In this document: positions 1-64,000 of the stretch, piece after piece
Position numbering within the stretch: the first letter of the stretch is position 1
How the letters are laid out: each line of letters starts with the position of its first letter
IMG/VR virus record: IMGVR_UViG_3300027833_003138
Coordinates: 64,001-128,000 of that record
DNA from: a virus
Strand: one strand, 5' to 3'
DNA: 64,000 nucleotides
Program-made: the position numbers and the translations under genes
The notes under the pieces: generated by a model
What the model saw: only the letters and a program-made list of their open reading frames with translations
What the model was told of the DNA's origin: nothing
Databases searched by the model: none

Positions 1-200
1 GATATGCTTGACCTCGGGAAGATGTATCCGGCATAACCTTCGGGTATCTCCATGGCCAAGTCTGTTCCATATTCAATAAAGTATCCATTGCTCATTGTTG
101 TCGTTGCGACCAAATCAATTCCCGCATCGCCTTTCTTTGCGTAATTCGGGATTTTTGCTCGATCATTTATTTTTTTGATTTTTAATTTAATTTTGCTCAT
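1..200 (-). CDS. dut: dUTPase (5' part; runs off window start)
   Basis: Manual translation from ATG at 200: MSKIKLKIKKINDRAKIPNYAKKGDAGIDLVA...EIPEGYAGYIFPRSS; trimeric dUTPase motifs 1 (AGIDL) and 2 (PRSS). Not in ORF track because truncated. Confidence 0.92.
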   Translation of the reverse strand, partial: MSKIKLKIKKINDRAKIPNYAKKGDAGIDLVATTTMSNGYFIEYGTDLAMEIPEGYAGYIFPRSSI

Positions 201-274
201 TTTTTATTCTTTTTTGATATTTTTGTGTGTAGCACGCGAGGCTTTCTGTCGAAAATTTTTTTTCAGATTTGGGA

Positions 275-862
275 TTATTTTATTCTGACCTCTTTCCATG
301 AAACCAGTTTTGCCTTAACCAAATCCCTTATGTGTCTTTGTTTCTGGCTTAGTTGACTGTTGCCGCTCTTTACCTCTATGAAAGTTATCTCATCATCTCC
401 GAATGAAATATAATCTATAGGCTGCCCCATGAACGAACACCTCTCGGGTTCAAAATCAAATTGATCCAGGAATGGTGCAAGCGTTTCTGCTATATGTCCA
501 AGCCTAACCTCTCCGCTTTTCTTTTGCGACAAAACTTTTTTGCGAGCCAGCGTTTCTTCTTCTAATTTTTTTTCCAATTCTTGTTGCTTGCTTATTAATT
601 CAGACTCTTTTCTTTTTAGCTCGGCATTACTTAATGATGTTATGCCTTGTTGTTTTGATATGCTTAATTGAAGCTCTTGTATAGTTCTATTTAAGTTCTT
701 CTCTCTTTCTTCTATGGAAGACTCTCTGTCGTTCAGCTTTATTCGCAAGAATTCATTTTCTTCGCGAAGGCTTTCTTCCAGTTCTTTGTTGTGCTTTTCT
801 TGTTTACCAAAAGCTAAATACAAAATAATACAAATTGAGATAAATAGTAAAGCTTCAATCAT
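275..862 (-). CDS. Holliday-junction resolvase-like endonuclease with N-terminal TM helix and coiled coil
   Basis: Hydrophobic N-terminus, coiled coil, then GHIAETLAPF...F.G.PIDYI.F...ITFIEVKSG...LS..QR..RD, a PD-(D/E)XK pattern of the Endonuc_Holl type. Confidence 0.8.
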   Translation of the reverse strand: MIEALLFISICIILYLAFGKQEKHNKELEESLREENEFLRIKLNDRESSIEEREKNLNRTIQELQLSISKQQGITSLSNAELKRKESELISKQQELEKKLEEETLARKKVLSQKKSGEVRLGHIAETLAPFLDQFDFEPERCSFMGQPIDYISFGDDEITFIEVKSGNSQLSQKQRHIRDLVKAKLVSWKEVRIK

Positions 863-1292
863 TTAACCGCTCCACTTCTACTCCTGCTTTTTTAAGCAAT
901 TCTATGCCATCTTTGTTCTTGTACAGCTCATCATATACAACGCGAGCTATGTCTGATTGTATGATCATTTTGGAACACTCTATGCATGGTGATGCCGTGG
1001 TGTATATAGTTGCGCCTACGCTAGATTGGGTTGATTTCGCTAATTTAGTTATAGCATTACTTTCTGCATGAAGAACCTCTGGCTTGGTTTCTTGCTGTTT
1101 CCAGGAAAAATAAGGCACTTGCCTTTCGCATTGATTGCTAAAGCCTTTCGGGGTTCCATTAAAGCCGTCAGAAATAATAGCTTCGCCCTTAACTATCAAG
1201 CAACCAACTTGCTTTCTTTTAGCTTTGGATAGAGATGCCCAAATGTACGCCATTTTAATATAAGCTTTATCTAGCTCTAGCTGATTAGCCAT
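855..1292 (-). CDS. dCMP deaminase
   Basis: HAESNAI and SPCIEC zinc motifs; VGC..V...IIS.GFNG.P.G. Confidence 0.93.
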   Translation of the reverse strand: MANQLELDKAYIKMAYIWASLSKAKRKQVGCLIVKGEAIISDGFNGTPKGFSNQCERQVPYFSWKQQETKPEVLHAESNAITKLAKSTQSSVGATIYTTASPCIECSKMIIQSDIARVVYDELYKNKDGIELLKKAGVEVERLND

Positions 1293-1775
1293 TCACTTTT
1301 TCCAAACTTTAAAAGACTTTAACTTTTTTAATTCTTTTAATTCAACCTGAGAAACTTCTTCTTTTGTGCCGCTTCTTCTGTAAATTCGATACTTAGCTCT
1401 CTTCGCTAGATTAACAAAAGGTAAATCGTACCGAAGTTTTTGAGAACTTCCGCACCAAGACAGCAGTTCTTTTCTGTTGATGAATACAAAATCTTCAGTT
1501 CTTTCAAAAACAACAAAATGCGCGTCTCCGTGCAGCCAACCCGGGTTTCCATAGGAATTTTTAAACTCTAACCAAAGCCAATCTTCGTTTTGTTTTTTGT
1601 TTTTTATTTTTTTAAGGTCAATTTTAATAACAATAGGCTTTTCCTCTTTTCCTTTGCCTTTGAGCAAGTGCGAGACGTTTTTGCAGTTATCTGTAAAGCC
1701 TCTTAGTTTCTCAGGGGAGTAGCCCTTGGATTCAGCTAAAGCATCAAATGGATATTTATCTTTTGGGTCAGACAT
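1293..1775 (-). CDS. hypothetical phage protein, possibly degenerate PD-(D/E)XK nuclease fold
   Basis: IDLKK...WLEFKN..G.PGWL.G.A pattern resembles phage nuclease-like proteins; abuts neighbours in operon. Confidence 0.5.
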   Translation of the reverse strand: MSDPKDKYPFDALAESKGYSPEKLRGFTDNCKNVSHLLKGKGKEEKPIVIKIDLKKIKNKKQNEDWLWLEFKNSYGNPGWLHGDAHFVVFERTEDFVFINRKELLSWCGSSQKLRYDLPFVNLAKRAKYRIYRRSGTKEEVSQVELKELKKLKSFKVWKK

Positions 1776-1970
1776 TTAGCGAATCCTTGCGGGGGATGTG
1801 GTATGCACTACTTTGACTTTGTTAAAGTCTGGATCCTTCCATTTCTTTAATACGTCAACAAGTTTTTGTGCTCTAAATTCGGCGTCCTCCCTCGATTCGT
1901 AATTTCTATCCTCTGTTCTTCTTGAGTTTCTTGTAACTACATATACTTTTTTTTGTATTTTGTCTGTCAT
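1776..1970 (-). CDS. hypothetical protein
   Basis: 64-aa ORF tightly packed in the minus-strand operon. Confidence 0.7.
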   Translation of the reverse strand: MTDKIQKKVYVVTRNSRRTEDRNYESREDAEFRAQKLVDVLKKWKDPDFNKVKVVHTTSPARIR

Positions 1971-1975
1971 TTTAA

Positions 1976-2902
1976 TTATATTGATTGTAATAAGTTTTTA
2001 CCAAAATTGGTAATTTTTCTTTCTCCGTCTATTTGCATAAAGTTCTTTCGAAGTAAATATACTTCATGATCTCGTCTGAGAGAGGTCGGACTTAAGCCTG
2101 TTACCGCAGATAACGTTTGAAGCTTACAGCTCCCTCTGTCCGCAAGTATATCTAGTATCTGCTTCTCTGTGCAGGTTATTCCTTCTGGCAGGATACCGAG
2201 CAAGTCAATCAAAACATTAAAATCTGATGAATTGAACTCGTTTTTGTTTTCGCTTTCACAATACAATACGACTTCTTTTGATCTCATTACGGCGTTGCGA
2301 GCATTTCCCCTAACTGTTGAAGATAAAGATTTTAACGATTGTTCTGAGAAGCTTATTCCATCGCAATTAAGCTTTAAGATCTCCCCTAAATTGGAATCCG
2401 AGTACTGCTCGAAATCAACTGTAGTTAAACGATCTTTTAGCGGAGGAAATAATTTATCACTTTCTGTCGTTGCAAAAATGAATGTCTGCCTTGAGAAATC
2501 AAAGGTAAAAGTTTGCTCTTCAAATGTGAAATCTTTTGTGTTTGTTTTTTCTGTGTTGAAGATGGTCAAGAATGCCATTGTTAGATCTTTTGGAAGCGCG
2601 TGAGCTTCATCAAGAAGAATCGTAATTTCGTTATTCATGATCAATGGAATGAAAATCTGCGAAAAGAATTGCTCGTTGTTTTTTATCGTAGAACAATTAA
2701 GCTCTAGAAAGGGGCGCTTCGATCCATCTTTGTTTTTTAAGTTCTTTGCGAATTCTTTCGCAAATAAAGTTTTGCCAAGACCCTTAGCTCCAACCAAGTT
2801 AAGAAACGGACAGGTGCTTGTTGCTTCATAAGCTTTTAAATAGAAGTTTAATTTCTTCTTTACGTTGTCTTGACCTATTAAGTGTGAGAAATAATTATTC
2901 AT
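1976..2902 (-). CDS. ruvB: RuvB-like Holliday junction branch migration AAA+ ATPase
   Basis: IGQ..VK, Walker A GAKGLGKT, Walker B LLDEAH, FIFATT sensor I, PLKDR arginine finger, RGNAR sensor II, C-terminal winged helix. Start moved to ATG 2902, which overlaps the end of the upstream ORF. Confidence 0.88.
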   Translation of the reverse strand: MNNYFSHLIGQDNVKKKLNFYLKAYEATSTCPFLNLVGAKGLGKTLFAKEFAKNLKNKDGSKRPFLELNCSTIKNNEQFFSQIFIPLIMNNEITILLDEAHALPKDLTMAFLTIFNTEKTNTKDFTFEEQTFTFDFSRQTFIFATTESDKLFPPLKDRLTTVDFEQYSDSNLGEILKLNCDGISFSEQSLKSLSSTVRGNARNAVMRSKEVVLYCESENKNEFNSSDFNVLIDLLGILPEGITCTEKQILDILADRGSCKLQTLSAVTGLSPTSLRRDHEVYLLRKNFMQIDGERKITNFGKNLLQSI

Positions 2903-3167
2903 TTTCAAAAGATGTAAGTGCATATTCAATCTTGTCTTCTACGCTTTGAAGGTCAGAAAAGCCGGCGGATGTCGCCTTACCTTGTAAGTAATTAGCGTAC
3001 AGCCTGCTTTTGACCCACTCTTCGCTAACGGGTATAGAACTTACTTCTTGAGAGGCGAGATCCATAATCTCATCGACCGACAAGGAAACAATGCTTGAAC
3101 CACCTTTAACGCCGCTATTTCGACGCTTGCGTGGGGTGCCATCTTTGTTTAATGATATTTTTTTCAT
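2895..3167 (-). CDS. hypothetical protein, basic N-terminus
   Basis: 90-aa ORF directly downstream of a sigma70-type promoter. Confidence 0.7.
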   Translation of the reverse strand: MKKISLNKDGTPRKRRNSGVKGGSSIVSLSVDEIMDLASQEVSSIPVSEEWVKSRLYANYLQGKATSAGFSDLQSVEDKIEYALTSFENE

Positions 3168-3175
3168 ATAAGACT

Positions 3176-3204
3176 ATTATGCCACAAAACTCGGCGTTAG
3201 TCAA
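3176..3204 (-). promoter_or_regulatory. sigma70-type promoter TTGACT-N17-CATAAT, 8 nt before ATG
   Basis: Minus strand: TTGACT aacgccgagttttgtgg CATAAT agtcttat ATG. Confidence 0.75.
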
Positions 3205-3213
3205 GAATAAAAA

Positions 3214-3393
3214 TTACTTTTTGTTTTTTAAATCAAGAAGATCTGTTTTAAGCTGCTCTATTGAGGATTTCTGATCTTCTATTAAATGCTTTAAGCTATC
3301 TATTTCATTAAGAGCCATGATGAGAACCTCGTCGGGCTCAAAAACCACTTCAAATTCATCATCTTCATCTTCGTTATCTTCTTTGTTGTTCAT
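3214..3393 (-). CDS. small acidic/coiled-coil hypothetical protein (59 aa)
   Basis: Manual translation MNNKEDNEDEDDEFEVVFEPDEVLIMALNEIDSLKHLIEDQKSSIEQLKTDLLDLKNKK; ATGA overlap with upstream gene; below ORF-track cutoff. Confidence 0.7.
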   Translation of the reverse strand: MNNKEDNEDEDDEFEVVFEPDEVLIMALNEIDSLKHLIEDQKSSIEQLKTDLLDLKNKK

Positions 3394-3689
3394 AGGTATT
3401 TAAAGTACACCTCTAGTAACCTAAAACCCTCTACAATTTTCTTTTGTTTTATTTTTGTTTTGCCTAAAGATTTTAATATTACTGGGTTTTTTTTGTTTGC
3501 TACAGAGAATAGTATTTTATTTAAAATGATTTTCCACTCAGAGTCAGACAGGCCCTCCGGCTTTTCTTTAATATTGTTAAGCTTAAAGTTTATTCTGTCT
3601 ATTACTAGATCGCAAAATTCTTTGCGGAAATCTTTTTTTGTTTTTTTATTTTTAGTAAATAAGTTTTTTATATTTTTTAAAATATTCAT
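3390..3689 (-). CDS. hypothetical protein
   Basis: 99-aa ORF in operon; EW..IL.KI.FS...EGF.L...YF..L pattern. Confidence 0.65.
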   Translation of the reverse strand: MNILKNIKNLFTKNKKTKKDFRKEFCDLVIDRINFKLNNIKEKPEGLSDSEWKIILNKILFSVANKKNPVILKSLGKTKIKQKKIVEGFRLLEVYFKYL

Positions 3690-3690
3690 T

Positions 3691-4110
3691 TTATTTCCAA
3701 TGTTTTTTTATTGTTTCTGTGTTTACGTTTTTTAAGCTCCAAATTTCACAAAAGAAATCATGCTTTGATCTCCAGTCCATGATGTTTTTAATTAGATATA
3801 TGTGACTAATGTTATCAATAGAACCAAAGTCAAAGAATTGAAACTCTAGCTCTAGTCTATTTTCGTAAATTAATTGAGATGTAATTTTTGGAGCTGATTG
3901 AGATAGTCCAGTTAATAAAACTGAATAAAAAAGATCTCCGTATGTAGAGTCTGTTTCGAAGTTGATTGATGTTAGTTGTTGTCCATTTTTTGCCTCTCCT
4001 GACATTAGCACTTTGTCTGCATAAAGATTGTCGAAAGATTCTGATAGTTTATAAAAAAATCCCTCTGCTTCGTCTTTATATATGTATCTATCTATTATGC
4101 TTTTATTCAT
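3691..4110 (-). CDS. hypothetical protein
   Basis: 139-aa ORF starting just after the tmRNA 3' end. Confidence 0.65.
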   Translation of the reverse strand: MNKSIIDRYIYKDEAEGFFYKLSESFDNLYADKVLMSGEAKNGQQLTSINFETDSTYGDLFYSVLLTGLSQSAPKITSQLIYENRLELEFQFFDFGSIDNISHIYLIKNIMDWRSKHDFFCEIWSLKNVNTETIKKHWK

Positions 4111-4118
4111 TTGATAAA

Positions 4119-4510
4119 TGGTGGACGCGGCGGGAGTCGAACCCGCGTCTTTAAATCTTAATAAGTGAGAATCTACAAGTTTAGTTAATTTTTTTTATAG
4201 TTGTGACATTAACATCTAACTTATTGTTTCAATTATTTGCCCCCGAATAATTCAGTGAACTACAGTTTATTAACAATAAAACCTTTTCTGTTTTTGCAGA
4301 TTGATGACCCCTCTCCCACCGTATCTGCGTCTGGCGGGGAGGGGTAGCAGGTGTTTAAGCTGCTAAGGCGAGCTGTTCAGCCTTTGGGCTGAAAGCTACA
4401 ACACGATTTTTATTCTTGCCATGTACAAGGTTGTGCCTTTTAACGAAGCCTGGCACCTCTTCGACTTGCATCATACTTAATCCAATTTAAATCAAATCCA
4501 GTACGCGCCC
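4119..4510 (-). ncRNA. ssrA: tmRNA (392 nt)
   Basis: 5' GGGCGCG pairs with 3' CGCGUCC-ACCA including the G3:U alanine determinant; T-arm GCGGGUUCGACUCCCGC; encoded CCA; tag frame 4420..4355 = GKNKNRVVAFSPKAEQLALAA-stop. Confidence 0.95.
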
Positions 4511-4545
4511 TAAACATTTACTTACTATCCTTTCAAAGATTTTAT

Positions 4546-4887
4546 TTAGAATAACTCCTCAGGGACATCTTCGTTAACATCTGCTTGCGCTTCAGCAACA
4601 ACTTCCTTGGTGGCTTCTTCCGCTACCTTTTCAACCTTTTTGGTTTCTGCGTCTTCAGATCTGTAAACTACGTAATCCGGAGCTCTTTCGTTCTTTTCCC
4701 TGCCCTTGTTGGTGAAAACAACAACCTTGATTGTTTCTTCAACACCTGGCATGGTTTCCATTTTGATTTGTCCTGAGAGGTACTTTTGGCTCTTTCCCGA
4801 ACGAACCCACAAGGCACCTAACTCTCGACTTTTCCACTCTGACTGCTTTTCTGTCATTTTTTCTGACTGTTTTTCTGTATTTTCCAT
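4546..4887 (-). CDS. DUF736-like, probable ssDNA-binding protein with acidic tail
   Basis: LGALW...YLSGQI...VVVF.N...RAPDY.VY and acidic C-terminus EDVPEELF. Confidence 0.55.
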   Translation of the reverse strand: MENTEKQSEKMTEKQSEWKSRELGALWVRSGKSQKYLSGQIKMETMPGVEETIKVVVFTNKGREKNERAPDYVVYRSEDAETKKVEKVAEEATKEVVAEAQADVNEDVPEELF

Positions 4888-4893
4888 AATTTT

Positions 4894-5064
4894 TTACTTG
4901 TTGTATAAATTTTTTAATTCTTCTATAAATAAAGGTTTTGCTCCTTGTGATAATTTGTTGTATTGTTTTTTTGCTCGAGAATAAACTCTCTTGCTTGTCG
5001 GATCCGCACTATTGGGATCAAAGTTTAAAATTTTTCTTATTTTCTTGGCTACTGTATTGTTCAT
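4894..5064 (-). CDS. hypothetical protein (56 aa)
   Basis: Start moved to ATG 5064 (MNNTVAKKIRK), 7 nt after a -10 box. Confidence 0.7.
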   Translation of the reverse strand: MNNTVAKKIRKILNFDPNSADPTSKRVYSRAKKQYNKLSQGAKPLFIEELKNLYNK

Positions 5065-5071
5065 GGGTTTG

Positions 5072-5100
5072 ATTATAGTATATTTTTTTATTAATGTCAA
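5072..5100 (-). promoter_or_regulatory. consensus sigma70 promoter TTGACA-N17-TATAAT
   Basis: Minus strand: TTGACA ttaataaaaaaatatac TATAAT caaaccc ATG. Confidence 0.85.
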
Positions 5101-5118
5101 GTCTTTTAATTTAATTAT

Positions 5119-5241
5119 TTATCCATAAAAGTCTTCATCTTCTTTTGATCTCTTTAGCCAAAAGATTGATCCGATTATTGCGGCAACCAAAAAATCTCCA
5201 GGAAAGAATTCAAAATATGAACTTGCTATTGTTTCTATCAT
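5119..5241 (-). CDS. small membrane peptide (40 aa)
   Basis: Manual translation MIETIASSYFEFFPGDFLVAAIIGSIFWLKRSKEDEDFYG; ATGA overlap with upstream gene. Confidence 0.55.
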   Translation of the reverse strand: MIETIASSYFEFFPGDFLVAAIIGSIFWLKRSKEDEDFYG

Positions 5242-5783
5242 CTAAATTCTTTTCTTAATAGTCTCCACCTGTCTGAGTCAATTGGTTTATTTCCATTGTC
5301 AATGGCATGCAGCATTTCTATGACTTCGTCGATAGTATTATAAATATATTTATGAGGAAACATTCCAAGCATCCATAGTGGAGTTTTGGATTTTCCACCC
5401 TCCATGCTTACAAAAACGGGCTTTTTCTCTCTAACTGCCGTGACAATTTCTTCTGCACTTCCCCAACTCGCAACCTCAGGAACGAGGTGAGCAATTATAA
5501 AATCACTTCTGTCCACTAAGTTTAGATCGTATGCGCGAACCGTTTTCATTCTTTCTGTTACTCGGTCATACTGCTTTGTTTTCATCCATGTTTCCATTTC
5601 TTGTCTAGACGATTCGTCTTCCTCTACATCTTTTATGAATGGTTTTTTATATGGATCGAAGCAGGTAATGCTTAGTGGCTCAAGGTCTTCTGCAGCTTTA
5701 TCTCTCCAGTTGCGACCACTTACATATTGCATATGCCCTACTAAATAACACTTTGTTTTATATAATAGATTCTTTTCCGTCAT
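5238..5783 (-). CDS. nucleoside 2-deoxyribosyltransferase-like protein
   Basis: YL.G.M...WR...FDP...DL..VDRSD.IIA...SWGS.EEI..A....KPV, the NDT/Rcl-like fold signature. Confidence 0.75.
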   Translation of the reverse strand: MTEKNLLYKTKCYLVGHMQYVSGRNWRDKAAEDLEPLSITCFDPYKKPFIKDVEEDESSRQEMETWMKTKQYDRVTERMKTVRAYDLNLVDRSDFIIAHLVPEVASWGSAEEIVTAVREKKPVFVSMEGGKSKTPLWMLGMFPHKYIYNTIDEVIEMLHAIDNGNKPIDSDRWRLLRKEFR

Positions 5784-5789
5784 TCATTC

Positions 5790-5818
5790 AGTATACAAAA
5801 TACTAAATCAAAAGTCAA
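5790..5818 (-). promoter_or_regulatory. sigma70-type promoter TTGACT-N17-TATACT
   Basis: Minus strand: TTGACT tttgatttagtattttg TATACT gaatga ATG. Confidence 0.8.
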
Positions 5819-6492
5819 GAAAATTCGTCGTATTTATTTATATATGTATACCCAAATGATCCTACAGATGTTCCTACATGAGGAATTACCGCCTCGATCG
5901 ATTCTTGAGTGCTTGCACTGGAATAAGTAACGCCCCCATCCGTAGAGACAGGAAATCTAAAATAAGACCATCGAGAAAATCTACCCTCGGCTTCGCCATG
6001 AGATGTCCAGTGGTCCGATCCATACTGAGCTTTAGTTCTTCCGTTTCCATTGATCGCAAAATCAGCAAGCAAATCATTATAATAATCTACATATTTTTCG
6101 AAGTCGTTGCTGTAACCGTTTATGTTTGTAGATAGCGAATTAGGAGCTGTCCCTCCATTCATATAAGAGCCTGCGTCAGTAAGGGAAACAGTGGCTTGCA
6201 GTGATCCTGCAAACGCTGAACCTCCTGATACGTGAATTTTTGCGTGAGAAATTTGAAGATTTGTAAATCTTGCGGTAACATACCACTTGATTGATCCACC
6301 AGATATTCTTTCGCCTGCTAATCTTACTGCTGGGGTTGTGTCAGTAGAATTAGCTACTCCATCACCGTCAATATCTACTGGCAGCGTAACTTTTTCCCAT
6401 ACAGTTGTTCCGTTTATAATCAAAGTCTCAACCTCCTGAGTGCCAAAAAAAACATTCTCTGTATCTCCTAACGGAATATTGCTTTGTGGCAT
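5815..6492 (-). CDS. putative virion/fibre-associated protein
   Basis: Follows fibre gene; DIDGDGVANSTD Ca-binding-like motif and Y..YY.DL...HW..HG..EGR small surface-protein motif. Confidence 0.55.
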   Translation of the reverse strand: MPQSNIPLGDTENVFFGTQEVETLIINGTTVWEKVTLPVDIDGDGVANSTDTTPAVRLAGERISGGSIKWYVTARFTNLQISHAKIHVSGGSAFAGSLQATVSLTDAGSYMNGGTAPNSLSTNINGYSNDFEKYVDYYNDLLADFAINGNGRTKAQYGSDHWTSHGEAEGRFSRWSYFRFPVSTDGGVTYSSASTQESIEAVIPHVGTSVGSFGYTYINKYDEFS

Positions 6493-6505
6493 TTTAAAAA
6501 AATCC

Positions 6506-8863
6506 TTAAGTTGTGATCGTTAACGTCTTTGTCGTGGAATTATAGGAAAATGTCGGAACAGTATCTGTGAATACCGCATTCGCTGGCACCGCTGTTTTTA
6601 CATTATCAAAAGCCCAATCAGAGCTTATTGAAGTTGTAGTTGCTCCGTTCGTTGGGGTGCTGCTTATAGCTCTGTGTGTATTTGTATCTGTAAATACCGC
6701 ATTCGCTGGCACCGCTGTTTTTACATTATCAAAAGCCCAGTCAGAACTTATTGAAGTTGTAGTTGCTCCGTTTGCTGGGGTGCTACTTATACCTCTCCAA
6801 GTGTCTACATTATCCAAAACATTTTGCCCATTCCAAAATAGATTTCCTCCTGAAGCGTAAAGACGGTTTGTTGTTGTTGATGGCACAGTGGAATTTCTTA
6901 GATAAAGAATTCCGTTTAAGTCTAACTTTTCATTTGGACTCGTAGTACCAATACCTACATTGCCTTTTGATTTAACTGTGAATATAGTGCTATTGCTTGT
7001 GGAAATGTCTCCTCTAACGTTAATAAGGTCAATTTCGTCAGCTCTAGTGGATGAATCGATAAACAAGCCGCCAGGTGAATTATTTAACTGAGCGTTTATG
7101 CAAAATTTATGAGACGTGACTGCATTGCCAATACCTACTGTACCGTCACCGTTCATGACCATTATTGGGACGGCATTTGAGTTTCTTATTTGAAGTTGGT
7201 TTGCGGAATATACTGGGGTTAAGAAAAAATCTGCCGGATCAGATGTATTGGCTGTGTTCCTTAAACGTATCTGAGATCTTGTATTATTATTACCCTCGAT
7301 GTGCAGCGCGCAGTTGGGACTCGTAATACCAATGCCTACATTACCTACAGAGGTGATGCGCATTTTTTCCATTGGTGTTGACGAAGAAGTCCCTGCGGCA
7401 CGAGTTCCAAGGGTTAAAGCTCCTCCATAGTCTCCATCCGTATTGTTTTCTTTTATGATTGATATTTGACCAAAGGTGGTTACGTCATTACCTGAATTGT
7501 ATCTACCTCCAAAAATAATACCAGCACCAGCATTTGAATTGTAAGCGTCTGTTCCGATAAAAGTTGCATTTGAAATATTATCGAATGTGGTGTCGTTTGC
7601 GCCATACACTGTTAATGGTGCGATTGGATTCGTAGTACCAATACCTACATTGCCGTTTGAAAGAATGCGAACCTTTTCAGAGTCATTGGTTTTGAATCGC
7701 ATACTGTTGTTGCTATGATCGTACCAAACTGCCCCAACATTACCATCTTCAGCATCTGCCATTTCAAGAATACTATAAGAATCACTTTTGGCTTTTATTT
7801 GTAGCAAGGCTTGCCCATCTGGATTTTCAAATCGACCCAAACTTGTTGGAGTTGCTGAATTAATTTTAACGTGTAATTTACCGCTGGGATCCGTAGTACC
7901 AATACCTACATTGCCGTCGGCATCTATAGTCATGGACTCTCCGAAACCGGCTTTAGATCTAAATATAATATTTCCTCCGTTACCTGTTGTATTGTTCGAT
8001 ATCAAAAGCTCATCTTTATCGTCAACCCTAAGGGTGTCTTTGGGGTTACCTAAGGAATCTTTCCACCTTATCTTGCTGTTGTTGGAAAGAGAAAGGTTTC
8101 CGTTTATATCTAATTTATCGGAAGGGCTTGTTGTGTTTATTCCAATATTTCCCCCATCCTCAATAAAAATTCCATTTCCGCCGTCATCTTCAAGGCTTAA
8201 TCCTGCAGAGTCTCTAGCCCTTAACTTGTCAGAGAATATATATTTACCATCGGCAATCCCCAAATTTTCACTTAAATCCCAAGAGTCTGTAGCGTTGCTC
8301 CATAAAATAGTTTTATCTGTTGTTCCTTTAAGGGTTATTCCTCCCTGATCTGCAGTTGTATCTGTAGCCGAATCCAAAACAGCCAACTCTATATTTTTAT
8401 CTTCAACCCGAACCGTAGAGGTTTCCATGATCACTCGATCCCCAGAAACATACAGATTTCCATTGATTTGTGCATTTCCCTCCACGAACAAGCCCGAGCG
8501 AAATACCGCATCTTGATCCACATGCAGAGTTCCAGAAAGCTGAGTGTTTTCTCCGACATTTAAATCGTCTTCAACATACAACTTGGATTTCAATACCGCA
8601 TCTTGATCCACATGCAGAGTTCCAGAAAGCTGAGTGTTTTCTCCGACATTTAAATCGTCTTCAACATACAACTTGGATTTCAATACCGCATCTTGATCCA
8701 CATGAAGAGTTCCAGAAAGCTGAGTGTTTTCTCCGACATTTAAGTCATCCCTAACGTCTAGATGGCTATAAACCGAAACTCTTCCTCCTGTTGATTGTAT
8801 ATTATCTATCCATAGGATATTACCGCTGAATGTATCTGCATTAAATATTAGATCTGAAATCAT
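6506..8863 (-). CDS. tail fibre-like protein
   Basis: Multiple GNVGIGTT.P...L.V/I repeats, VEDKNIEL...A..GGITLKG..DK..W segment, tandem repeats at both ends. Confidence 0.8.
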   Translation of the reverse strand: MISDLIFNADTFSGNILWIDNIQSTGGRVSVYSHLDVRDDLNVGENTQLSGTLHVDQDAVLKSKLYVEDDLNVGENTQLSGTLHVDQDAVLKSKLYVEDDLNVGENTQLSGTLHVDQDAVFRSGLFVEGNAQINGNLYVSGDRVIMETSTVRVEDKNIELAVLDSATDTTADQGGITLKGTTDKTILWSNATDSWDLSENLGIADGKYIFSDKLRARDSAGLSLEDDGGNGIFIEDGGNIGINTTSPSDKLDINGNLSLSNNSKIRWKDSLGNPKDTLRVDDKDELLISNNTTGNGGNIIFRSKAGFGESMTIDADGNVGIGTTDPSGKLHVKINSATPTSLGRFENPDGQALLQIKAKSDSYSILEMADAEDGNVGAVWYDHSNNSMRFKTNDSEKVRILSNGNVGIGTTNPIAPLTVYGANDTTFDNISNATFIGTDAYNSNAGAGIIFGGRYNSGNDVTTFGQISIIKENNTDGDYGGALTLGTRAAGTSSSTPMEKMRITSVGNVGIGITSPNCALHIEGNNNTRSQIRLRNTANTSDPADFFLTPVYSANQLQIRNSNAVPIMVMNGDGTVGIGNAVTSHKFCINAQLNNSPGGLFIDSSTRADEIDLINVRGDISTSNSTIFTVKSKGNVGIGTTSPNEKLDLNGILYLRNSTVPSTTTNRLYASGGNLFWNGQNVLDNVDTWRGISSTPANGATTTSISSDWAFDNVKTAVPANAVFTDTNTHRAISSTPTNGATTTSISSDWAFDNVKTAVPANAVFTDTVPTFSYNSTTKTLTITT
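6561..6795. repeat. about two copies of a 123-nt (41-aa) tandem repeat
   Basis: ISSTP.NGATTTSISSDWAFDNVKTAVPANAVFTDT twice; DNA units start at 6561 and 6684. Confidence 0.9.
8502..8750. repeat. about 2.7 copies of a near-perfect 90-nt (30-aa) tandem repeat
   Basis: Units at about 8502, 8592 and 8682 encoding DDLNVGENTQLSGTLHVDQDAVLKSKLYVE. Confidence 0.92.
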
Positions 8864-8872
8864 GATTTTATT

Positions 8873-8877
8873 TACAC
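8873..8877 (-). promoter_or_regulatory. GTGTA putative late-promoter motif, 9 nt before ATG
   Basis: Minus strand GTGTA aataaaatc ATG; the motif recurs before other structural genes. Confidence 0.6.
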
Positions 8878-8887
8878 TTGTTTTCTT

Positions 8888-11800
8888 TTATCTTACTGCG
8901 TGAGTATGAATTCTGTACCCAGGTTTTGAGGGAGAAGATAATATAACATAGTAAGAGTCTCTAGAAACGCCTGAAATTAAATATGGAATGCAGTTGGATT
9001 CTGATTCTACTGCAGTTGAGACTGAAGGTATCGCATGAAAGGGGTGGGGGTAAAAAATTTCATATAAATCAGTTCCTTCTGGAATATCTGTCGTGAAGGA
9101 TTGGGTAGTTGTCTTGTTTACTGAGGATTGCCCCGTAGGCCTGGCGTTAATATGAAGTTTGTATTCATCATCCTTTAATTCTGATCCAAAATTTACCGCA
9201 AATCGAAATTCATTCAACCCGGAAATCATATATGGAACGATTGGTCCACCGTTTGAATTTTCTAAAGACAGGGTTACTGCAGGTTTTTCACCGAATGTTT
9301 TCGGGAAATCTAGATAGTAAGAATCCTTGCCTTTATTTAGGGATGCTACAAAGGTAATAACTTCGTCAGAACCTCCGAATACTCTTTCCCAGTGACCGTC
9401 TTCACCGGTTGTAAAAGCTTTTTCAAGGTAAGAGTTTCCCGTTACGGAAAGTTCTCCAATGGGGTTTTCTGTGTTGATTCCGAAATAACCTTCATTGGTT
9501 AGTCTAGCTTGCTCGATGCCAGAGGTTGAAAAAGAAATGAAGTCATCCTCTGTCTCGCTTAGTAGAATTTTTGACTGACCGCCTGCCTCTATCGAAATTT
9601 CATCTTCTCTAAACCTTACAAAGGTGTCTTCATCTTCATAATGATATATATATTCCCCTACATGAATGTCTCCTGTGACTTTTTCGTCTCCATAGATTAA
9701 GGAATTTCCTGACTGAGTGAAATCCCCAGTTAGGTGATAATCCCCAAGCATTCTCATGTCTCCGTATCTCCAGGAGTTTCCAGTTATTTGAAAGTCTCCT
9801 AACAGGTTAGAGTTTCCTATTTTATAAGAATCTCCTTTTTGTCTGTGGTAGCCTGTGTGAGTTAAGTCTCCAACTATTAGTTTGTCTCCATATAACCAAG
9901 AGTCTCCGGTTTGAGCGAAATTTCCCGTTAGATAAAAATTGCCATCCATTCGCATATCCCCGAATCTCCAAGAGTCTCCGGTTATTCGAAGGTCTCCCAG
10001 CAGGTTAGAATCTCCTATTCTGTAAAAGTTCCCTTCTTGCCTGTGGTAGCCTGTATTGGTTATGTCCCCCAAGAAGCAAGAATCTCCAGAAACATGTAGT
10101 GTATAGAGAGGGTTTACTGTTCGAACGTGGTCAAAATAAACGAGCCCTGAAATATTGAAGTGGCTTACTTCCCAGAAATTTCCAGAAATAATTTTCTCTG
10201 CAACTACTCTGTATTTTGAATAAGTTTCTGGGTGATATTTGTCAAGGGTGAAGGTGGAGGCGACCTCTTTACTTTTGTAGTCTGAGGCTTGTAGTCCAGA
10301 AATATTATGTATGGTTTTCCATTCTGTTCCATTGTTTGATGCAACAATCTTTAAGTCTTCCGCGCAGTTTTTCAAATCTTTCCTAAATAAAGAAAAGCCT
10401 TTGTAGTGAAACGGTTCTTCAAAATTTACTTGATGCCAAGCTCCCCCCATCTCTCTATGTATTTCGTCTGGAGAGAGATTATGTCCATCTAGGGATATAT
10501 CAGAACCCCAATTTTGCTGCGACTCAGATGTGTTTGAGTTATAATATCCTGAAGGTTCATATATAGGAAATGACTTTAAGGAAGTTGTTGTTTTTGCTTG
10601 CTCTGAATTTGAGAAATCTATTATTGCTGGATTTAATCTATCAATAACGTTGATTTTTCCGCTTAAATGTTGATGTCCTGCGTGCGAGGATTGATAATAA
10701 AATTCACCCAAATTTGCAGCCTTAAAGTTAAGCTCTCCAGATGCTTCATTCGCGATCACCTGCCCTGTTGAATTTTTAATGCTTATGGACGCGTGTGGCG
10801 TTTGGTTCGAGAACACTAATCTCTGTCCTTTTTTAGCCTCAATCAGAGGGTCTGGCCCAAGCGCGTCTCCACTAAAGTAATAATTTTCTGAATCTACATT
10901 ATGTAATGTATAATTTTTTGTAAGTGGATTTAAAATATCAATCGTTCCGCTGATACTCTCATGCCCAGAGGTTGTCGATTGATAATAAAAGTTTCCTGTA
11001 GAGTTTGGTAAAAATGAAGTTTGACCTTGGTTTTCTAATACTTGTATGTTGTCGTTGTGATCTTTTATAACAACAGGGTGTCCGCTATTGAGGTTTGAGA
11101 AGTTTAAAACGTCTCCCGCTGTAGCTTGAATGTTGGGGTTGGTTCCGCTGGCATCTCCGGAGAATAAATAATTACCTGAATTGCCTGAGTTTAAAAAATA
11201 ATTATATATATCTGAGTCTGCAATAATGATATTGCCACTCATTTTTTCGTGACCCTCTAAGCTGCATTGGTAGAAAAAACTTCCAGTGTTAATTGCTTCA
11301 AGATTAGTTATTCCAGAAACTTCCGAAACTAATTCATTATTTGCGCTATCTTTTATCGATAATGGGTGAGCTTTTGTTTGGTTGGAAAAGGTTAAAGAGT
11401 CGCCGACTTGAACCTGGATATTTGGGTCAAGCCCTGTTGCGCCTCCACTAAATAGGTAGCTACCTCCGTTTTCGTTTATTAAATAATATTCGTGCTCATC
11501 TTCTGATATTGCTCGTGGGTCAATGCCTCCTCCATAACTGTAAGAGCTGTACCCCCCCGACCTTCTTGGGAAATCCATGAATACATCTTTTATTATTCTT
11601 CTGTCTGTAAAGTCTAGGCCGACTCCCATTTTTTCAAATAAGCCAGTTTCTCCAACAAAAATATTTCCGCTGATATCTCCCGTTTGTGTGATATCTATAA
11701 CTTCATTTATGTAAATTGTACTTTGAAAAGTGCAAACATCTGCAAAGGTTTTCTCTCCGCTAATTAATTGGTTGCCAGTTAAGAAAACAGCATTCGCTCC

Positions 11801-11998
11801 GTCTAGTACGGATTTTTTAAAATTTTTAAATTTTATTTTTTCGTTATGGGAGCCTGATCTTGATATCAAAAGAAGTGCGTCATCGTCGCGATTATTTGGG
11901 GGAGCCAGTTTCGCTTGATGCGGAAAAGGGTCTGCAACCTGATCGGAGAGGAGTCTCTGGGTTTCTGGGAGGTTTGATATTCTATTATCCTTATTCAT
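8888..11998 (-). CDS. multidomain virion fibre/appendage protein (3 cupredoxin-like repeats, F5/8 discoidin-like domain, Gly hexapeptide repeats, lectin-like C-terminal repeats)
   Basis: HPL...YQC...H..M repeat; WHQV.F...ASNNG.EW...Y.KYRV domain; G every 6 residues; F...F...P.V C-terminal units. Confidence 0.7.
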   Translation of the reverse strand: MNKDNRISNLPETQRLLSDQVADPFPHQAKLAPPNNRDDDALLLISRSGSHNEKIKFKNFKKSVLDGANAVFLTGNQLISGEKTFADVCTFQSTIYINEVIDITQTGDISGNIFVGETGLFEKMGVGLDFTDRRIIKDVFMDFPRRSGGYSSYSYGGGIDPRAISEDEHEYYLINENGGSYLFSGGATGLDPNIQVQVGDSLTFSNQTKAHPLSIKDSANNELVSEVSGITNLEAINTGSFFYQCSLEGHEKMSGNIIIADSDIYNYFLNSGNSGNYLFSGDASGTNPNIQATAGDVLNFSNLNSGHPVVIKDHNDNIQVLENQGQTSFLPNSTGNFYYQSTTSGHESISGTIDILNPLTKNYTLHNVDSENYYFSGDALGPDPLIEAKKGQRLVFSNQTPHASISIKNSTGQVIANEASGELNFKAANLGEFYYQSSHAGHQHLSGKINVIDRLNPAIIDFSNSEQAKTTTSLKSFPIYEPSGYYNSNTSESQQNWGSDISLDGHNLSPDEIHREMGGAWHQVNFEEPFHYKGFSLFRKDLKNCAEDLKIVASNNGTEWKTIHNISGLQASDYKSKEVASTFTLDKYHPETYSKYRVVAEKIISGNFWEVSHFNISGLVYFDHVRTVNPLYTLHVSGDSCFLGDITNTGYHRQEGNFYRIGDSNLLGDLRITGDSWRFGDMRMDGNFYLTGNFAQTGDSWLYGDKLIVGDLTHTGYHRQKGDSYKIGNSNLLGDFQITGNSWRYGDMRMLGDYHLTGDFTQSGNSLIYGDEKVTGDIHVGEYIYHYEDEDTFVRFREDEISIEAGGQSKILLSETEDDFISFSTSGIEQARLTNEGYFGINTENPIGELSVTGNSYLEKAFTTGEDGHWERVFGGSDEVITFVASLNKGKDSYYLDFPKTFGEKPAVTLSLENSNGGPIVPYMISGLNEFRFAVNFGSELKDDEYKLHINARPTGQSSVNKTTTQSFTTDIPEGTDLYEIFYPHPFHAIPSVSTAVESESNCIPYLISGVSRDSYYVILSSPSKPGYRIHTHAVR

Positions 11999-12028
11999 TT
12001 GCTTTTATACAAGTTGTATGTACACTTT

Positions 12029-13969
12029 TTATCTAGTTGTCAAAAATTCACCTGTTCTTTCGAAAAATTGAGGTATATCCTGCTCGGATTCTTGAGCTTC
12101 ACATCTAGGTTTTATGGTATTTTTTTGTTCATCAAGCTCCCATAGCTGAAGGGTTGGTAAAGAGGTAACAAATTCAGGCCTATAGGAATCGTTTCCTGGT
12201 TGGAAGGTTCTGAAAATCAATTTATCTCCTAGGTCGTCAAACCATTGAGCATGGTAATCAACTTTTTCTCCGAGTCTGTGAGTGCCCTCTGTGCTTGTGC
12301 AACAATGTATCGTATGCTTTGTTGTTAGATTTGAACCCAGTTTTAACATAAAGGATTTTTTGGTTATATTTGAAATTATATATGGAACTACATACTTTCC
12401 GCCTTCTATGTTGATTGAAATATTTGGAGGCTCATCATACTCAAGGGGGAAAAAGATTTCTTGGGTTGGTTCATCTTCTTTTGGTTGAAAATAAAATCTC
12501 TGCATTCCGTGTCTGTTAGCTCCTGGATCCATAGGAGAAACGTAAGGGAAATCATCATAGCTTAATTCTATTTTTCCTTGCATTATTGAGGAACATATTG
12601 CTGTCGTATGAACTGTGTATTCATCAGACGGAAGTATATTCGAGAATTGCATATAAAATTCGTGGCGATTTCCGTCTTGAAGTATAAATGGAACAATAAT
12701 GTTTCCGTTACAATTTTCAACACTTACATTTAAGATGGGCTTCTCTTTAAAGGTTTTGGGTAAATTTATATGATACTTATCCTCCCCTCCTTGAATGACT
12801 GTTTTAAATGTGACTGTCTCGTCGTTACCTCCGAATACCTTGTTGAATCTTTTGCTGAATTCATCATAAACAAAAACGTTTTCCAGGAAGGAGTTCCCTG
12901 TCACAGACAACTCTCCCATTGGTGTTTTATTATTAATTGCCAGTAGCCCTTCGTTGGTTAGCCTAGCATGCTCTTCTCCGGAGGTAAAAAGCGAAATATG
13001 ATTTGATCCTGATTCGTTTAATAATATTTTACAATATTCACCCGCCTCTAAGCGCGCTTCATTGTTTTTGAATTGAATAAAGGTGTCTCGATCTTCGTAA
13101 TGGTATACATATTCCCCTACGTAGATATCTCCTGCAGTTTTTTTATCTCCCAGTATGAAAGAGTTGCCTAGTTGTGTGAAGTCGCCAGTAATTGAGAAAT
13201 CTCCTGACATCCTCAAGTCACCATATCTCCAAGAGTCTCCGGAAATGCGGAATTCGCCCAATAAGTCCGAGTCGCCTATTCTGTAAAGGTCGCCATTTTG
13301 GCTTTCATTTCCTGTGTGCGCGATGTCTCCTAAAATTAACTCGTTTCCATATAGAGAACGGTCCCCCGTTTGAGAAAAATTTCCCGTTAGATAAAAATCA
13401 CCATCCATTCGCATGTCCCCGAATCTCCAAGAGTCTCCGGTTATTCGAAGGTCTCCAAGCAGGTTAGAATCTCCTATTCTGTAAAAGTTCCCTTCTTGCC
13501 TGTGGTAGCCTGTGTTTGTTATGTCCCCGAGAAAACAAGAATCCCCCGAGATATGGAAGCGGTAAGAGGGTTCGCCATGTCTTTCGTGAAATAATGTTGA
13601 TACTCCAATATTTTGAAAAAGACCAGATGTTCCGACGAAAATGTTTCCAGAAATGTCTCCAGTGAGCGTATTATCTAAGACTTCGTTTACATTTGTTCTG
13701 CTCAAAAAAGTACATGGATCCGCAAAAATTTTACCGCCACTTATTAATTGCTTACCTGTTGATAGAAAGCTCTTATCGAGGATTGAGGATTTTAAGTGAT
13801 TATAAGAGATATTTTCGTTAGAAAGGTTTTCTCTTGCAATCATGAAGGATGCGTTATTGTCCCCGCTGCCAGCTGGCGTAATTTTGGCTTGATGCGGAAA
13901 CGGATGCACCAAATAGTCGGAGTGGAGAATAAGGGATTCTTTTAATTCTGAGATTTTACTATTTGGCAT
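12029..13969 (-). CDS. paralog of 8888..11998 lacking cupredoxin and discoidin inserts
   Basis: Shares N-terminus (KIS.L...PFPHQAK), hexapeptide shaft and C-terminal units; start moved to ATG 13969 (MPNSKISEL). Confidence 0.75.
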   Translation of the reverse strand: MPNSKISELKESLILHSDYLVHPFPHQAKITPAGSGDNNASFMIARENLSNENISYNHLKSSILDKSFLSTGKQLISGGKIFADPCTFLSRTNVNEVLDNTLTGDISGNIFVGTSGLFQNIGVSTLFHERHGEPSYRFHISGDSCFLGDITNTGYHRQEGNFYRIGDSNLLGDLRITGDSWRFGDMRMDGDFYLTGNFSQTGDRSLYGNELILGDIAHTGNESQNGDLYRIGDSDLLGEFRISGDSWRYGDLRMSGDFSITGDFTQLGNSFILGDKKTAGDIYVGEYVYHYEDRDTFIQFKNNEARLEAGEYCKILLNESGSNHISLFTSGEEHARLTNEGLLAINNKTPMGELSVTGNSFLENVFVYDEFSKRFNKVFGGNDETVTFKTVIQGGEDKYHINLPKTFKEKPILNVSVENCNGNIIVPFILQDGNRHEFYMQFSNILPSDEYTVHTTAICSSIMQGKIELSYDDFPYVSPMDPGANRHGMQRFYFQPKEDEPTQEIFFPLEYDEPPNISINIEGGKYVVPYIISNITKKSFMLKLGSNLTTKHTIHCCTSTEGTHRLGEKVDYHAQWFDDLGDKLIFRTFQPGNDSYRPEFVTSLPTLQLWELDEQKNTIKPRCEAQESEQDIPQFFERTGEFLTTR

Positions 13970-13985
13970 GACGGTCTTTTGTAAA

Positions 13986-14009
13986 TACACTTAATTGATA
14001 AAAGGTGTA
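13986..14009. promoter_or_regulatory. divergent pair of GTGTA motifs
   Basis: TACAC at 13986-13990 (minus gene) and GTGTA at 14005-14009, 9 nt before ATG 14019. Confidence 0.6.
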
Positions 14010-14018
14010 CTCTATTTA

Positions 14019-15137
14019 ATGGGTAAATCCAAAGTAGATCGAATAAGTTACGAAAGGTTTGGGGTTTTAATAACTGATTTTCCTGGATACAAGGACACAG
14101 CTTCAACCTCTGGGGATTTAACCAGAGTGCAGAGCCTGGAGTATAGCTTTTCTCACCCAGCTTTAGACGTAAAGGCGATCGGTTCCGATATACTGGTCTC
14201 TCAGGACGATGAATCTCCAATTATTCGTCAACCAGAAATCGATTGCAGTATGTCGTATATATTTTCCAGCGGAGAAAACGAAGAAGTATTAGGTTTTTAT
14301 CTTGGGTCTGACGGCAGCGTGTTAAAGAATTTTTATAATACCCAAGGAACTGATGATGTTAATTTATTCTTGGTTGCCGACGCAGGAGGTTGCGGCCATA
14401 GGGATTTAAATAACGTAACAGATCAACAGGGGTTTTCTGGTTATAATGTAGTAGGTTTTGGTAATTCTTTTTTAAAAACTTACGAATACTCAGCCTCTGT
14501 CGGACAGCTTCCTGTTTGCTCTGTATCTTTTCTTTGTAGTAATATGAGGTTTGATGAATATAAAGAACATGATCCTCCTCATTTTCCGTCCATAAAACTT
14601 GGAATAGAAAACGAGCCTTCGGAGGAAAGACTGGTTTTAAACGAAGACTCTTTGAATCCTCATACAGATAATGATGTACCAGCAATAATGCCTGGGGGAA
14701 TCATAATAAATATAACCAAAAACGCAGGAGCCCACGGAGGAGCGGTTCTAGACGATGTGGAAGCTGCTATACAAAACATAAACATAAACCTTCCAATCCC
14801 TAGACAGGATATTTATGGCTTTGGAAGTAATTATGTGTTCGACCGAAAACTTAAGTTTCCTGTGATTGGGTCCGTATCTATGGATATGACTCTTAGAGAA
14901 TTTTATACAGGAGAGATAGACTCTTTTTTTACGCAAGGATCAAGATACGATATGATAATATCTCACACAGAAAGAGACGGATCTGGAGGAATAACCAATA
15001 TAAATTCTTTTAAAATTGAAAACGCTCAATTGAAACAACAAAGCTACTCTCAGGCAATTGGAACAGACGCTTCGGTAAGTTCTTCTTTTTCGTTTGGAGT
15101 TACTGCTAGCGGGGGCTTAAAGTTCTACAGAGCTTAA
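14019..15137 (+). CDS. tail tube-like paralog
   Basis: Aligns by eye to 15328..16707 (L.RVQ...YSF, GN.....Y...ASVG..P, PG.I, P..R......G..Y...R....P, L...S.S..IG). Start moved to ATG 14019. Confidence 0.65.
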   Translation: MGKSKVDRISYERFGVLITDFPGYKDTASTSGDLTRVQSLEYSFSHPALDVKAIGSDILVSQDDESPIIRQPEIDCSMSYIFSSGENEEVLGFYLGSDGSVLKNFYNTQGTDDVNLFLVADAGGCGHRDLNNVTDQQGFSGYNVVGFGNSFLKTYEYSASVGQLPVCSVSFLCSNMRFDEYKEHDPPHFPSIKLGIENEPSEERLVLNEDSLNPHTDNDVPAIMPGGIIINITKNAGAHGGAVLDDVEAAIQNININLPIPRQDIYGFGSNYVFDRKLKFPVIGSVSMDMTLREFYTGEIDSFFTQGSRYDMIISHTERDGSGGITNINSFKIENAQLKQQSYSQAIGTDASVSSSFSFGVTASGGLKFYRA

Positions 15138-15140
15138 ATT

Positions 15141-15171
15141 AAAAATGTTCGTTCGTTTTAACGAGCGAACA
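15141..15171. terminator. hairpin TGTTCGTTCGTT-TT-AACGAGCGAACA with minus-strand U tract
   Basis: Inverted repeat 15146-15171, AAAAA at 15141-15145; strand ambiguous. Confidence 0.55.
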
Positions 15172-15275
15172 ACCTCGGAGTATACTATTATTTCCCTAAG
15201 CGTAGCCTACTCATGCTCACTTTTCATCGGCTAGAGGAATCGATATATTATAATATGCTCTTTATGAGTAAATTC

Positions 15276-15307
15276 AAAAAAACCCGCCCCTTTTTTAAGG
15301 GGCAGGC
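15276..15307 (-). terminator. intrinsic terminator of the tail tube gene
   Basis: Minus strand GCCTGCCCCTT-AAAA-AAGGGGCGGGT followed by a T run, about 20 nt after the stop at 15328. Confidence 0.85.
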
Positions 15308-15327
15308 TTTAAAGAATTAATTATTAA

Positions 15328-16707
15328 TTAGGCGAATTTACCAGTGATGGTGAGAGCATTCCTTGAGCCGAGTATCCTCAAACCTCTTGCGAGATCTTCG
15401 GGTCCGCCGACTTGAGCAGTAAATGTTAAATCTACTGATTTATTATCCCCAATTGAGGAACTGAAAGATTCTCCTTCTAGCAGTGCGCCTTTAACTATAT
15501 ACTGCATCGCAACAGAGCCTGTCCCGTATTGGTTTGGTTCTCTAAGAGTGAATACTAGATCATGCTCCTCTGTGTTCCATATGAGATCCGCTACGTTTCC
15601 AGCTTTAAGATCTGCCATAATAGCGTTTACGCTAACAGAAATATTTAAAGGGTAATCAACAACTCTTGAGTATCCATAAGGAGTTCCAAGTCTGTTAAGA
15701 ACTGTTCTTGACATCGGAACATCGATACTAAAGCTTTGGACGTGAGCTGAGCCATCAACGGTATAATCATGCATTGGATTATCGTTGACGCCCTGGTAGC
15801 CAGCACCTGTAGAGATATCAAAACCACCCGCTGTTCTTCCATAACCAAGATCTCCTCGAGGATCGTTCCCTGGAAGAAGCTCGAACTCTGCAGCTCTTCC
15901 GTCTGTTCCTAGGGACATTGTTATGTCTCCAGGACGCAAGCAGGACCAACCTTCTTCTTCGGTATCTAAACCTCCTGCAGCACTGTCGTTAAGAACACCG
16001 CTAACTGCCGGAGGAATATCAAAATGTATGTCTGAAATTGGAATCCCAAAATTAGAATTTACTGCCGGAATGTCTAAGCCTGTGCTTCCAACGTAACTCT
16101 TTAAATTTAATCCATCAACAGTAACATTTGCGGTTGGCATACTTCCCACAGAGGCTTCTATGGAATAGTTCGAAACATAACCGTTTCCTAATGCAATAAC
16201 GCTTTTGCCGTCATCCATGTCTTGATTGCCTACTGCATCGTGACCTTCGCAGGTAGTTAATATAAAAAAGTTTTTTCCATCTGCATTAATGTTTTGTCCG
16301 CACTCAGTACCGCCGATAATATCATCCGCTAAGGCGCTTGAAGTTCCGTCAACATTCATTCCTAGAATTCTTTCGTTAATGCCATTTGTCAGGTAGTAAG
16401 AAAAATCAAGAGTTACTGTCGGCGGTTCAATGGAAACAGAATCAATTCTAGCTAACTGTCCAAATTGATTAACATCTTGCCGATTAACGCTAAAACTATA
16501 ATTTGCATTTTGTACTCTGCGCAACTGCTCGATTCCTGTTCTGACTTCGTAGCCAGCTGGAACGTCTGCGAGTTTCGCCACTCCTGATTTTGTTGACCAA
16601 GCGTCATTAGAAACGCTAAAATGGTGCCCTGTAGCATTTACCGTTCCAGCATATAATGCTTCACTCTGGTAAATTACTCTTGCTCGTCCTGGTAAATTTT
16701 GTGCCAT
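15328..16707 (-). CDS. major tail tube protein (probable)
   Basis: Follows head-tail connector genes, has a strong terminator, beta-rich duplicated tube-like sequence. Confidence 0.7.
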   Translation of the reverse strand: MAQNLPGRARVIYQSEALYAGTVNATGHHFSVSNDAWSTKSGVAKLADVPAGYEVRTGIEQLRRVQNANYSFSVNRQDVNQFGQLARIDSVSIEPPTVTLDFSYYLTNGINERILGMNVDGTSSALADDIIGGTECGQNINADGKNFFILTTCEGHDAVGNQDMDDGKSVIALGNGYVSNYSIEASVGSMPTANVTVDGLNLKSYVGSTGLDIPAVNSNFGIPISDIHFDIPPAVSGVLNDSAAGGLDTEEEGWSCLRPGDITMSLGTDGRAAEFELLPGNDPRGDLGYGRTAGGFDISTGAGYQGVNDNPMHDYTVDGSAHVQSFSIDVPMSRTVLNRLGTPYGYSRVVDYPLNISVSVNAIMADLKAGNVADLIWNTEEHDLVFTLREPNQYGTGSVAMQYIVKGALLEGESFSSSIGDNKSVDLTFTAQVGGPEDLARGLRILGSRNALTITGKFA

Positions 16708-16769
16708 AATATTTATTAATAAGATTAGATTCTGTTTCTATTACATTTTTTGTATAAAAAAGGGAAGTT

Positions 16770-17621
16770 TTAAGAAAAGCGAGGATACCTTAGGTTGGTT
16801 ATTTCGAAATCTATAAAGCCTACAAAAAGAGATGGGTCTATATTTTTGCTTATTCTGTCGCTTAATTTTGAAACTCTCGCCTCTTCTATATGAAAAAAAG
16901 TTTCTCGTTTTGATGTTGCAAGCTCTTTATAATTAAAACCTGTAGTGTCTCCGTATTCTGTTAGCGGAAAATCTTCAAAACCTAATTTAGCAAAGACTTC
17001 GTTTTTTGAATCTGCGAATACAGATAAAGCTCCATCAAGCTGATATGTATTTTCTGCAAAAACAACGCAACGAATACTTGTGGTGGTTTTATCTTCTCCT
17101 CCGAATGCAAACGGTTCATTTTCTGCCATTTCCGAGTTTACAAAAATTGCAGGTATGACTTGTTTATAAGGCTCAATTCCTCCTAGCGACTGCTTGAATC
17201 TGCTATTTGAATCAAATTTACTTTCAACTATCAATTGCTCTTCTGTTTGATTTGTTATATAAAAGTTAAAATCTTTTACTGTATAATCTCCACTTAATGT
17301 AGTTTTATTTGCTCCAAAACTTGAATCGAATATCACTCGCCCATTGTCAAAATCAATTTTTAATCCGTCTTGCCCTCTTGGAACGAATGTTCCATTGTCG
17401 TAAACGCCGCTAGGTATGTTCGCCCCCTCTATGCTTTCGTCGCTAACCCATTGCTTGTAGGGGCTATTGTAAGACACCAACCCAGGGCCAAGCCTCGCGT
17501 CTCCGGTGTCTGCATAAAAATCAGACGACTTGCTTGAGAATGCGTCCGCTTTTTTAGTTATAAAATTGTCAGCCCATAAGACAAAACTTGTAGTAACTTG
17601 ATGTTGGAATTGTGGCTTCAT
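16770..17621 (-). CDS. tail terminator/completion protein (probable)
   Basis: Synteny directly upstream of tube gene; PAIFV...EPFAFGG motif. Confidence 0.5.
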   Translation of the reverse strand: MKPQFQHQVTTSFVLWADNFITKKADAFSSKSSDFYADTGDARLGPGLVSYNSPYKQWVSDESIEGANIPSGVYDNGTFVPRGQDGLKIDFDNGRVIFDSSFGANKTTLSGDYTVKDFNFYITNQTEEQLIVESKFDSNSRFKQSLGGIEPYKQVIPAIFVNSEMAENEPFAFGGEDKTTTSIRCVVFAENTYQLDGALSVFADSKNEVFAKLGFEDFPLTEYGDTTGFNYKELATSKRETFFHIEEARVSKLSDRISKNIDPSLFVGFIDFEITNLRYPRFS

Positions 17622-18245
17622 TTAAAAATAAGATTTAGATAATCTTGTTGCAGATAGGGTGTTTAAGTTGGTTTCAAAATCTTTCAATAAAGGTTTTATA
17701 TATTGTTTTTTTAAGCTGCCTCCCGACTCCCTGCCGGATTGGATTCCCGCTCCTGATCGTCCTGCTGGAGGGCTTTGTGCGTGCATGTATTGACCTAAAT
17801 TAGCTATGCCTTGACCTTCTAGCTGCTGTAGCCAGCTTGCTCCTTTTGCCCAAGGCAATGGGGTGGCTGCATAAAGATCTTTTAATGTTGGTATATTTAC
17901 CGCAAAACTCCAAACAAAACCAAAAGATCCAAACTTTCTTCTTTTTATTAATATATTTGTGCGCTGTAAAAGATTTTGTAATTCATATACTGGATCATCT
18001 CCAATTTCAAAACCTATAAATCCAAATAAGTTTCCTTCTGGTAAAGTTCCGCTTAAATTTTTAGAAGCGGGGCCTCTTTTTAGCTCTCTTGTTATTGCGT
18101 GGGATTCAAAATCTTGCATTAATTTTCCATGAGCCACTTTGAATTGAGATTCAATTATTAATCTTCCTTCATTTATCAATTGTTTGTTTTTTCGAATTTC
18201 AAGATCTAATGCCCTCTTGACTCCTTTGTCTATCATCTTGGCCAT
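17622..18245 (-). CDS. neck/tail completion protein (probable)
   Basis: Synteny between head-closure-like and terminator-like genes. Confidence 0.45.
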   Translation of the reverse strand: MAKMIDKGVKRALDLEIRKNKQLINEGRLIIESQFKVAHGKLMQDFESHAITRELKRGPASKNLSGTLPEGNLFGFIGFEIGDDPVYELQNLLQRTNILIKRRKFGSFGFVWSFAVNIPTLKDLYAATPLPWAKGASWLQQLEGQGIANLGQYMHAQSPPAGRSGAGIQSGRESGGSLKKQYIKPLLKDFETNLNTLSATRLSKSYF

Positions 18246-18703
18246 TACTCTATGGGTCTTAATAGCAGTGAATAAAATTGTATAACATCAAAAAGTCCGT
18301 GAGCTCTTGGGTCAGAATCTACGTGAAACATTCTTCCGTCAAGCTCGATTCTTTTTGCCTCTTTAATGTACGCATAGTCTTCAGCTTTTAATTTGATCCT
18401 TACTAAACTACTTCCATCTGGTCGGCTTACTTTTATTTGAGCTCCAGCTTCTCCGAAATTTTCCAAACTTCTATCCGAATCGTATCTAATTCTCGCTTTA
18501 AATATTTTCTTTACAGGGATATTCTCCACGCTTGTGGTGGAAGCTCCGCCTGTTCCGTAAAGATAATTAAAATTAGGGTCTGTGCTAACTATAACTTTTT
18601 GAGCTTCTTTATATACAACAATGTCTCTTCCGAATGTATCATGAAGATCTAACAAGTTCGCTGCCACGCTTGCTCTTTCTGCCGCTGTCAATAATTCTGC
18701 CAT
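18245..18703 (-). CDS. head closure/adaptor protein (probable)
   Basis: HDTFGR.I.VYK...ARI.Y...I..DG..F.V beta-barrel pattern; start moved to ATG 18703 (MAELLT). Confidence 0.5.
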   Translation of the reverse strand: MAELLTAAERASVAANLLDLHDTFGRDIVVYKEAQKVIVSTDPNFNYLYGTGGASTTSVENIPVKKIFKARIRYDSDRSLENFGEAGAQIKVSRPDGSSLVRIKLKAEDYAYIKEAKRIELDGRMFHVDSDPRAHGLFDVIQFYSLLLRPIE

Positions 18704-18712
18704 GAATACTTT

Positions 18713-18737
18713 TACACTAAAGATTTTTTTTTGTGTA
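18713..18737. promoter_or_regulatory. divergent pair of GTGTA motifs
   Basis: TACAC 18713-18717 (9 nt from ATG 18703) and GTGTA 18733-18737. Confidence 0.6.
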
Positions 18738-18775
18738 TATCGATACAGGTACAAGGATCTACAACAATAATACAT

Positions 18776-19063
18776 ATGGAAGCAGAAGACATTTTTAAAA
18801 AATGTTGCCACAGGAATACGGTTTCCCTTTTTAAGGGTTTCCTCGTTATGCTTGAGGATTTACATAAGGAGCATCAAATTAATTTTAATAAATTAAGAAA
18901 TAATTTGCCAGAGGGTTGCGTGCCAGTTGTGGATCAAGCTGACTACTTCAGTTTAGATAAGTTGCAGCACCTAAGAAAAAGAACTTTAGATATTGGCAAT
19001 GAAACTATTAGAAATATCGAAATGGATTTAGATAATTATACCATAGGCTTTACATTTAAATAA
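18776..19063 (+). CDS. hypothetical protein
   Basis: Start moved to ATG 18776 (MEAEDIF); first gene of the plus-strand tail operon. Confidence 0.7.
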   Translation: MEAEDIFKKCCHRNTVSLFKGFLVMLEDLHKEHQINFNKLRNNLPEGCVPVVDQADYFSLDKLQHLRKRTLDIGNETIRNIEMDLDNYTIGFTFK

Positions 19064-19072
19064 AATAAAATT

Positions 19073-19882
19073 ATGTCAGACACAGCAACCCCAACAATAA
19101 ACGATACCCGCAAAAAACTGCGTGAAATTTACAGCTTCACTTTTGAAAAAGAAGAGAAGGTCAAGAAAACAGAGACGAGCAAAGTCAAGAACGAAGAAAC
19201 CGGCGAAGAGGAAGAAGTTTCTGTAACCAAGGAAGTGGTTGAGCCAATTCCTTATCGACTCATAATGAAGCAGCCAACTCGCAGACAAATAGAAGATGCC
19301 GAATTGGAATTTAGTGTCGAAATGAGTAATTGTATAAAGCGAGGAATTTTAACAAAAGCCATGCTCGCAAAAAAATACAGCGATACAGGTGGACTGCTTG
19401 CGGAAGAGGACGCAAAAGCTCTGACAAAAATGTACGTAAGGTATGGAGAATTCTCCCAGGAAAGCGAAAAGATTCAGATAAAAAATGTTAAAACAGAAAA
19501 GGATACAGCGCGATTAAAGGAAATCGCTGGAGAGATAGCTCTTTTAAGGAAAGATATTATTAATGTCGAGACTTCATATTCTAACCTTTTCAACCACACC
19601 GCTGACGTAAGAGCCGAGAATAAAGTTATTCAATGGTATATTTTAAATCTCACTTTTGTTCAGAAGTCTGACGAAGAGGAAATATCTCCTTTATTTGAGG
19701 GTCGCGATTTTGAGCAAAAGCTTCAAACTTATTACGAGCTTGAGGAGGAGGGGAACGATCTTTATGATATAGTCGGAGGAAAGGTTGCCGCATTTTTTAG
19801 CTTTTGGTATTACAGTTCTGGCGCAGTTTCGAAACTAGATTTCGAAAAGCTAGACAAAGATATCGAGGACGGTAGTATTTAA
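19073..19882 (+). CDS. tail assembly chaperone-like protein
   Basis: Acidic helical protein two genes upstream of the tape measure; call by synteny. Confidence 0.5.
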   Translation: MSDTATPTINDTRKKLREIYSFTFEKEEKVKKTETSKVKNEETGEEEEVSVTKEVVEPIPYRLIMKQPTRRQIEDAELEFSVEMSNCIKRGILTKAMLAKKYSDTGGLLAEEDAKALTKMYVRYGEFSQESEKIQIKNVKTEKDTARLKEIAGEIALLRKDIINVETSYSNLFNHTADVRAENKVIQWYILNLTFVQKSDEEEISPLFEGRDFEQKLQTYYELEEEGNDLYDIVGGKVAAFFSFWYYSSGAVSKLDFEKLDKDIEDGSI

Positions 19883-19887
19883 TATAT

Positions 19888-20874
19888 GTGGAAGCGGTCA
19901 AGCGCAGAAAGATATTTAGGGATGTAGTTAGAGGTTACTCTTCCACAATTCTTGACGAGGACTTTGTTTACATCAAGCACTTGACTCCGCACGACCAAGT
20001 AGAGCTTGAAGAGATAGAGGAAAAATATTTTAACGCAGCCCTTCGTCGGGGCGTGCCCACAGAAGAAGAGATGCTTGCTTTTTTAAAAGAAGAGGGAGAC
20101 TGGGGAGACAAGGACGAAAAATTCATAGAGGATAAGGAGTATTTTCTTGAAACTTTAAAGACCGCCAAAACAAAAATGGTTATCAAGAACCAGATTGACA
20201 AGCAAGAAAAAACAATAGAAGAAGAAACCCTCGCACTGAATCAAAAACTCGCTCAGAGGATGTCTCTTGTTGGAAACACTTGCGAGAAATATGCAAAAGA
20301 TAGATTAAATGATTTTTATATGATTAAAAGTTTTTATAAAGATAAAGATTTATTGATTCCTTTATTTGGTGAAGATGAATTTGATGAATTAGAGAATCAA
20401 GATTTAAAGAAAATAGTTTCTCGTTATAACGATGTCTTTAAGAGCTTTAATGAAGAAAATATACAATATACTATATTAGAAGATTTTTATAATCCATATT
20501 TAAGTTTTGCTGAAGATAGTATGCAATTTTATGGAAAGCCGTTTTGTGATTTAACATACAATCAAATAAGATTAATTGTATATACTAGAGTATTTAAAAA
20601 TATATTTGATAATAATGAAAATATACCAGAGAATATAAGAAAAGATCCCGCGAAACTGTTAGACTTTGGAGGCTCCTCAAAAGAAGAGCGAGACAAAGCC
20701 AAAGACAAACTAAATCAAGGTAGCGCTGGAACTCTAGTTGGGGCTAAGGATGAGGATTATGAGTATCTTGGGGTGGACAAGCCTAAGGGAGGAGTAAGTC
20801 TTCACGAAGAAGCCAAAAAGAAGGGCGGAACTTTAAATATGGAAGATTTAATGAAATTGCATGGAGTAGGATAG
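19888..20874 (+). CDS. tail assembly chaperone-like protein
   Basis: Acidic helical protein immediately upstream of tape measure; GTG start. Confidence 0.5.
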   Translation: MEAVKRRKIFRDVVRGYSSTILDEDFVYIKHLTPHDQVELEEIEEKYFNAALRRGVPTEEEMLAFLKEEGDWGDKDEKFIEDKEYFLETLKTAKTKMVIKNQIDKQEKTIEEETLALNQKLAQRMSLVGNTCEKYAKDRLNDFYMIKSFYKDKDLLIPLFGEDEFDELENQDLKKIVSRYNDVFKSFNEENIQYTILEDFYNPYLSFAEDSMQFYGKPFCDLTYNQIRLIVYTRVFKNIFDNNENIPENIRKDPAKLLDFGGSSKEERDKAKDKLNQGSAGTLVGAKDEDYEYLGVDKPKGGVSLHEEAKKKGGTLNMEDLMKLHGVG

Positions 20875-20879
20875 TTTTG

Positions 20880-20884
20880 GTGTA
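20880..20884 (+). promoter_or_regulatory. GTGTA motif upstream of tape measure
   Basis: In a 38-nt intergenic gap, followed by TAAGG and ATG 20913. Confidence 0.55.
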
Positions 20885-20912
20885 TTAATACCTTATAACG
20901 GAATAAGGTAAT

Positions 20913-23900
20913 ATGTCTATAAATCTCAATGTAACAGGTAATACGCAACCGCTTGAAGCGGCTGTTCAAGCGGCTGTAAACCGTATTCGCAAAACACCGA
21001 TCAAAATAACGGTGGACGACAAGGGAGCTACTCAGCCGCTTGGAAATATGAAACGCGGAGCTGATGAGTTTAGCAAATCTATGGAAGCTGCTAACGCTCG
21101 TATCATTGCGTTTGGCGCAAGTATGGCGATAATAAATGGAGTAGCTGACGGCTTTAAGGCCTTAGTTAAAAATGTTGTTGAAGTCGAAAAAGCCCTTGCC
21201 GATATCAATGTAGTGATGAATTTATCTACAGCGAATTTAGAAAAATTCTCAAACGGCTTGTTTAAAACCGCCAAGGAAACTGGAGCAGCTTTTAACGTTG
21301 CCGCTGAAGCAGCTACCGAATATGCTCGTCAAGGCTTGACAATGGAAGAGTCTTTAAAAAGAACTCGAGACGCTCTTATTTTGACCCGATTAACTGGAAT
21401 GGATTCTGCAAATGCAGTAAAAGCTTTAACTGCAGCCATGAATACTTATGGAGATCAAATAAAAGACACTACTCAGTTGGTAAGTAAGTTTGCCGCTGTT
21501 GATGTTAAATTTGCGGTTAGCGCTGAGGACTTTGCGGATGCTATATCTCGTACTGGACAAGCAGCAAGAAGCGCTGGAGTAGATATTGATGAATTGGTTG
21601 GTCTTGTTACTGCGGCTCAGCAGAAAACCGCTCGAGGTGGTAAAGTAATCGGAAACTCATTTAAAACAATTTTCACAAGAATAGGAAGAACAGACACTTT
21701 AAATCAATTGGAAAATCTGGGTATCGCTGTAAGAGATTTGGAAGGCAATACGATTGGCGCAAGAAGAATTTTAACCGATCTCGCTAACACTTTTGATCAT
21801 CTTACGGAATCTCAAAAAGCACAAATAGCTCAGACGGTTGGTGGAGTTTTTCAAATCAATATATTAAAAGCTGTGTTGAGTGACGCTGCAAAGCAAAACG
21901 GTATACTTGCAAACGCTACTCAAATCTCTGCAGGGGCCACCACAGAAGCTATAGACAAAAACGATCAATTAAGGCAGACCATGTCTGCAATGGCCACAGA
22001 AACCGGACTAGCTTTAAAGGAATTAAGTGCACAGATTGGAGAAATTATGCTTGCTCCGGGAATGGAAAAGGTTTTGAATGTTTTTAAGGGACTGGCTGAA
22101 GGAGCAAATGAAATGCTTGGCGGTGGAGAATCCACTGGTAGCGATTTCGCTCAAGGTTTTTTAAAGGGCTTGGGTAATATCATAACTGGTCCAGGGTTGG
22201 TCGTTATTTCCGCAGTATTTATAAAGTTATTTGCTAAAGCTTTGGTTTATGCGAATCAAAGTCTGCAATCTTTAATTGGGGTAACAAGCGAAGCTCATAA
22301 ACAAAAAGCAATACAAACTTCTCTTGTTACTTTATTTGGGCAAAACGCAGCGATAAGCAAGGAAATGTTGCGAACCGATATTTCAAGAACGGAAAAGGAA
22401 AAAATAATCCTTGGACTCTTGAAGGCTCAAGTTGTTGAAGCTAACATGTTGAACTCTGTATCAAAAAGCGTTGCTTCTAGTTTATACACGAAAGGTTACA
22501 ATGCAAGCCTTGCCCCTCGAAAGGGAAGAGCGGGCGGACACATTCCAAATTTTGCAGATCCAGAACGCGAGCAAGCTGCGCGAGGTGGATATGCGGCTGG
22601 AACAATTCGTTCGATGAATATGCCTGGCGAAGGCTCGGTGATATATAACAGCGCAGAAAAAGTAAAGAATTTTAAGGGGATGAGTCAACCTGCGATCATG
22701 CCTCCTCATTCAAGCAAAGCTGGAAAAAATTATCAACAAGCATTTGGTAGTATACATGGATTCGATCCATATGCAGCAGGAGGGTATATACCGAACTATG
22801 CGAGAGTAAAAGATGTTCCAAATACTTATATGGATGTCCGAGCTTTTAAACAATTCGCAGGAATAAGAACTGGCGCTTCCTCGAGTAATACTAAGGCCAC
22901 GGGAGCATATAACACCCTTCGTCAATACGCAGAAACAAATAAACTTCAAAATTTATCTCCGGCAGCGCTTGTAAAGTCTTATAAAGGAAGCCAAACCCTA
23001 AAGAGCCCAAAAAAGTCTTTAGCCGCAATGCTTGTTCCCCCTGAAGGTTATAGTGGCAAGCCTTTTGCTAGCTACAGCGATCTTACGTGGCCAGTCTATT
23101 CCTTAAGGCCTGACGCTCAAACCGACCCATCTTTAAGCAAAATGGTTGAGGGTGACTTCAAGTCGACGGGAAGTAAGTATGCTTCAAGAATCTCCAAAGT
23201 TCTAGAGAGGGGGCCAGTTAGTGAAAGTAAGATTTGGAAAACTATGCAGTCGGACACTGCTGGCGGAGCAAAAGGAGCATGGAAAGCTGCGGTAGGAGCT
23301 TTATTTGAAGCCGCAGTTAATTCCGCTTTAGATTATAGAAGTAAAGGGAGAGGTAAGGATGAGGGAGACTTCGATGTTCGAGGTGGGGATATAGGGATAT
23401 TGTCAACAGCTTTTGATGGTTTTCCTGAGGGTATGACATTAGCCGATTACAAAAGCGATGACCGAAGTCCAGGAAATAAAGCTTCTTTTAGAAAAAAAGT
23501 ACTTAAGCAACTTAAATTTAATAAATCCCAACAGCAAAACAAACTCAAACCAGGAAATTACGCCTCGGGGTTTATACCTAACTTCGCCGCAGCACGGCTA
23601 GCTCTCACGGGTGGATTGGTTGGAAAAAACAAATTTGGCAATATAGATCGCAGGCAGATGACAAGACTGGTAAGATCTAATCCTTACTTCAACGGCTTGA
23701 TGAATGAACATCTTACATGGGACAGTTTTCCGAAAAAAGATAAGCGTAAATTAAGCGGGTGGCTACTCAAACAAGGGGTGTCTAACCGAGCCTTGCAAGC
23801 GTATGGTCTTGCAAGCATGCATTCAAAATCGATCGGAGAGGGAATCTCAAACTTAGCTATGGCGAAAGGCTTTATTCCCAACTTTGCTAACCCATTATCA

Positions 23901-26900
23901 GATGCAATAGGTCGAGAGAAAGCTGCAGGGGTTCCTGTTTCACAAATTCGTGTTGGCTCACACGGCGCGCTCATGGGTAAGAGTAACCCCCTCGGCCTCG
24001 GCGTAACCAATACGCAAGACGAACCAAATGGTCTGCGCGATGTAATTGGTGCAGCAGGCGGGTTTGTGCCGAATTATGCAGAGCCCGGCTTCCAAAGAAC
24101 AGATGTAAACATTAAAGGCAGGAGAAAGCAAGATAAGCTTGTCGAAAAATTAAATCGAGAGCTAGAAAAGTATACAAACGCCTTTAAAAAAGGTCAACTC
24201 TCTCAGAAAAACTTAACCCAAGGAATAAAAAACCTTAATCAAAAATACGGCTTAAGCGAACAAACACAAAAGAGAGTCTTGAAAGAGACGAACAACTCTA
24301 TAACTGCAACTCAAAAACTTAATGCAGCAAGACTAAGTACTACAAAAGCTTTAAGCGGCGGCGCCAAGGGAGCTATGGGGCTATGGGGAAAGGCGAACTC
24401 GAAAATAGAATCGTCCGCTTTAGGTAAAGGTTTAAGCTCCACAGGCGGCCAAATGGGCTTGATGATGGGAGCCCCTATGCTCGCTGGAATGCTTCAAGGC
24501 GACGGAATTGGAACAGTAAGCGACACTAGTTATAAAGCGGGAGGGGTTGCTCAGGGGTTGGGCACTGGCGCCGCAATGGGTATGATGTTTGGACCGTTAG
24601 GTACTATTGTGGGGGGTACTATTGGTGCTTTTAAGGGTCTTGTGGACGCATCCAACGAACTCAAGGAAGCTCAAGAAAAAGCCATTAAAATTGCTAGAGA
24701 ATCAAGCGTTCAGACTGGCGCTGCTCTCGGCCAATCATTAGCTCCCGCTTTAGCTAAAACAGATTTTGGAAAAGGCGGTGCGGTCAATTTTTCTTTTGCA
24801 GGAAAGCAAAGAGAATTAGATCTAGATAGCCCTAATCAGTTATCCACACGAAACGTCGAAGCGGGGCGATTTGGTATGAAAATGGGAGAAAATGTTAGGA
24901 GTCAAATGTTGGGTGGCTTAGATTTTGATTTAAAAAAATTGGTTGATGATTCGCGTGGGGGAAGATCTTTTGCTGAGCTTTCTAAAAATTTGTCTAAAGC
25001 TGGCTTAAGTGGAACGGTGGTAGATAAAGAATTTTTAAAGGACGCTTTGTATGAAGAATATGATCCGGACTCAGAGTATGGAAAAACAAAAGCGAGAGGT
25101 GGGCCAGAAGCAATTAAAAGAATTGAAGATCAGATCCTAGCTCAAATGGGGTCTGCTGCTAGGCCTGAAGCAATTAAGGCCGCATTAGATCAATTACCCG
25201 CTGATATGAAAATTCAAACTGCAGCGCTAGAAAAAGGCTCAACCGCAGGAGGGAGGTTCTTTGACAAAGGCGCTCTCGAATATTTTACTCCCGAAGAATT
25301 AAAAAGACAAATCGACAAAGGTGACATTACGCAGGTCGCAAAAGCTTATGAAGATATTTTAAAACAAATCGACACCCAGAAAGAGGTAAACGCAGAAAAT
25401 AATAAAGCCGTAATCCTCCAACTCAATGCTCAACGAGCAATGGTAGCCGCTCAGCAAGAGACTCGGGATATACAATTCAATATAAAATCTTCATATGCAA
25501 AAATCGGCAGCTCATTGTCTTTGCAAGCTAAAATCATGGGTAATTTTGCTACCGAGCAACAAAAAGCTCAATTAGATTATACAAAAGCAATCAACAAGGC
25601 TGCGCAATCATATGCTACCGGAGCTCAATCAGAGCAGGGTAAATACAGACAAGGTATGCTCGCTTTCTCTAAAAACGATAATATTGCTTCTGCTTTAAAA
25701 ACAAGCTTAGCTCGGAAAAATTTAGTAGAACAGGCTGAACGTTCAGAAGATTTAGCTGGTCAATTTCCTAAGGACTCAGCAATCGAGGCAAAGGCTGAAC
25801 AGATAGATTTAACAAATGAACTAATTAAACTATCAAATGAAGAATTATACGCAGAATTAAAAAAAGCAAATTTAAACACCGTGCAACTTCAAGCACTCGA
25901 AGACTACAAAAACAGCAAAGAAAAAAATATTGAATTATTAGTAAAAGAATTAGACCTATCCAACTCAATTGCAGAAAGTGAAAAGATAATAAATGATGCT
26001 ATTGCAAGAAGAAAAGATTTAATTGCCGATGCGTCCACCGCAATTGGCATGTCTGATAAGCAACTCGCCCATAATCAAAAAATGCGAAGTTTTGCTGATA
26101 AGCTTGCCGCAGCGCAGAGATTAACCGCTTTTGGACCAGGATTTAAAACAGGAAAAGAGCAAGAAGATTTTAAAATGAAAGAAAAGCAATTTACTCTCGC
26201 AAGTTCCGCTATAACTTTAAGAAAAAATGCTAAATCTGCGGTCAATAAAAAAATAAAAGAACGCACCGATCTCGAACTGCAACAACAGACAGCTCAAGAA
26301 AGAATCACGGCTCTGAAAGGGGGCGCCGAGTCAACTATCGAAAACGAGCAAAAAAAGTTAGAGGCGCTTCTTATTAAACAGCAACAGAATCTTGCTTTTA
26401 TAGATCATGAAATAAAAAACATTAACGAATCAACAGAGGTTGAAATATCAAATGCCCAAAAACTCTTAGAAGAAGAGAAAAAAAGATTAAAACTTAAGAG
26501 GGAATACGAAACCGGACCTGGCGCAATGCGTAATGGAGCTCGCGATGCTCAAAAAAGAATTGTTGAGCAGGCTGAAACGATGGAGCTTAGGCTCGGAGGT
26601 GAATTAACAAATCAATTTAGAGACGGCCTTGTTGACGGTATGCAAGCAGCAATAAATAAAGCCGATGACTTGAGCGATGTTATGAATAATATTGCAATGA
26701 ATTTTCTTGGAGCAATTCAACAAGCTTATCTTGGTAAAGCCGCCGATGCAATCGTTGGAGCTTTACCGTTTTCTAGCGGAGGAGGAGTAAGAAAATATTC
26801 TAAAGGAGGCGGAGTTCCTGCAATGGTTACTAATGGCGAATATGTAATGGGTCGCGACGCTGTGAAAAAATACGGTGGCGGATTTATGCATAGATTAAAC

Positions 26901-27881
26901 GCAGGCGGAAAACTTCCAGGTTATTCAACTGGAGGTAAGCCAGACGAGCCTCAGCCAGGATCCGCTCTCGCTTCAAACTTTGGAGGAGGAGAAGGTTACA
27001 ACACAGGAAGAAGATATCAATCTCAAGCAATGTCTGGATTTTTCTACAGCGGACAAGCTGGGAACGTAGGACTTCAAGAAGATACTCAATATACAAAAGG
27101 TATCATTCAAGAAAGAATGAGAAAGGAAGCTGAGAAAAAAGCCAAAAAAAGAGCTTTAATGCAAATGATCGTAGGTACCGCTCTGAGTGTTGGAATTGGA
27201 TCTCTCGCTAACGCCGGAATTGGGGCAATGGCAGAATCTGGAGCCTTAGGGGGAGGAGCTCAACAGCAAGCCTTATTGAAAGCTGCTCCAGAGGGAACTT
27301 TTGGCCCAATGGACCCTAGTTCCGCTAGAAGATATGGAGGTTTCAGCGCACGCTTAAATCAAAACTTTGGGGGTAATGGATCATGGTCTTGGAACAAGAG
27401 TGAGCAGGATGGGTTCTCGAGCCAAGACCTAAGAAGCTTGCAGCCAGATTTTTTTCGTGGAGGAAGAGTGGGTAAATACGCCAACGGCGGCCACATAGCT
27501 GGCAAGTCTGGCATCGATCAAATTCCCGCAATGCTCAGCGAAGGAGAGTATGTAATTCGCGCAAGTAGCGCTCGACAGCTCGGCAAACCAATGCTCGACC
27601 GAATAAATGCAGGAAAATTCAATGATGGTGGAGCAGTGACCCCCTTAACAGAAAACTCAGAAACTGGAACTTCTGGCGGAAATACAAATAATATTAATAT
27701 AACGGTTAATATGGACAAGGGAAGTGGGAAATCAGAAAAAAAGGATGATAAAGCAGGAGCCAATCCAAAAGACTCGTCAGAAGATCAAGAAAAAAGCACG
27801 CAGTTGGCGGAAAAAGTAAAACAACAAGTTATTTCTGTGATAATGGACGAGCAGCGACCAGGAGGCTTGTTGAGTGACTGA
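20913..27881 (+). CDS. tail tape measure protein
   Basis: TP901-type TMP core (EYARQG...TR.ALIL..L.G.D...G..IGNSFKTIF.RI), long Ala/Lys/Gly helical sequence, C-terminal PAML..GEYV motifs and DEQRPGGLL end. Confidence 0.92.
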   Translation: MSINLNVTGNTQPLEAAVQAAVNRIRKTPIKITVDDKGATQPLGNMKRGADEFSKSMEAANARIIAFGASMAIINGVADGFKALVKNVVEVEKALADINVVMNLSTANLEKFSNGLFKTAKETGAAFNVAAEAATEYARQGLTMEESLKRTRDALILTRLTGMDSANAVKALTAAMNTYGDQIKDTTQLVSKFAAVDVKFAVSAEDFADAISRTGQAARSAGVDIDELVGLVTAAQQKTARGGKVIGNSFKTIFTRIGRTDTLNQLENLGIAVRDLEGNTIGARRILTDLANTFDHLTESQKAQIAQTVGGVFQINILKAVLSDAAKQNGILANATQISAGATTEAIDKNDQLRQTMSAMATETGLALKELSAQIGEIMLAPGMEKVLNVFKGLAEGANEMLGGGESTGSDFAQGFLKGLGNIITGPGLVVISAVFIKLFAKALVYANQSLQSLIGVTSEAHKQKAIQTSLVTLFGQNAAISKEMLRTDISRTEKEKIILGLLKAQVVEANMLNSVSKSVASSLYTKGYNASLAPRKGRAGGHIPNFADPEREQAARGGYAAGTIRSMNMPGEGSVIYNSAEKVKNFKGMSQPAIMPPHSSKAGKNYQQAFGSIHGFDPYAAGGYIPNYARVKDVPNTYMDVRAFKQFAGIRTGASSSNTKATGAYNTLRQYAETNKLQNLSPAALVKSYKGSQTLKSPKKSLAAMLVPPEGYSGKPFASYSDLTWPVYSLRPDAQTDPSLSKMVEGDFKSTGSKYASRISKVLERGPVSESKIWKTMQSDTAGGAKGAWKAAVGALFEAAVNSALDYRSKGRGKDEGDFDVRGGDIGILSTAFDGFPEGMTLADYKSDDRSPGNKASFRKKVLKQLKFNKSQQQNKLKPGNYASGFIPNFAAARLALTGGLVGKNKFGNIDRRQMTRLVRSNPYFNGLMNEHLTWDSFPKKDKRKLSGWLLKQGVSNRALQAYGLASMHSKSIGEGISNLAMAKGFIPNFANPLSDAIGREKAAGVPVSQIRVGSHGALMGKSNPLGLGVTNTQDEPNGLRDVIGAAGGFVPNYAEPGFQRTDVNIKGRRKQDKLVEKLNRELEKYTNAFKKGQLSQKNLTQGIKNLNQKYGLSEQTQKRVLKETNNSITATQKLNAARLSTTKALSGGAKGAMGLWGKANSKIESSALGKGLSSTGGQMGLMMGAPMLAGMLQGDGIGTVSDTSYKAGGVAQGLGTGAAMGMMFGPLGTIVGGTIGAFKGLVDASNELKEAQEKAIKIARESSVQTGAALGQSLAPALAKTDFGKGGAVNFSFAGKQRELDLDSPNQLSTRNVEAGRFGMKMGENVRSQMLGGLDFDLKKLVDDSRGGRSFAELSKNLSKAGLSGTVVDKEFLKDALYEEYDPDSEYGKTKARGGPEAIKRIEDQILAQMGSAARPEAIKAALDQLPADMKIQTAALEKGSTAGGRFFDKGALEYFTPEELKRQIDKGDITQVAKAYEDILKQIDTQKEVNAENNKAVILQLNAQRAMVAAQQETRDIQFNIKSSYAKIGSSLSLQAKIMGNFATEQQKAQLDYTKAINKAAQSYATGAQSEQGKYRQGMLAFSKNDNIASALKTSLARKNLVEQAERSEDLAGQFPKDSAIEAKAEQIDLTNELIKLSNEELYAELKKANLNTVQLQALEDYKNSKEKNIELLVKELDLSNSIAESEKIINDAIARRKDLIADASTAIGMSDKQLAHNQKMRSFADKLAAAQRLTAFGPGFKTGKEQEDFKMKEKQFTLASSAITLRKNAKSAVNKKIKERTDLELQQQTAQERITALKGGAESTIENEQKKLEALLIKQQQNLAFIDHEIKNINESTEVEISNAQKLLEEEKKRLKLKREYETGPGAMRNGARDAQKRIVEQAETMELRLGGELTNQFRDGLVDGMQAAINKADDLSDVMNNIAMNFLGAIQQAYLGKAADAIVGALPFSSGGGVRKYSKGGGVPAMVTNGEYVMGRDAVKKYGGGFMHRLNAGGKLPGYSTGGKPDEPQPGSALASNFGGGEGYNTGRRYQSQAMSGFFYSGQAGNVGLQEDTQYTKGIIQERMRKEAEKKAKKRALMQMIVGTALSVGIGSLANAGIGAMAESGALGGGAQQQALLKAAPEGTFGPMDPSSARRYGGFSARLNQNFGGNGSWSWNKSEQDGFSSQDLRSLQPDFFRGGRVGKYANGGHIAGKSGIDQIPAMLSEGEYVIRASSARQLGKPMLDRINAGKFNDGGAVTPLTENSETGTSGGNTNNINITVNMDKGSGKSEKKDDKAGANPKDSSEDQEKSTQLAEKVKQQVISVIMDEQRPGGLLSD

Positions 27882-27883
27882 TC

Positions 27884-28765
27884 ATGACTTTCTCAAATTA
27901 TGAACAAACTATAGTTGTAAACAATACCGCTCTTTCTGGAGTAGTAAATGTTAATGGAAGTTACGGAATAACAGAAAAGCCAATAAAGGTTGCTGGCGTA
28001 GGGTTTATAGACGCTTTTGTTAACGGTCCTCTTGAGGGTAATTTTTCGATTTCAAGAAAGATGGTAAGCAGGGATCCTATACTGGATCTGAATGTAGTCG
28101 GGCAGTACGCCTACGACGAAAATGAAATAAGTGGATCAATTTTATACGACAATAACACAAAGGGTTTTGGGTTTACAAAAGGAAGAATTACTCGTTATTC
28201 AGTCAACTGTACAGTGGGCGATCTTCCTGATATTGAAACTGATATCACTGTATTTGGGGATCTAGGAAGCGGAATATTAATTCAAGAAGCTACCAAGCCT
28301 CATCCACCTATACAATTTACTGACCAGGCCAGTATTTCAATAAACGTAAGCGATTTTTCAACAGACGCAGTAACAGATTTCAGCTTTAGTCGAGCTTTAA
28401 ATTTGCAGCCAATGTATGCAATTCCAAAAGGCACCGAAGCCGAATGGCATGCCGACAGCAAAACCACTTACGAAAATCATGATCCAATACAAATCGATAC
28501 AATTTATCCAATCGAAACGGATATTAATTTTACAATGATTGTAAATGAATACGAAGTAAGACAAACCAAAGATCGTCTCAGAGCGGCTCCAGAAAGCGAT
28601 GTCGTTATTCAAATAAAAGATTCTAAAACAAAAGAAGTTATTAATGCTTTTACTGGCGTTAAGGCTAGATTAATAAGCGAATCTATAACATCCTCGGTCG
28701 AAGGAGAAATGAGTATATCTTTAACTTATAAATCATATGAGACCCTTCATAATCCAGTAATATGA
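27884..28765 (+). CDS. tail tip/tube-like structural protein
   Basis: Follows TMP; Y.VNC.VG.LP and P..TDI.F....NEY resemble tube paralogs. Confidence 0.5.
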   Translation: MTFSNYEQTIVVNNTALSGVVNVNGSYGITEKPIKVAGVGFIDAFVNGPLEGNFSISRKMVSRDPILDLNVVGQYAYDENEISGSILYDNNTKGFGFTKGRITRYSVNCTVGDLPDIETDITVFGDLGSGILIQEATKPHPPIQFTDQASISINVSDFSTDAVTDFSFSRALNLQPMYAIPKGTEAEWHADSKTTYENHDPIQIDTIYPIETDINFTMIVNEYEVRQTKDRLRAAPESDVVIQIKDSKTKEVINAFTGVKARLISESITSSVEGEMSISLTYKSYETLHNPVI

Positions 28766-29679
28766 GCAAGCCTTTTTTAAGATTTGAAGATGGTAAGATT
28801 TCTTTGGGAGGCAAGGATCTAATGGTTCAGTCTGCTAATTTATCAATAACCCCAACTCTAGAACCAGAAAGAGTATATGGAGACCTTGATCTCTCGATAG
28901 TCGGAGCGAAAACCGAGTTTGTTAATTTTGCAGCTACCGCAGGTCTTCGCGGCAAGCTTGATATTTCTTTTGTAATTACTGCTGAATTTTTTAAACAAAA
29001 TAATATTATTAATTCTATTGATAGATTGTTTGAAATAAAAGACGGTATGAGTGAAAATCCTATTGATGGAAATATAGTTGGTCGTTATTTATTTGATAAT
29101 ATGTATTTAACTAATTTTAGTTTTAGTATAGCTCCTTTTCAAGTTATACAAGCTAATGCAAGTTATGATATATATGGTACAATATTAAAAACAGTAGATA
29201 GAAGGTTTCAAGAATTAAATATTGATCCTGCTCACGGACTTAAATCATTTGGAGAAATAAAAGCAAGCAATACAAATATGGACACCGCGAATAAAAAACA
29301 ATTTGAGGTATCTAAATTAAATTATAATATAATAGTGGGAAGGAAGATACATAATCATATAAAAGACGGCGAACATACCTCTATTAATACAACCGCGAAT
29401 GGAGTGGTTCCTACTCGCGTGTCAATTGAGAATATTGAAGCAGAGATGAATATAGAATCAAACGACATGGTAAGAAATTTAAATCCAGACGGAAATTATC
29501 AATCAGGAACAACTCCCGAAGGTTTAAGCGACTCTACTATACAGGCTTTTTTGTACAGCTTGCAGGGAGAAAAGATCGCTAATTTCTCTTGTTCTGGAAG
29601 GATACACGGTCAGTCAATTTCAATATCAGAGGGCTCGCATGCGATGGGTTCAGTATCTGTAAAGCAGATAATTAAATAA
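28762..29679 (+). CDS. tail tip structural protein
   Basis: Beta-rich, within tail operon; YL.NFSFSI.P...I.A.A.Y pattern. Confidence 0.5.
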   Translation: MSKPFLRFEDGKISLGGKDLMVQSANLSITPTLEPERVYGDLDLSIVGAKTEFVNFAATAGLRGKLDISFVITAEFFKQNNIINSIDRLFEIKDGMSENPIDGNIVGRYLFDNMYLTNFSFSIAPFQVIQANASYDIYGTILKTVDRRFQELNIDPAHGLKSFGEIKASNTNMDTANKKQFEVSKLNYNIIVGRKIHNHIKDGEHTSINTTANGVVPTRVSIENIEAEMNIESNDMVRNLNPDGNYQSGTTPEGLSDSTIQAFLYSLQGEKIANFSCSGRIHGQSISISEGSHAMGSVSVKQIIK

Positions 29680-29681
29680 TC

Positions 29682-31970
29682 ATGACAATCTCCGCTCCAG
29701 CCTCGGACGTTTCTGAAGGAAGAATGGGAAACCTTGTTAATTATAGCGGGGTTTTTCAAACAGGACAAAATTACGAACAATTTGATTTTGTTTATGCTAC
29801 GGGTGATGGGTTGTATTATTACGCAAAGCAAAATATGGTTTTTGGCGGCGGAGTCTCTGTGTCGGACAATCAAAGATTTACATTGCTTCCTCACGAGGTA
29901 GCAGCTAATTCTCATTATATTATTGATGAGTTTAATAGGCCCGACGATCTAAACGCAACATTTAGCCCTGGAAATATAATAAATATAGCTGGGTCTACTG
30001 GGTCTAGCGATGGAACTTATTCTATATTAAATATAGAAAAAAATTATACAAGTACCACCGTTCAAGGTTTAACTGGTGCAGCAATAAAAATAAAAGGGAC
30101 ATCTGAAACTAGTTTTATAGAAAATTACGAACCTTCGTCTGCTAATGTTCTAACAATCTCAACAATCAATGCGTATCCTGAATCTAATCCAGATTTGTGG
30201 ACAAGTAATAAGTTTTTTTACGACGCAGATTATGGATCAACAGTTAATTTTAAGGCAAATAATATAAAACATGAGTATGGTAATGGTTATTATATTCTGC
30301 AGCCAAAAGGCATAAATGCATTAACGTTTGAGGTTAATTTAAAATTCGACAACAGAACAAATAAAGAAGCTAATTCTATAATACATTTTGTAGAAAACCA
30401 TTTGGGGCAATTAGAGGTTGACTCCTCCTCTCCTAACCTTAAATATAAACAAGGAATATCAGGGTTTCGATGGGACGGAAACGCGATGTTTAATCCTTAT
30501 CGATCGACAGAAAATGAAGCTAAGACTTTTTATTGCTCAGAATTTAATCATGCTTTAAGTTTTGAGAACAGTAACAATATAAGTTTAAAACTTAGAAATT
30601 TAGACACTTCTTCGTTGAGGAAATCTGAGCAGTTGTTTATAAGGAAAGCAGAAACGTTTGACCCGACAATGGTTTACGAGAAAAATGATGTAGCTTTTTA
30701 TACTGGTAACCATTCATACTATTATTGGCACAGCGATTCAAGTACCAGTAATAAAGTTCCTTCTGAGATAACTACGGGTTTTAATGGCAGGCTTGATTAC
30801 AAGAAAGATTTACATACAGGTTACTGGACTCGCGATTTCTTTTGGAGGCCATCTTTAGGGCTAAGCGTTGATCAAAAGCCAAGAATGAACGAAATAGAAC
30901 TGGGAGGATACCTTCAGATTTATAACGACGGCATAAATGAAAGCCTTTTAAATTTGGACTTGCAGTTCAATAATAGAGATGATGAGGAAGCTTACGCTAT
31001 ACTTCATTTCCTTGAGCAAAGACTAGGTTACAAACCTTTTAATTTTACGCCTCCCGCCCCATATAATAGAAAGCAAAACTTTGTGTGTCAGGAGTGGAGC
31101 CACACTTATAATTACAAAAATAATCATAGCATATCTGCTCGATTCGAGCAGTTTCCATTTAATATAGATGAGCAGGATTTTACCAATTTAGACACTCCTC
31201 CAGAATTGGCAGAGGGAGAATTAATATTCACCTCTCCGTTGTCGTTTTCGATCAAGGACCAAGGAGAACAAATAATTCCCGGAGAAAAAGGAAAGGGTAG
31301 GGTTAAGTTAATGAATATAGGAGATAAACCCTTGACGTTAATTAGTGCAGAAGCGATAGAGAGAGACATTGGGTCTTTTTCTATTATAGGGCAGGGCGGA
31401 GGCGCAAACGTTCCTTTTATTGGCGAAGGTCTTGATAAAGAAGATTACATATATAACCTTCCGTCTGCCGGTTTTCCTTTTGGTCTAAACGGCAAAACAA
31501 TAAAACTAAGCAAGTCTTATACACCTGGCGTTAGTGATGGCGGGCAGATGTTTACGGTGGTCACAGGTTCCCCTGGTAACTACAGATCCGAAATAGTTAA
31601 TTCAGTTCCAAACACTTTTTTTCAAAACAACAGAGGGCAAATAAAATCCGGAGTAAGTGAGCCGTTTAATACTGCATACAGGGAGTGCGGTAAATTTGCG
31701 ATTGAGAATTTCTTTATCAATAATCAAAAGACCACAATCGAGGCAGGAGAGGAAGGCTATATTGATATTGAGTTTTATGGAATCAATGACTCGGACGTAA
31801 ATGTTTTTTTGGTCGATGAATTCACGGACAATATAATAGACAATAATTCAGACTTTATTCTTGTGGGCCTTACAAATAAATACTATTTTGGAGATTTGTA
31901 TATAAGAAGCTCTGCTTCAAGCGACCTTCAACAAGGCGAGTTAAAAATATTCGTCGCAGCAGAAAAATAA
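29682..31970 (+). CDS. lambda gpM-like minor tail (distal tail) protein with two gpM-like domains
   Basis: Two copies of G.GY.Q....GIN...L.F.NR...EA..I.HF.E...G; second ends F.F.PP.PY...FVC.EW...I.A.F.Q. Confidence 0.75.
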   Translation: MTISAPASDVSEGRMGNLVNYSGVFQTGQNYEQFDFVYATGDGLYYYAKQNMVFGGGVSVSDNQRFTLLPHEVAANSHYIIDEFNRPDDLNATFSPGNIINIAGSTGSSDGTYSILNIEKNYTSTTVQGLTGAAIKIKGTSETSFIENYEPSSANVLTISTINAYPESNPDLWTSNKFFYDADYGSTVNFKANNIKHEYGNGYYILQPKGINALTFEVNLKFDNRTNKEANSIIHFVENHLGQLEVDSSSPNLKYKQGISGFRWDGNAMFNPYRSTENEAKTFYCSEFNHALSFENSNNISLKLRNLDTSSLRKSEQLFIRKAETFDPTMVYEKNDVAFYTGNHSYYYWHSDSSTSNKVPSEITTGFNGRLDYKKDLHTGYWTRDFFWRPSLGLSVDQKPRMNEIELGGYLQIYNDGINESLLNLDLQFNNRDDEEAYAILHFLEQRLGYKPFNFTPPAPYNRKQNFVCQEWSHTYNYKNNHSISARFEQFPFNIDEQDFTNLDTPPELAEGELIFTSPLSFSIKDQGEQIIPGEKGKGRVKLMNIGDKPLTLISAEAIERDIGSFSIIGQGGGANVPFIGEGLDKEDYIYNLPSAGFPFGLNGKTIKLSKSYTPGVSDGGQMFTVVTGSPGNYRSEIVNSVPNTFFQNNRGQIKSGVSEPFNTAYRECGKFAIENFFINNQKTTIEAGEEGYIDIEFYGINDSDVNVFLVDEFTDNIIDNNSDFILVGLTNKYYFGDLYIRSSASSDLQQGELKIFVAAEK

Positions 31971-31972
31971 TT

Positions 31973-33052
31973 ATGGCAAAATCAGAATCAAATTTTAATA
32001 AGCAATTAATTTCAATCACTCCCGATTCGGTCGTGGATATGTACGAAATCGATTTTAGCAACCTTCAGTCAAACTTTGAAATGCTTAAGGATTTACATGG
32101 AGTTAATCTGGGCGCAGATGCTATATATAGGTTTTGCCCCATGAAGAATTCAAGCAATCCTGTTTATTGGCAGGGGAATGCCTATCAACCTTTGCCTGTA
32201 AAAATGGAGGGTTTTGAGAGTCAGTCAGACGGAAGACTTCCAAGGCCAACAATTTCAATAGCTAACCCCGAGGGGCTTTTGTCTAAAATTATTAGATCTA
32301 ATAAAGATTTCGCCAATTGCAAGGTTACCCGGAAGAGAACTTTTGTTAAATTTCTTGATGATGAAAACTTTCAAAATAGGAATTTAAACGAATCAGGAAA
32401 GAATCCTTTTGGCGAATCCGACCCAAACTCACACTTTCCTGATGATATATTTTTTATAAACAAGAAAACAATAGAAAATAAAAACGTAATTACTTTTGAG
32501 CTTGTGTCTTCATTAGAGCTTCAGGGATCAAGTGTTCCAGCAAGAATAGTCATGCCTTCTCATTGCTCTTGGATGTATAGATGTTCTATTGGTTGTGGGT
32601 ACAAGGGTCTAGCCATAGAGGATAACGAGGGTAGGGATCTAACTCAGAAATATGCCCATAATAATTACGGCAATGGATTGGAAGATATTCCCAAATGGAG
32701 CAAGCATGGGTTTTTAGATAACGAGCTAGTTCCTGGCGGATACGACTCTGGCTCATTGGTTAAAATAATTCCACAAAGCTCGGCTGACCCTTATAAATCT
32801 ACGCCTGTTGTTTTTTTATGTATAAAAACCCACGCTATTGCATCCGATCATATACCGTTTTTTGATAATAATCACTGGGTAAAAGACGAATGTCAGAAAA
32901 CAATAGACTCTTGCAAGAAAAGATTCTCTGAGTCTCATTTGGATTCTTTGGGCGGGTCTAGGAATATCACCGATTATAACAAAATAAACATAACTCATAA
33001 AGGATTAAGGTTTGGAGGTTTCCCGGGCACAGAAAGATATCCAGCTGCATAA
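31973..33052 (+). CDS. lambda gpL-like minor tail protein
   Basis: WQG..Y.P.P...GFE...G.LPRP...N, V.RKRTF.KFLD..NF, C.W.YR..GCGY.G, D.C.K...CK.RF, FGGFPG. Confidence 0.9.
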   Translation: MAKSESNFNKQLISITPDSVVDMYEIDFSNLQSNFEMLKDLHGVNLGADAIYRFCPMKNSSNPVYWQGNAYQPLPVKMEGFESQSDGRLPRPTISIANPEGLLSKIIRSNKDFANCKVTRKRTFVKFLDDENFQNRNLNESGKNPFGESDPNSHFPDDIFFINKKTIENKNVITFELVSSLELQGSSVPARIVMPSHCSWMYRCSIGCGYKGLAIEDNEGRDLTQKYAHNNYGNGLEDIPKWSKHGFLDNELVPGGYDSGSLVKIIPQSSADPYKSTPVVFLCIKTHAIASDHIPFFDNNHWVKDECQKTIDSCKKRFSESHLDSLGGSRNITDYNKINITHKGLRFGGFPGTERYPAA

Positions 33053-33368
33053 AACTATACTCGAACAGGTTAAGACTTATTGCTTGCGGTCTTTAACTGA
33101 GGAGAGTTGCGGATTGATCGTTGAGTCTACTTCAGGCCTAAAGGTTTTGCCTTGCAAAAACGAAAGCCCTTTTCCTGAGCATCATTTTATGATTAATTTA
33201 AATATTTTTATAGAAAATAAAGTTTTATATGTTTATCATTCTCATGTGAATTGCTCAGTAAATCCATCTATTACAGATAAGTTATATTCTGATGAATTAT
33301 GTATCCCATTTTTGATCTATAGCATTAGGGATGATGAATTTGGTATATATGGCAATATAAGTGTATAG
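33012..33368 (+). CDS. gpK-like JAB/MPN metalloprotease, without NlpC/P60 domain
   Basis: EESCGLIV...PC.N...F...YHSH....PS..D JAMM motif; start uncertain (TTG). Confidence 0.85.
   Translation: MEVSRAQKDIQLHKTILEQVKTYCLRSLTEESCGLIVESTSGLKVLPCKNESPFPEHHFMINLNIFIENKVLYVYHSHVNCSVNPSITDKLYSDELCIPFLIYSIRDDEFGIYGNISV
33361..33365 (+). promoter_or_regulatory. GTGTA motif upstream of I-J fusion gene
   Basis: GTGTA followed by TAAGG twice, then ATG 33390. Confidence 0.5.
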
Positions 33369-33389
33369 TTATTTAAGGTTTAAGGTTAA

Positions 33390-36300
33390 ATGAAAACAGT
33401 ATATTTATATGGAAAGCTTGGAAAGCGCTTTGGTAGAAAGTGGACCTTGAACGCGGACTCAGCTGTGGAGGTTTTTGCCGCTATAGATGCTAATAAAGAG
33501 GGGTTTCTTGAGTATCTTGCCAAAAGTCAATCGGACGGTATTGATTATGCTGTTTTAAATAAATCTCCGACCGATATTTCATCAAAAAAAGAATTAAAAA
33601 AACATATGATCTCCGAGTCTATGGTTGAGATAAAGGACAGGAAGCAAGAAATGCATATTGTTCCCGCGCCGCAAGGTAACGCGGTCGCCATAAGCTCCCT
33701 CTTTATAGTCGCTGCGACTGGCCAATTGACTCTTCTTGGTAAGATAGTTGTGGCCGTTGCTGTGTCTTTTGTTGTTGGGGCGATAATGAAAGCGTTATTT
33801 AAGCCGCCCGAAAGAAAAACCCCTACAACAACAAAATCTTATTTACTCAAGGGTGTAGCTAATAGGCAAAGCCAAGGAGTTGCAGTACCTTTGGGTTATG
33901 GAAGATTAAAAATAGGTTCAACAAATATATCTCAACACAAAGTATCAAAAAGAAAAAGCGTCCCAGGAAAGTCTCATGTTTTAGAGTCTTATACCGAGAT
34001 AGAGTTTTTGGATTTATTGAGTGAAGGTCCGATAGCTGGACTTTGCGATCAAAATGGGAACTTAATAAACCTTAGTCGTTCTGGCATTATTGAGAGACTA
34101 GCGCAGAAGGTCTTGGGTTACGACCTTCGGGAGGGTATTTTTTTAAACAATGTGCCTGTTGTGAATACCCCAATAAGCGAAGCCGAGACTGGAACTGCAA
34201 ATTATATACTCAATGAAAATGGCGAGACTCCTGTAATCAAGACAGGAGAAGAAAAAGACACTTTGATTATTTCAGATTTTAATTGTTTTGTTGTTGATCA
34301 TTCCGTGTTATTATATGGAGCCGGACCCTACACAAGAAACGAGGGGGGAGCCGAGCATAGGCCTGATGTAGAAAGCGCAAAGAAAAACGGAGCCAAAATA
34401 GCAGCTCATTTTGTGGCAAACAAAAATGTTAACAAAATTCGAATCGAAATGAACACAACTTTGTCGATACAGAACGATGATGGCAGTAATCAGGGGAATA
34501 ATGTTCAATTTGCAATATTAATGGAAAAAGACTATGTCGAGCACAATGTCTTGTCTCCAGGTTCTGGTTGTATCGTTAAGTTTGATGATTCATTGAACGG
34601 AGCCGTAACCACCGACGAAAGCAATAGGTTTATTGTTACGGGCCTCTGCACTTCGCTGTATGCTTTTGATATTATTATTGAATTTGATCGACCAAAAATA
34701 AGCTCTAAGGGTATAACTTTTAAATTAATAAAGTTAAGCAATGAATATGATCCCTCGGTAAAAGGAGCGTTAGGAGGAATAGGTAGAGACAGAAGTTTAA
34801 AGTTATCTTCCGTTGCTGAATACGTAGAAGAGCCTTTGCTTTATCCTTATAGCGCCATCGTCAAACTCAAATTTGACAGTAAGAATTTTTCAAATTTACC
34901 CGATAGATCTTATCATGCGAAGTTAAAGAAAGTTTTAATTCCTTCGAATTATGATCCAATCTCAAAGCATTATGACGGACCTTGGGATGGATTGTTTAAG
35001 GGGCAGCCGGATTCTCTTTCGTCCATACATTCTGTAAGCGATGAAGACAAGTATTGGACGGATAATCCTGCTTGGGTTTTTTATGATTTATTATCTAATG
35101 CTAGATATGGGGTTGGGAAGTACGGTCTATATGAAGAATATATCGATCGATGGCAGCTGTATAGAATATCAAAATACTGCGACGAATTGGTTAGAACCGA
35201 TTACGAAATAGAAACCTCTTCTGGTTCTCCTGTAAATTTTAGCTCCGTGGTTGAGTCGAATAGCAAACTAGACTCTTTTAGCATAACTATAGACCAAGCA
35301 TCATATAGTTCCGATAATTTTATCAAAGATTTTGGAACAGGAAGTCAATTCAAGGGAAAAAAGATAGCTTTTTTTGTTCCATCAAGAAACCAGGATATCT
35401 CGGCTTTGACGGGAACAAATAAAAGCGAAGCCATACAGCAATTGCGATCAAGAGCTACTCAGTTATCTGGCGAAATCAAAATAGAACAGAGAGACATTAT
35501 ATCAAGCAATCCAAATAAAAGTGGGGGAGGCACTGTCATTGTCTCGGGTCCAGATTTAAGCGGTTTGAGTGCATCGTTTCAAGAGGGAGCTTCTATCAAG
35601 ACGATTGGTGGTTGCGCGGTTCAAATCAATCATGCTATAGTCGAGCCAAGATTTACTTCTAACTTGTATATAACTGATGAAATGGAAGCCCTTCAGCTTA
35701 TTAACAATATGGCGTCTGTATTTAGGGGGATTATTACTTTTTATAATGGAAAAATAATGGCGATTCAAGATTCATACAAGAATCCTATTCAGTTATTTAA
35801 TAATTCAAACGTAAGTCAAGATAGTTTTTCGTACTCTGGGGTAAGTAAGGATCAAAAAATAACAAGCTCTATCGTTAGATATAACAATAAAGATGATAGC
35901 TTTAAGCCTGCAACCGCTCAAGAAGAAGATAAGAACGCAGTTAGAACTTTTGGATTCAAGGAAAAGGAGACTCTTGGTTTTGGGATAACATCCTCCAGTC
36001 AAGCAAGAAGGCTCGCCAAGTGGGTTCTGTTTACCACCCAACTAGAAACAGAAACTGTTTCTTTTGAGACTTCTGCCGAGGCTTCATATTTATATCCCGG
36101 ATCAATTTTCGAAGTTTCTGATGAAATGAGGGTGGGTAAGTCAAAAAGCGGAAGGGTTTTGGATATAAAATTTTATACAAAACAATATGAATTTGAACAG
36201 TCTGGTCAGGATAGAGTTTTGAAAAAATCTTTTGATGTATATAGCCCATATATTTTGTTAGATAAGCATATGGTTGATGAGCCGTTCGTATCTATGGTTG

Positions 36301-38045
36301 AATTGACAGTATGTACTGGTCTAGCTAATTCTACGGAAGAGAAAATAAACTTAAGAGCTCCTTTTGAGCGCTCCTCTCTTGATCAGGATGCCGAAATAGA
36401 GTCTGTTTTAGTTCCTCAGGTAATTAAATTTGAATGCTCTATTGGTTACAACTCGGAGGTAACAAAAAAAGGGCCCCAGGGACAAAATGTAATAGCGAGC
36501 GGCTTTTCTTTAAAAATTCCTTTTGAGCTGTCCTTGTCAGACAATACGTTTTCAATATTTAATCACGGCTTTGCCGACGGAGATAGAGTTAGATTTACAA
36601 CAGAGGGATCTCTTCCTTCTGGGATTAGCATGAGTAGAAGAGGTAGCACCGCTTATTATGTAAAAGATTCAACAAAACACACTTTCAAAATAAGCTATTC
36701 TGCGGGAGGGGATGAGGTAAATGTTTCAAGCCAAGGTTTAGATTCTCTTGGAAACGATGGAGGCTTGCATTATATATGCCCGGAGGATCAAGAAAAAACA
36801 AAAGAGGCTTTGACTAAAATAATGATCGGCTCATCTTGGAGCGCAAAGGGCGTGATGGCTGCGAAAACAGACAAAGAGCTCGAACAGGCGGTTGTAGATA
36901 AGTTGGAGTTGACATATGATGCAGCAACGAAGAGTGCAGGGTGGGCGCTCTCGGACTGGCTTGGTTGGGTTCGCGTTTTTAGCAATGATTGGGCATATAT
37001 CTCGCAGTTCGGTTGGGTATATCTTGGAGAGTTAAGGAAGTCTTCAGGAAGTGATGGTTTTTGGTTTTATACCTCGTCATCAAGAGGAAGTTCTTCCAGC
37101 GGTTGGGTATGGACCAACGATTCGCTTAAAGATACCTTTTGGTTTTTTTATTCATTATATTCTGAATCCAGTACCGCAAGTGGGTGGGTTATACCTTATT
37201 ACGATGATAGAAATAGCGTGTGCGAGCTTTTTGTTTACGACTCTGACGCTTCAAGGTCGGTGGGAGATAGCTATACTTTAAACAATGTTGAATACATTAT
37301 TGTTCAAAAGTCTTTTGGCGTCTCAGGTTATTTTATTAGACATCCGAATATTATAAATCAAATAGTCGGCACTCCAAGATCCAACCTAACAAATTCTTCT
37401 CCTTCGGATCTGGGGGGCTTAACGCTTAACCAAAGAAGAGAAACTTTGACCGGGTCGGGCTATTACAAGGAAGTAGATATAAATTCTTTTGATTATTTAA
37501 GCGCAGCTTCTTCGCTGCAAGCAAAGGAATCCATAAGAATAAACCTTAGCGAAACTCACACAGAGGTCATACAGGATGGGCAAGAAGTATTTGTTGAAGA
37601 TGTAATAGATTCTTCTGGGGATTTTGATGATTATGTAAATGTTGTTTATGTGTACGATAATGTAGATAAAAGGTGGACGACTTCCGTTAATCCTTGGCGG
37701 TTAATAAAAATAAATGATTATCAATTTGAATTAGAAAATTCTTCCGCTATCGTTTCTAGGCTGAGCTCTGCAAACATAACATCCTTTGGGAAAATCAATT
37801 TCATCCCTCCCCCTGTTTCCGAGGTTGAAAGATCCTTGCAGGGGCAACTTTTTAGAACAATGAGTGTAAAAGAAAAATCTCATAACAAGTATGAAGTTGT
37901 TGGTCTTGAATACAATCAATCTAAATTCGACGCAGTCGACAAGCAAACTGTCGTCAGGCAACCAGTTATGCCTATACCCCCTCAAGCGGACATGAGAATT
38001 CCAGAAGCTCCTGACACTTTAATATTAACCGATTTAACGATATAA
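33390..38045 (+). CDS. gpI (ubiquitin-like) fused to gpJ-like tail tip hub protein
   Basis: N-terminal V.LYG.LG..FG...HIVP..QG and QG..VP.GYG...IGS (gpI); then SEGPI.GL, YPYSA, WDG.FK...WTDNPAW..YDL..N.RYG.G, G.TS..QA.R..KW.L.T (gpJ). Confidence 0.88.
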   Translation: MKTVYLYGKLGKRFGRKWTLNADSAVEVFAAIDANKEGFLEYLAKSQSDGIDYAVLNKSPTDISSKKELKKHMISESMVEIKDRKQEMHIVPAPQGNAVAISSLFIVAATGQLTLLGKIVVAVAVSFVVGAIMKALFKPPERKTPTTTKSYLLKGVANRQSQGVAVPLGYGRLKIGSTNISQHKVSKRKSVPGKSHVLESYTEIEFLDLLSEGPIAGLCDQNGNLINLSRSGIIERLAQKVLGYDLREGIFLNNVPVVNTPISEAETGTANYILNENGETPVIKTGEEKDTLIISDFNCFVVDHSVLLYGAGPYTRNEGGAEHRPDVESAKKNGAKIAAHFVANKNVNKIRIEMNTTLSIQNDDGSNQGNNVQFAILMEKDYVEHNVLSPGSGCIVKFDDSLNGAVTTDESNRFIVTGLCTSLYAFDIIIEFDRPKISSKGITFKLIKLSNEYDPSVKGALGGIGRDRSLKLSSVAEYVEEPLLYPYSAIVKLKFDSKNFSNLPDRSYHAKLKKVLIPSNYDPISKHYDGPWDGLFKGQPDSLSSIHSVSDEDKYWTDNPAWVFYDLLSNARYGVGKYGLYEEYIDRWQLYRISKYCDELVRTDYEIETSSGSPVNFSSVVESNSKLDSFSITIDQASYSSDNFIKDFGTGSQFKGKKIAFFVPSRNQDISALTGTNKSEAIQQLRSRATQLSGEIKIEQRDIISSNPNKSGGGTVIVSGPDLSGLSASFQEGASIKTIGGCAVQINHAIVEPRFTSNLYITDEMEALQLINNMASVFRGIITFYNGKIMAIQDSYKNPIQLFNNSNVSQDSFSYSGVSKDQKITSSIVRYNNKDDSFKPATAQEEDKNAVRTFGFKEKETLGFGITSSSQARRLAKWVLFTTQLETETVSFETSAEASYLYPGSIFEVSDEMRVGKSKSGRVLDIKFYTKQYEFEQSGQDRVLKKSFDVYSPYILLDKHMVDEPFVSMVELTVCTGLANSTEEKINLRAPFERSSLDQDAEIESVLVPQVIKFECSIGYNSEVTKKGPQGQNVIASGFSLKIPFELSLSDNTFSIFNHGFADGDRVRFTTEGSLPSGISMSRRGSTAYYVKDSTKHTFKISYSAGGDEVNVSSQGLDSLGNDGGLHYICPEDQEKTKEALTKIMIGSSWSAKGVMAAKTDKELEQAVVDKLELTYDAATKSAGWALSDWLGWVRVFSNDWAYISQFGWVYLGELRKSSGSDGFWFYTSSSRGSSSSGWVWTNDSLKDTFWFFYSLYSESSTASGWVIPYYDDRNSVCELFVYDSDASRSVGDSYTLNNVEYIIVQKSFGVSGYFIRHPNIINQIVGTPRSNLTNSSPSDLGGLTLNQRRETLTGSGYYKEVDINSFDYLSAASSLQAKESIRINLSETHTEVIQDGQEVFVEDVIDSSGDFDDYVNVVYVYDNVDKRWTTSVNPWRLIKINDYQFELENSSAIVSRLSSANITSFGKINFIPPPVSEVERSLQGQLFRTMSVKEKSHNKYEVVGLEYNQSKFDAVDKQTVVRQPVMPIPPQADMRIPEAPDTLILTDLTI

Positions 38046-38048
38046 GAA

Positions 38049-41000
38049 ATGCTATCTACCGCAATAGGAATTCAGTTTGATGTAAACGATCTCAAGGCTA
38101 ATTACGAAGTGATTGGCTCGTCCGACAATTACTCATTTCAATACAACCTAGGAAAAGGGAGTAAGCTTGTAGATTTTGAAGGAGAAACCGCGCAGAAGAC
38201 CATATCTCTGAATGGTAATTATGGCATTTTTTCAATTAGAATATTTGCGGTAAGCGACGTAGGTATTCGCTCTGAATTTCTTGAGGAAAAGATATCTATT
38301 AGCCCCCCATTGTTTGATGATACTTTTACATTTTCCGAAATCAAAGTTTCAAATCTTCCACAAGATTCAAACATAGGAAGCACTATCGAAATAGAACCTT
38401 CTGAGAGCGGTAATTTATTAGCAGTTAATTCTGAGTATATTAATAGAAATGTCGAAATAGAATGGAGACTATCTCCCCCTCCAGGCCACGCGAAGGAAGG
38501 AAGGTCGTTGGGCAACGAACTGCTCAGCGATAAATTTTTAAGAGACTTTTCTCTGCAAATAAGAAACACAGAAAATGGCAATATAATCTCTGACGCAGAA
38601 TTAAATAACTCTGTAGCTCTTCAGTCTACCCTTAACACCCCCTCGGTGTCCGATATGATGGATGCTTATACAGGATTTTCTTTTACAATATCAAATGACA
38701 CAATAACAGAGTTAAGTCTAGATAGAACTCTTGCTTTAGAGGTTGTCTCTAATGATGCGTTTGGTCGCCAAGCAACTGGAGTGTTAACTGGAATAAATTA
38801 TTTACCTACGGTTGACTCGTTAAGTTATAATTTGAGAGGGGCAAAAATGTCTTTTAGTTGGTCTTCTCAAGATACCGATTTTTATGAAGCTCAAATCTCG
38901 TCTCTCGGTATTCCTGGCGACGAAGAAATATACGATCCTTATAACCTTCAAAGAAGCATAGATTATTATGAAGCTCTGAGCTCGGCAACTATTTGGGAAA
39001 AGCACAATAATTATAGGGTCGGAGATAAGGTCATTCACGATTTAATTGTGTTTGAATGTATACAAGATTACAGATATTCCAACTTTCCAGATGTAAATAC
39101 AAGTGACACTAGCTACTGGACAAATGTGGGGCCAGTAATAGATCATTCTTTTACTCAAGAAAATATAACAGAAAATAATAAAGAATTTAATCAAATATGG
39201 GGATATAATTATTACTATTCTTTTATGCCTTCTGATGGTTACGGCACAGGGCAAAGATTGAATTTAACTGAAACAGGTTTACATCCAGGAGGTGAGCTGA
39301 ATCCTTTTAAGTCTGATGTAAAAATAGATAATTTAAATTTTATAGAAAGAGATGATGATTTAATTTTTCGTTGGAATGTAACTGATCAGGATAATAATTT
39401 AGTAGATTTAAATCAATATAAATTTTTAGTTGGGTCTACTGATAAGCCTTCTATTCTTGGAATAAGTGGATCTTTATATGATAGTGATACAAATTTATTT
39501 CTAACTGGAATAACTGAAGGTTTAAATTCTAGAACTTCTGTTACTGAAAATGGAGTTGAAAGTATATCCGAAAATCTTCCTGGCACAAAAGTTTTTGAGA
39601 CTTATGAATATACAAGAGAAATAAATAATTCAATTTATAAAGTTGGAGGTTTTCCTGAGCATCAAGATTTTTCTTATTCTGGTCAATATAATAATGGTGA
39701 CCATGTAGTATTTGAAAGCTCGTTATACAGAGCTACAAGCGAAACGGCTTTAAGCTCCGATAAGTTGATAACTCCTCTTGTCCCGCCTTGGAGTCCTGGC
39801 ATAAATTATTTATTCAGAACCGGCCTTCATCACTCTGATAGTTTCTCTTATGCTAGCGGAGTTTACTCTGTGTTTGGAACAGTTAATAACGAAATTATTG
39901 GGCCTGACGCAAGCGATGTTGTCGGACTATATAATGAGCTTGAAAACTATTCTATTGGCGATTTGATTATATCTCCAAACGGTAATACGGAAATTTATAA
40001 GGGAGGAAGGTTTTTCGATGTTGGCGATAGCGTTTTATACGAGGGATCTTTGTATACATGTATTACTCAACAGGAAAGCTCTGATTATATATCTCCAGAT
40101 ACGGGAATGAATCATTGGAAAACCGCTTCAGCTTTTTCAAGCGTTTCTGCAGATATTTATAAAGCTATAGCTGCAGTGCCACAATCTTCAGAGATACTTC
40201 CCTCGACGGGGTATACCCATTGGCAAGTTCAAAACCCTGAGACATCTAATAAATATTATTTACTCGCTGAAAATTATGATTTTCCGATTCGTAATTGGTC
40301 TCAGCTTGATGATTTTTCTAGCGCAGATTTTGTTGTATACGCTAATGATATATGGAGCGGGGTCGATTCAAGCGGCCCAAACACCCCTGCAGGATCAAAG
40401 ATTCCAAACTTAAGTAATAATAGTTATTGGACTAATACCGATAACCAATCGAGCGACTTCTCTACGAGTCACCAAGTTGGAGATAAGGTATTCTCTAACG
40501 GAGCTATATATAAATGTTTAGCTAACAATCCGACGGGAGCGCCTCTTGAAGCTGTAGTCGACAACTCTTCACAAATAAACTCTTCATATCAATCGTCTCA
40601 GTGGGCTCCTTATTGGGAATTGAATACAGGGTTTGATGGTGTAATTTTTAAACACGAAGGGATTCCAGAAAAAGGCAAAAGAAGCGTTGGTCTTGAATTG
40701 GCGATTTTAAGCCCTTTGGGTGAAGTTTTAAATTCAAGAAGGATAGTTGGAAATAATCCTGAGCCCAGTATATTGCCCCAAGGATTTCAGGTTGACTCTT
40801 TAAGTAATGTCACTCAAGTGCATTTCAATTTTAATTACGCATTTGGATCTAGAGAGCAAACAACCAAGGTTCAATTATATAGGTCCGAGTTTCCAAGCTT
40901 TTCCATACTGGACGGAAATGGGTTTCCTGGTTCTGGGGCAGGGTCTTTTGTTTCAGAAATATTGGGGCCTGGGGACTCCACTTTTGGGAAAAATATAACA

Positions 41001-44000
41001 TCAATTACAGATTCGCCTCCGATACCAAATATTCCGGGTTTGGGACATCAAATAACCGGTTATTATTACAAACTTCTTCCTTTTGACTCTTTTGGTAGTG
41101 GCGACTTATTTAACGTAACAGATAATCAAGGAAGTCTTGAGCGGGTTTTGGTTTATCCTCATGGGTACAATAACCAGAACGAAAATGGATACATGGGGCC
41201 AGTTTTCTCAACAACAGAAGATGCGATCCCTGGCCCCGTTAAAGATTTTAAGGGAGATACGGCTTTTAGGAATTATTTCTTGAATTGGAAGATGCCTGAT
41301 GCAGAATTTAATTCTGCAAATAACATAATAAACACTTCTCCAAACGATATAAGTCATTACGAAGTTTGGGAGTCGGAAGATAACTACCTTTATTTCGGAA
41401 CTGAGGATACGACTCTCGACGAAACAAGAAATTTATCCGGATACAGAAGAATAACTGGAGACCTAACCAGTGTCGGTCCAATACCCTCAGAGATTAATGA
41501 CCCAGCTTCGGGAATAACCAACGCAACAAACGTTTTAAATATTTCAGCAATATCTCCAAGCGTGCAAGTAACGCATCAAGGAGAACCTAATGATAAAAGA
41601 TATTTTTGGGTTAGATCTGTGGATCACGCGGGTAATAAAGGTCCGTTTACTGGCGACGCTAACCTAGGATCCTCTAATGATATCATAGGTTTGGACTTGA
41701 CCTTGGGGCAGGCTAGAACCACAGATGTTTCGGATTTTGAGCAAAACATAACCCAAACATTTCCAAACACTCTAGCTTTAGTTCCAAACAACCCTTTTGC
41801 AGCTAATCAGCCATACGGGGGGGAAGTTTCGTGGGACCGACATTTTGTATATAATGACGGAGTTGGTTATGTTATTGGGGGTAGCGACACTCACGATCTG
41901 AAAACTAGTCAGGGATTAAGTACAGCTAAATATATTTATTGGAAGAGCGGTGATATGTCCGCCTTAACGGCAGAACAGTACTCGATGTTGGGGCTTGCTC
42001 CTCCTGGAGATAAGGTTGTCCGATTGATTGATGCGGAGATAGATGGGGCACAAAATATAACCAATAATCAATTTTCTATCAAGGAAACAGATTATGATTT
42101 AGGAACAAACAACCAATACAATAATCATTATATACGCTTTAAGAATGGGCTGCTAGACACTCAAGAAAGAAAAATATCTAATTATCAAAGATTTTCTAAT
42201 TACGTAACAATAACCCTAGATAGATCATTTTCTCAACCCCCTTTAAGTGGAGATGATATAGAAATTCTGGAAGAGGTTGCAGTAAGTTCTGCCATCACGA
42301 ATCCTCTTCGCAGTATTCAATTCTCTGGGCAGTATAGGGTTTCTGATTACCACCCAGCTGGAGAAGGAGAAACAAGCGACCCGTCTGCTTACGCAGGGCC
42401 AGACATGGATTCGGAAAAACCAAGTCTGCTTGATGATAATGATTTTATTATTGCAAGAAACGCGGGGGGCATACCAACCCCAATGTGGCACGCTTTTGCG
42501 AATGCAACAATAGGCACCGCTCATATAGAAGAAGCCGCAATAACTAATGCGAAAATACACAATTTAACAGCTGATAAAATAAGATCTTCTGTAATACAGT
42601 CTCAAGACATTCAGGTTGGTGGAGACGCCAATAGTGGGCAAATCCGAAGTGCTGGTTTTGGGCTGTTGAATGATGTAGGCGGTTACGGATATGATTGTGT
42701 GGACGCTCCAGGAGCAGGCTTTGCGATCAGCGGAAACGGTTCTTTTGTTTTTAAAACAGAAAGGGGTAAGTTGTTTTTTGAGGAGGACGAGTTAACTATT
42801 CACGGAAATATAAGACAAAAGGACGGCTCCGAGTTGACCGTAATGTCAATGAATGCAGAGCCCTCGGTTTTTAATTACGAAGAGACTGCAGATGGCGTTT
42901 TTAAACCCGAGCTAAATCAAACTTCAAACATTACTGTAAGATTTAATAATAGCGATATTACCGAAAACGATGTTAGATTCAAAATGGAACTTCCTGATGG
43001 AACTAATGTTTTTAATTATACTGACTATTCAAATGGTTATAATACTCATGGCTTTGAGTATCAGCCAAACAATACTTATTTTAATTCAGACACTCAAGTT
43101 GCAACTGCTACGTTTAAAGTTGGAAATAAAGAAACCAACACCGCAGGTTTTGATAAAATCATTCACGGAAATGATGATATTATTGACTTTCAATCTGTTA
43201 TTATATACGCTTCTGGTATAGGCACAAGCACCGAACATTCAACAACAGTAAGTGTGCTTGCCAATGGAGCTCCTGGACCAACAGGAAAAACACCTGTTTA
43301 TAGAGGCGTGTGGGATTCCACAAAGAATTACATCGGCATGGAGGATGGAATTCAAGGGTCCGACACGGCAGAGGAATTGAGAGGAGATCTAGTCTATTAC
43401 GATAATCCCTCATCTCCAGCAGGAGGAAATGGGCATCATTATATAGCTATGAAAAATAGCGGTCCGTCAAGTGCGGTTATTACCCCGGGACAACACGCCC
43501 AAACAGACGATTATTGGAAGAAATTCGGAGCCGAATTTCAAAGCGTAGCAACTAACTTGCTGCTTGCGGACAATGCGGTCATAACTCATAGCTTGACTAT
43601 GGGGAGTAGCGACGATGATAATCCAGCAACCCATGGAGCGGGTGGAAAAATCGTATCTTCTAGTTTCTTGGGTGGATTTAGTGATGATTTAACAGCCAAT
43701 CGAAGCATAGAAGATTATTCGAATGCGGGTTTTAGGCTGCAAAAATCAGCCACTTCTCCTTATAATGTAGCTTTAGATGTTGGTGGGCCAAACTCATATT
43801 TTAGATATAGCAGTATAGCTGACAGGGTAGAAATAAGAGGAAGTTTTATAAATAATAATATTATTGATGGTTCTGTAACTAGCAACTTAGCGGGTGCAGT
43901 AGGAGATCCAAAGTCTGTTTTTATAGGAGGTGGTTATAATAACCAAATTAATAATTCCAGTTTCACTAATCTTAATTGCCTGGCCTCTTCGATAGTTGGC

Positions 44001-44828
44001 GGTGGAGATAACCTTATACAAGGAAGGTTTTCTATAATAGGTAATGGGTATGGAAATGAATTAAAAGATAATTTTTCTGTTATATGCGGTGGGTTTGAAA
44101 ATAAAATGCCACTCGGCAGCTCTGTTAATGAGGGCGCTAATATAATAGGCGCGGGTTATCAAAACCAAATAAACGGAGGCTCTATTCAGGGAATTCTTGG
44201 CGGTTCAAAAAACGTTATAGATAATTCCTCTGGCACTAAACATTATAATAGTGCAGGTGGATGGGCTAATGTTTTAAAAAGAGGCCTGGATCAAGCAATA
44301 TATGGTGACGCAGGGGTAGGGTGGTTAACTAATACCTGGATTAATACACATCTAGATTATAATGTATTAGGTTATTGGCCGGAAGGTTTATTTTTTAGTT
44401 CAGATTTATCCAATGCATCGGGCGGGTCGACCCCTAAGCTCGGTTGGACCTTCTCGTCCGCTTTTGGGTGGGCTTATTTTTCTTATGTAGGCACACCTAA
44501 CGGTATGTATGATACTGTTAATACAAGCGGCGGCGTTTGGATGTATGCGGAAATTTTCTCAAATACTCCGGAGTGGTGTTTTCTTTTTCATCCAGGTGCG
44601 ATGGTTAATGCATCGTTTTATAAAGCAACTTCTGGGGTTGGTTTATGGTTTGACCCTGCGTATATAGCAAACTCCGCTTCGCTGGGAACTTTCGAACACG
44701 GTTCTGGGAAGCGAATGCATAGATCTTCGAATAGTACATGGTATGATATAATTATTAATTCTGCCAACGAAGTCTGGTATAGCGCTGCAGCTAGTGGCGG
44801 CAGTGCTAAAACTTGGTATAAAAAATAA
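38049..44828 (+). CDS. large central tail fibre/tip protein (Fn3-like, CBM5/12-like repeats, gpJ C-terminal-type segment)
   Basis: W....Y.VGD.V....Y.C repeats; YFWVRSVD.AGN Fn3 signature; IG.A.I..AAITNAKI.NL.ADKI; GGG..N beta-roll repeats. Confidence 0.75.
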   Translation: MLSTAIGIQFDVNDLKANYEVIGSSDNYSFQYNLGKGSKLVDFEGETAQKTISLNGNYGIFSIRIFAVSDVGIRSEFLEEKISISPPLFDDTFTFSEIKVSNLPQDSNIGSTIEIEPSESGNLLAVNSEYINRNVEIEWRLSPPPGHAKEGRSLGNELLSDKFLRDFSLQIRNTENGNIISDAELNNSVALQSTLNTPSVSDMMDAYTGFSFTISNDTITELSLDRTLALEVVSNDAFGRQATGVLTGINYLPTVDSLSYNLRGAKMSFSWSSQDTDFYEAQISSLGIPGDEEIYDPYNLQRSIDYYEALSSATIWEKHNNYRVGDKVIHDLIVFECIQDYRYSNFPDVNTSDTSYWTNVGPVIDHSFTQENITENNKEFNQIWGYNYYYSFMPSDGYGTGQRLNLTETGLHPGGELNPFKSDVKIDNLNFIERDDDLIFRWNVTDQDNNLVDLNQYKFLVGSTDKPSILGISGSLYDSDTNLFLTGITEGLNSRTSVTENGVESISENLPGTKVFETYEYTREINNSIYKVGGFPEHQDFSYSGQYNNGDHVVFESSLYRATSETALSSDKLITPLVPPWSPGINYLFRTGLHHSDSFSYASGVYSVFGTVNNEIIGPDASDVVGLYNELENYSIGDLIISPNGNTEIYKGGRFFDVGDSVLYEGSLYTCITQQESSDYISPDTGMNHWKTASAFSSVSADIYKAIAAVPQSSEILPSTGYTHWQVQNPETSNKYYLLAENYDFPIRNWSQLDDFSSADFVVYANDIWSGVDSSGPNTPAGSKIPNLSNNSYWTNTDNQSSDFSTSHQVGDKVFSNGAIYKCLANNPTGAPLEAVVDNSSQINSSYQSSQWAPYWELNTGFDGVIFKHEGIPEKGKRSVGLELAILSPLGEVLNSRRIVGNNPEPSILPQGFQVDSLSNVTQVHFNFNYAFGSREQTTKVQLYRSEFPSFSILDGNGFPGSGAGSFVSEILGPGDSTFGKNITSITDSPPIPNIPGLGHQITGYYYKLLPFDSFGSGDLFNVTDNQGSLERVLVYPHGYNNQNENGYMGPVFSTTEDAIPGPVKDFKGDTAFRNYFLNWKMPDAEFNSANNIINTSPNDISHYEVWESEDNYLYFGTEDTTLDETRNLSGYRRITGDLTSVGPIPSEINDPASGITNATNVLNISAISPSVQVTHQGEPNDKRYFWVRSVDHAGNKGPFTGDANLGSSNDIIGLDLTLGQARTTDVSDFEQNITQTFPNTLALVPNNPFAANQPYGGEVSWDRHFVYNDGVGYVIGGSDTHDLKTSQGLSTAKYIYWKSGDMSALTAEQYSMLGLAPPGDKVVRLIDAEIDGAQNITNNQFSIKETDYDLGTNNQYNNHYIRFKNGLLDTQERKISNYQRFSNYVTITLDRSFSQPPLSGDDIEILEEVAVSSAITNPLRSIQFSGQYRVSDYHPAGEGETSDPSAYAGPDMDSEKPSLLDDNDFIIARNAGGIPTPMWHAFANATIGTAHIEEAAITNAKIHNLTADKIRSSVIQSQDIQVGGDANSGQIRSAGFGLLNDVGGYGYDCVDAPGAGFAISGNGSFVFKTERGKLFFEEDELTIHGNIRQKDGSELTVMSMNAEPSVFNYEETADGVFKPELNQTSNITVRFNNSDITENDVRFKMELPDGTNVFNYTDYSNGYNTHGFEYQPNNTYFNSDTQVATATFKVGNKETNTAGFDKIIHGNDDIIDFQSVIIYASGIGTSTEHSTTVSVLANGAPGPTGKTPVYRGVWDSTKNYIGMEDGIQGSDTAEELRGDLVYYDNPSSPAGGNGHHYIAMKNSGPSSAVITPGQHAQTDDYWKKFGAEFQSVATNLLLADNAVITHSLTMGSSDDDNPATHGAGGKIVSSSFLGGFSDDLTANRSIEDYSNAGFRLQKSATSPYNVALDVGGPNSYFRYSSIADRVEIRGSFINNNIIDGSVTSNLAGAVGDPKSVFIGGGYNNQINNSSFTNLNCLASSIVGGGDNLIQGRFSIIGNGYGNELKDNFSVICGGFENKMPLGSSVNEGANIIGAGYQNQINGGSIQGILGGSKNVIDNSSGTKHYNSAGGWANVLKRGLDQAIYGDAGVGWLTNTWINTHLDYNVLGYWPEGLFFSSDLSNASGGSTPKLGWTFSSAFGWAYFSYVGTPNGMYDTVNTSGGVWMYAEIFSNTPEWCFLFHPGAMVNASFYKATSGVGLWFDPAYIANSASLGTFEHGSGKRMHRSSNSTWYDIIINSANEVWYSAAASGGSAKTWYKK

Positions 44829-44843
44829 ATAAATAAATAAATT

Positions 44844-45521
44844 ATGAGTTCTATCCCCCCACCTCCGCCAACTTTTACGCCTAGTATTCCTGCGCCAAAT
44901 TTTAATCCAGGATCGCCTCCTTCTGTTTTCGTTCCCTCTTTTACTGCTGACGGATTTGATTCGGGCAACGCTATTATTGCGGGCTATAACAATGAGATAT
45001 TGGGGTCTTGTAGGTCGACAATAATAAATGGGCAAGGTAATTACATAACAAATAAATACAACACTCATATCTTGGGGGACTTTGTTTCCCCTTTGGATCC
45101 TAGTGGGACAAGCAATGGAAGTCAGTCGGATTTGGTCGACAACGCTTTTTATATTGGTTGTATAAATGGGGTTCACTCATACGGTGATGTAGTAGCTTAT
45201 GCTGCGTCGGACAAGAGGTTAAAAGATAATATTAAATCAATCAAGGACCCTTTGTCAAAAATTTTATCTCTGGATTCTGTAAGCTTTGACTGGAACAAAA
45301 AACAGGAAACCTACAAAGGTCGCGATATAGGATTAATAGCCCAGCAGGTAGAAAAGATTGCTCCGGAACTGGTGACAACTAGAGAAAATGGATATCTTGC
45401 GATAAAATACGACAAATTAACAACATTACTTGTTGGAGCTATAAAAGAGCAGCAAGAGCAGATTGATGTTTTAAGCGATAGGGTTGAGAGCTTGCTAAGA
45501 AAGCTAGACTCTATGAGTTGA
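44844..45521 (+). CDS. tail fibre protein with Peptidase S74 intramolecular chaperone domain
   Basis: GDVVAY..SD.RLK.NI...F.W...G.IAQ.VE...PELV...L..KY.KL..LL..AIKE. Confidence 0.88.
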   Translation: MSSIPPPPPTFTPSIPAPNFNPGSPPSVFVPSFTADGFDSGNAIIAGYNNEILGSCRSTIINGQGNYITNKYNTHILGDFVSPLDPSGTSNGSQSDLVDNAFYIGCINGVHSYGDVVAYAASDKRLKDNIKSIKDPLSKILSLDSVSFDWNKKQETYKGRDIGLIAQQVEKIAPELVTTRENGYLAIKYDKLTTLLVGAIKEQQEQIDVLSDRVESLLRKLDSMS

Positions 45522-46314
45522 TTACCTTCATTAATACTCTTGACTCTGTCGGGGGAATATCTGAGTAATCGTTCCAGTCTTTAACTGAATCGTTTTTATA
45601 TTTTCCGGTCTTCCACCAATCTCTAAGTATAACTTTAAACTCTTCAAAACTGGAACAATTCAATTTATCTCCAGCTAGAGACTCTATCATTGATGAAGGA
45701 GTAAGTGATCCTCCAGAGGAATTACTAGATACTGTCTGGCTGGATTTATCTATTTCATCGTCTCCCACGATATGAACATTTAAAAAATTTCTTACGCATC
45801 TAACAAAAGCTCTATTGCATGCTATAGTCTCTAAAAACTTCGTAGCAAAGCTGCTAGTGTTGTCTAGAGTGGCGTTAGCCATGTCTTGAAAGATTACTGG
45901 TTCACCAAAGGTTTCATAGTTTGGTAAAAATTTCATTCTGCATACCACTGCAACATGGTTGAGTTCACACCTAACCGTTTCATATGCAACATCCGAAAAG
46001 CCTCTTAATTTTGCAAGCTCCTTGATCCCGCTAAGTTTTATTAATAATTGATAATCTTTTAGTCCAATTATAGATCTAGGCAAATCTTTTTTTCTTAAAC
46101 TAAACCAGGATTTGTTTGGAAAAAGGTTTTCGTCTTTAATCATGGCTCTCCAATTTACAGAGCCATCCTCTGAAAATTCGTAATCTACGTTATCAAGCAA
46201 TCCAAATTCATTTCTTAGAAATTTACCCGGACCGTCTTTGTAGTTTTTAATATAAACTAAATTGCTTTGTTCTTTGTTTTCTGAATTATTTTCTGATGTC
46301 TTTGTTTTTACCAT
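45511..46314 (-). CDS. hypothetical protein, possibly Rad52-like ssDNA annealing fold
   Basis: I.L.GIKELA..RG...A.AT..N...A.NRAF.R.VR..L pattern. Confidence 0.45.
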   Translation of the reverse strand: MVKTKTSENNSENKEQSNLVYIKNYKDGPGKFLRNEFGLLDNVDYEFSEDGSVNWRAMIKDENLFPNKSWFSLRKKDLPRSIIGLKDYQLLIKLSGIKELAKLRGFSDVAYETVRCELNHVAVVCRMKFLPNYETFGEPVIFQDMANATLDNTSSFATKFLETIACNRAFVRCVRNFLNVHIVGDDEIDKSSQTVSSNSSGGSLTPSSMIESLAGDKLNCSSFEEFKVILRDWWKTGKYKNDSVKDWNDYSDIPPTESRVLMKVINS

Positions 46315-47473
46315 GATTTTTGTCGTTATAAATTTTTAGAGTATCAATTTCTTCCCAAAATTCAGGACAGTCTATAACTTGGTCGTGTTCTCCTTCGAGC
46401 TCATTTTTCCAAGCAGCTTTACTGTTGTATATTTGTCCTCCTGATATGATCTTCATTGAATTTTTATAACGAGTATTATCGCATAGTTTTTCAGAATTGT
46501 CAAGGTCTTTTTTAGTTTTTTCTTTTAACAAGGTAATCGGCCAGTCGAAGAATTTTAATCTTAGTTCATTTATTATACTTTCATCTTTGCATAATAGATT
46601 AAATCTAACGCCTCCTTTTTCTAGAGATTTAAAATAACTTTCTTTACTGTCGTGTGATACGAAATAATTTATTCTGTTTATATTTTTACGTATAACATTT
46701 AAGTATCTAATTTTCATTGGTTTGTCGAGAAATATATTACATTTTCTATCGTATGCCCATTTTGCTATATTTTGCTCGTCAAAACATTCATGACCCCATA
46801 TGTTGACGGGTTGACCCTTTGCAAAGCTTGCGGGCATTATATGGTTGGGAACTACGGAAATAGCTGGGATGTGGTATTGAGGCCCTAAATGTAGAGTTTC
46901 TATTTCTGAAATGGTATTTTTGATTTTTAACAATTTTAAAATAGACGAAGCTATTTCCTCAGGTTTAATTAAATTCACCATCTTCGGCTCTTCACTGTCA
47001 GAAAACGACGGCTTTAGCCCGTTCCTGTGGGACTCGATAAGTATCTGGTTTTCTTTGTCTCCCCAATATGGACCACAACACTCTTTAAATAGTACGCTAT
47101 ATAGGCACACTATTTTTTTATTAAAGCCAGAGGCTATATGGGTGCTAAATGAATCATTCCCAAAATGCAAAAGCGAATTCTGTATGATATATGCGGATTG
47201 TTTTATATTTGTTCTTCCGTGCAAATGCTCGCAACCCCTGATTGATTTATCTTCTTTTCCGCCTATTTGTATAACCTTAATTCCTTCGCTATTTAAATGA
47301 GGCAGAATCATTTCCATTACGTCATTATAGTAGTCGTAATTCTTTGCTTGCATTCCACTGCTCGCATGAAGGGTTATGTATTTGTTTTCGGCTATGGGGT
47401 AAAAGCAAGTCTCTATGTGGGGCTTATCTATTTTAACTCCACACGATAAGGCGTATTGTTCGATTAAGTGCAT
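46286..47473 (-). CDS. GT9-like glycosyltransferase
   Basis: K.YDY...V...IQIGG.....L.G.T...QSAY.I....H.G.DS...H.A. Confidence 0.7.
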   Translation of the reverse strand: MHLIEQYALSCGVKIDKPHIETCFYPIAENKYITLHASSGMQAKNYDYYNDVMEMILPHLNSEGIKVIQIGGKEDKSIRGCEHLHGRTNIKQSAYIIQNSLLHFGNDSFSTHIASGFNKKIVCLYSVLFKECCGPYWGDKENQILIESHRNGLKPSFSDSEEPKMVNLIKPEEIASSILKLLKIKNTISEIETLHLGPQYHIPAISVVPNHIMPASFAKGQPVNIWGHECFDEQNIAKWAYDRKCNIFLDKPMKIRYLNVIRKNINRINYFVSHDSKESYFKSLEKGGVRFNLLCKDESIINELRLKFFDWPITLLKEKTKKDLDNSEKLCDNTRYKNSMKIISGGQIYNSKAAWKNELEGEHDQVIDCPEFWEEIDTLKIYNDKNHGKNKDIRK

Positions 47474-49371
47474 AAATTAAATTGTATTTTATCTTTACCG
47501 TTGTGCATGTAATTCAACATTCTTTGCGTCCCTATAAACGGAAGAAACGCTACTTCAAAAAAACCTTTATGATTTCCTTGCCCCTCCATTGATGGCAAAC
47601 TGTCCAGTCCCTTGCTATATGGTATCACTTTATGTATATATGGGTTGCCGTCTAGTATGTCGAAATACTCTGGTTTTGTTGCGAAGTAAATGTTGTAATC
47701 AGGGTAAGTTTCTTTGATGTTTTTTAATAGCGATGTGCATAAGTAGATATCTCCAATGCTTTGGGGCATAGATATCAAGAGCCTGCCTCCTTCGTCGTCT
47801 TTATCTAGAAGCTCTATAAAGTCTATTTTTTGATTTTTTTGATTATCTTGAGTCGCTACCTGTTTGAAGTATTTTAAGACATCCTCTCTTGGCATATTTT
47901 CAGATAGTCTTTTCATCCAATGCTTGTGTCCGTCGTCTGTGCTGTCTAGATCTATTTTTAGTATATTTTTGTATAAGTCTATAACCCATTCTGAGTTATC
48001 TTTAATATTTGGAGGTGTGTAGTCTGCATTTTTTTCTTCTACTTCAAAATTAAAATCCCAGTCAACCTCGGGCATTTCATCTATGATAGACTCCAGCTTC
48101 TTTCCGATGACCTCTATGCTATAATTATTTATTACAAATTCTCTCGATTTCTTGCCCACTTCTTTCACCTTGCTAGGCTTCATTTTGAGAACCTTCTTGA
48201 GTTGATTAGCTATGCTTTGGGGGTTAGTGCTTGCTTTTATAAATTGAGTGCCAGGCTCTCTGTATTCGGTCCAGCTAAGAGGCAAGCTTCCGCTTTCATC
48301 GGTACAACAATCTTCTCCACAGCTGTAATTCGTAACCAGGGTTATAAGCTCTGCTAGTTTAGCTTCCTGAATAGGTATTTCTTGCCCGCCGCTAGTAAAG
48401 GGGTGGCAATAAACATTCATTAAATTATATATCTCGTTTAACTGTTCTTCGGAGACCCCAGCTTTAGTGTTGGTTGTTACTTGAGATTTCTCTGCGCCGC
48501 AAAATCTACAATCCAGATCTTCTTCTTTATAAGCTTTTATTTCGTACTTTTTACAGTTCTTGCAAAAATAAGTCGTAACTACTTTTTCTGGGTCAATGCC
48601 TTTTTCTTTAATTAATCTAGGAATGTCCCAACCCTCTTTCCAGTGAGTATGTAATAATAGTTTAGTTTTAGATTCTGGGTTCTGATTGCAGAATATTTTA
48701 AATCCTTCAATTAAATTTGGAACGCTTTTTCTTAATTGGTTTCTAAAAACAAACCCCACTAAGAAGTCATCTTCTTTTATGTTTTGTTCTTTTCTTATTT
48801 TTAATCTATCTTCATCTTTAAGTTTGAAAAATTTAGATGTATCCAGAGCGCCATGTAAAGTTTTCACATGTTCGTGGCCAAGCCTGTTTAGTTCTTTAGA
48901 TGCGAATGACGCCCAGGAGTAATAGTTTTTTATTTTAGGGGCGAGCTTGACAGCTTCCGGTAGAATGGGTAAACTGTCTAGTGTTGTCCATATCATGCAG
49001 TTAATTTTGTTCCACCACTTCTTTTCTGTATATCCAGAAAAAGCCCAAATATCTTCTATACCTATATATATATCAGGCTTCTCTTCTTCTAGAAATTTAT
49101 CTATAGTTTGCCCTCCGTATCCAGCGCTTCTAGCTAAGCCGGGATCTTCATTTAGCTTGCGCAGCAGGGCTGGATTGTTTGGCAGTGAGCCTTGGCATTT
49201 CCATGGCAGGGTTGAAAGTATCGGGTCTCCCCATTTGATTCCGTTTGAGAATTCAACCAGTTCGTACTTTCCTGTTTTCTCTAAGTGGAGAAGTATATTT
49301 TTAGTATGCTTTCCGAAGCCAGTAAAAGCCTTGCAGTGATTGCTGTGTATTAATACCTTTTTCTTCTTCAT
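47464..49371 (-). CDS. GT4 glycosyltransferase with C-terminal GT9-like domain
   Basis: TGFG, RNQ.RK..P.L..GF, LNEIYN...V...P...G.EIP..EA; C-terminal SIGD......L...K..YP...NPYI. Confidence 0.8.
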   Translation of the reverse strand: MKKKKVLIHSNHCKAFTGFGKHTKNILLHLEKTGKYELVEFSNGIKWGDPILSTLPWKCQGSLPNNPALLRKLNEDPGLARSAGYGGQTIDKFLEEEKPDIYIGIEDIWAFSGYTEKKWWNKINCMIWTTLDSLPILPEAVKLAPKIKNYYSWASFASKELNRLGHEHVKTLHGALDTSKFFKLKDEDRLKIRKEQNIKEDDFLVGFVFRNQLRKSVPNLIEGFKIFCNQNPESKTKLLLHTHWKEGWDIPRLIKEKGIDPEKVVTTYFCKNCKKYEIKAYKEEDLDCRFCGAEKSQVTTNTKAGVSEEQLNEIYNLMNVYCHPFTSGGQEIPIQEAKLAELITLVTNYSCGEDCCTDESGSLPLSWTEYREPGTQFIKASTNPQSIANQLKKVLKMKPSKVKEVGKKSREFVINNYSIEVIGKKLESIIDEMPEVDWDFNFEVEEKNADYTPPNIKDNSEWVIDLYKNILKIDLDSTDDGHKHWMKRLSENMPREDVLKYFKQVATQDNQKNQKIDFIELLDKDDEGGRLLISMPQSIGDIYLCTSLLKNIKETYPDYNIYFATKPEYFDILDGNPYIHKVIPYSKGLDSLPSMEGQGNHKGFFEVAFLPFIGTQRMLNYMHNGKDKIQFNLCT

Positions 49372-49932
49372 TTAAAAAGGAGCTTCGTCATTGCCCGTGG
49401 GCTTTTTAGTTTCCTCTTGTTGGTCTTTTTTATATTTTTGTATGTTTTTGATTTCTTCTCTTCTTCTGTGGGAATACAATTCTTTGAGGTAGAATTTCAA
49501 AAACTGATCAAGATTTTCCACTTCTCCAGGCTCAATAGGTATTCTGAATGACTGATTTCCGTTTCTTGTGAAAGTTATGCCAAAGGCTGGTAGGGTAATA
49601 GAACCGTTCTGCGTTTTTTGCTGCTTATCCCACGGAACAAACTTGATGGACGTTTTGTTTTCTTCGTAGCTGTGGAACGCTGAATATTCGTAACGCTTGT
49701 TTAATGAGCTGATAATTCCGCCAATCTCAAATTCACTAAACTTTAGGTTTATGTTTTTGTCTGGATTGTCTTTATTTCCAGAAAAGTTTCCAGATCTTTT
49801 CTTGTCGTCCCAGCTGTATTGTTGTATTGCACTAACATAAACAACAGGTTCTTTGTTTCTGTTGACTCCGATTTTAAAATTAAATGCGCAGCCTGCGTTT
49901 TTACTGTTTGGTTTGTATAGTGATATGCTCAT
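49372..49932 (-). CDS. probable ssDNA-binding protein (Whirly/PC4-like)
   Basis: YKPN...G.A..F...K....EIG..I pattern and acidic EAPF C-terminus typical of SSB tails. Confidence 0.45.
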   Translation of the reverse strand: MSISLYKPNSKNAGCAFNFKIGVNRNKEPVVYVSAIQQYSWDDKKRSGNFSGNKDNPDKNINLKFSEFEIGGIISSLNKRYEYSAFHSYEENKTSIKFVPWDKQQKTQNGSITLPAFGITFTRNGNQSFRIPIEPGEVENLDQFLKFYLKELYSHRRREEIKNIQKYKKDQQEETKKPTGNDEAPF

Positions 49933-49980
49933 AATATATTATTGATTTTATAAGAGATACTATCCTGGAATCTTTTTTTC

Positions 49981-50865
49981 TCAACTATTAATTTTATCTA
50001 TATGATGGCACCAATCTTCTTCTGAGTATAGGTTGCTGTATTTTCTATAACTAGATGTCCATATGTGATTAGGTAAATGTTTTATTCTAATTATGTCAAA
50101 ATGTTTTTTCATTAATTCTGTGCAATTACTCTCTTTAATTTTGTCATACTTTTTATTGATAGGGTCCCAGTAGGTTTCTATTACGGCTTTACATAATAAT
50201 TGTTCTGGGAATCTTGAGACATTTTTAAACGAGCATAAGGATACAGCTCTCTCGAAAGCCGAGATCATTCGATCTTTCTGTCCAGCTACAATATGATCTG
50301 AAGGGTGGAATTTATTTTCCCTAGAGAATCTAAAATAAATGTTAGAGGTTATTATTTTAAACCAATTATAATTTTTTGTTTTTTCGTTTTTATTGTTGTG
50401 AGTATTGGATTTTAACATATGAACTAGAAGGTCTAGGTTTGGGAAGCTCTCATCTGACCTGACCTTTATACAAAAGAAACCTTTTGCGGCTTTAAGCCCA
50501 TTTAATGTAGTGAAGTGCTGGTATATCCATGGGGCTTGTGCGCCCGGTTTTTTTTGAAATTTTGGTAAGTCTGAGTATTTATTAATTACTATTTTTATTT
50601 TATCTTTATATTTGTCTAGTTTATTTACTTCGTCTTTATCCCAGCAGCTAACTATAACCTCTCCGTATTTTAAATAACTATCTATAGTATTGATTGATCT
50701 ATCGTTTATCGGCCCTTGTATTATTATTGATACAGAGTTTTCTAACTTTTCGAATCTTTTTAGTATTTTTTTTTGTAGGGATAGCTCAAAATTAGCAAAG
50801 CTAGATACGTACTTTAGCTCTTTCCCTGATTTGTCTTTTAATTGGTGCGGGTTCCAGTGATTCAT
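49981..50865 (-). CDS. WavE-like glycan modification protein
   Basis: SIIIQGP...E.I.S.W...Q..TT..GL...K.RSD...HPSD...G...PEQ. Confidence 0.7.
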   Translation of the reverse strand: MNHWNPHQLKDKSGKELKYVSSFANFELSLQKKILKRFEKLENSVSIIIQGPINDRSINTIDSYLKYGEVIVSCWDKDEVNKLDKYKDKIKIVINKYSDLPKFQKKPGAQAPWIYQHFTTLNGLKAAKGFFCIKVRSDESFPNLDLLVHMLKSNTHNNKNEKTKNYNWFKIITSNIYFRFSRENKFHPSDHIVAGQKDRMISAFERAVSLCSFKNVSRFPEQLLCKAVIETYWDPINKKYDKIKESNCTELMKKHFDIIRIKHLPNHIWTSSYRKYSNLYSEEDWCHHIDKINS

Positions 50866-51284
50866 TTTAAATAATCAGAACACAGCCCAAAGCAGGGCGG
50901 CCCTCCATAGTTTCTTGCGTCATCCACAACAAGAACACTTTTATTGCTAACTCTCTTTCCTGGATAAGTCCATACAAAGTTCTTAGAAGTTAATGTGAAA
51001 TCGTCTGATTCATGCCAAAAATAATTTAACACCTTAAATTCGCTTAATAAATCCATGGCTTCTAGGTTTTTACAATGAATCCATAAGTGTCTAAAATTCT
51101 GAATTAGGAATTTCATTGGACACGGATTTTCAGGATTGTCGTGACCAAGCCATAGCTGTTCTTTCGCCCAGACATCGATTTCAACGTCAAACCCCGAGTC
51201 TAGAGCTTCTTGTATGTAGCTTATTGAGTTTTCTCTTTTCTCGTTCGGACCTTCGGTATTGCCTCTATGGGAGATCAGTATCAT
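50862..51284 (-). CDS. glycerophosphodiester phosphodiesterase-like protein
   Basis: MILISHRGN..G...EN...DVEIDVW....LGHD...GLCSDY; start moved to 51284. Confidence 0.8.
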   Translation of the reverse strand: MILISHRGNTEGPNEKRENSISYIQEALDSGFDVEIDVWAKEQLWLGHDNPENPCPMKFLIQNFRHLWIHCKNLEAMDLLSEFKVLNYFWHESDDFTLTSKNFVWTYPGKRVSNKSVLVVDDARNYGGPPCFGLCSDYLK

Positions 51285-51642
51285 CCGTGAAATATTTATC
51301 CCCAATCACTGAGGGCGTTTTGATTACGCAGGTTATAGTATTATCTTCAAGCGGCATGAAATCTGTAGCCTCGTTTTTTTCTATTAAAATAATATCGTCT
51401 TTTTTGTAAATTTCTCCGTTCATTCTTGCTGAGCCCTGTATTATTATCGATAGCTCCTCAGCCTCTTTGTGGACATGCCTATCTTGGTACTCTCCTTTTT
51501 CGTAACTTTTTACGGAAACTTCAAACTCTTTGGTTTTAAATATAGTGGGCGCAAAATTTCCCGCAACCCAACCTCCTTTGAAGTTGTTTAGATTATATTT
51601 TTTCAAGATTTTTATTCGTTCGGGTTTGGAGTGTTTGCCCAT
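51265..51642 (-). CDS. cupin domain protein
   Basis: GW..GNF.P...FEV....Y..G....H.HK...E...I..G; start may be later. Confidence 0.8.
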   Translation of the reverse strand: MGKHSKPERIKILKKYNLNNFKGGWVAGNFAPTIFKTKEFEVSVKSYEKGEYQDRHVHKEAEELSIIIQGSARMNGEIYKKDDIILIEKNEATDFMPLEDNTITCVIKTPSVIGDKYFTDDTDLP

Positions 51643-53033
51643 AGGTCAGGATCCGAATCTTCTCTCCCTTGGTGTTCTAGAAAATACTTTAGGTCCTCTG
51701 GAGTTCCTAGTCCCCACATTTCCGGAATATCAAAGATTTTTATTTTTTTATTATCATTGATTGCTTCATTGTAGACCGGGCAAACGTAAAATTCATTGTT
51801 AACCCTTACGTCATTTTTTATCATCCGCTCTGCATATTTTACGTAATCCGAGCCTTTAGTCCAATAATAAATTCCTACCGTGGCTTTATCGCTGATTGGT
51901 TTCTTCTCTTGAACCTCCGAGACGAAACCGTTTTCATCTAGCTTTGCGTAACTCCATTTTGGGTGAGTTGAATAAAAGGTTAATATGCCCCCGTCAATAT
52001 TATCCCCCACCATCGAGTACATGAATTCATTACTATCCCATTCTACAAACTGATCTGAGTTTGCAATCAGCAAAGGCTCGTCGTTATCGATAAGGCTTTT
52101 GGCTAGTAGGGTTGTGCAGGCCGCACCTTCTGTTACTCCGTTAACCGTTACTATCTCACAATCGGGAGAGATCATTTCCAGGGTTTCTTTTAAACTGTAT
52201 TTGTGATAATGTTCTTCTTGAACTATAAATATATGTTTTGCCTCTATGTTCAAGTTTTCTGTAATTACTTGAATCATTGGTTTTCCCCTCACTTCAATCA
52301 AGGGCTTCGGGAATGTGAATCCAGCCTTTTGGAAGCGCGAGCCTGCTCCAGCCATTGGTATTAGTACGTTCATTTTTCCCCCTTGCCATTTTTGGTTAAT
52401 TTTTGAATTTGCATTTGCTTTGTCTATAGTATATTGTATTTTTGATAATTCGAGATCTTTTGCGTTTGTGACTCCGCATAAATGCGCGCCAGATAGCATT
52501 GCCGCCTTTCTTCCTATGTGAGAATCCTCCACGATGACACACTCTTTTGGTGCTAAACCAAGATTGATCATAGCCTTTAAGTACATTTCTGGGTTAGGCT
52601 TGGAATTTTTCACATCTTCGTTTGTTACATAAAATTCCACATACTCAATCAACCCTTTTCTAAGTAGTATCATTTTGGTTGTCTCTCTGATGGAGTTCGA
52701 GCAAACACACATCTTGAATCCCCTGCTTTTTAGGTTTTTAAATATTTTTATTTGTTCAGGGTCAGGTTTTAATTCTGCGTTTATAAAGTCTATGGTAAAT
52801 TCTTGCTTCCCTTTCCATACTTCTTTATGCATATCTTCAGGCAGACCTTTAAGCTCCGATAGCTTGTTTAGTTTTTTGGCGGTAGGCAGGCCGTCGTATG
52901 TAGATAAATGCTCCTCTCTTTTTATGGCGAATTTTGGATCCAAAGAACTTAGGGATTTATTTAGGCAGTGGTAATGCATATCTCTAGAGTCAACTAAAAC
53001 TCCGTCAAGATCAAATAGTATCGCCTTAATCAT
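51612..53033 (-). CDS. HAD phosphatase fused to BcbE-like nucleotidyltransferase
   Basis: FDLDGVL, CSNS, KPNPEMY, EDS..G (HAD); then LIPMAGAGSRF...PKPLI, TEGAACT, NSDQ, NEFYV.PVYN, LGTPEDL. Confidence 0.9.
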   Translation of the reverse strand: MIKAILFDLDGVLVDSRDMHYHCLNKSLSSLDPKFAIKREEHLSTYDGLPTAKKLNKLSELKGLPEDMHKEVWKGKQEFTIDFINAELKPDPEQIKIFKNLKSRGFKMCVCSNSIRETTKMILLRKGLIEYVEFYVTNEDVKNSKPNPEMYLKAMINLGLAPKECVIVEDSHIGRKAAMLSGAHLCGVTNAKDLELSKIQYTIDKANANSKINQKWQGGKMNVLIPMAGAGSRFQKAGFTFPKPLIEVRGKPMIQVITENLNIEAKHIFIVQEEHYHKYSLKETLEMISPDCEIVTVNGVTEGAACTTLLAKSLIDNDEPLLIANSDQFVEWDSNEFMYSMVGDNIDGGILTFYSTHPKWSYAKLDENGFVSEVQEKKPISDKATVGIYYWTKGSDYVKYAERMIKNDVRVNNEFYVCPVYNEAINDNKKIKIFDIPEMWGLGTPEDLKYFLEHQGREDSDPDLWANTPNPNE

Positions 53034-53846
53034 TTAAACAAGATAGTTCTTTCCCAAGAGCTCTTCTATATCTTTCTCGAAGTAGGGATATGTTATATAG
53101 CTTTTAGACAGTGTTTTGTTTCCGGCCCTGCTTATAGTCTCTGTTGTCCAGGGGTACGGATCGAACCCGTATTTATCAAGTATTAGTTTTAGTGATATAG
53201 AGTTATTTATAGTGTCCGAGTCGCTCCATTGTGTTCCGTCTATTTTTCTGACATCTGGGTCTACAAGGTACTTTCTGGAGCCTGTTTCGTCGTTTTTTAA
53301 TATTGGGTTTAATACCCTGTTGTGCCCAATGTCCTGTATCGATGATCCATCTTTGTTGTACATAACACACCTCCAGAAGAAATCCGCAGCCTGCCTGAAT
53401 AACCCACAAAACCTTTCGTCCCATAGTCCGGTTTTAATTATAGATTCCGGTAGATAAGAGTGGAATTGGTCCCCGTGTCCGTTTTGTATGAATGAATATT
53501 TTTTATGCAACTCTACGCATTTTGAGGCCCAATCTTTTTTGAATATAGAGTCGTCCTGACTGCAAACTACTATATCACAATCAGGATTTTTTAAAGACTT
53601 GAATCCACTAATGATGGCCTGATTCCAATTTCTCGAAAGGTGTCCGGTGGACCAATCGGGCCTCAGGTCATTGTTCATTACTGAAATTTTATCTTTAAAT
53701 TCTTCTGGTATTTTTAGAGTCGTGTGGTTGTTTATCAAAAAAACTTCGAAGTCAAAGTTATTTATATCGCTATTGAATAAAGATGGAAGGGTGGCCCGCA
53801 ACCTCTTTTCCCCTAGGTAGGTAACTATAAATATCTTTATCTTCAC
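53034..53846 (-). CDS. GT2-like glycosyltransferase
   Basis: IFIVTY...INNH...LSRNWN....QDD...GLWDERF. Confidence 0.75.
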   Translation of the reverse strand: MKIKIFIVTYLGEKRLRATLPSLFNSDINNFDFEVFLINNHTTLKIPEEFKDKISVMNNDLRPDWSTGHLSRNWNQAIISGFKSLKNPDCDIVVCSQDDSIFKKDWASKCVELHKKYSFIQNGHGDQFHSYLPESIIKTGLWDERFCGLFRQAADFFWRCVMYNKDGSSIQDIGHNRVLNPILKNDETGSRKYLVDPDVRKIDGTQWSDSDTINNSISLKLILDKYGFDPYPWTTETISRAGNKTLSKSYITYPYFEKDIEELLGKNYLV

Positions 53847-53849
53847 AGG

Positions 53850-54515
53850 TTAGCCGTTTCTTAGTTCATGTATCTCAAAATCTTCTGGAAGTTCATGCGT
53901 CTTTATGTGCCACCAGTCAACGGGGAATCCAAAGTCGGAGTATTCTTCCGGAATACCTGGGTGTTCATCTAGGCATGAGTCAAAAAAGAACGAGTCAGGC
54001 TTCTTTCCTGTATGTCTCCATATATTAAACATGAATGTGTTCACTGCAGAAACCACTCCGATATGTTCGTAGTCATGCCCCGCTATGACTCCTCCTTTTT
54101 TGATTTTTGGGTAAATAGCTTTAATTTCTTTCAGTAAATGATTAAATTCGTGGCTTGAGTCTAGGTAAACAAAGTCTAGCGGCTCATCTATCTCCTTGAG
54201 CTTATCGATAGAGTTTCCTTTCATAAACTCAACATTGTCTCTGTTTATTAGTGAGGTTCCAGGCTCTCTTGGGGGGTGGTTGACGTCAATTAGGTAAAGC
54301 TTACTTATATCTAGGTTTGTGTATATATTCTGAGAGTTCAGGCAACTTCCAATCCCCGACTCAACTCCAACCAGGTCTTTTTTTCCTTTTAGCGTCTCCA
54401 TTGAGGGTCGCAATTTGGTTAGGGTTTTATTTTCTTCCCATTTCCTGCTTGCTAGATATTTATTTACATCGTACCAGTTTCTTTGCAGATCTTCGCTTCC
54501 GTATGATTTGTTCAT
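53850..54515 (-). CDS. class I SAM-dependent methyltransferase (Methyltransf_24-like)
   Basis: GVE.G...YLID...DFVYLD.SH...K.GG.IAGHDY. Confidence 0.85.
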   Translation of the reverse strand: MNKSYGSEDLQRNWYDVNKYLASRKWEENKTLTKLRPSMETLKGKKDLVGVESGIGSCLNSQNIYTNLDISKLYLIDVNHPPREPGTSLINRDNVEFMKGNSIDKLKEIDEPLDFVYLDSSHEFNHLLKEIKAIYPKIKKGGVIAGHDYEHIGVVSAVNTFMFNIWRHTGKKPDSFFFDSCLDEHPGIPEEYSDFGFPVDWWHIKTHELPEDFEIHELRNG

Positions 54516-54538
54516 ACTGGATAGTATTTTTTAATTTA

Positions 54539-55429
54539 TTATTTTCTATTTAATATGAATTTTTCAAATAGTATTTTGTCACAATTTTCTATATTTACAT
54601 ATTGGTCCCAGAAGTTTATTGCGTTGTTCCTTATTTCCTTGTAGTTGTCATCGTCAATAGAGAGAAGCTCCACTGGGTCTACAGTTCTTCTAACACACAT
54701 AGAGTCCCAGCTGACCTCGTCCTGAAATGGGTAATCATTCATGCCTGAAACTATAGGAACTGTTCCCGACATCATTGATTGATAGAGCCTAAATGAACTA
54801 CTTCCCGCCCCTCTAGGGGCAAACGAAAACTTAGAAGCAGATAATCTTTTGCAGAAATTTTTATTTAATTTTATTCTTTCTTCTTTATCTTTTATATGCC
54901 AGATAGGTTTTGTTTTCTCTTTGTCGAACTTTGGTAGGTTGTAGTTGAGTATTTTATCTCTGCTTGCATATCCTGTTTGACCTGCAAAGCAGAAATTGTT
55001 TACTTTTTTAGAAGCTCTGCATTCTTTTATAAAAAAGATATCTTTAATCATTTCATGTTCGAAATGCCTCATGGTTAAGGGTATTGGTATTATTTTTCTG
55101 GCGGAATTTTCTGCGGAGCCCATTAATGGTTGACATATGAATTTAGTAGAAATATTATCTTTATAGGCGAAGCTTGGGTTGTCGTGCATCGCTAGGCAAA
55201 AACATTTGTCTCCGTACTTTTTGTATAAATCTGTATTTGATAGTCTACCGAAGTCTCTGTCGCATTCTAGGTAGTCTAGATATAATAATATAGCATCTGC
55301 TTCGTTATGTTTTTCTGTATAATCTATCCGATGTAAATTGTGAGAGAATGGCCTTCCTAGTATTGGGTCCCGGAGGGTCTCTTCGTTTCCGTTGATTACC
55401 GATACTTTTATTCTAGAATTCATATCCAT
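54539..55429 (-). CDS. exostosin-like (GT47) glycosyltransferase
   Basis: F.FAG......R...SKF.FAPRG.G.SSFRLY..M..G.VP.......PF...V.W. Confidence 0.8.
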   Translation of the reverse strand: MDMNSRIKVSVINGNEETLRDPILGRPFSHNLHRIDYTEKHNEADAILLYLDYLECDRDFGRLSNTDLYKKYGDKCFCLAMHDNPSFAYKDNISTKFICQPLMGSAENSARKIIPIPLTMRHFEHEMIKDIFFIKECRASKKVNNFCFAGQTGYASRDKILNYNLPKFDKEKTKPIWHIKDKEERIKLNKNFCKRLSASKFSFAPRGAGSSSFRLYQSMMSGTVPIVSGMNDYPFQDEVSWDSMCVRRTVDPVELLSIDDDNYKEIRNNAINFWDQYVNIENCDKILFEKFILNRK

Positions 55430-55955
55430 ATAGCTCTATATCTCTTGCGAAAGATTTCCTGACTATGTCTCTAGTCTCGTTGTCGTAATAATCTCTATAA
55501 TTTTTTTTATCCCTATCTCTTGATCTTGATTTTTTATTGGGGTCAACCTTGATGCCGCAAATATCCCGAAGGGAATTTAACCCTTTTTCTCTATTTTCGA
55601 ATTTGATAATTAAGTCCATTTCTTCATCGGCATAATCAGAGCACTGAAACCCGTGCTCCCAGGGGGCGGGTCTATAATGTTTCAAGAAAAATAACAAACT
55701 TTTTCCAGTTCTTATTCCGTAAGCTTCGTGGAAAACTTGGTGATAAAAAGATATAACTCTATCCCAGGGGTTCCTGACTATTGTAAACTTAAAATAATCA
55801 TCCCATTCTTTATTTAGGTGCTGCTTTATTTGGCTTGCCCTTAGGTGTTTTTGGTGATCTGGCACTAATTGGTCTTTTAGTATTTCATTCTCGATCGATG
55901 TCCCGCTAGTTCTGGGGGCATGAATGAATATTATTTTTTGTTCACTTAAAATCAT
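55413..55955 (-). CDS. sulfotransferase (Sulfotransfer_2-like)
   Basis: IFIHAPRTSGTSI (5'-PSB loop), F.IVRNPWDRVIS.Y (3'-PB), D...YGYEF C-terminus. Confidence 0.88.
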   Translation of the reverse strand: MILSEQKIIFIHAPRTSGTSIENEILKDQLVPDHQKHLRASQIKQHLNKEWDDYFKFTIVRNPWDRVISFYHQVFHEAYGIRTGKSLLFFLKHYRPAPWEHGFQCSDYADEEMDLIIKFENREKGLNSLRDICGIKVDPNKKSRSRDRDKKNYRDYYDNETRDIVRKSFARDIELYGYEF

Positions 55956-56637
55956 TTTTAAGTCTCATCCTAAAATTGGCTTCATCGTTTGCGGCGAATG
56001 TGTCGTTTTTTTCGTCAAGGCAATCTCTTGAATTATTATTGTCTTTATGAGACCAGTGTTTGTGCCTTATTATGATCTTGTCTATGTATTGACATTTATT
56101 TAGTTTTTGTGAAACTTTAGTAAATTCATTGTCGCAATAAAGGGTTATATAGGAAGGGTGATATATATATCCGAATCTGTCATAATATTTCTTTCCTAAG
56201 ATACAGAGTGTGTTTAGGTTTTGCCCTTGGTAGCCATCATTATACCAAAGAACTCCATCTGTATTTGGAAAGAATTTTTTCATATCATCAACTATTGTAG
56301 AATCATAACCAATGAGCTCTGGATGCATGTCGTCGCTTGCGAGTAGGCATACGTCAAAATCTTGATCTTTGGCTCCTGAATTTATTGCGCATATTTTTGT
56401 TGTGAAATTGCTAATTAGGTTATTTTTTACTATCCTATTTTCATTAAATATAATACTTACGTTTGGGAAGGAGTTTATTAAATCGATGGTTGTTTTTTGA
56501 TTCATTGATCTATCATCCTTATCACAGCTGATCACAAACCTAGTTTCTTTATGTGTCGATAGGTTTATATATGACTTTAATACCTCTATGCATTTATTTA
56601 ATCTATTTCTAGTGGGTAATACTATTAATAATTTCAT
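55942..56637 (-). CDS. GT2-like glycosyltransferase
   Basis: PTR.R...D.DD...K..AIN...ASDDM...FGYIYHP.Y...YCD.E...H.H. Confidence 0.8.
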   Translation of the reverse strand: MKLLIVLPTRNRLNKCIEVLKSYINLSTHKETRFVISCDKDDRSMNQKTTIDLINSFPNVSIIFNENRIVKNNLISNFTTKICAINSGAKDQDFDVCLLASDDMHPELIGYDSTIVDDMKKFFPNTDGVLWYNDGYQGQNLNTLCILGKKYYDRFGYIYHPSYITLYCDNEFTKVSQKLNKCQYIDKIIIRHKHWSHKDNNNSRDCLDEKNDTFAANDEANFRMRLKNDFK

Positions 56638-57593
56638 TATAATAAATTGTTTAAAAAATTATTTAATTTAAAATTTTGTTCTTCGTTGTTTATTATCTCT
56701 CTTATTTTTTTAGAGCAATTAAATTGAACTTCATTTCTGAACTCTTTATTTGATAGAAGGAAGTTTAACTGGGATATGTAATCTCCTAAGTCTCTAAATG
56801 TAAAGGCGGTTATTCCCAACTTGAGCCACTGTAGGTAACTCTTTCCTTCTGTCAGGGGCTCCCAGAAGAAAACGGGCCTACCTTTTGCCATGCTTTCTAT
56901 AACTGCGAAGCCATAACCCTCTAACCTCTTAATGTGTAGGGTTGCACAACTTTTATTCATTATGTCGGACGTTTCTGCTTTTGTCTTATCTTCACATAAT
57001 ATATAGTTTGCTACAGTTGATTTTGTTATTTTGTTATAACATTCAAAATCTTCGGGGAAATTATTTTTATAATCGCATATATAAGTACCTATAATGTCTG
57101 AATCGCTAGACCCTTCGTATGAAAACATATCATAATCTATCCAGGGTCTATAATGAAAGTAATGTTTATTATTTTTTTCACAAAGCTTTGCGGCAAGTTG
57201 ATCTGCGGGCATATAGTTTTGTATTATATCCCAAGGGTATGCGGTGTCCCAATAATCGTTCCCGCTGTAGAACGCTAATTTAGCACCCCACTTTTTGGCC
57301 TCTGGCCATAATACATTTAAAACTTCAAATTGATTTTCGAATGCGGTCACGAAGATAACCTCTGGCTTTATGTCAAATATTTCCTCCTTACTTGCGTAGA
57401 TTGTATTTTTTGCGAAGCCGTACTTTTGTGTGGACTCTTTAGTGTGGGATTCGTTCCATGCCCAGCGTTGAGGTGGAAATTCTGATATTCTGTAATCTTT
57501 TGATGGCACTACTAGCTGGTGTCCAAGACTCTCAACACTTAAGCTTAAATTTTTAGTTAAAGTTATATGTATGTCTGGAAAGAATATTTTCAT
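56637..57593 (-). CDS. GT4-like glycosyltransferase
   Basis: EGYG..V.E.MA.GRPV signature; start moved to ATG 57593 overlapping upstream stop. Confidence 0.75.
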   Translation of the reverse strand: MKIFFPDIHITLTKNLSLSVESLGHQLVVPSKDYRISEFPPQRWAWNESHTKESTQKYGFAKNTIYASKEEIFDIKPEVIFVTAFENQFEVLNVLWPEAKKWGAKLAFYSGNDYWDTAYPWDIIQNYMPADQLAAKLCEKNNKHYFHYRPWIDYDMFSYEGSSDSDIIGTYICDYKNNFPEDFECYNKITKSTVANYILCEDKTKAETSDIMNKSCATLHIKRLEGYGFAVIESMAKGRPVFFWEPLTEGKSYLQWLKLGITAFTFRDLGDYISQLNFLLSNKEFRNEVQFNCSKKIREIINNEEQNFKLNNFLNNLL

Positions 57594-58381
57594 TAAGCTA
57601 TTGTAGATATATGTCCCCTGTTTCTCCATTTTTTGCCATCTTTACATAGGATCGTTTTTATATTACCAAAGGAATTTGTACCTGTCAGTTGTTTATATTT
57701 ACATTGTTGTATGTTCAGGCACGTTGTTATTACGGACTCGGGGACTTTAATCATGTATTCTGGGTACCCACTCTCCCACATAGTTTGTATAGATGTGGTC
57801 ACGCTAGACAGGCAGTTGGCATATTTGCTCATTTGGTCTGGGCTTCCTACTGCTAATTGGTCATTAACTTGATTTGGTAGCGAAGCTTTTTCATGCACAA
57901 AACTAAAGCTAAATTCATTTTTCATTTCTTTTTCATGATCATAAATATTGTCACTTTCGAATAACGGCAATCTAATGTGTTTGTTTTTTAAGCAATCTTT
58001 TATTTCGTGAGTTTTTATTTGCTCTAGTACTTGTATGTCCGGCCTTAGCCTTATAACTAAGTCATAATTAATTTTTTTCAACGAAGCGTAATTGTGAAAC
58101 ATCGTGTTTGAGGCCTTTACCCCTACCAGCATCGGAATTAGTCCGGGGCCTGGCTCGCAGGGTAAGTTCTTTGTTGGATCCAATAGCTTCATTGTTTTCT
58201 CAAAATTAAGTATTTCCCGTTTTACAGGGTTGTAATAATTAGCAAAGTCGTAAGACGGTTGGTCTTCCCAGGTTGTAAGGAAGATATCTGGCCTTAATGG
58301 CCAGATTATGTTTTTTGTAATTGACTCCACGCAATGCTTCCAGTCTCCGAGTTTGCCGCTAAATAATAATGCTGTTCTCAT
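57593..58381 (-). CDS. putative glycosyltransferase-like protein
   Basis: A...SG.L...DIF..TW...YD.VIR.RPD...NDQ.A.G...Y...PE pattern common in viral glycan loci. Confidence 0.6.
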   Translation of the reverse strand: MRTALLFSGKLGDWKHCVESITKNIIWPLRPDIFLTTWEDQPSYDFANYYNPVKREILNFEKTMKLLDPTKNLPCEPGPGLIPMLVGVKASNTMFHNYASLKKINYDLVIRLRPDIQVLEQIKTHEIKDCLKNKHIRLPLFESDNIYDHEKEMKNEFSFSFVHEKASLPNQVNDQLAVGSPDQMSKYANCLSSVTTSIQTMWESGYPEYMIKVPESVITTCLNIQQCKYKQLTGTNSFGNIKTILCKDGKKWRNRGHISTIA

Positions 58382-59328
58382 TCTGTGATATACTCTGTTA
58401 TGTCTCTCTGCGCTACAAGCTGCTCTATATTATCCAACAGGAAGGGGTAGAGCTTGTACGCCGGATTCCTTAATGTGTTTTTTATTATTCTAGACGCGCT
58501 TTTTATGTCATAATGCAATGGGAATACAAACTTTTCGTTAAATAACCAACGTATAAGATAAGAATATTGTACGGTTCCGTATTGCTCGCAATATTTTGAA
58601 AAGGTGAACGTGGGCTTTCCTAGGTGGTAGGGTATATATCTAACCCCAGAATCAATACCAAAGAAAGCTATACATTTACTTGATGCGTAAAATATTTCCT
58701 CAAGAGATAGAGAGAGAAAAGATATGTTTTCTAAGTTTTCGTTCATCAGTTTTGAGTATTTGTGCTCCGACTTTTCGTCGTAAAGTATTACTAGGTGAAA
58801 GTCTTGTATTATGTTTTTTATTAATTTATTTATATACCAATCTTCCATGTTAGAGTCAGCACCGTCCCTGGCATATAGATGTGCAAGCACAAATTTGTCA
58901 GGGAGCTCTACTCCGGTTTTTGGTTGAACCTGTGGCGCGGGGAAAAAATTAAAATTCTTGAACCAGTCGTACTCATGATTTAGCCATTCCAGTGAGTCTA
59001 TATGAAGATCGTAAAACTTGTCATAAGAGGATTCCATCCTTGCTCTAATCTCATCTGGGACATTATTTATATTTCCGGGATGAAGTTCTTCGGGAAAATT
59101 AGAACATTTGATTTTGAATTTATTGTATTTTTTGTCCTTAATAATAAATGTGTTTTCAAAATGAGACGGCCACATGGCGTTTAGTATATTTGATTGGGCT
59201 CTGTTTCCTTCTGTATCTGAAAAAAGATCTATAGTACAATCTGGGTGAAGCTGTTTTATTGCAGGTATAAACCTGTTTGCTGCAAAATGGTCGCCCAAAC
59301 CCCCTTCCATCCTTACGGAAACTCTCAC
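58378..59328 (-). CDS. GT9-like glycosyltransferase
   Basis: GGLGD......AIK..HP and F.GIDSG......LGKP. Confidence 0.7.
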   Translation of the reverse strand: MRVSVRMEGGLGDHFAANRFIPAIKQLHPDCTIDLFSDTEGNRAQSNILNAMWPSHFENTFIIKDKKYNKFKIKCSNFPEELHPGNINNVPDEIRARMESSYDKFYDLHIDSLEWLNHEYDWFKNFNFFPAPQVQPKTGVELPDKFVLAHLYARDGADSNMEDWYINKLIKNIIQDFHLVILYDEKSEHKYSKLMNENLENISFLSLSLEEIFYASSKCIAFFGIDSGVRYIPYHLGKPTFTFSKYCEQYGTVQYSYLIRWLFNEKFVFPLHYDIKSASRIIKNTLRNPAYKLYPFLLDNIEQLVAQRDITEYITE

Positions 59329-59633
59329 GACACCCTCCCGTTTACTAGAACCTTGCCCTCTATCACAAATGTTTTTAGCTGGGTTAACATCTTGTTTGCA
59401 GTCTTTCTTCTTTTTATGTGGTTGTTTGTGGAAAGCCTCTTCATGCTTGCCGATATCTTGCCGTAGGACATGCCCCCTAGGTCTTCTGCTATTTTGTTAT
59501 TGGAAAAGAATATAGGTTTGCCGTGCCCCCCTTTCGTCAATAAATAGCTGTATACTACTAAATCGTTTCCTATTAATCTTCCACTAATCACATCTTCTTG
59601 TATTACCATTGGTATCTGTATAAATTTTCTCAT
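59325..59633 (-). CDS. winged helix-turn-helix DNA-binding protein
   Basis: VY.YL......F.S...IA..LG.S...I....K.L.....I.R; start moved to ATG 59633 after a promoter. Confidence 0.7.
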   Translation of the reverse strand: MRKFIQIPMVIQEDVISGRLIGNDLVVYSYLLTKGGHGKPIFFSNNKIAEDLGGMSYGKISASMKRLSTNNHIKRRKTANKMLTQLKTFVIEGKVLVNGRVS

Positions 59634-59640
59634 GCCGACA

Positions 59641-59669
59641 ATAGTACCATACGATTTGTTTTTCGTCAA
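59641..59669 (-). promoter_or_regulatory. sigma70-type promoter TTGACG-N17-TACTAT
   Basis: Minus strand: TTGACG aaaaacaaatcgtatgg TACTAT tgtcggc ATG; heads the glycan operon. Confidence 0.7.
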
Positions 59670-59771
59670 GTAGAATTCATAAAAATCAATTCTAGTAGTT
59701 CAAAAAATTGAACGATGTTAATAGTATAGAGTTCCTTACTATATTTTTTATTAATATATAAATATAAGATA

Positions 59772-59800
59772 TTGACATTATTGAGTTTTGATGATATACT
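59772..59800 (+). promoter_or_regulatory. sigma70-type promoter TTGACA-N17-TATACT
   Basis: TTGACA ttattgagttttgatga TATACT gttctc ATG. Confidence 0.85.
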
Positions 59801-59806
59801 GTTCTC

Positions 59807-60103
59807 ATGAAATTTATAGATTTAAGTGATGATAGATACTTTTTAATAAAGTGTTCTGACTGGTCGGTGATTCTATCCGCCGAAGATGAGGTCGAAGCCT
59901 GCACCGTAGCCTTAACGGGAATGCTGGAAAAAAGGGGTAAGCAGTTAAAACTCTCATCAGTAATGATATCCAACGAACTAAAGCATGATGTCATGGATGA
60001 AGACTATGATGAGCTAGTAGCTTACCACTCTGTATCAAGAATGCTCGCCAATGCAGGAATGCACGAGCTTTCATCTAATATGAAAAGTATATTTGGAGCA
60101 TAA
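59807..60103 (+). CDS. hypothetical protein
   Basis: 98-aa ORF 6 nt after the -10 box. Confidence 0.7.
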   Translation: MKFIDLSDDRYFLIKCSDWSVILSAEDEVEACTVALTGMLEKRGKQLKLSSVMISNELKHDVMDEDYDELVAYHSVSRMLANAGMHELSSNMKSIFGA

Positions 60104-60108
60104 AAAAT

Positions 60109-60657
60109 ATGAAGATAATAGGAATATCGGGGCTGGCGAGGTCGGGAAAAGATTCATTTTATGAATTTTGTAAACCATTACTGGATCAGGAAGGAATAGG
60201 GCACAGGAGAATGGCATTCGCGGACGAACTGAAAGAAGAGGCAGATACTATCTTGAGTAAATACGTAGGCATATCAGCATTTACTGAAGATACCGAAGAA
60301 AAGAAGATTATACGCCCGCTTCTAGTTACCTACGGCACACACATAAGAAGAAAGATGAACCCAGATTGCTGGATAGAGAAAGTGAGAGGCAAAATGAGGC
60401 GCCTTGAAAAAAGCGAAGAAATTGTCTTCATAACGGACGTTAGATTCAAGAACGAAATAGAATGGGTGCACAAAGAAGGGGGGTCTTCGATACATGTATC
60501 TAGGTCCGGCATAGTCCCCCCAAACGAAGATGAAAAACAGAACGATCCCATCCTAAGAAAAGAATCTAATTTCAGAATAAAATGGAATAACTTTGACACA
60601 GAAGATATGATCAAGATAAACAACGAGGTAAATGAAATACTAAAATCTATACTATGA
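60109..60657 (+). CDS. deoxynucleoside monophosphate kinase (T4 gp1-like)
   Basis: IIGISG.ARSGKD, AFAD.LK, R.LL..YGT...R....W, ITDVRF.NE. Confidence 0.85.
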   Translation: MKIIGISGLARSGKDSFYEFCKPLLDQEGIGHRRMAFADELKEEADTILSKYVGISAFTEDTEEKKIIRPLLVTYGTHIRRKMNPDCWIEKVRGKMRRLEKSEEIVFITDVRFKNEIEWVHKEGGSSIHVSRSGIVPPNEDEKQNDPILRKESNFRIKWNNFDTEDMIKINNEVNEILKSIL

Positions 60658-61256
60658 ATAATTTATCTGATTTAGAAATAATAAACGAAATCAAGGAAGA
60701 TAAGAACGTTGAGGAGAATTTGCAAAATTTAGTCGAAAGACATAGCGGTATTTATCTAGACATGGTTAATGCCTACTCATCAAACGGCAACCCCTACATA
60801 GACAGGTCTGAGCTGGTAAAAGACAAGGAGTACAAGATATACCTAGCGGCGCTTAATTTTGACGAAAGTAGAGGTGCTAAATTCAGCACTTACCTAGGGA
60901 ACGAAACTAAATGGTCTTGCCTAAACACTTACAATAAAAACAAAAGAAAGCCGGTATTCAACTCTGAATATATAGAAAATATGCCCGAAAACCCAAATTT
61001 TAACGAAGAGAATATGGCTGAATCACTAAAGAGAGACATGTTTGATAAAGTTTTATCAATCATCAAGCATCACCCCGACAAAAGAGTTGAAAAAATATTT
61101 AAAATGAGATATATTATAGGAACAAAAAACAAAGTTATGGCATGGAAAGACATAGGAAACAAAATGAAATTAAGTATACAAGGCTGCATAAACATTCACA
61201 ACTCAGCGGTTGTTCACGTCCAAGAAGAATTGAAAGGGGAGTTAAGTTTTGAATAA
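60654..61256 (+). CDS. sigma70-family RNA polymerase sigma factor-like protein
   Basis: Region 2-like A..FD..RG.KFSTYL and region 4 HTH (IF.MRY......W..IG..M.LS......IH..A). Confidence 0.75.
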   Translation: MNNLSDLEIINEIKEDKNVEENLQNLVERHSGIYLDMVNAYSSNGNPYIDRSELVKDKEYKIYLAALNFDESRGAKFSTYLGNETKWSCLNTYNKNKRKPVFNSEYIENMPENPNFNEENMAESLKRDMFDKVLSIIKHHPDKRVEKIFKMRYIIGTKNKVMAWKDIGNKMKLSIQGCINIHNSAVVHVQEELKGELSFE

Positions 61257-61629
61257 GTTCATAGGGCTAGGCAATCTAACGAAAGATCCAGAGCTTAAAG
61301 AGATTAAATCAGGAAAGTCGGTTTGTGTATTTAGCATAGCCATAAATAATAAAGTTAACGACTCTGTTACATTTGTTGATGTAGAGACATGGAATAAGTC
61401 TGCAGAAAATTGCGCAAGGTTCCTCAGTAAGGGAAGGAAGGTTCTAGTAGAAGGGAGGCTTCAATTAAACACCTGGAACTCCAAGAGTGGAGAGACTAGA
61501 AGTAAGTTGTTTTGTATAGCCGACCTAGTAACCTTCTTGGATAAATCTAGCGAGAATCAAGAATCAAGCAACAACCAACAGCAATCCGCACCAATCGAAG
61601 AAGATGAATTTGCGGACATTCCATTCTGA
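61249..61629 (+). CDS. ssb: single-stranded DNA-binding protein
   Basis: N.....GNLTKDPEL...F.IA.N...W...AE....L.KG..V.VEGRL....W and DIPF tail. Confidence 0.93.
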   Translation: MNKFIGLGNLTKDPELKEIKSGKSVCVFSIAINNKVNDSVTFVDVETWNKSAENCARFLSKGRKVLVEGRLQLNTWNSKSGETRSKLFCIADLVTFLDKSSENQESSNNQQQSAPIEEDEFADIPF

Positions 61630-62684
61630 TGAACAAATTAATATTCAAAGCCCCGCTAAACTCTTTGTCCTTCGGCAACGTTTCCTTTAACATACTTAAG
61701 GAAATTTTCAAAAAAGGTATAGACTTGGCTCTATTTCCTATTGGCAAGGTTGATATTAACTCGTTTGGGGAACAGAGCGAGGAATTCAAAAACTGGCTAG
61801 AAGACTCCATAAACAACAGGTTTACAAAATTAAACAAAGACACAACAACATTGCAAATGTGGCATCTAAACGGCTCTGAAAACAGGATAAGTAGAAAACA
61901 AATACTTTACACCTTTTTTGAGCTCGATAAACCTACAGGCAGTGAGATTAATCTTGGATCTATGCAGGATAAGCTTGTGTTTAGTAGCTCTTATGCTTCG
62001 GATAAATTCCCGGGCAGCAGCTTTGCGCCGCTAGGTTTTGATGAAACGTTTTTCAAAACAGACAAGCCCTACATGGGAAACAAGATTCACTTTGGATTAA
62101 TGGGAAAGTTTGAAAAAAGAAAACACACAGCCAAGTTAATAAAAGCCTGGATAAAGAAATACGGAAACAACTACAACTACCAACTAACATGTTGCGTAAC
62201 CAACCCGTTTTTCAAAAAAGAGCAGATGGAATCTATCTTGAGAGAAACGCTGGGAGGAAAGGCCTATGGAAATATAAACTTCCTTCCGTTCCTACCGCAA
62301 AACGCACAGGTAAATGACTTCTTGAACTCTATAGATATTGATATAGGAGGAATGAGCGGAGCGGAGGGCTGGAACCTTCCTTCTTTTAACGCATCCTGTT
62401 TGGGCAAGTGGAGTATCGTACTTAACTCAACGAGCCATAAAGATTGGGCGACCAAAGAAAACTGCATATTAGTAGAGCCAGACGGAAAAGAAGAAATATA
62501 CGACAACATGTTCTTCCATAAAGGGGCTGCGTTTAACCAGGGAAGCATGTATACCTTTGATGAAGAAGAGTTTGTATCCGCAATGGAAAAGGCTGAATCA
62601 ATTTGCAGAAACGAGAACAATGAAGGTATCAAACTTAGGAACAAATTCACATACAAGAACACACTAGAAAGGATACTAGAATAA
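61629..62684 (+). CDS. GT4 glycosyltransferase
   Basis: GKFEKRK and SGAEGWNLP...A..LGK signature. Confidence 0.8.
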   Translation: MNKLIFKAPLNSLSFGNVSFNILKEIFKKGIDLALFPIGKVDINSFGEQSEEFKNWLEDSINNRFTKLNKDTTTLQMWHLNGSENRISRKQILYTFFELDKPTGSEINLGSMQDKLVFSSSYASDKFPGSSFAPLGFDETFFKTDKPYMGNKIHFGLMGKFEKRKHTAKLIKAWIKKYGNNYNYQLTCCVTNPFFKKEQMESILRETLGGKAYGNINFLPFLPQNAQVNDFLNSIDIDIGGMSGAEGWNLPSFNASCLGKWSIVLNSTSHKDWATKENCILVEPDGKEEIYDNMFFHKGAAFNQGSMYTFDEEEFVSAMEKAESICRNENNEGIKLRNKFTYKNTLERILE

Positions 62685-63028
62685 TGCCTCTATATACATA
62701 CGAGCACCCAGAAAACGGAAAAACTGTCGACTTAATACAATCAATGAACGATAAGCATATTTATGTAGATGACTCTGGATTAAAATGGAACAGGGTCTTC
62801 CATTCCCCTCAAACATCAATAGATGCAGAGATTGACCCGTTCGACAAACAGGCATTTAAGGATAAGACCAATAACAAAAAAGGTACCTACGGAGATTTTC
62901 TAGATAAGAGTAAGGAATTAAGTCAAAAAAGAAAAGATAAGTGCGGTTACGACCCAATACAAAAAAAATTCTTTAAAGAATATAGCTCAAAAAGAAGGGG
63001 AGTCAAACATCCTCTAGATAGAGACTAA
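62684..63028 (+). CDS. FmdB-like regulatory protein (Cys-less variant)
   Basis: MPLY.Y.H...G......SM...H.......W.RV. Confidence 0.55.
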   Translation: MPLYTYEHPENGKTVDLIQSMNDKHIYVDDSGLKWNRVFHSPQTSIDAEIDPFDKQAFKDKTNNKKGTYGDFLDKSKELSQKRKDKCGYDPIQKKFFKEYSSKRRGVKHPLDRD

Positions 63029-63035
63029 AATTTCG

Positions 63036-63040
63036 GTGTA
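63036..63040 (+). promoter_or_regulatory. GTGTA motif 12 nt before ATG 63053
   Basis: In a 24-nt intergenic gap. Confidence 0.55.
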
Positions 63041-63052
63041 ATAACTTCTGGC

Positions 63053-64000
63053 ATGAAGAACCCAGAAGATTTTAAAAATAATCCGTTATATACTGATATA
63101 ACGAAACTTGATCATTTATCACCGTCCCCTTCTTTTAATTATAGCTGGAGCCATGACTCGGGGCGATGGGAGCCCCAATCAGATATATTCAGCGGCTACA
63201 TCGACTTAAGTGATACCCATAAGATATTACTTGGGATATCAGGAACCATACAAGGTTTTACTGGCGCCTTAAGCGATATAAATATTGGAGTAAACCTAGA
63301 CCAAGACACAGAAGCCCACAGGCTGCTATCAGGAATATCTGGATCATTAGGAAATAATAATGATGGAGAAACCCACAGGTTACTATCAGGAATATCTGGA
63401 TCATTAGGAAATAATAATGATGGAGAAACCCACAGGTTACTATCAGGAATATCTGGATCATTAGGAAATAATAACGACGGAGAAACCCACAGGCTACTAT
63501 CGGGAATATCTGGCGCTATAGGCAATAATAACGACTTAGAGACTCACAGGCTCCTATCTGGACTATCGGGAGAGCTTTCTAATATACATATCGGAGTAGA
63601 TCTAGATCACGACACAGAAACCCATAGGCTCTTATCTGGGATCTCGGGAGAGCTCTCTAACATTCACATCGGAGTAGATCTAGACCACGATACAGAAACT
63701 CATAAATTGCTATCGGGAATATCTTCGCAGTTGATAGATATAAAAAAAGGCGTAGACCTAGACTCAGACTCGGAAACCCATACTCTATTAAGCGCTGTAA
63801 TAGCTAAGCTAGATAATGTCGGCGGAAGCCTCTCGCTCTGCGAGGGAACAAGAAGGCTCTACCAACCCTGGAAATTAAGAACGAAGACCGTTAAGCAGAA
63901 AATAGAAGAGGACTTTATATTAATGGAAAATATATCTAATGAAGATAGATACGGTTATTCCACAGGCGTTACCTACGGATCCGACAGGAGCTTATTTGAT
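63053..64000 (+). CDS. repeat-containing probable virion protein (runs off window end)
   Basis: Manual translation open to the end: MKNPEDFKNNPLY...THRLLSGISGSLGNNNDGE repeats; absent from ORF track because no stop is in the window. Confidence 0.8.
   Translation, partial: MKNPEDFKNNPLYTDITKLDHLSPSPSFNYSWSHDSGRWEPQSDIFSGYIDLSDTHKILLGISGTIQGFTGALSDINIGVNLDQDTEAHRLLSGISGSLGNNNDGETHRLLSGISGSLGNNNDGETHRLLSGISGSLGNNNDGETHRLLSGISGAIGNNNDLETHRLLSGLSGELSNIHIGVDLDHDTETHRLLSGISGELSNIHIGVDLDHDTETHKLLSGISSQLIDIKKGVDLDSDSETHTLLSAVIAKLDNVGGSLSLCEGTRRLYQPWKLRTKTVKQKIEEDFILMENISNEDRYGYSTGVTYGSDRSLFD
63317..63800 (+). repeat. tandem repeats of 57 nt (19 aa) then 78 nt (26 aa)
   Basis: His codons of H(R/K/T)LLS at 63317, 63374, 63431, 63488, 63545, 63623, 63701, 63779. 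Confidence 0.9.

Follow-up and report, generated by a model that had tools for sequence, protein, structure and literature searches.

The window analyzed here, a 64,000-nt stretch of viral DNA (positions 64,001 to 128,000 of IMG/VR record IMGVR_UViG_3300027833_003138), carries at 45.5-59.6 kb a tightly packed minus-strand operon of ~14 kb from an uncultured marine tailed phage. We are confident that in this region a clade of uncultured marine myoviruses, of which no cultured relative was found, carries an operon for glycan assembly in the cytoplasm, and that the region is arranged in three layers: a clade-wide core, a mobile donor cassette adjoined by a WavE-like gene, and a hypervariable slot. 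The enzyme set is self-contained and soluble, includes a sugar-nucleotide step of its own, and could assemble in the cytoplasm a heteroglycan bearing methyl and sulfate groups. No TM helix was found in any cluster protein and no polytopic membrane protein in the 140-kb record (183 ORFs), in agreement with an earlier sequence-only reading of this DNA, which had seen no membrane glycosyltransferase (GT). We tentatively favor one or more phage proteins as the acceptor and, within that reading, probably virion proteins; a virion coat is the single most likely explanation. Genes are referred to by their left coordinate. The core genes are as follows.

46286..47473, minus strand: GT9 C-terminal lobe (residues 1-185) and a second Rossmann-like domain (residues 190-395), by Pfam and fold
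47464..49371, minus strand: fusion of a GT4 with an invariant CxxC...CxxC insert, DUF4214 and a GT9 N-terminal lobe, by Pfam and PHROG
61629..62684, plus strand: clade-conserved GT4-like glycosyltransferase, part of the clade-wide core (phrog_2170; PDB GT group 1 chain, E 2e-5)

In IMG/VR 130 relatives were found, and 80 related loci were fetched for counts. The GT4-DUF4214-GT9N fusion 47464 and the GT9 C-lobe gene 46286 are present in all 80 loci; 61629 is a further glycan gene outside the minus-strand operon. Across its full 635 aa the fusion is 53-99% identical in the 130 relatives with a fixed gene order, and it gave only two matches among 185,579 species genomes, both in short MAG contigs. 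This fusion evolves slowly and is specific to phages, in keeping with an acceptor that is passed on with the phage and is not specific to the host.

The fusion matches Glycos_transf_1 and DUF4214 in Pfam and the glycosyltransferase family phrog_2170, and its GT4 domain carries the invariant cysteines C270, C273, C288, and C291. Residues 532-583 match the N-terminus of the NCBIfam heptosyltransferase III (E 0.003), and the GT9N part matches residues 8-67 of the GT9 structure 3tov (E 0.05). The product of 46286 matches Glyco_transf_9 (PF01075) with E 1e-7 and 32 bits, above the cut-off of 22. In its AF2 model (pLDDT 91.3), residues 1-185 match the folds of WaaC (Z 17.0), WaaF (16.9), 3tov (16.9), and TibC (15.4); by GT9 sequence comparison WaaF is the closest (E 2e-5), and at the sequence level TibC gave no match. 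The 47464 end and the 46286 start are predicted to make up one split GT9 enzyme: predicted docking of the GT9N part onto the C-lobe gave an ipSAE of 0.86 vs. 0.01 for the best control, runs shared at least 86% of contacts, and the partner pLDDT was at least 83. Of 80 solved complexes 58 reached the docking mark, as did 2 of 110 mismatched pairs; the pass may stem from likeness to solved single-chain GT9 structures.

The second layer comprises the donor cassette and its neighbor.

49981..50865, minus strand: WavE-like putative glycosyltransferase (PF07507, E 3e-10)
50862..51305, minus strand: mini-GDPD-like protein of 147 aa (phrog_34507)
51265..51642, minus strand: 125-aa protein accompanying the donor cassette (phrog_24762, E 2e-33)
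51612..53033, minus strand: fusion of HAD-IA (beta-phosphoglucomutase-like) and sugar-1-phosphate nucleotidyltransferase, the donor-synthesis step, by sequence matches

The mobile cassette (51612, 51265, and 50862) is common to Synechococcus myoviruses, and in cyanomyoviruses it is located in accessory host-like gene regions. The fusion 51612 matches HAD_2 (E 3e-30), NTP_transferase (E 1.5e-10), and further beta-PGM families, and is 57-61% identical to proteins of Synechococcus myoviruses. In 50862 the HRGN, EN, ExD, and H residues are invariant, with weak matches to PDB GDPD chains (E 0.08); homologues with 44-50% identity adjoin the HAD-nucleotidyltransferase gene in cyanophages B23 and S-CAM9 and in MAG contigs, and 51265 co-occurs with that gene in L085 and L086. 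The adjoining WavE-like gene is found in 34 loci, in closer relatives only.

The enzyme families of these two layers bear on the host envelope as target, an explanation that we consider possible but doubtful. The enzymes would act at the cytoplasmic face of the inner membrane on lipid A-core (LOS-type glycolipid) or another host glycoconjugate, with export by MsbA/Lpt, and would alter the cell surface early in infection, e.g., excluding other phages or preventing progeny from sticking to debris. The family profile is that of LOS/LPS-core assembly (GT9 nearest to WaaF, GT4, and WavE, with GT25, CST-I-like, and CTP_transf_3 in relatives). Assembly of the LOS/LPS core on lipid A takes only peripheral enzymes of GT9, GT4, GT25, and WavE type plus the host MsbA and Lpt, thus no phage flippase is required, and the earlier argument against envelope modification, from the missing flippase, polymerase, or membrane GT, does not hold. 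The cassette is also common to cyanomyovirus clusters that are read in the literature as cell-surface modification (PMC12801897). Against this, throughout the 130 relatives the core GT genes follow the pattern of core phage genes, synteny being strict and a cellular counterpart absent, whereas turnover would be expected of genes with host-specific acceptors. Kdo or lipid A enzymes were not seen in the cluster, and glycan genes occupying roughly a quarter of the genome look like too large an investment for altering the cell surface transiently during a lytic cycle.

The third layer is the slot between 57593 and 51612, listed here with its left anchor and the gene beyond it.

53034..53846, minus strand: GT2 glycosyltransferase (Glycos_transf_2, PF00535, E 1e-5)
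53850..54515, minus strand: SAM methyltransferase, CmcI/rhamnosyl O-methyltransferase-like (Methyltransf_24, E 9e-13; RMNT_CmcI, E 9e-5)
54539..55429, minus strand: compact anchorless GT47/exostosin-like glycosyltransferase of 296 aa (Exostosin_GT47, PF03016, E 1e-10)
55413..55955, minus strand: intact Sulfotransfer_2 enzyme of 180 aa (PF03567, E 2.5e-11)
55942..56637, minus strand: glycosyltransferase at PHROG level only (phrog_14945, E 2e-19)
56637..57629, minus strand: weak GT4-like candidate (LEGYGFAVIESMAKGRPV motif of E-x7-E type; TreT, E 0.022)
57593..58381, minus strand: semi-conserved 262-aa protein, left anchor of the slot (phrog_13607)
58378..59328, minus strand: GT9-like candidate by motifs only (GGLGD at the N-terminus, GIDSG in the C-half)

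Across related phages the slot holds zero to six differing tailoring genes; it is empty in 8 loci, and 34 different families occur over 16 loci. Slots of relatives contain GT2, GT7, GT25, GT31, GT32, RXYLT1-like, and CST-I/MptE-like enzymes as well as a CMP-sugar synthetase type, aldolase, pyruvyltransferase, and methyltransferases, while the cargo here is the GT2 (shared with only 4 near relatives), the methyltransferase, the mini-GT47, the sulfotransferase, and two further GTs. The anchor 57593 occurs in 24 loci and is possibly a distant WavE-like enzyme (only 1.6% probability by hhalign against the alignment of WavE-like proteins); 58378 occurs in 16 loci. No match was found for 55942 in Pfam, for 56637 in Pfam and PHROG, or for 58378 in Pfam, NCBIfam, and PDB sequences. 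Most gene and family calls of the earlier reading were borne out by Pfam, PHROG, or PDB matches (46286, 47464, 61629, 53034, 55942, 54539, 55413, 53850, 49981, and 51612). Its GT9-like call is sound for 46286 (Pfam and fold) and weaker than claimed for 58378; likewise, its GT4 calls stand for 47464 and 61629, with 56637 the weaker one.

The exostosin-like gene 54539 overlaps the sulfotransferase gene 55413 by 17 nt, as had been noticed earlier. Its match to PF03016 (41.8 bits, cut-off 33.4) covers only profile positions 154-279, the C-terminal lobe, and its family consists of 34 clusters, all environmental and several from Tara. Both PAPS-binding motifs of 55413 are readable (HAPRTSGTS and RNPWDRVIS). 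Sulfotransferase genes are present in 3/3 genomes tested, numbering 7 (this genome, 55413 included), 1, and 10. It had been proposed from this pair that exostosin-type and Sulfotransfer_2 enzymes build a glycosaminoglycan-like sulfated chain on Ser-Gly of virion fiber proteins, as in a literal proteoglycan; we regard this as extremely improbable. The gene overlap, the SG-rich repeats of fiber proteins 63053 and 64678, and the GT7, GT31, and RXYLT1-like enzymes in slots of relatives speak for it. However, the GT47/sulfotransferase pair is accessory slot cargo present only in 5 near relatives, not conserved machinery, and the GT47 match is to one lobe of the profile. The cluster lacks a GT64 domain (the partner of EXT), xylosyltransferase or linker enzymes, and GT43, and Golgi-type anchors are absent; the analogy is not supported. 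The SG/TG bias previously read as a glycosylation sequon fares no better: the genome-wide observed/expected ratio of [ST]G is only 1.21, and the excess is confined to four fiber proteins and arises from tandem repeats, e.g., the 19-aa unit HRLLSGISGSLGNNNDGET present seven times in 63053. Since tandem structural repeats account for the excess, it is no independent evidence of a glycosylation site.

The promoters and the genes interleaved with the glycan genes are listed below.

59641..59669, minus strand: predicted sigma70-type promoter of the glycan operon (TTGACG, 17-nt spacer with extended TG, TACTAT)
59325..59633, minus strand: first operon gene (weak DnaD-like PHROG match, E 7e-4)
59772..59800, plus strand: divergent sigma70-type promoter for the plus-strand operon (TTGACA-17-TATACT with TG; 11/12 positions match)
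59807..62684, plus strand: early operon of a 98-aa gene (59807), dNMP kinase (60109), sigma/activator-like gene (60654), SSB (61249), and the GT4-like gene (61629)
49372..49932, minus strand: conserved protein of 186 aa whose C-terminal tip is acidic and SSB-like (...NDEAPF), by alignment
45511..46314, minus strand: Rad52/Sak-like single-strand annealing protein candidate, last operon gene, by fold comparison

A TTGAC-N17-TAnnAT box followed by ATG is kept in 17 of 18 distinct upstream regions of relatives. The gene 59325 most likely starts, leaderless, at the ATG at 59633, which sits 7 nt past the -10 box, and the layout is the same in relatives; on the plus strand, the ATG at 59807 lies 6 nt downstream of the divergent promoter. 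A minus-strand ORF at 59692-59994 was rejected by codon-position test as the shadow of the real plus-strand gene 59807-60103. This sigma70/leaderless class also drives small-gene early regions, whereas virion genes use a GTGTA motif instead (13 sites vs. 2.4 expected). Because of the conserved sigma70-type leaderless promoters and the interleaving with SSB-like and Rad52-like genes, the glycan operon is assigned to the early class and lies outside the tail module. The sequence-only reading was right that the two are neighbors, operon and tail-fiber genes being adjacent in convergent orientation; as functional evidence this adjacency loses its value given the orientation, the promoters, and the interleaving. 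The span described as a glycosylation cluster does hold the glycan genes, together with replication/recombination and other non-glycan genes (59325, 59807-60103, the dNMP kinase 60109, 60654, 61249, 49372, and 45511). Two other glycan clusters of the same genome are preceded by the GTGTA motif and are late class, one of them directly after the tail sheath gene, and a candidate PAPS synthase gene also bears the motif. With these included, glycan genes make up roughly a quarter of the genome. The early-type promoters are in favor of the host envelope as target and also of the DNA and other acceptors considered below.

The candidate annealing protein 45511 is found in 76/80 related loci (median identity 64%). 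Its AF2 model (pLDDT 77) has a beta-beta-beta-alpha core; the top 12 Foldseek matches listed are all RAD52 (best E 2.5e-3), and RAD52/Mgm101 take 15 of the 17 top ranks. VIA-wide comparison gave RAD52 Z 7.5, Mgm101 6.2, Sak 6.0, and Red-beta 5.6, and the ESM Atlas pointed to Sak/Rad52, taken as a lead only. The protein 49372 is likewise present in 76/80 loci, and most close relatives have a separate sigma70-like promoter for it; its homologues have acidic tails ending in PF, W, or F, no family match was found by Pfam and PHROG searches, and it probably belongs with the replication/recombination genes. In distant relatives the order 60654, SSB (61249), GT (61629), 62684, SSB-like, GT4-GT9N, GT9C, and SSAP runs in a single direction.

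Such a neighborhood could point to DNA hypermodification, in which the conserved GT-B enzymes would glycosylate phage DNA and evade restriction. As in T-even DNA glucosylation, GT-B enzymes are encoded amid early replication genes (SSB, SSB-like, Rad52-like, and a T4 gp1-type dNMP kinase at 60109), and decoration of DNA with diverse glycans by phage GTs has precedent (Pyle et al., 2024, as cited in PMC12619734). We nevertheless judge this highly unlikely. Unlike in the T-even system, no hydroxymethyl-pyrimidine synthase was found: neither ThyA-like hydroxymethylase nor ThyX or C5 DNA methyltransferase turned up in this record and two relatives rated 100% complete. TET/JBP gave no match in the same three, but this search also gave none in any control genome and is thus uninformative. 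C/G-containing palindromes are avoided (observed/expected: ACGT 0.51, CGCG 0.63, CCGG 0.65, GGCC 0.65), and 12.5% of palindromic 6-mers vs. 0.45% of non-palindromic ones fall below 0.6, which suggests that the cytosines are unmodified and exposed to restriction. Furthermore, no known DNA modification uses nearly as many enzymes as the roughly ten GTs, the sulfotransferase, and the methyltransferase found here.

Other acceptors are also conceivable, if unlikely: a secreted or otherwise free oligosaccharide, a small molecule or glycolipid of the cytoplasm, or some host protein altered in takeover. Early-class expression as predicted from the promoters, the solubility of all enzymes, and the second domain of 46286 and the small conserved proteins 51265, 62684, and 57593, which have no assigned function, are compatible with this. 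On the other side, exposed surface glycans typically combine a conserved base with a hypervariable periphery, and host-protein glycosylation normally takes one GT, not ten.

For phage proteins as acceptor we counted the soluble enzymes and lack of polytopic membrane proteins in the record, the fold match to the protein heptosyltransferase TibC, nearly as good as that to the LPS enzymes WaaC/WaaF, the split-GT9 docking, the swapped slot content, the sulfotransferases in all three genomes, the late-class glycan clusters behind the virion-gene GTGTA motif, and the unsupported DNA route. Counted against it are the sigma70/leaderless promoter class, the position of the core between SSB-like and Rad52-like genes (directly after SSB in distant relatives), the classical LOS/LPS-core toolkit (relatives add a KdsB/NeuA-type cytidylyltransferase), and the donor cassette common to cyanomyovirus accessory regions. 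No acceptor motif was found. In the proposed scheme, the core enzymes would lay a conserved base of two to three sugars on an acceptor inherited with the phage, and slot enzymes would then add a strain-specific outer part, methylated and also sulfated, the PAPS being supplied by the host or by the candidate PAPS synthase of the phage. The product would join the output of the two late-class glycan clusters in a variable anionic coat. Of the virion-coat system proposed earlier, the soluble methylation and sulfation enzyme set is retained, while the sequon, proteoglycan, and tail-module arguments are dropped.

Among known systems, the bacterial LPS/LOS inner core (WaaC/WaaF GT9, WaaG GT4, WavE) employs the same peripheral soluble families and has a conserved inner and a variable outer part; here, in contrast, two genes encode the GT9 in parts and a GT4 is fused to it, lipid A/Kdo genes are missing, and the genes are phage-specific in a replication-type operon. 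The TibC/Aah autotransporter heptosyltransferases have a GT9-like fold, shared by the 46286 C-lobe, and glycosylate Ser of repeat-rich proteins in the cytoplasm. BFVD includes phage proteins annotated Aah/TibC; unlike in TibC, it is the GT4 domain, not the GT9 part, that holds the Cys4 cluster here. Giant viruses (Megavirinae fibril glycan clusters, chlorovirus capsid glycosylation) assemble heteroglycans in the cytoplasm with virus-encoded, host-independent enzymes, and they share with this phage their own nucleotide-sugar synthesis and clade-variable gene clusters; they infect eukaryotes and are without the split GT9 core, and we know of no sulfation machinery described for them. The cyanomyovirus clusters (S-CAM9, B3/B23, S-PRM1, and S-SCSM2R) likewise carry the HAD-nucleotidyltransferase and mini-GDPD-like genes among GT genes, but lack the GT4-DUF4214-GT9N/GT9C core (only GT4-domain matches of 24-26%) and the 55413-type sulfotransferase. 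For cyanomyovirus GT or "cell wall synthesis and modification" clusters, surface or DNA modification has been speculated, and thirteen GTs were called possibly the highest number for a marine phage (PMC12801897); in this genome there are roughly two dozen, spread over three clusters. In mycobacteriophages, glycans have been reported at the C-termini of capsid and tail tube subunits (Freeman et al., 2023, Cell Host Microbe, also cited in PMC12801897; glycan sites according to PMC12619734). The present system differs: its operon, of early type and set amid replication genes, comprises some ten GT units along with a sulfotransferase and a nucleotide-sugar step. Both rely on phage-encoded soluble GTs, sometimes with methyltransferases, that vary between related phages, and the phage's own structural proteins, the acceptor there, are the acceptor proposed here.

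The cluster of glycosyltransferase (GT) genes noticed in the sequence-only reading is confirmed. It comprises a core with a probably split GT9, a donor cassette that is mobile, a tailoring slot of hypervariable content, and promoters of early type. ORF calling and Pfam, PHROG and NCBIfam scans of the window place most of these elements in a minus-strand unit of 17 genes and 14 kb (59633 to 45511, here called the operon; genes are named by their left window coordinate), in which neighbouring genes overlap or lie at most 48 nt apart. The GT9 at 46286 (a C-lobe, PF01075 above cut-off), the GT4 at 47464 (as a GT4-DUF4214 fusion), the WavE-like 49981, the donor-synthesis cassette with its HAD-nucleotidyltransferase fusion 51612, the GT2 at 53034 (by family scans), the methyltransferase 53850 (Methyltransf_24 / CmcI-like), the Sulfotransfer_2 protein 55413 with both PAPS-binding motifs, and the GT4-like gene 61629 on the opposite strand (PDB GT group 1 chain match, E 2e-5) were all recovered as originally assigned, and 55942 was recovered as a glycosyltransferase at the PHROG level. 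Two assignments were softened: 58378, called GT9-like, carries GGLGD and GIDSG motifs but has no Pfam, NCBIfam or PDB match; and 56637, called GT4, gives motif and marginal matches only. Profile-profile probabilities were low for 58378 against the GT9 C-lobe (hhalign, 6%), for 56637 against the 61629 family (0.2%) and for 57593 against the WavE-like protein (1.6%), so these likenesses are reported as motif-level resemblances only. PDB profile searches with 45511, 58378 and 57593 returned nothing usable.

The phage is a myovirus: an 861-aa protein encoded just past the window matches tail sheath family phrog_15433 (E 2e-47), and its C-terminus is 31-34% identical to the sheaths of cultured phiKZ-like phages, a distant kinship. 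The source record (140,314 bp, IMG/VR), in which the window spans positions 64001-128000, is rated 79% complete. No cultured relative was found by megablast and tblastn, and the 16.7-kb region gave no megablast match among GenBank phages; the nearest tblastn matches to the core fusion 47464 in cultured phages come from three Synechococcus phage records and cover a portion of the GT4 domain at 24-26% identity.

The core of the operon is formed by 47464 and 46286. Residues 29-145 of 46286 match PF01075 at 32 bits (gathering cut-off 22), and there is one PF01075 match per genome in this record and in each of two relatives rated complete. In the AlphaFold2 model of 46286 (pLDDT 91), residues 1-185 are a GT9 C-lobe by fold, with best matches to WaaC (Z 17.0, rmsd 2.7, 151 aligned), WaaF (16.9), 3tov, a Veillonella GT9 (16.9), and TibC (15.4); the remaining GT-B folds score Z <=11.7, and Foldseek is concordant with GT9. 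The protein starts at the GT9 inter-lobe linker, and the C-lobe is followed by a second Rossmann-like domain with no usable match in the ESM Atlas. The corresponding N-lobe is probably formed by the last ~130 residues of 47464, where sequence comparison gives weak GT9 N-lobe matches only (residues 528-587, E 0.003 and E 0.05). The predicted complex of the two lobes scored 0.86 vs 0.01 for the best control, with at least 86% of contacts shared between runs and partner pLDDT of at least 83; 58 of 80 solved complexes attained this docking mark, as did 2 of 110 mismatched pairs, and the pass could be due simply to a resemblance to GT9 structures made of one chain. The GT9 here appears to be divided over two genes, unlike known GT9 members. 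The GT4 domain of 47464 has four invariant cysteines (CxxC...CxxC); the CxxC-14-CxxC insert within it (47464-49371, residues 270-291) is zinc-ribbon-like, with weak L37a-type matches. As for the sugar donor, heptose activation of the GmhB-HddC type by 51612 is not supported: its HAD part belongs to subfamily IA and is beta-PGM-like, and no GmhA-type isomerase was found in the three genomes.

Conservation of the core was analyzed in 80 fetched loci out of the 130 IMG/VR relatives of the core fusion (635 aa; 53-99% identity, full length), onto which the window proteins were mapped by tblastn. Each of 49372, 47464, 46286 and 45511 has a counterpart in 76-80 of the 80 loci, and their order does not vary. 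In distant relatives 60654, 61249, 61629 and 62684 lead directly into the core, all in the same direction; in the phage's own lineage the two halves are mutually inverted and extra genes are inserted between them. The core fusion has no cellular counterpart: 185,579 species genomes gave only 2 matches, each on a short MAG contig, probably of phage origin. Contigs L085-L091, which bear the donor cassette or the core fusion at 63-71% identity, carry unrelated MAG labels (Acholeplasmataceae, Hermodarchaeota, Nitrospiraceae, Pseudomonadales, Woesebacteria, Coraliomargarita) and are probably mis-binned phage DNA. The core GTs show the conservation expected of core phage genes and lack a cellular counterpart, which suggests that the glycan acceptor is inherited with the phage and argues for a phage protein as acceptor. 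The fold matches point the same way, the GT9 lobe being almost as similar to TibC, a protein heptosyltransferase, as it is to the LPS enzymes.

A competing explanation is that the operon remodels the host envelope by LOS/LPS-type chemistry, for which the acceptor would be lipid A-Kdo. The sequence-only reading had discounted envelope modification for want of a flippase, polymerase or membrane GT. Its observation holds, as hydrophobic segments are absent from all cluster proteins and no protein of the whole record has more than two; the argument fails, since LOS/LPS-core assembly uses only peripheral GT9, GT4, GT25 and WavE-type enzymes together with host export. The operon includes such a set: GT9, GT4 and WavE-type enzymes and no dedicated export genes.

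In contrast to the core, the donor region is of restricted distribution: the WavE-like gene, the mini-GDPD-like 50862 and the HAD-nucleotidyltransferase occur in closer relatives only. The 51612 product is 57-61% identical to proteins of the Synechococcus myoviruses S-CAM9, B3/B23 and S-PRM1, where it lies amid GT genes, and the mini-GDPD-like gene accompanies it in those cyanophages and in five MAG contigs. The two genes therefore travel together across phages as a mobile donor cassette, and its being common to cyanophages speaks for the host-envelope explanation. In one of the near relatives (L005) the flanking genes are 91-96% identical to those of the window and the WavE-like, mini-GDPD and 51265 genes only 63-74%; from the sequences this mosaic indicates a probable recent cassette exchange within the operon (genes 49981-51642).

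The slot is bounded by the homologues of 57593 and 51612. In 8 loci it contains nothing at all; in 16 loci it has 2.4-4.9 kb of DNA with 3-6 genes, and the 77 ORFs found there fall into 34 families. Pfam scans of 29 slot representatives detected GT2, GT7, GT25, GT31, GT32, RXYLT1-like and CST-I/MptE-like proteins, as well as the CMP-sugar-synthetase type, HpcH aldolase, polysaccharide pyruvyltransferase and many methyltransferases. The cargo in the window (GT2, methyltransferase, GT47, sulfotransferase, GT, GT) is common to 3-6 near relatives only. The exostosin/GT47 assignment of 54539 stands in part: PF03016 is matched above its gathering score (41.8 bits, cut-off 33.4) and is carried by 34 of 34 homologue clusters, but the match covers profile positions 154-279 of 293 only, and the protein lacks a hydrophobic segment or type II anchor (maximum 19-residue window hydropathy 0.51). 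The short sulfotransferase 55413 (180 aa) matches its Pfam family at 44.6 bits (cut-off 22), with the 5'-PSB and 3'-PB PAPS-binding motifs IHAPRTSGTS and VRNPWDRVIS; a search with it found only two uncultured huge phages, at 28% identity. Each of the three genomes examined has sulfotransferases (7, 1 and 10), which adds to the case for a phage-protein acceptor.

Upstream of the operon lies a divergent control region of 137 bp that carries two promoters of sigma70 type:

Plus strand: TTGACA-17-TATACT; the 59807 start codon (ATG) lies six bases past the -10 box; near-consensus, leaderless
Minus strand: TTGACG-17(TG)-TACTAT; an ATG in frame, at 59633, lies seven bases past the -10 box

A minus-strand ORF at 59692-59994 (100 aa) was rejected as a shadow by a codon-position test that favours the plus ORF. 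Across 19 related sequences, third-position substitutions in the plus-ORF-only stretch 59995-60103 number 321 vs 102 and 50, and codon periodicity is absent from 59692-59806, which makes the plus ORF 59807-60103 (98 aa) the real gene. In 17 of 18 distinct relatives the promoter on the minus strand is retained together with its leaderless spacing, although the adjoining sequence drifts, and a second sigma70-like promoter lies upstream of 49372 in most close relatives. A generic sigma70 scan of the region found 61 sites vs 62 expected in shuffles, i.e., no enrichment, and the argument here uses only conserved, positionally fixed promoters. Genome-wide, 23 called ORFs are linked to a promoter that has an ATG 4-10 nt downstream; they occupy regions of small genes (7.9-43 kb and 63.7-69.8 kb), with none in the structural modules. 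A second signal, GTGTA located 9-28 nt upstream of start codons, occurs at 13 sites vs 2.4 expected in the whole genome, including window sites 8869(-), 20880(+) and 63036(+). It precedes the genes for tape measure, sheath and fibres, those that open the other glycan island, the gene for the candidate PAPS synthase and the DUF2827 cluster, and may be read by a sigma/activator-like protein encoded at 60654-61256. No gene of the minus-strand operon has GTGTA at this distance, which sets the operon apart from the late/structural regulon. Given its sigma70-type promoters and the lack of GTGTA, the operon belongs by association to the host-polymerase (early or middle) class; we infer that sigma70-type here means early. 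This promoter class counts against a phage-protein acceptor and in favour of host-envelope remodelling, an explanation that we regard as possible but rather unlikely.

The genome has three glycan clusters: the operon, the other glycan island and a third one beyond the window:

L002:6507-11732 (genome 132507-137732): DUF2827, GT34, DUF2827, GT32-type gene, GT34

The third cluster directly follows the tail sheath gene, has GTGTA before its first gene and is absent from the related loci fetched. By association with GTGTA, both clusters outside the operon are of the virion-gene class. That the genome devotes three clusters to glycan work, and that two of them share the virion-gene motif with the candidate PAPS synthase gene, again favours a phage protein as acceptor. 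We put this reading, tentatively, at somewhat under an even chance.

Just before the sheath gene, behind GTGTA, two adjoining genes (window 63053-64678 and genome 128678-129868, L002:2678-3868) encode fibre-like proteins with perfect tandem repeats, the first with seven copies of a 19-aa unit, HRLLSGISGSLGNNNDGET, and the second with ~7 copies of an 18-aa unit like LHEHINSLSGDLEATGSH. Genes on the minus strand at 8888-13990 encode two large fibre proteins of 1036 and 653 aa; these share N-terminal and 'GDSWRFGDMRM'-type repeat regions, and the 1036-aa protein has, by eye, three ~100-aa internal repeats. The genome-wide [ST]G bias, 1.21, is high only in 8888, 12029, 63053 and 64678. The SG/TG bias had been offered as a sign of glycosylation; as the excess is confined to tandem fibre repeats, the [ST]G sequon was dropped as independent evidence. 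The metazoan heparan-sulfate pathway enzymes (xylosyltransferase, GT7/GT31/GT43 linkers, EXT GT64) have no match among the cluster proteins of the window, and GT7 and GT31 were found only in the slots of other phages. The proteoglycan-like virion coat proposed from the sequence is supported in part only.

The neighbourhood of the core also invites the idea that DNA is the acceptor, since it contains replication and recombination functions:

45511-46314, minus strand: Rad52/Sak-like annealing protein candidate, from fold matches
60109: T4 gp1-type dNMP kinase
61249: SSB

The predicted fold of 45511 is beta-beta-beta-alpha, with RAD52, Mgm101, Sak and Red-beta as best structural matches. In Foldseek every one of the top 12 listed rows is RAD52 (best E 2.5e-3), and 15 of the top 17 ranks go to RAD52 or Mgm101; the VIA-wide Z values of 7.5-5.6 are middling and the matches consistent. 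The 49372-49932 product ends in an SSB-like acidic C-terminal tip (...DEAPF). Both genes flank the core GT genes in relatives (76-80 of 80 loci), and 45511 (SSAP) and 49372 (SSB-like) may form a recombination pair. Against DNA glycosylation, a source of hydroxymethyl-pyrimidine was not found: the record and two relatives rated complete (184 and 214 kb) have no ThyA-like hydroxymethylase (PF00303), ThyX (PF02511) or C5 methyltransferase (PF00145). A TET/JBP search (PF12851) was also empty, an outcome that is uninformative since no control genome gave a match. Palindromes containing C and G are avoided (observed/expected 0.51 for ACGT, 0.63 for CGCG, 0.65 for CCGG and GGCC), and 12.5% of 6-mer palindromes vs 0.45% of other hexamers fall below an observed/expected ratio of 0.6. 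This suggests restriction pressure on unmodified DNA and argues for ordinary, restriction-exposed cytosines. GCGC, GTAC and TGATCA are also avoided genome-wide; GATC and AATT are not. We consider DNA glycosylation highly improbable.

If the virions are coated, marine phage particles would carry variable anionic glycans, with a bearing on host recognition, aggregation with marine polysaccharides, grazing, decay and virome fractionation. If the host surface is remodelled instead, the phage would have an unusually large receptor-editing kit. On either reading the anatomy offers concrete experimental handles in the 47464/46286 pair, the cassette for donor synthesis and the tailoring slot.

Thirteen GTs have been described as possibly the highest number in a marine phage, with surface or DNA roles only speculated (2025; PMC12801897), the role of phage sulfotransferases has been termed unclear (PMC10580990), and a lineage of large aquatic phages has four core GT families of undefined role (PMC12619734). 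No phage sulfated-glycan system is apparent in the titles and abstracts of the papers found by a joint search on phage, sulfotransferase, glycosyltransferase and virion. Phage GT clusters are known from mycobacteriophages, whose virions are glycosylated, and from cyanophages. To our knowledge, no described phage GT cluster combines a clade-wide split-enzyme core, a slot with dozens of alternative tailoring enzymes and sulfation capacity. We put forward, as a speculative scenario that is less likely than not, that the virion proteins of a large uncultured marine myovirus clade are coated by the phages themselves with a heteroglycan. The base of this glycan would be set by a split GT9/GT4 machine specific to the phages, and swappable cassettes would vary its periphery among strains, including sulfation supplied by a phage PAPS synthase. 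No earlier sulfated glycoconjugate of bacteriophage manufacture would then precede such a coat, which would be a bacterial-virus counterpart of the glycan coats of giant viruses.
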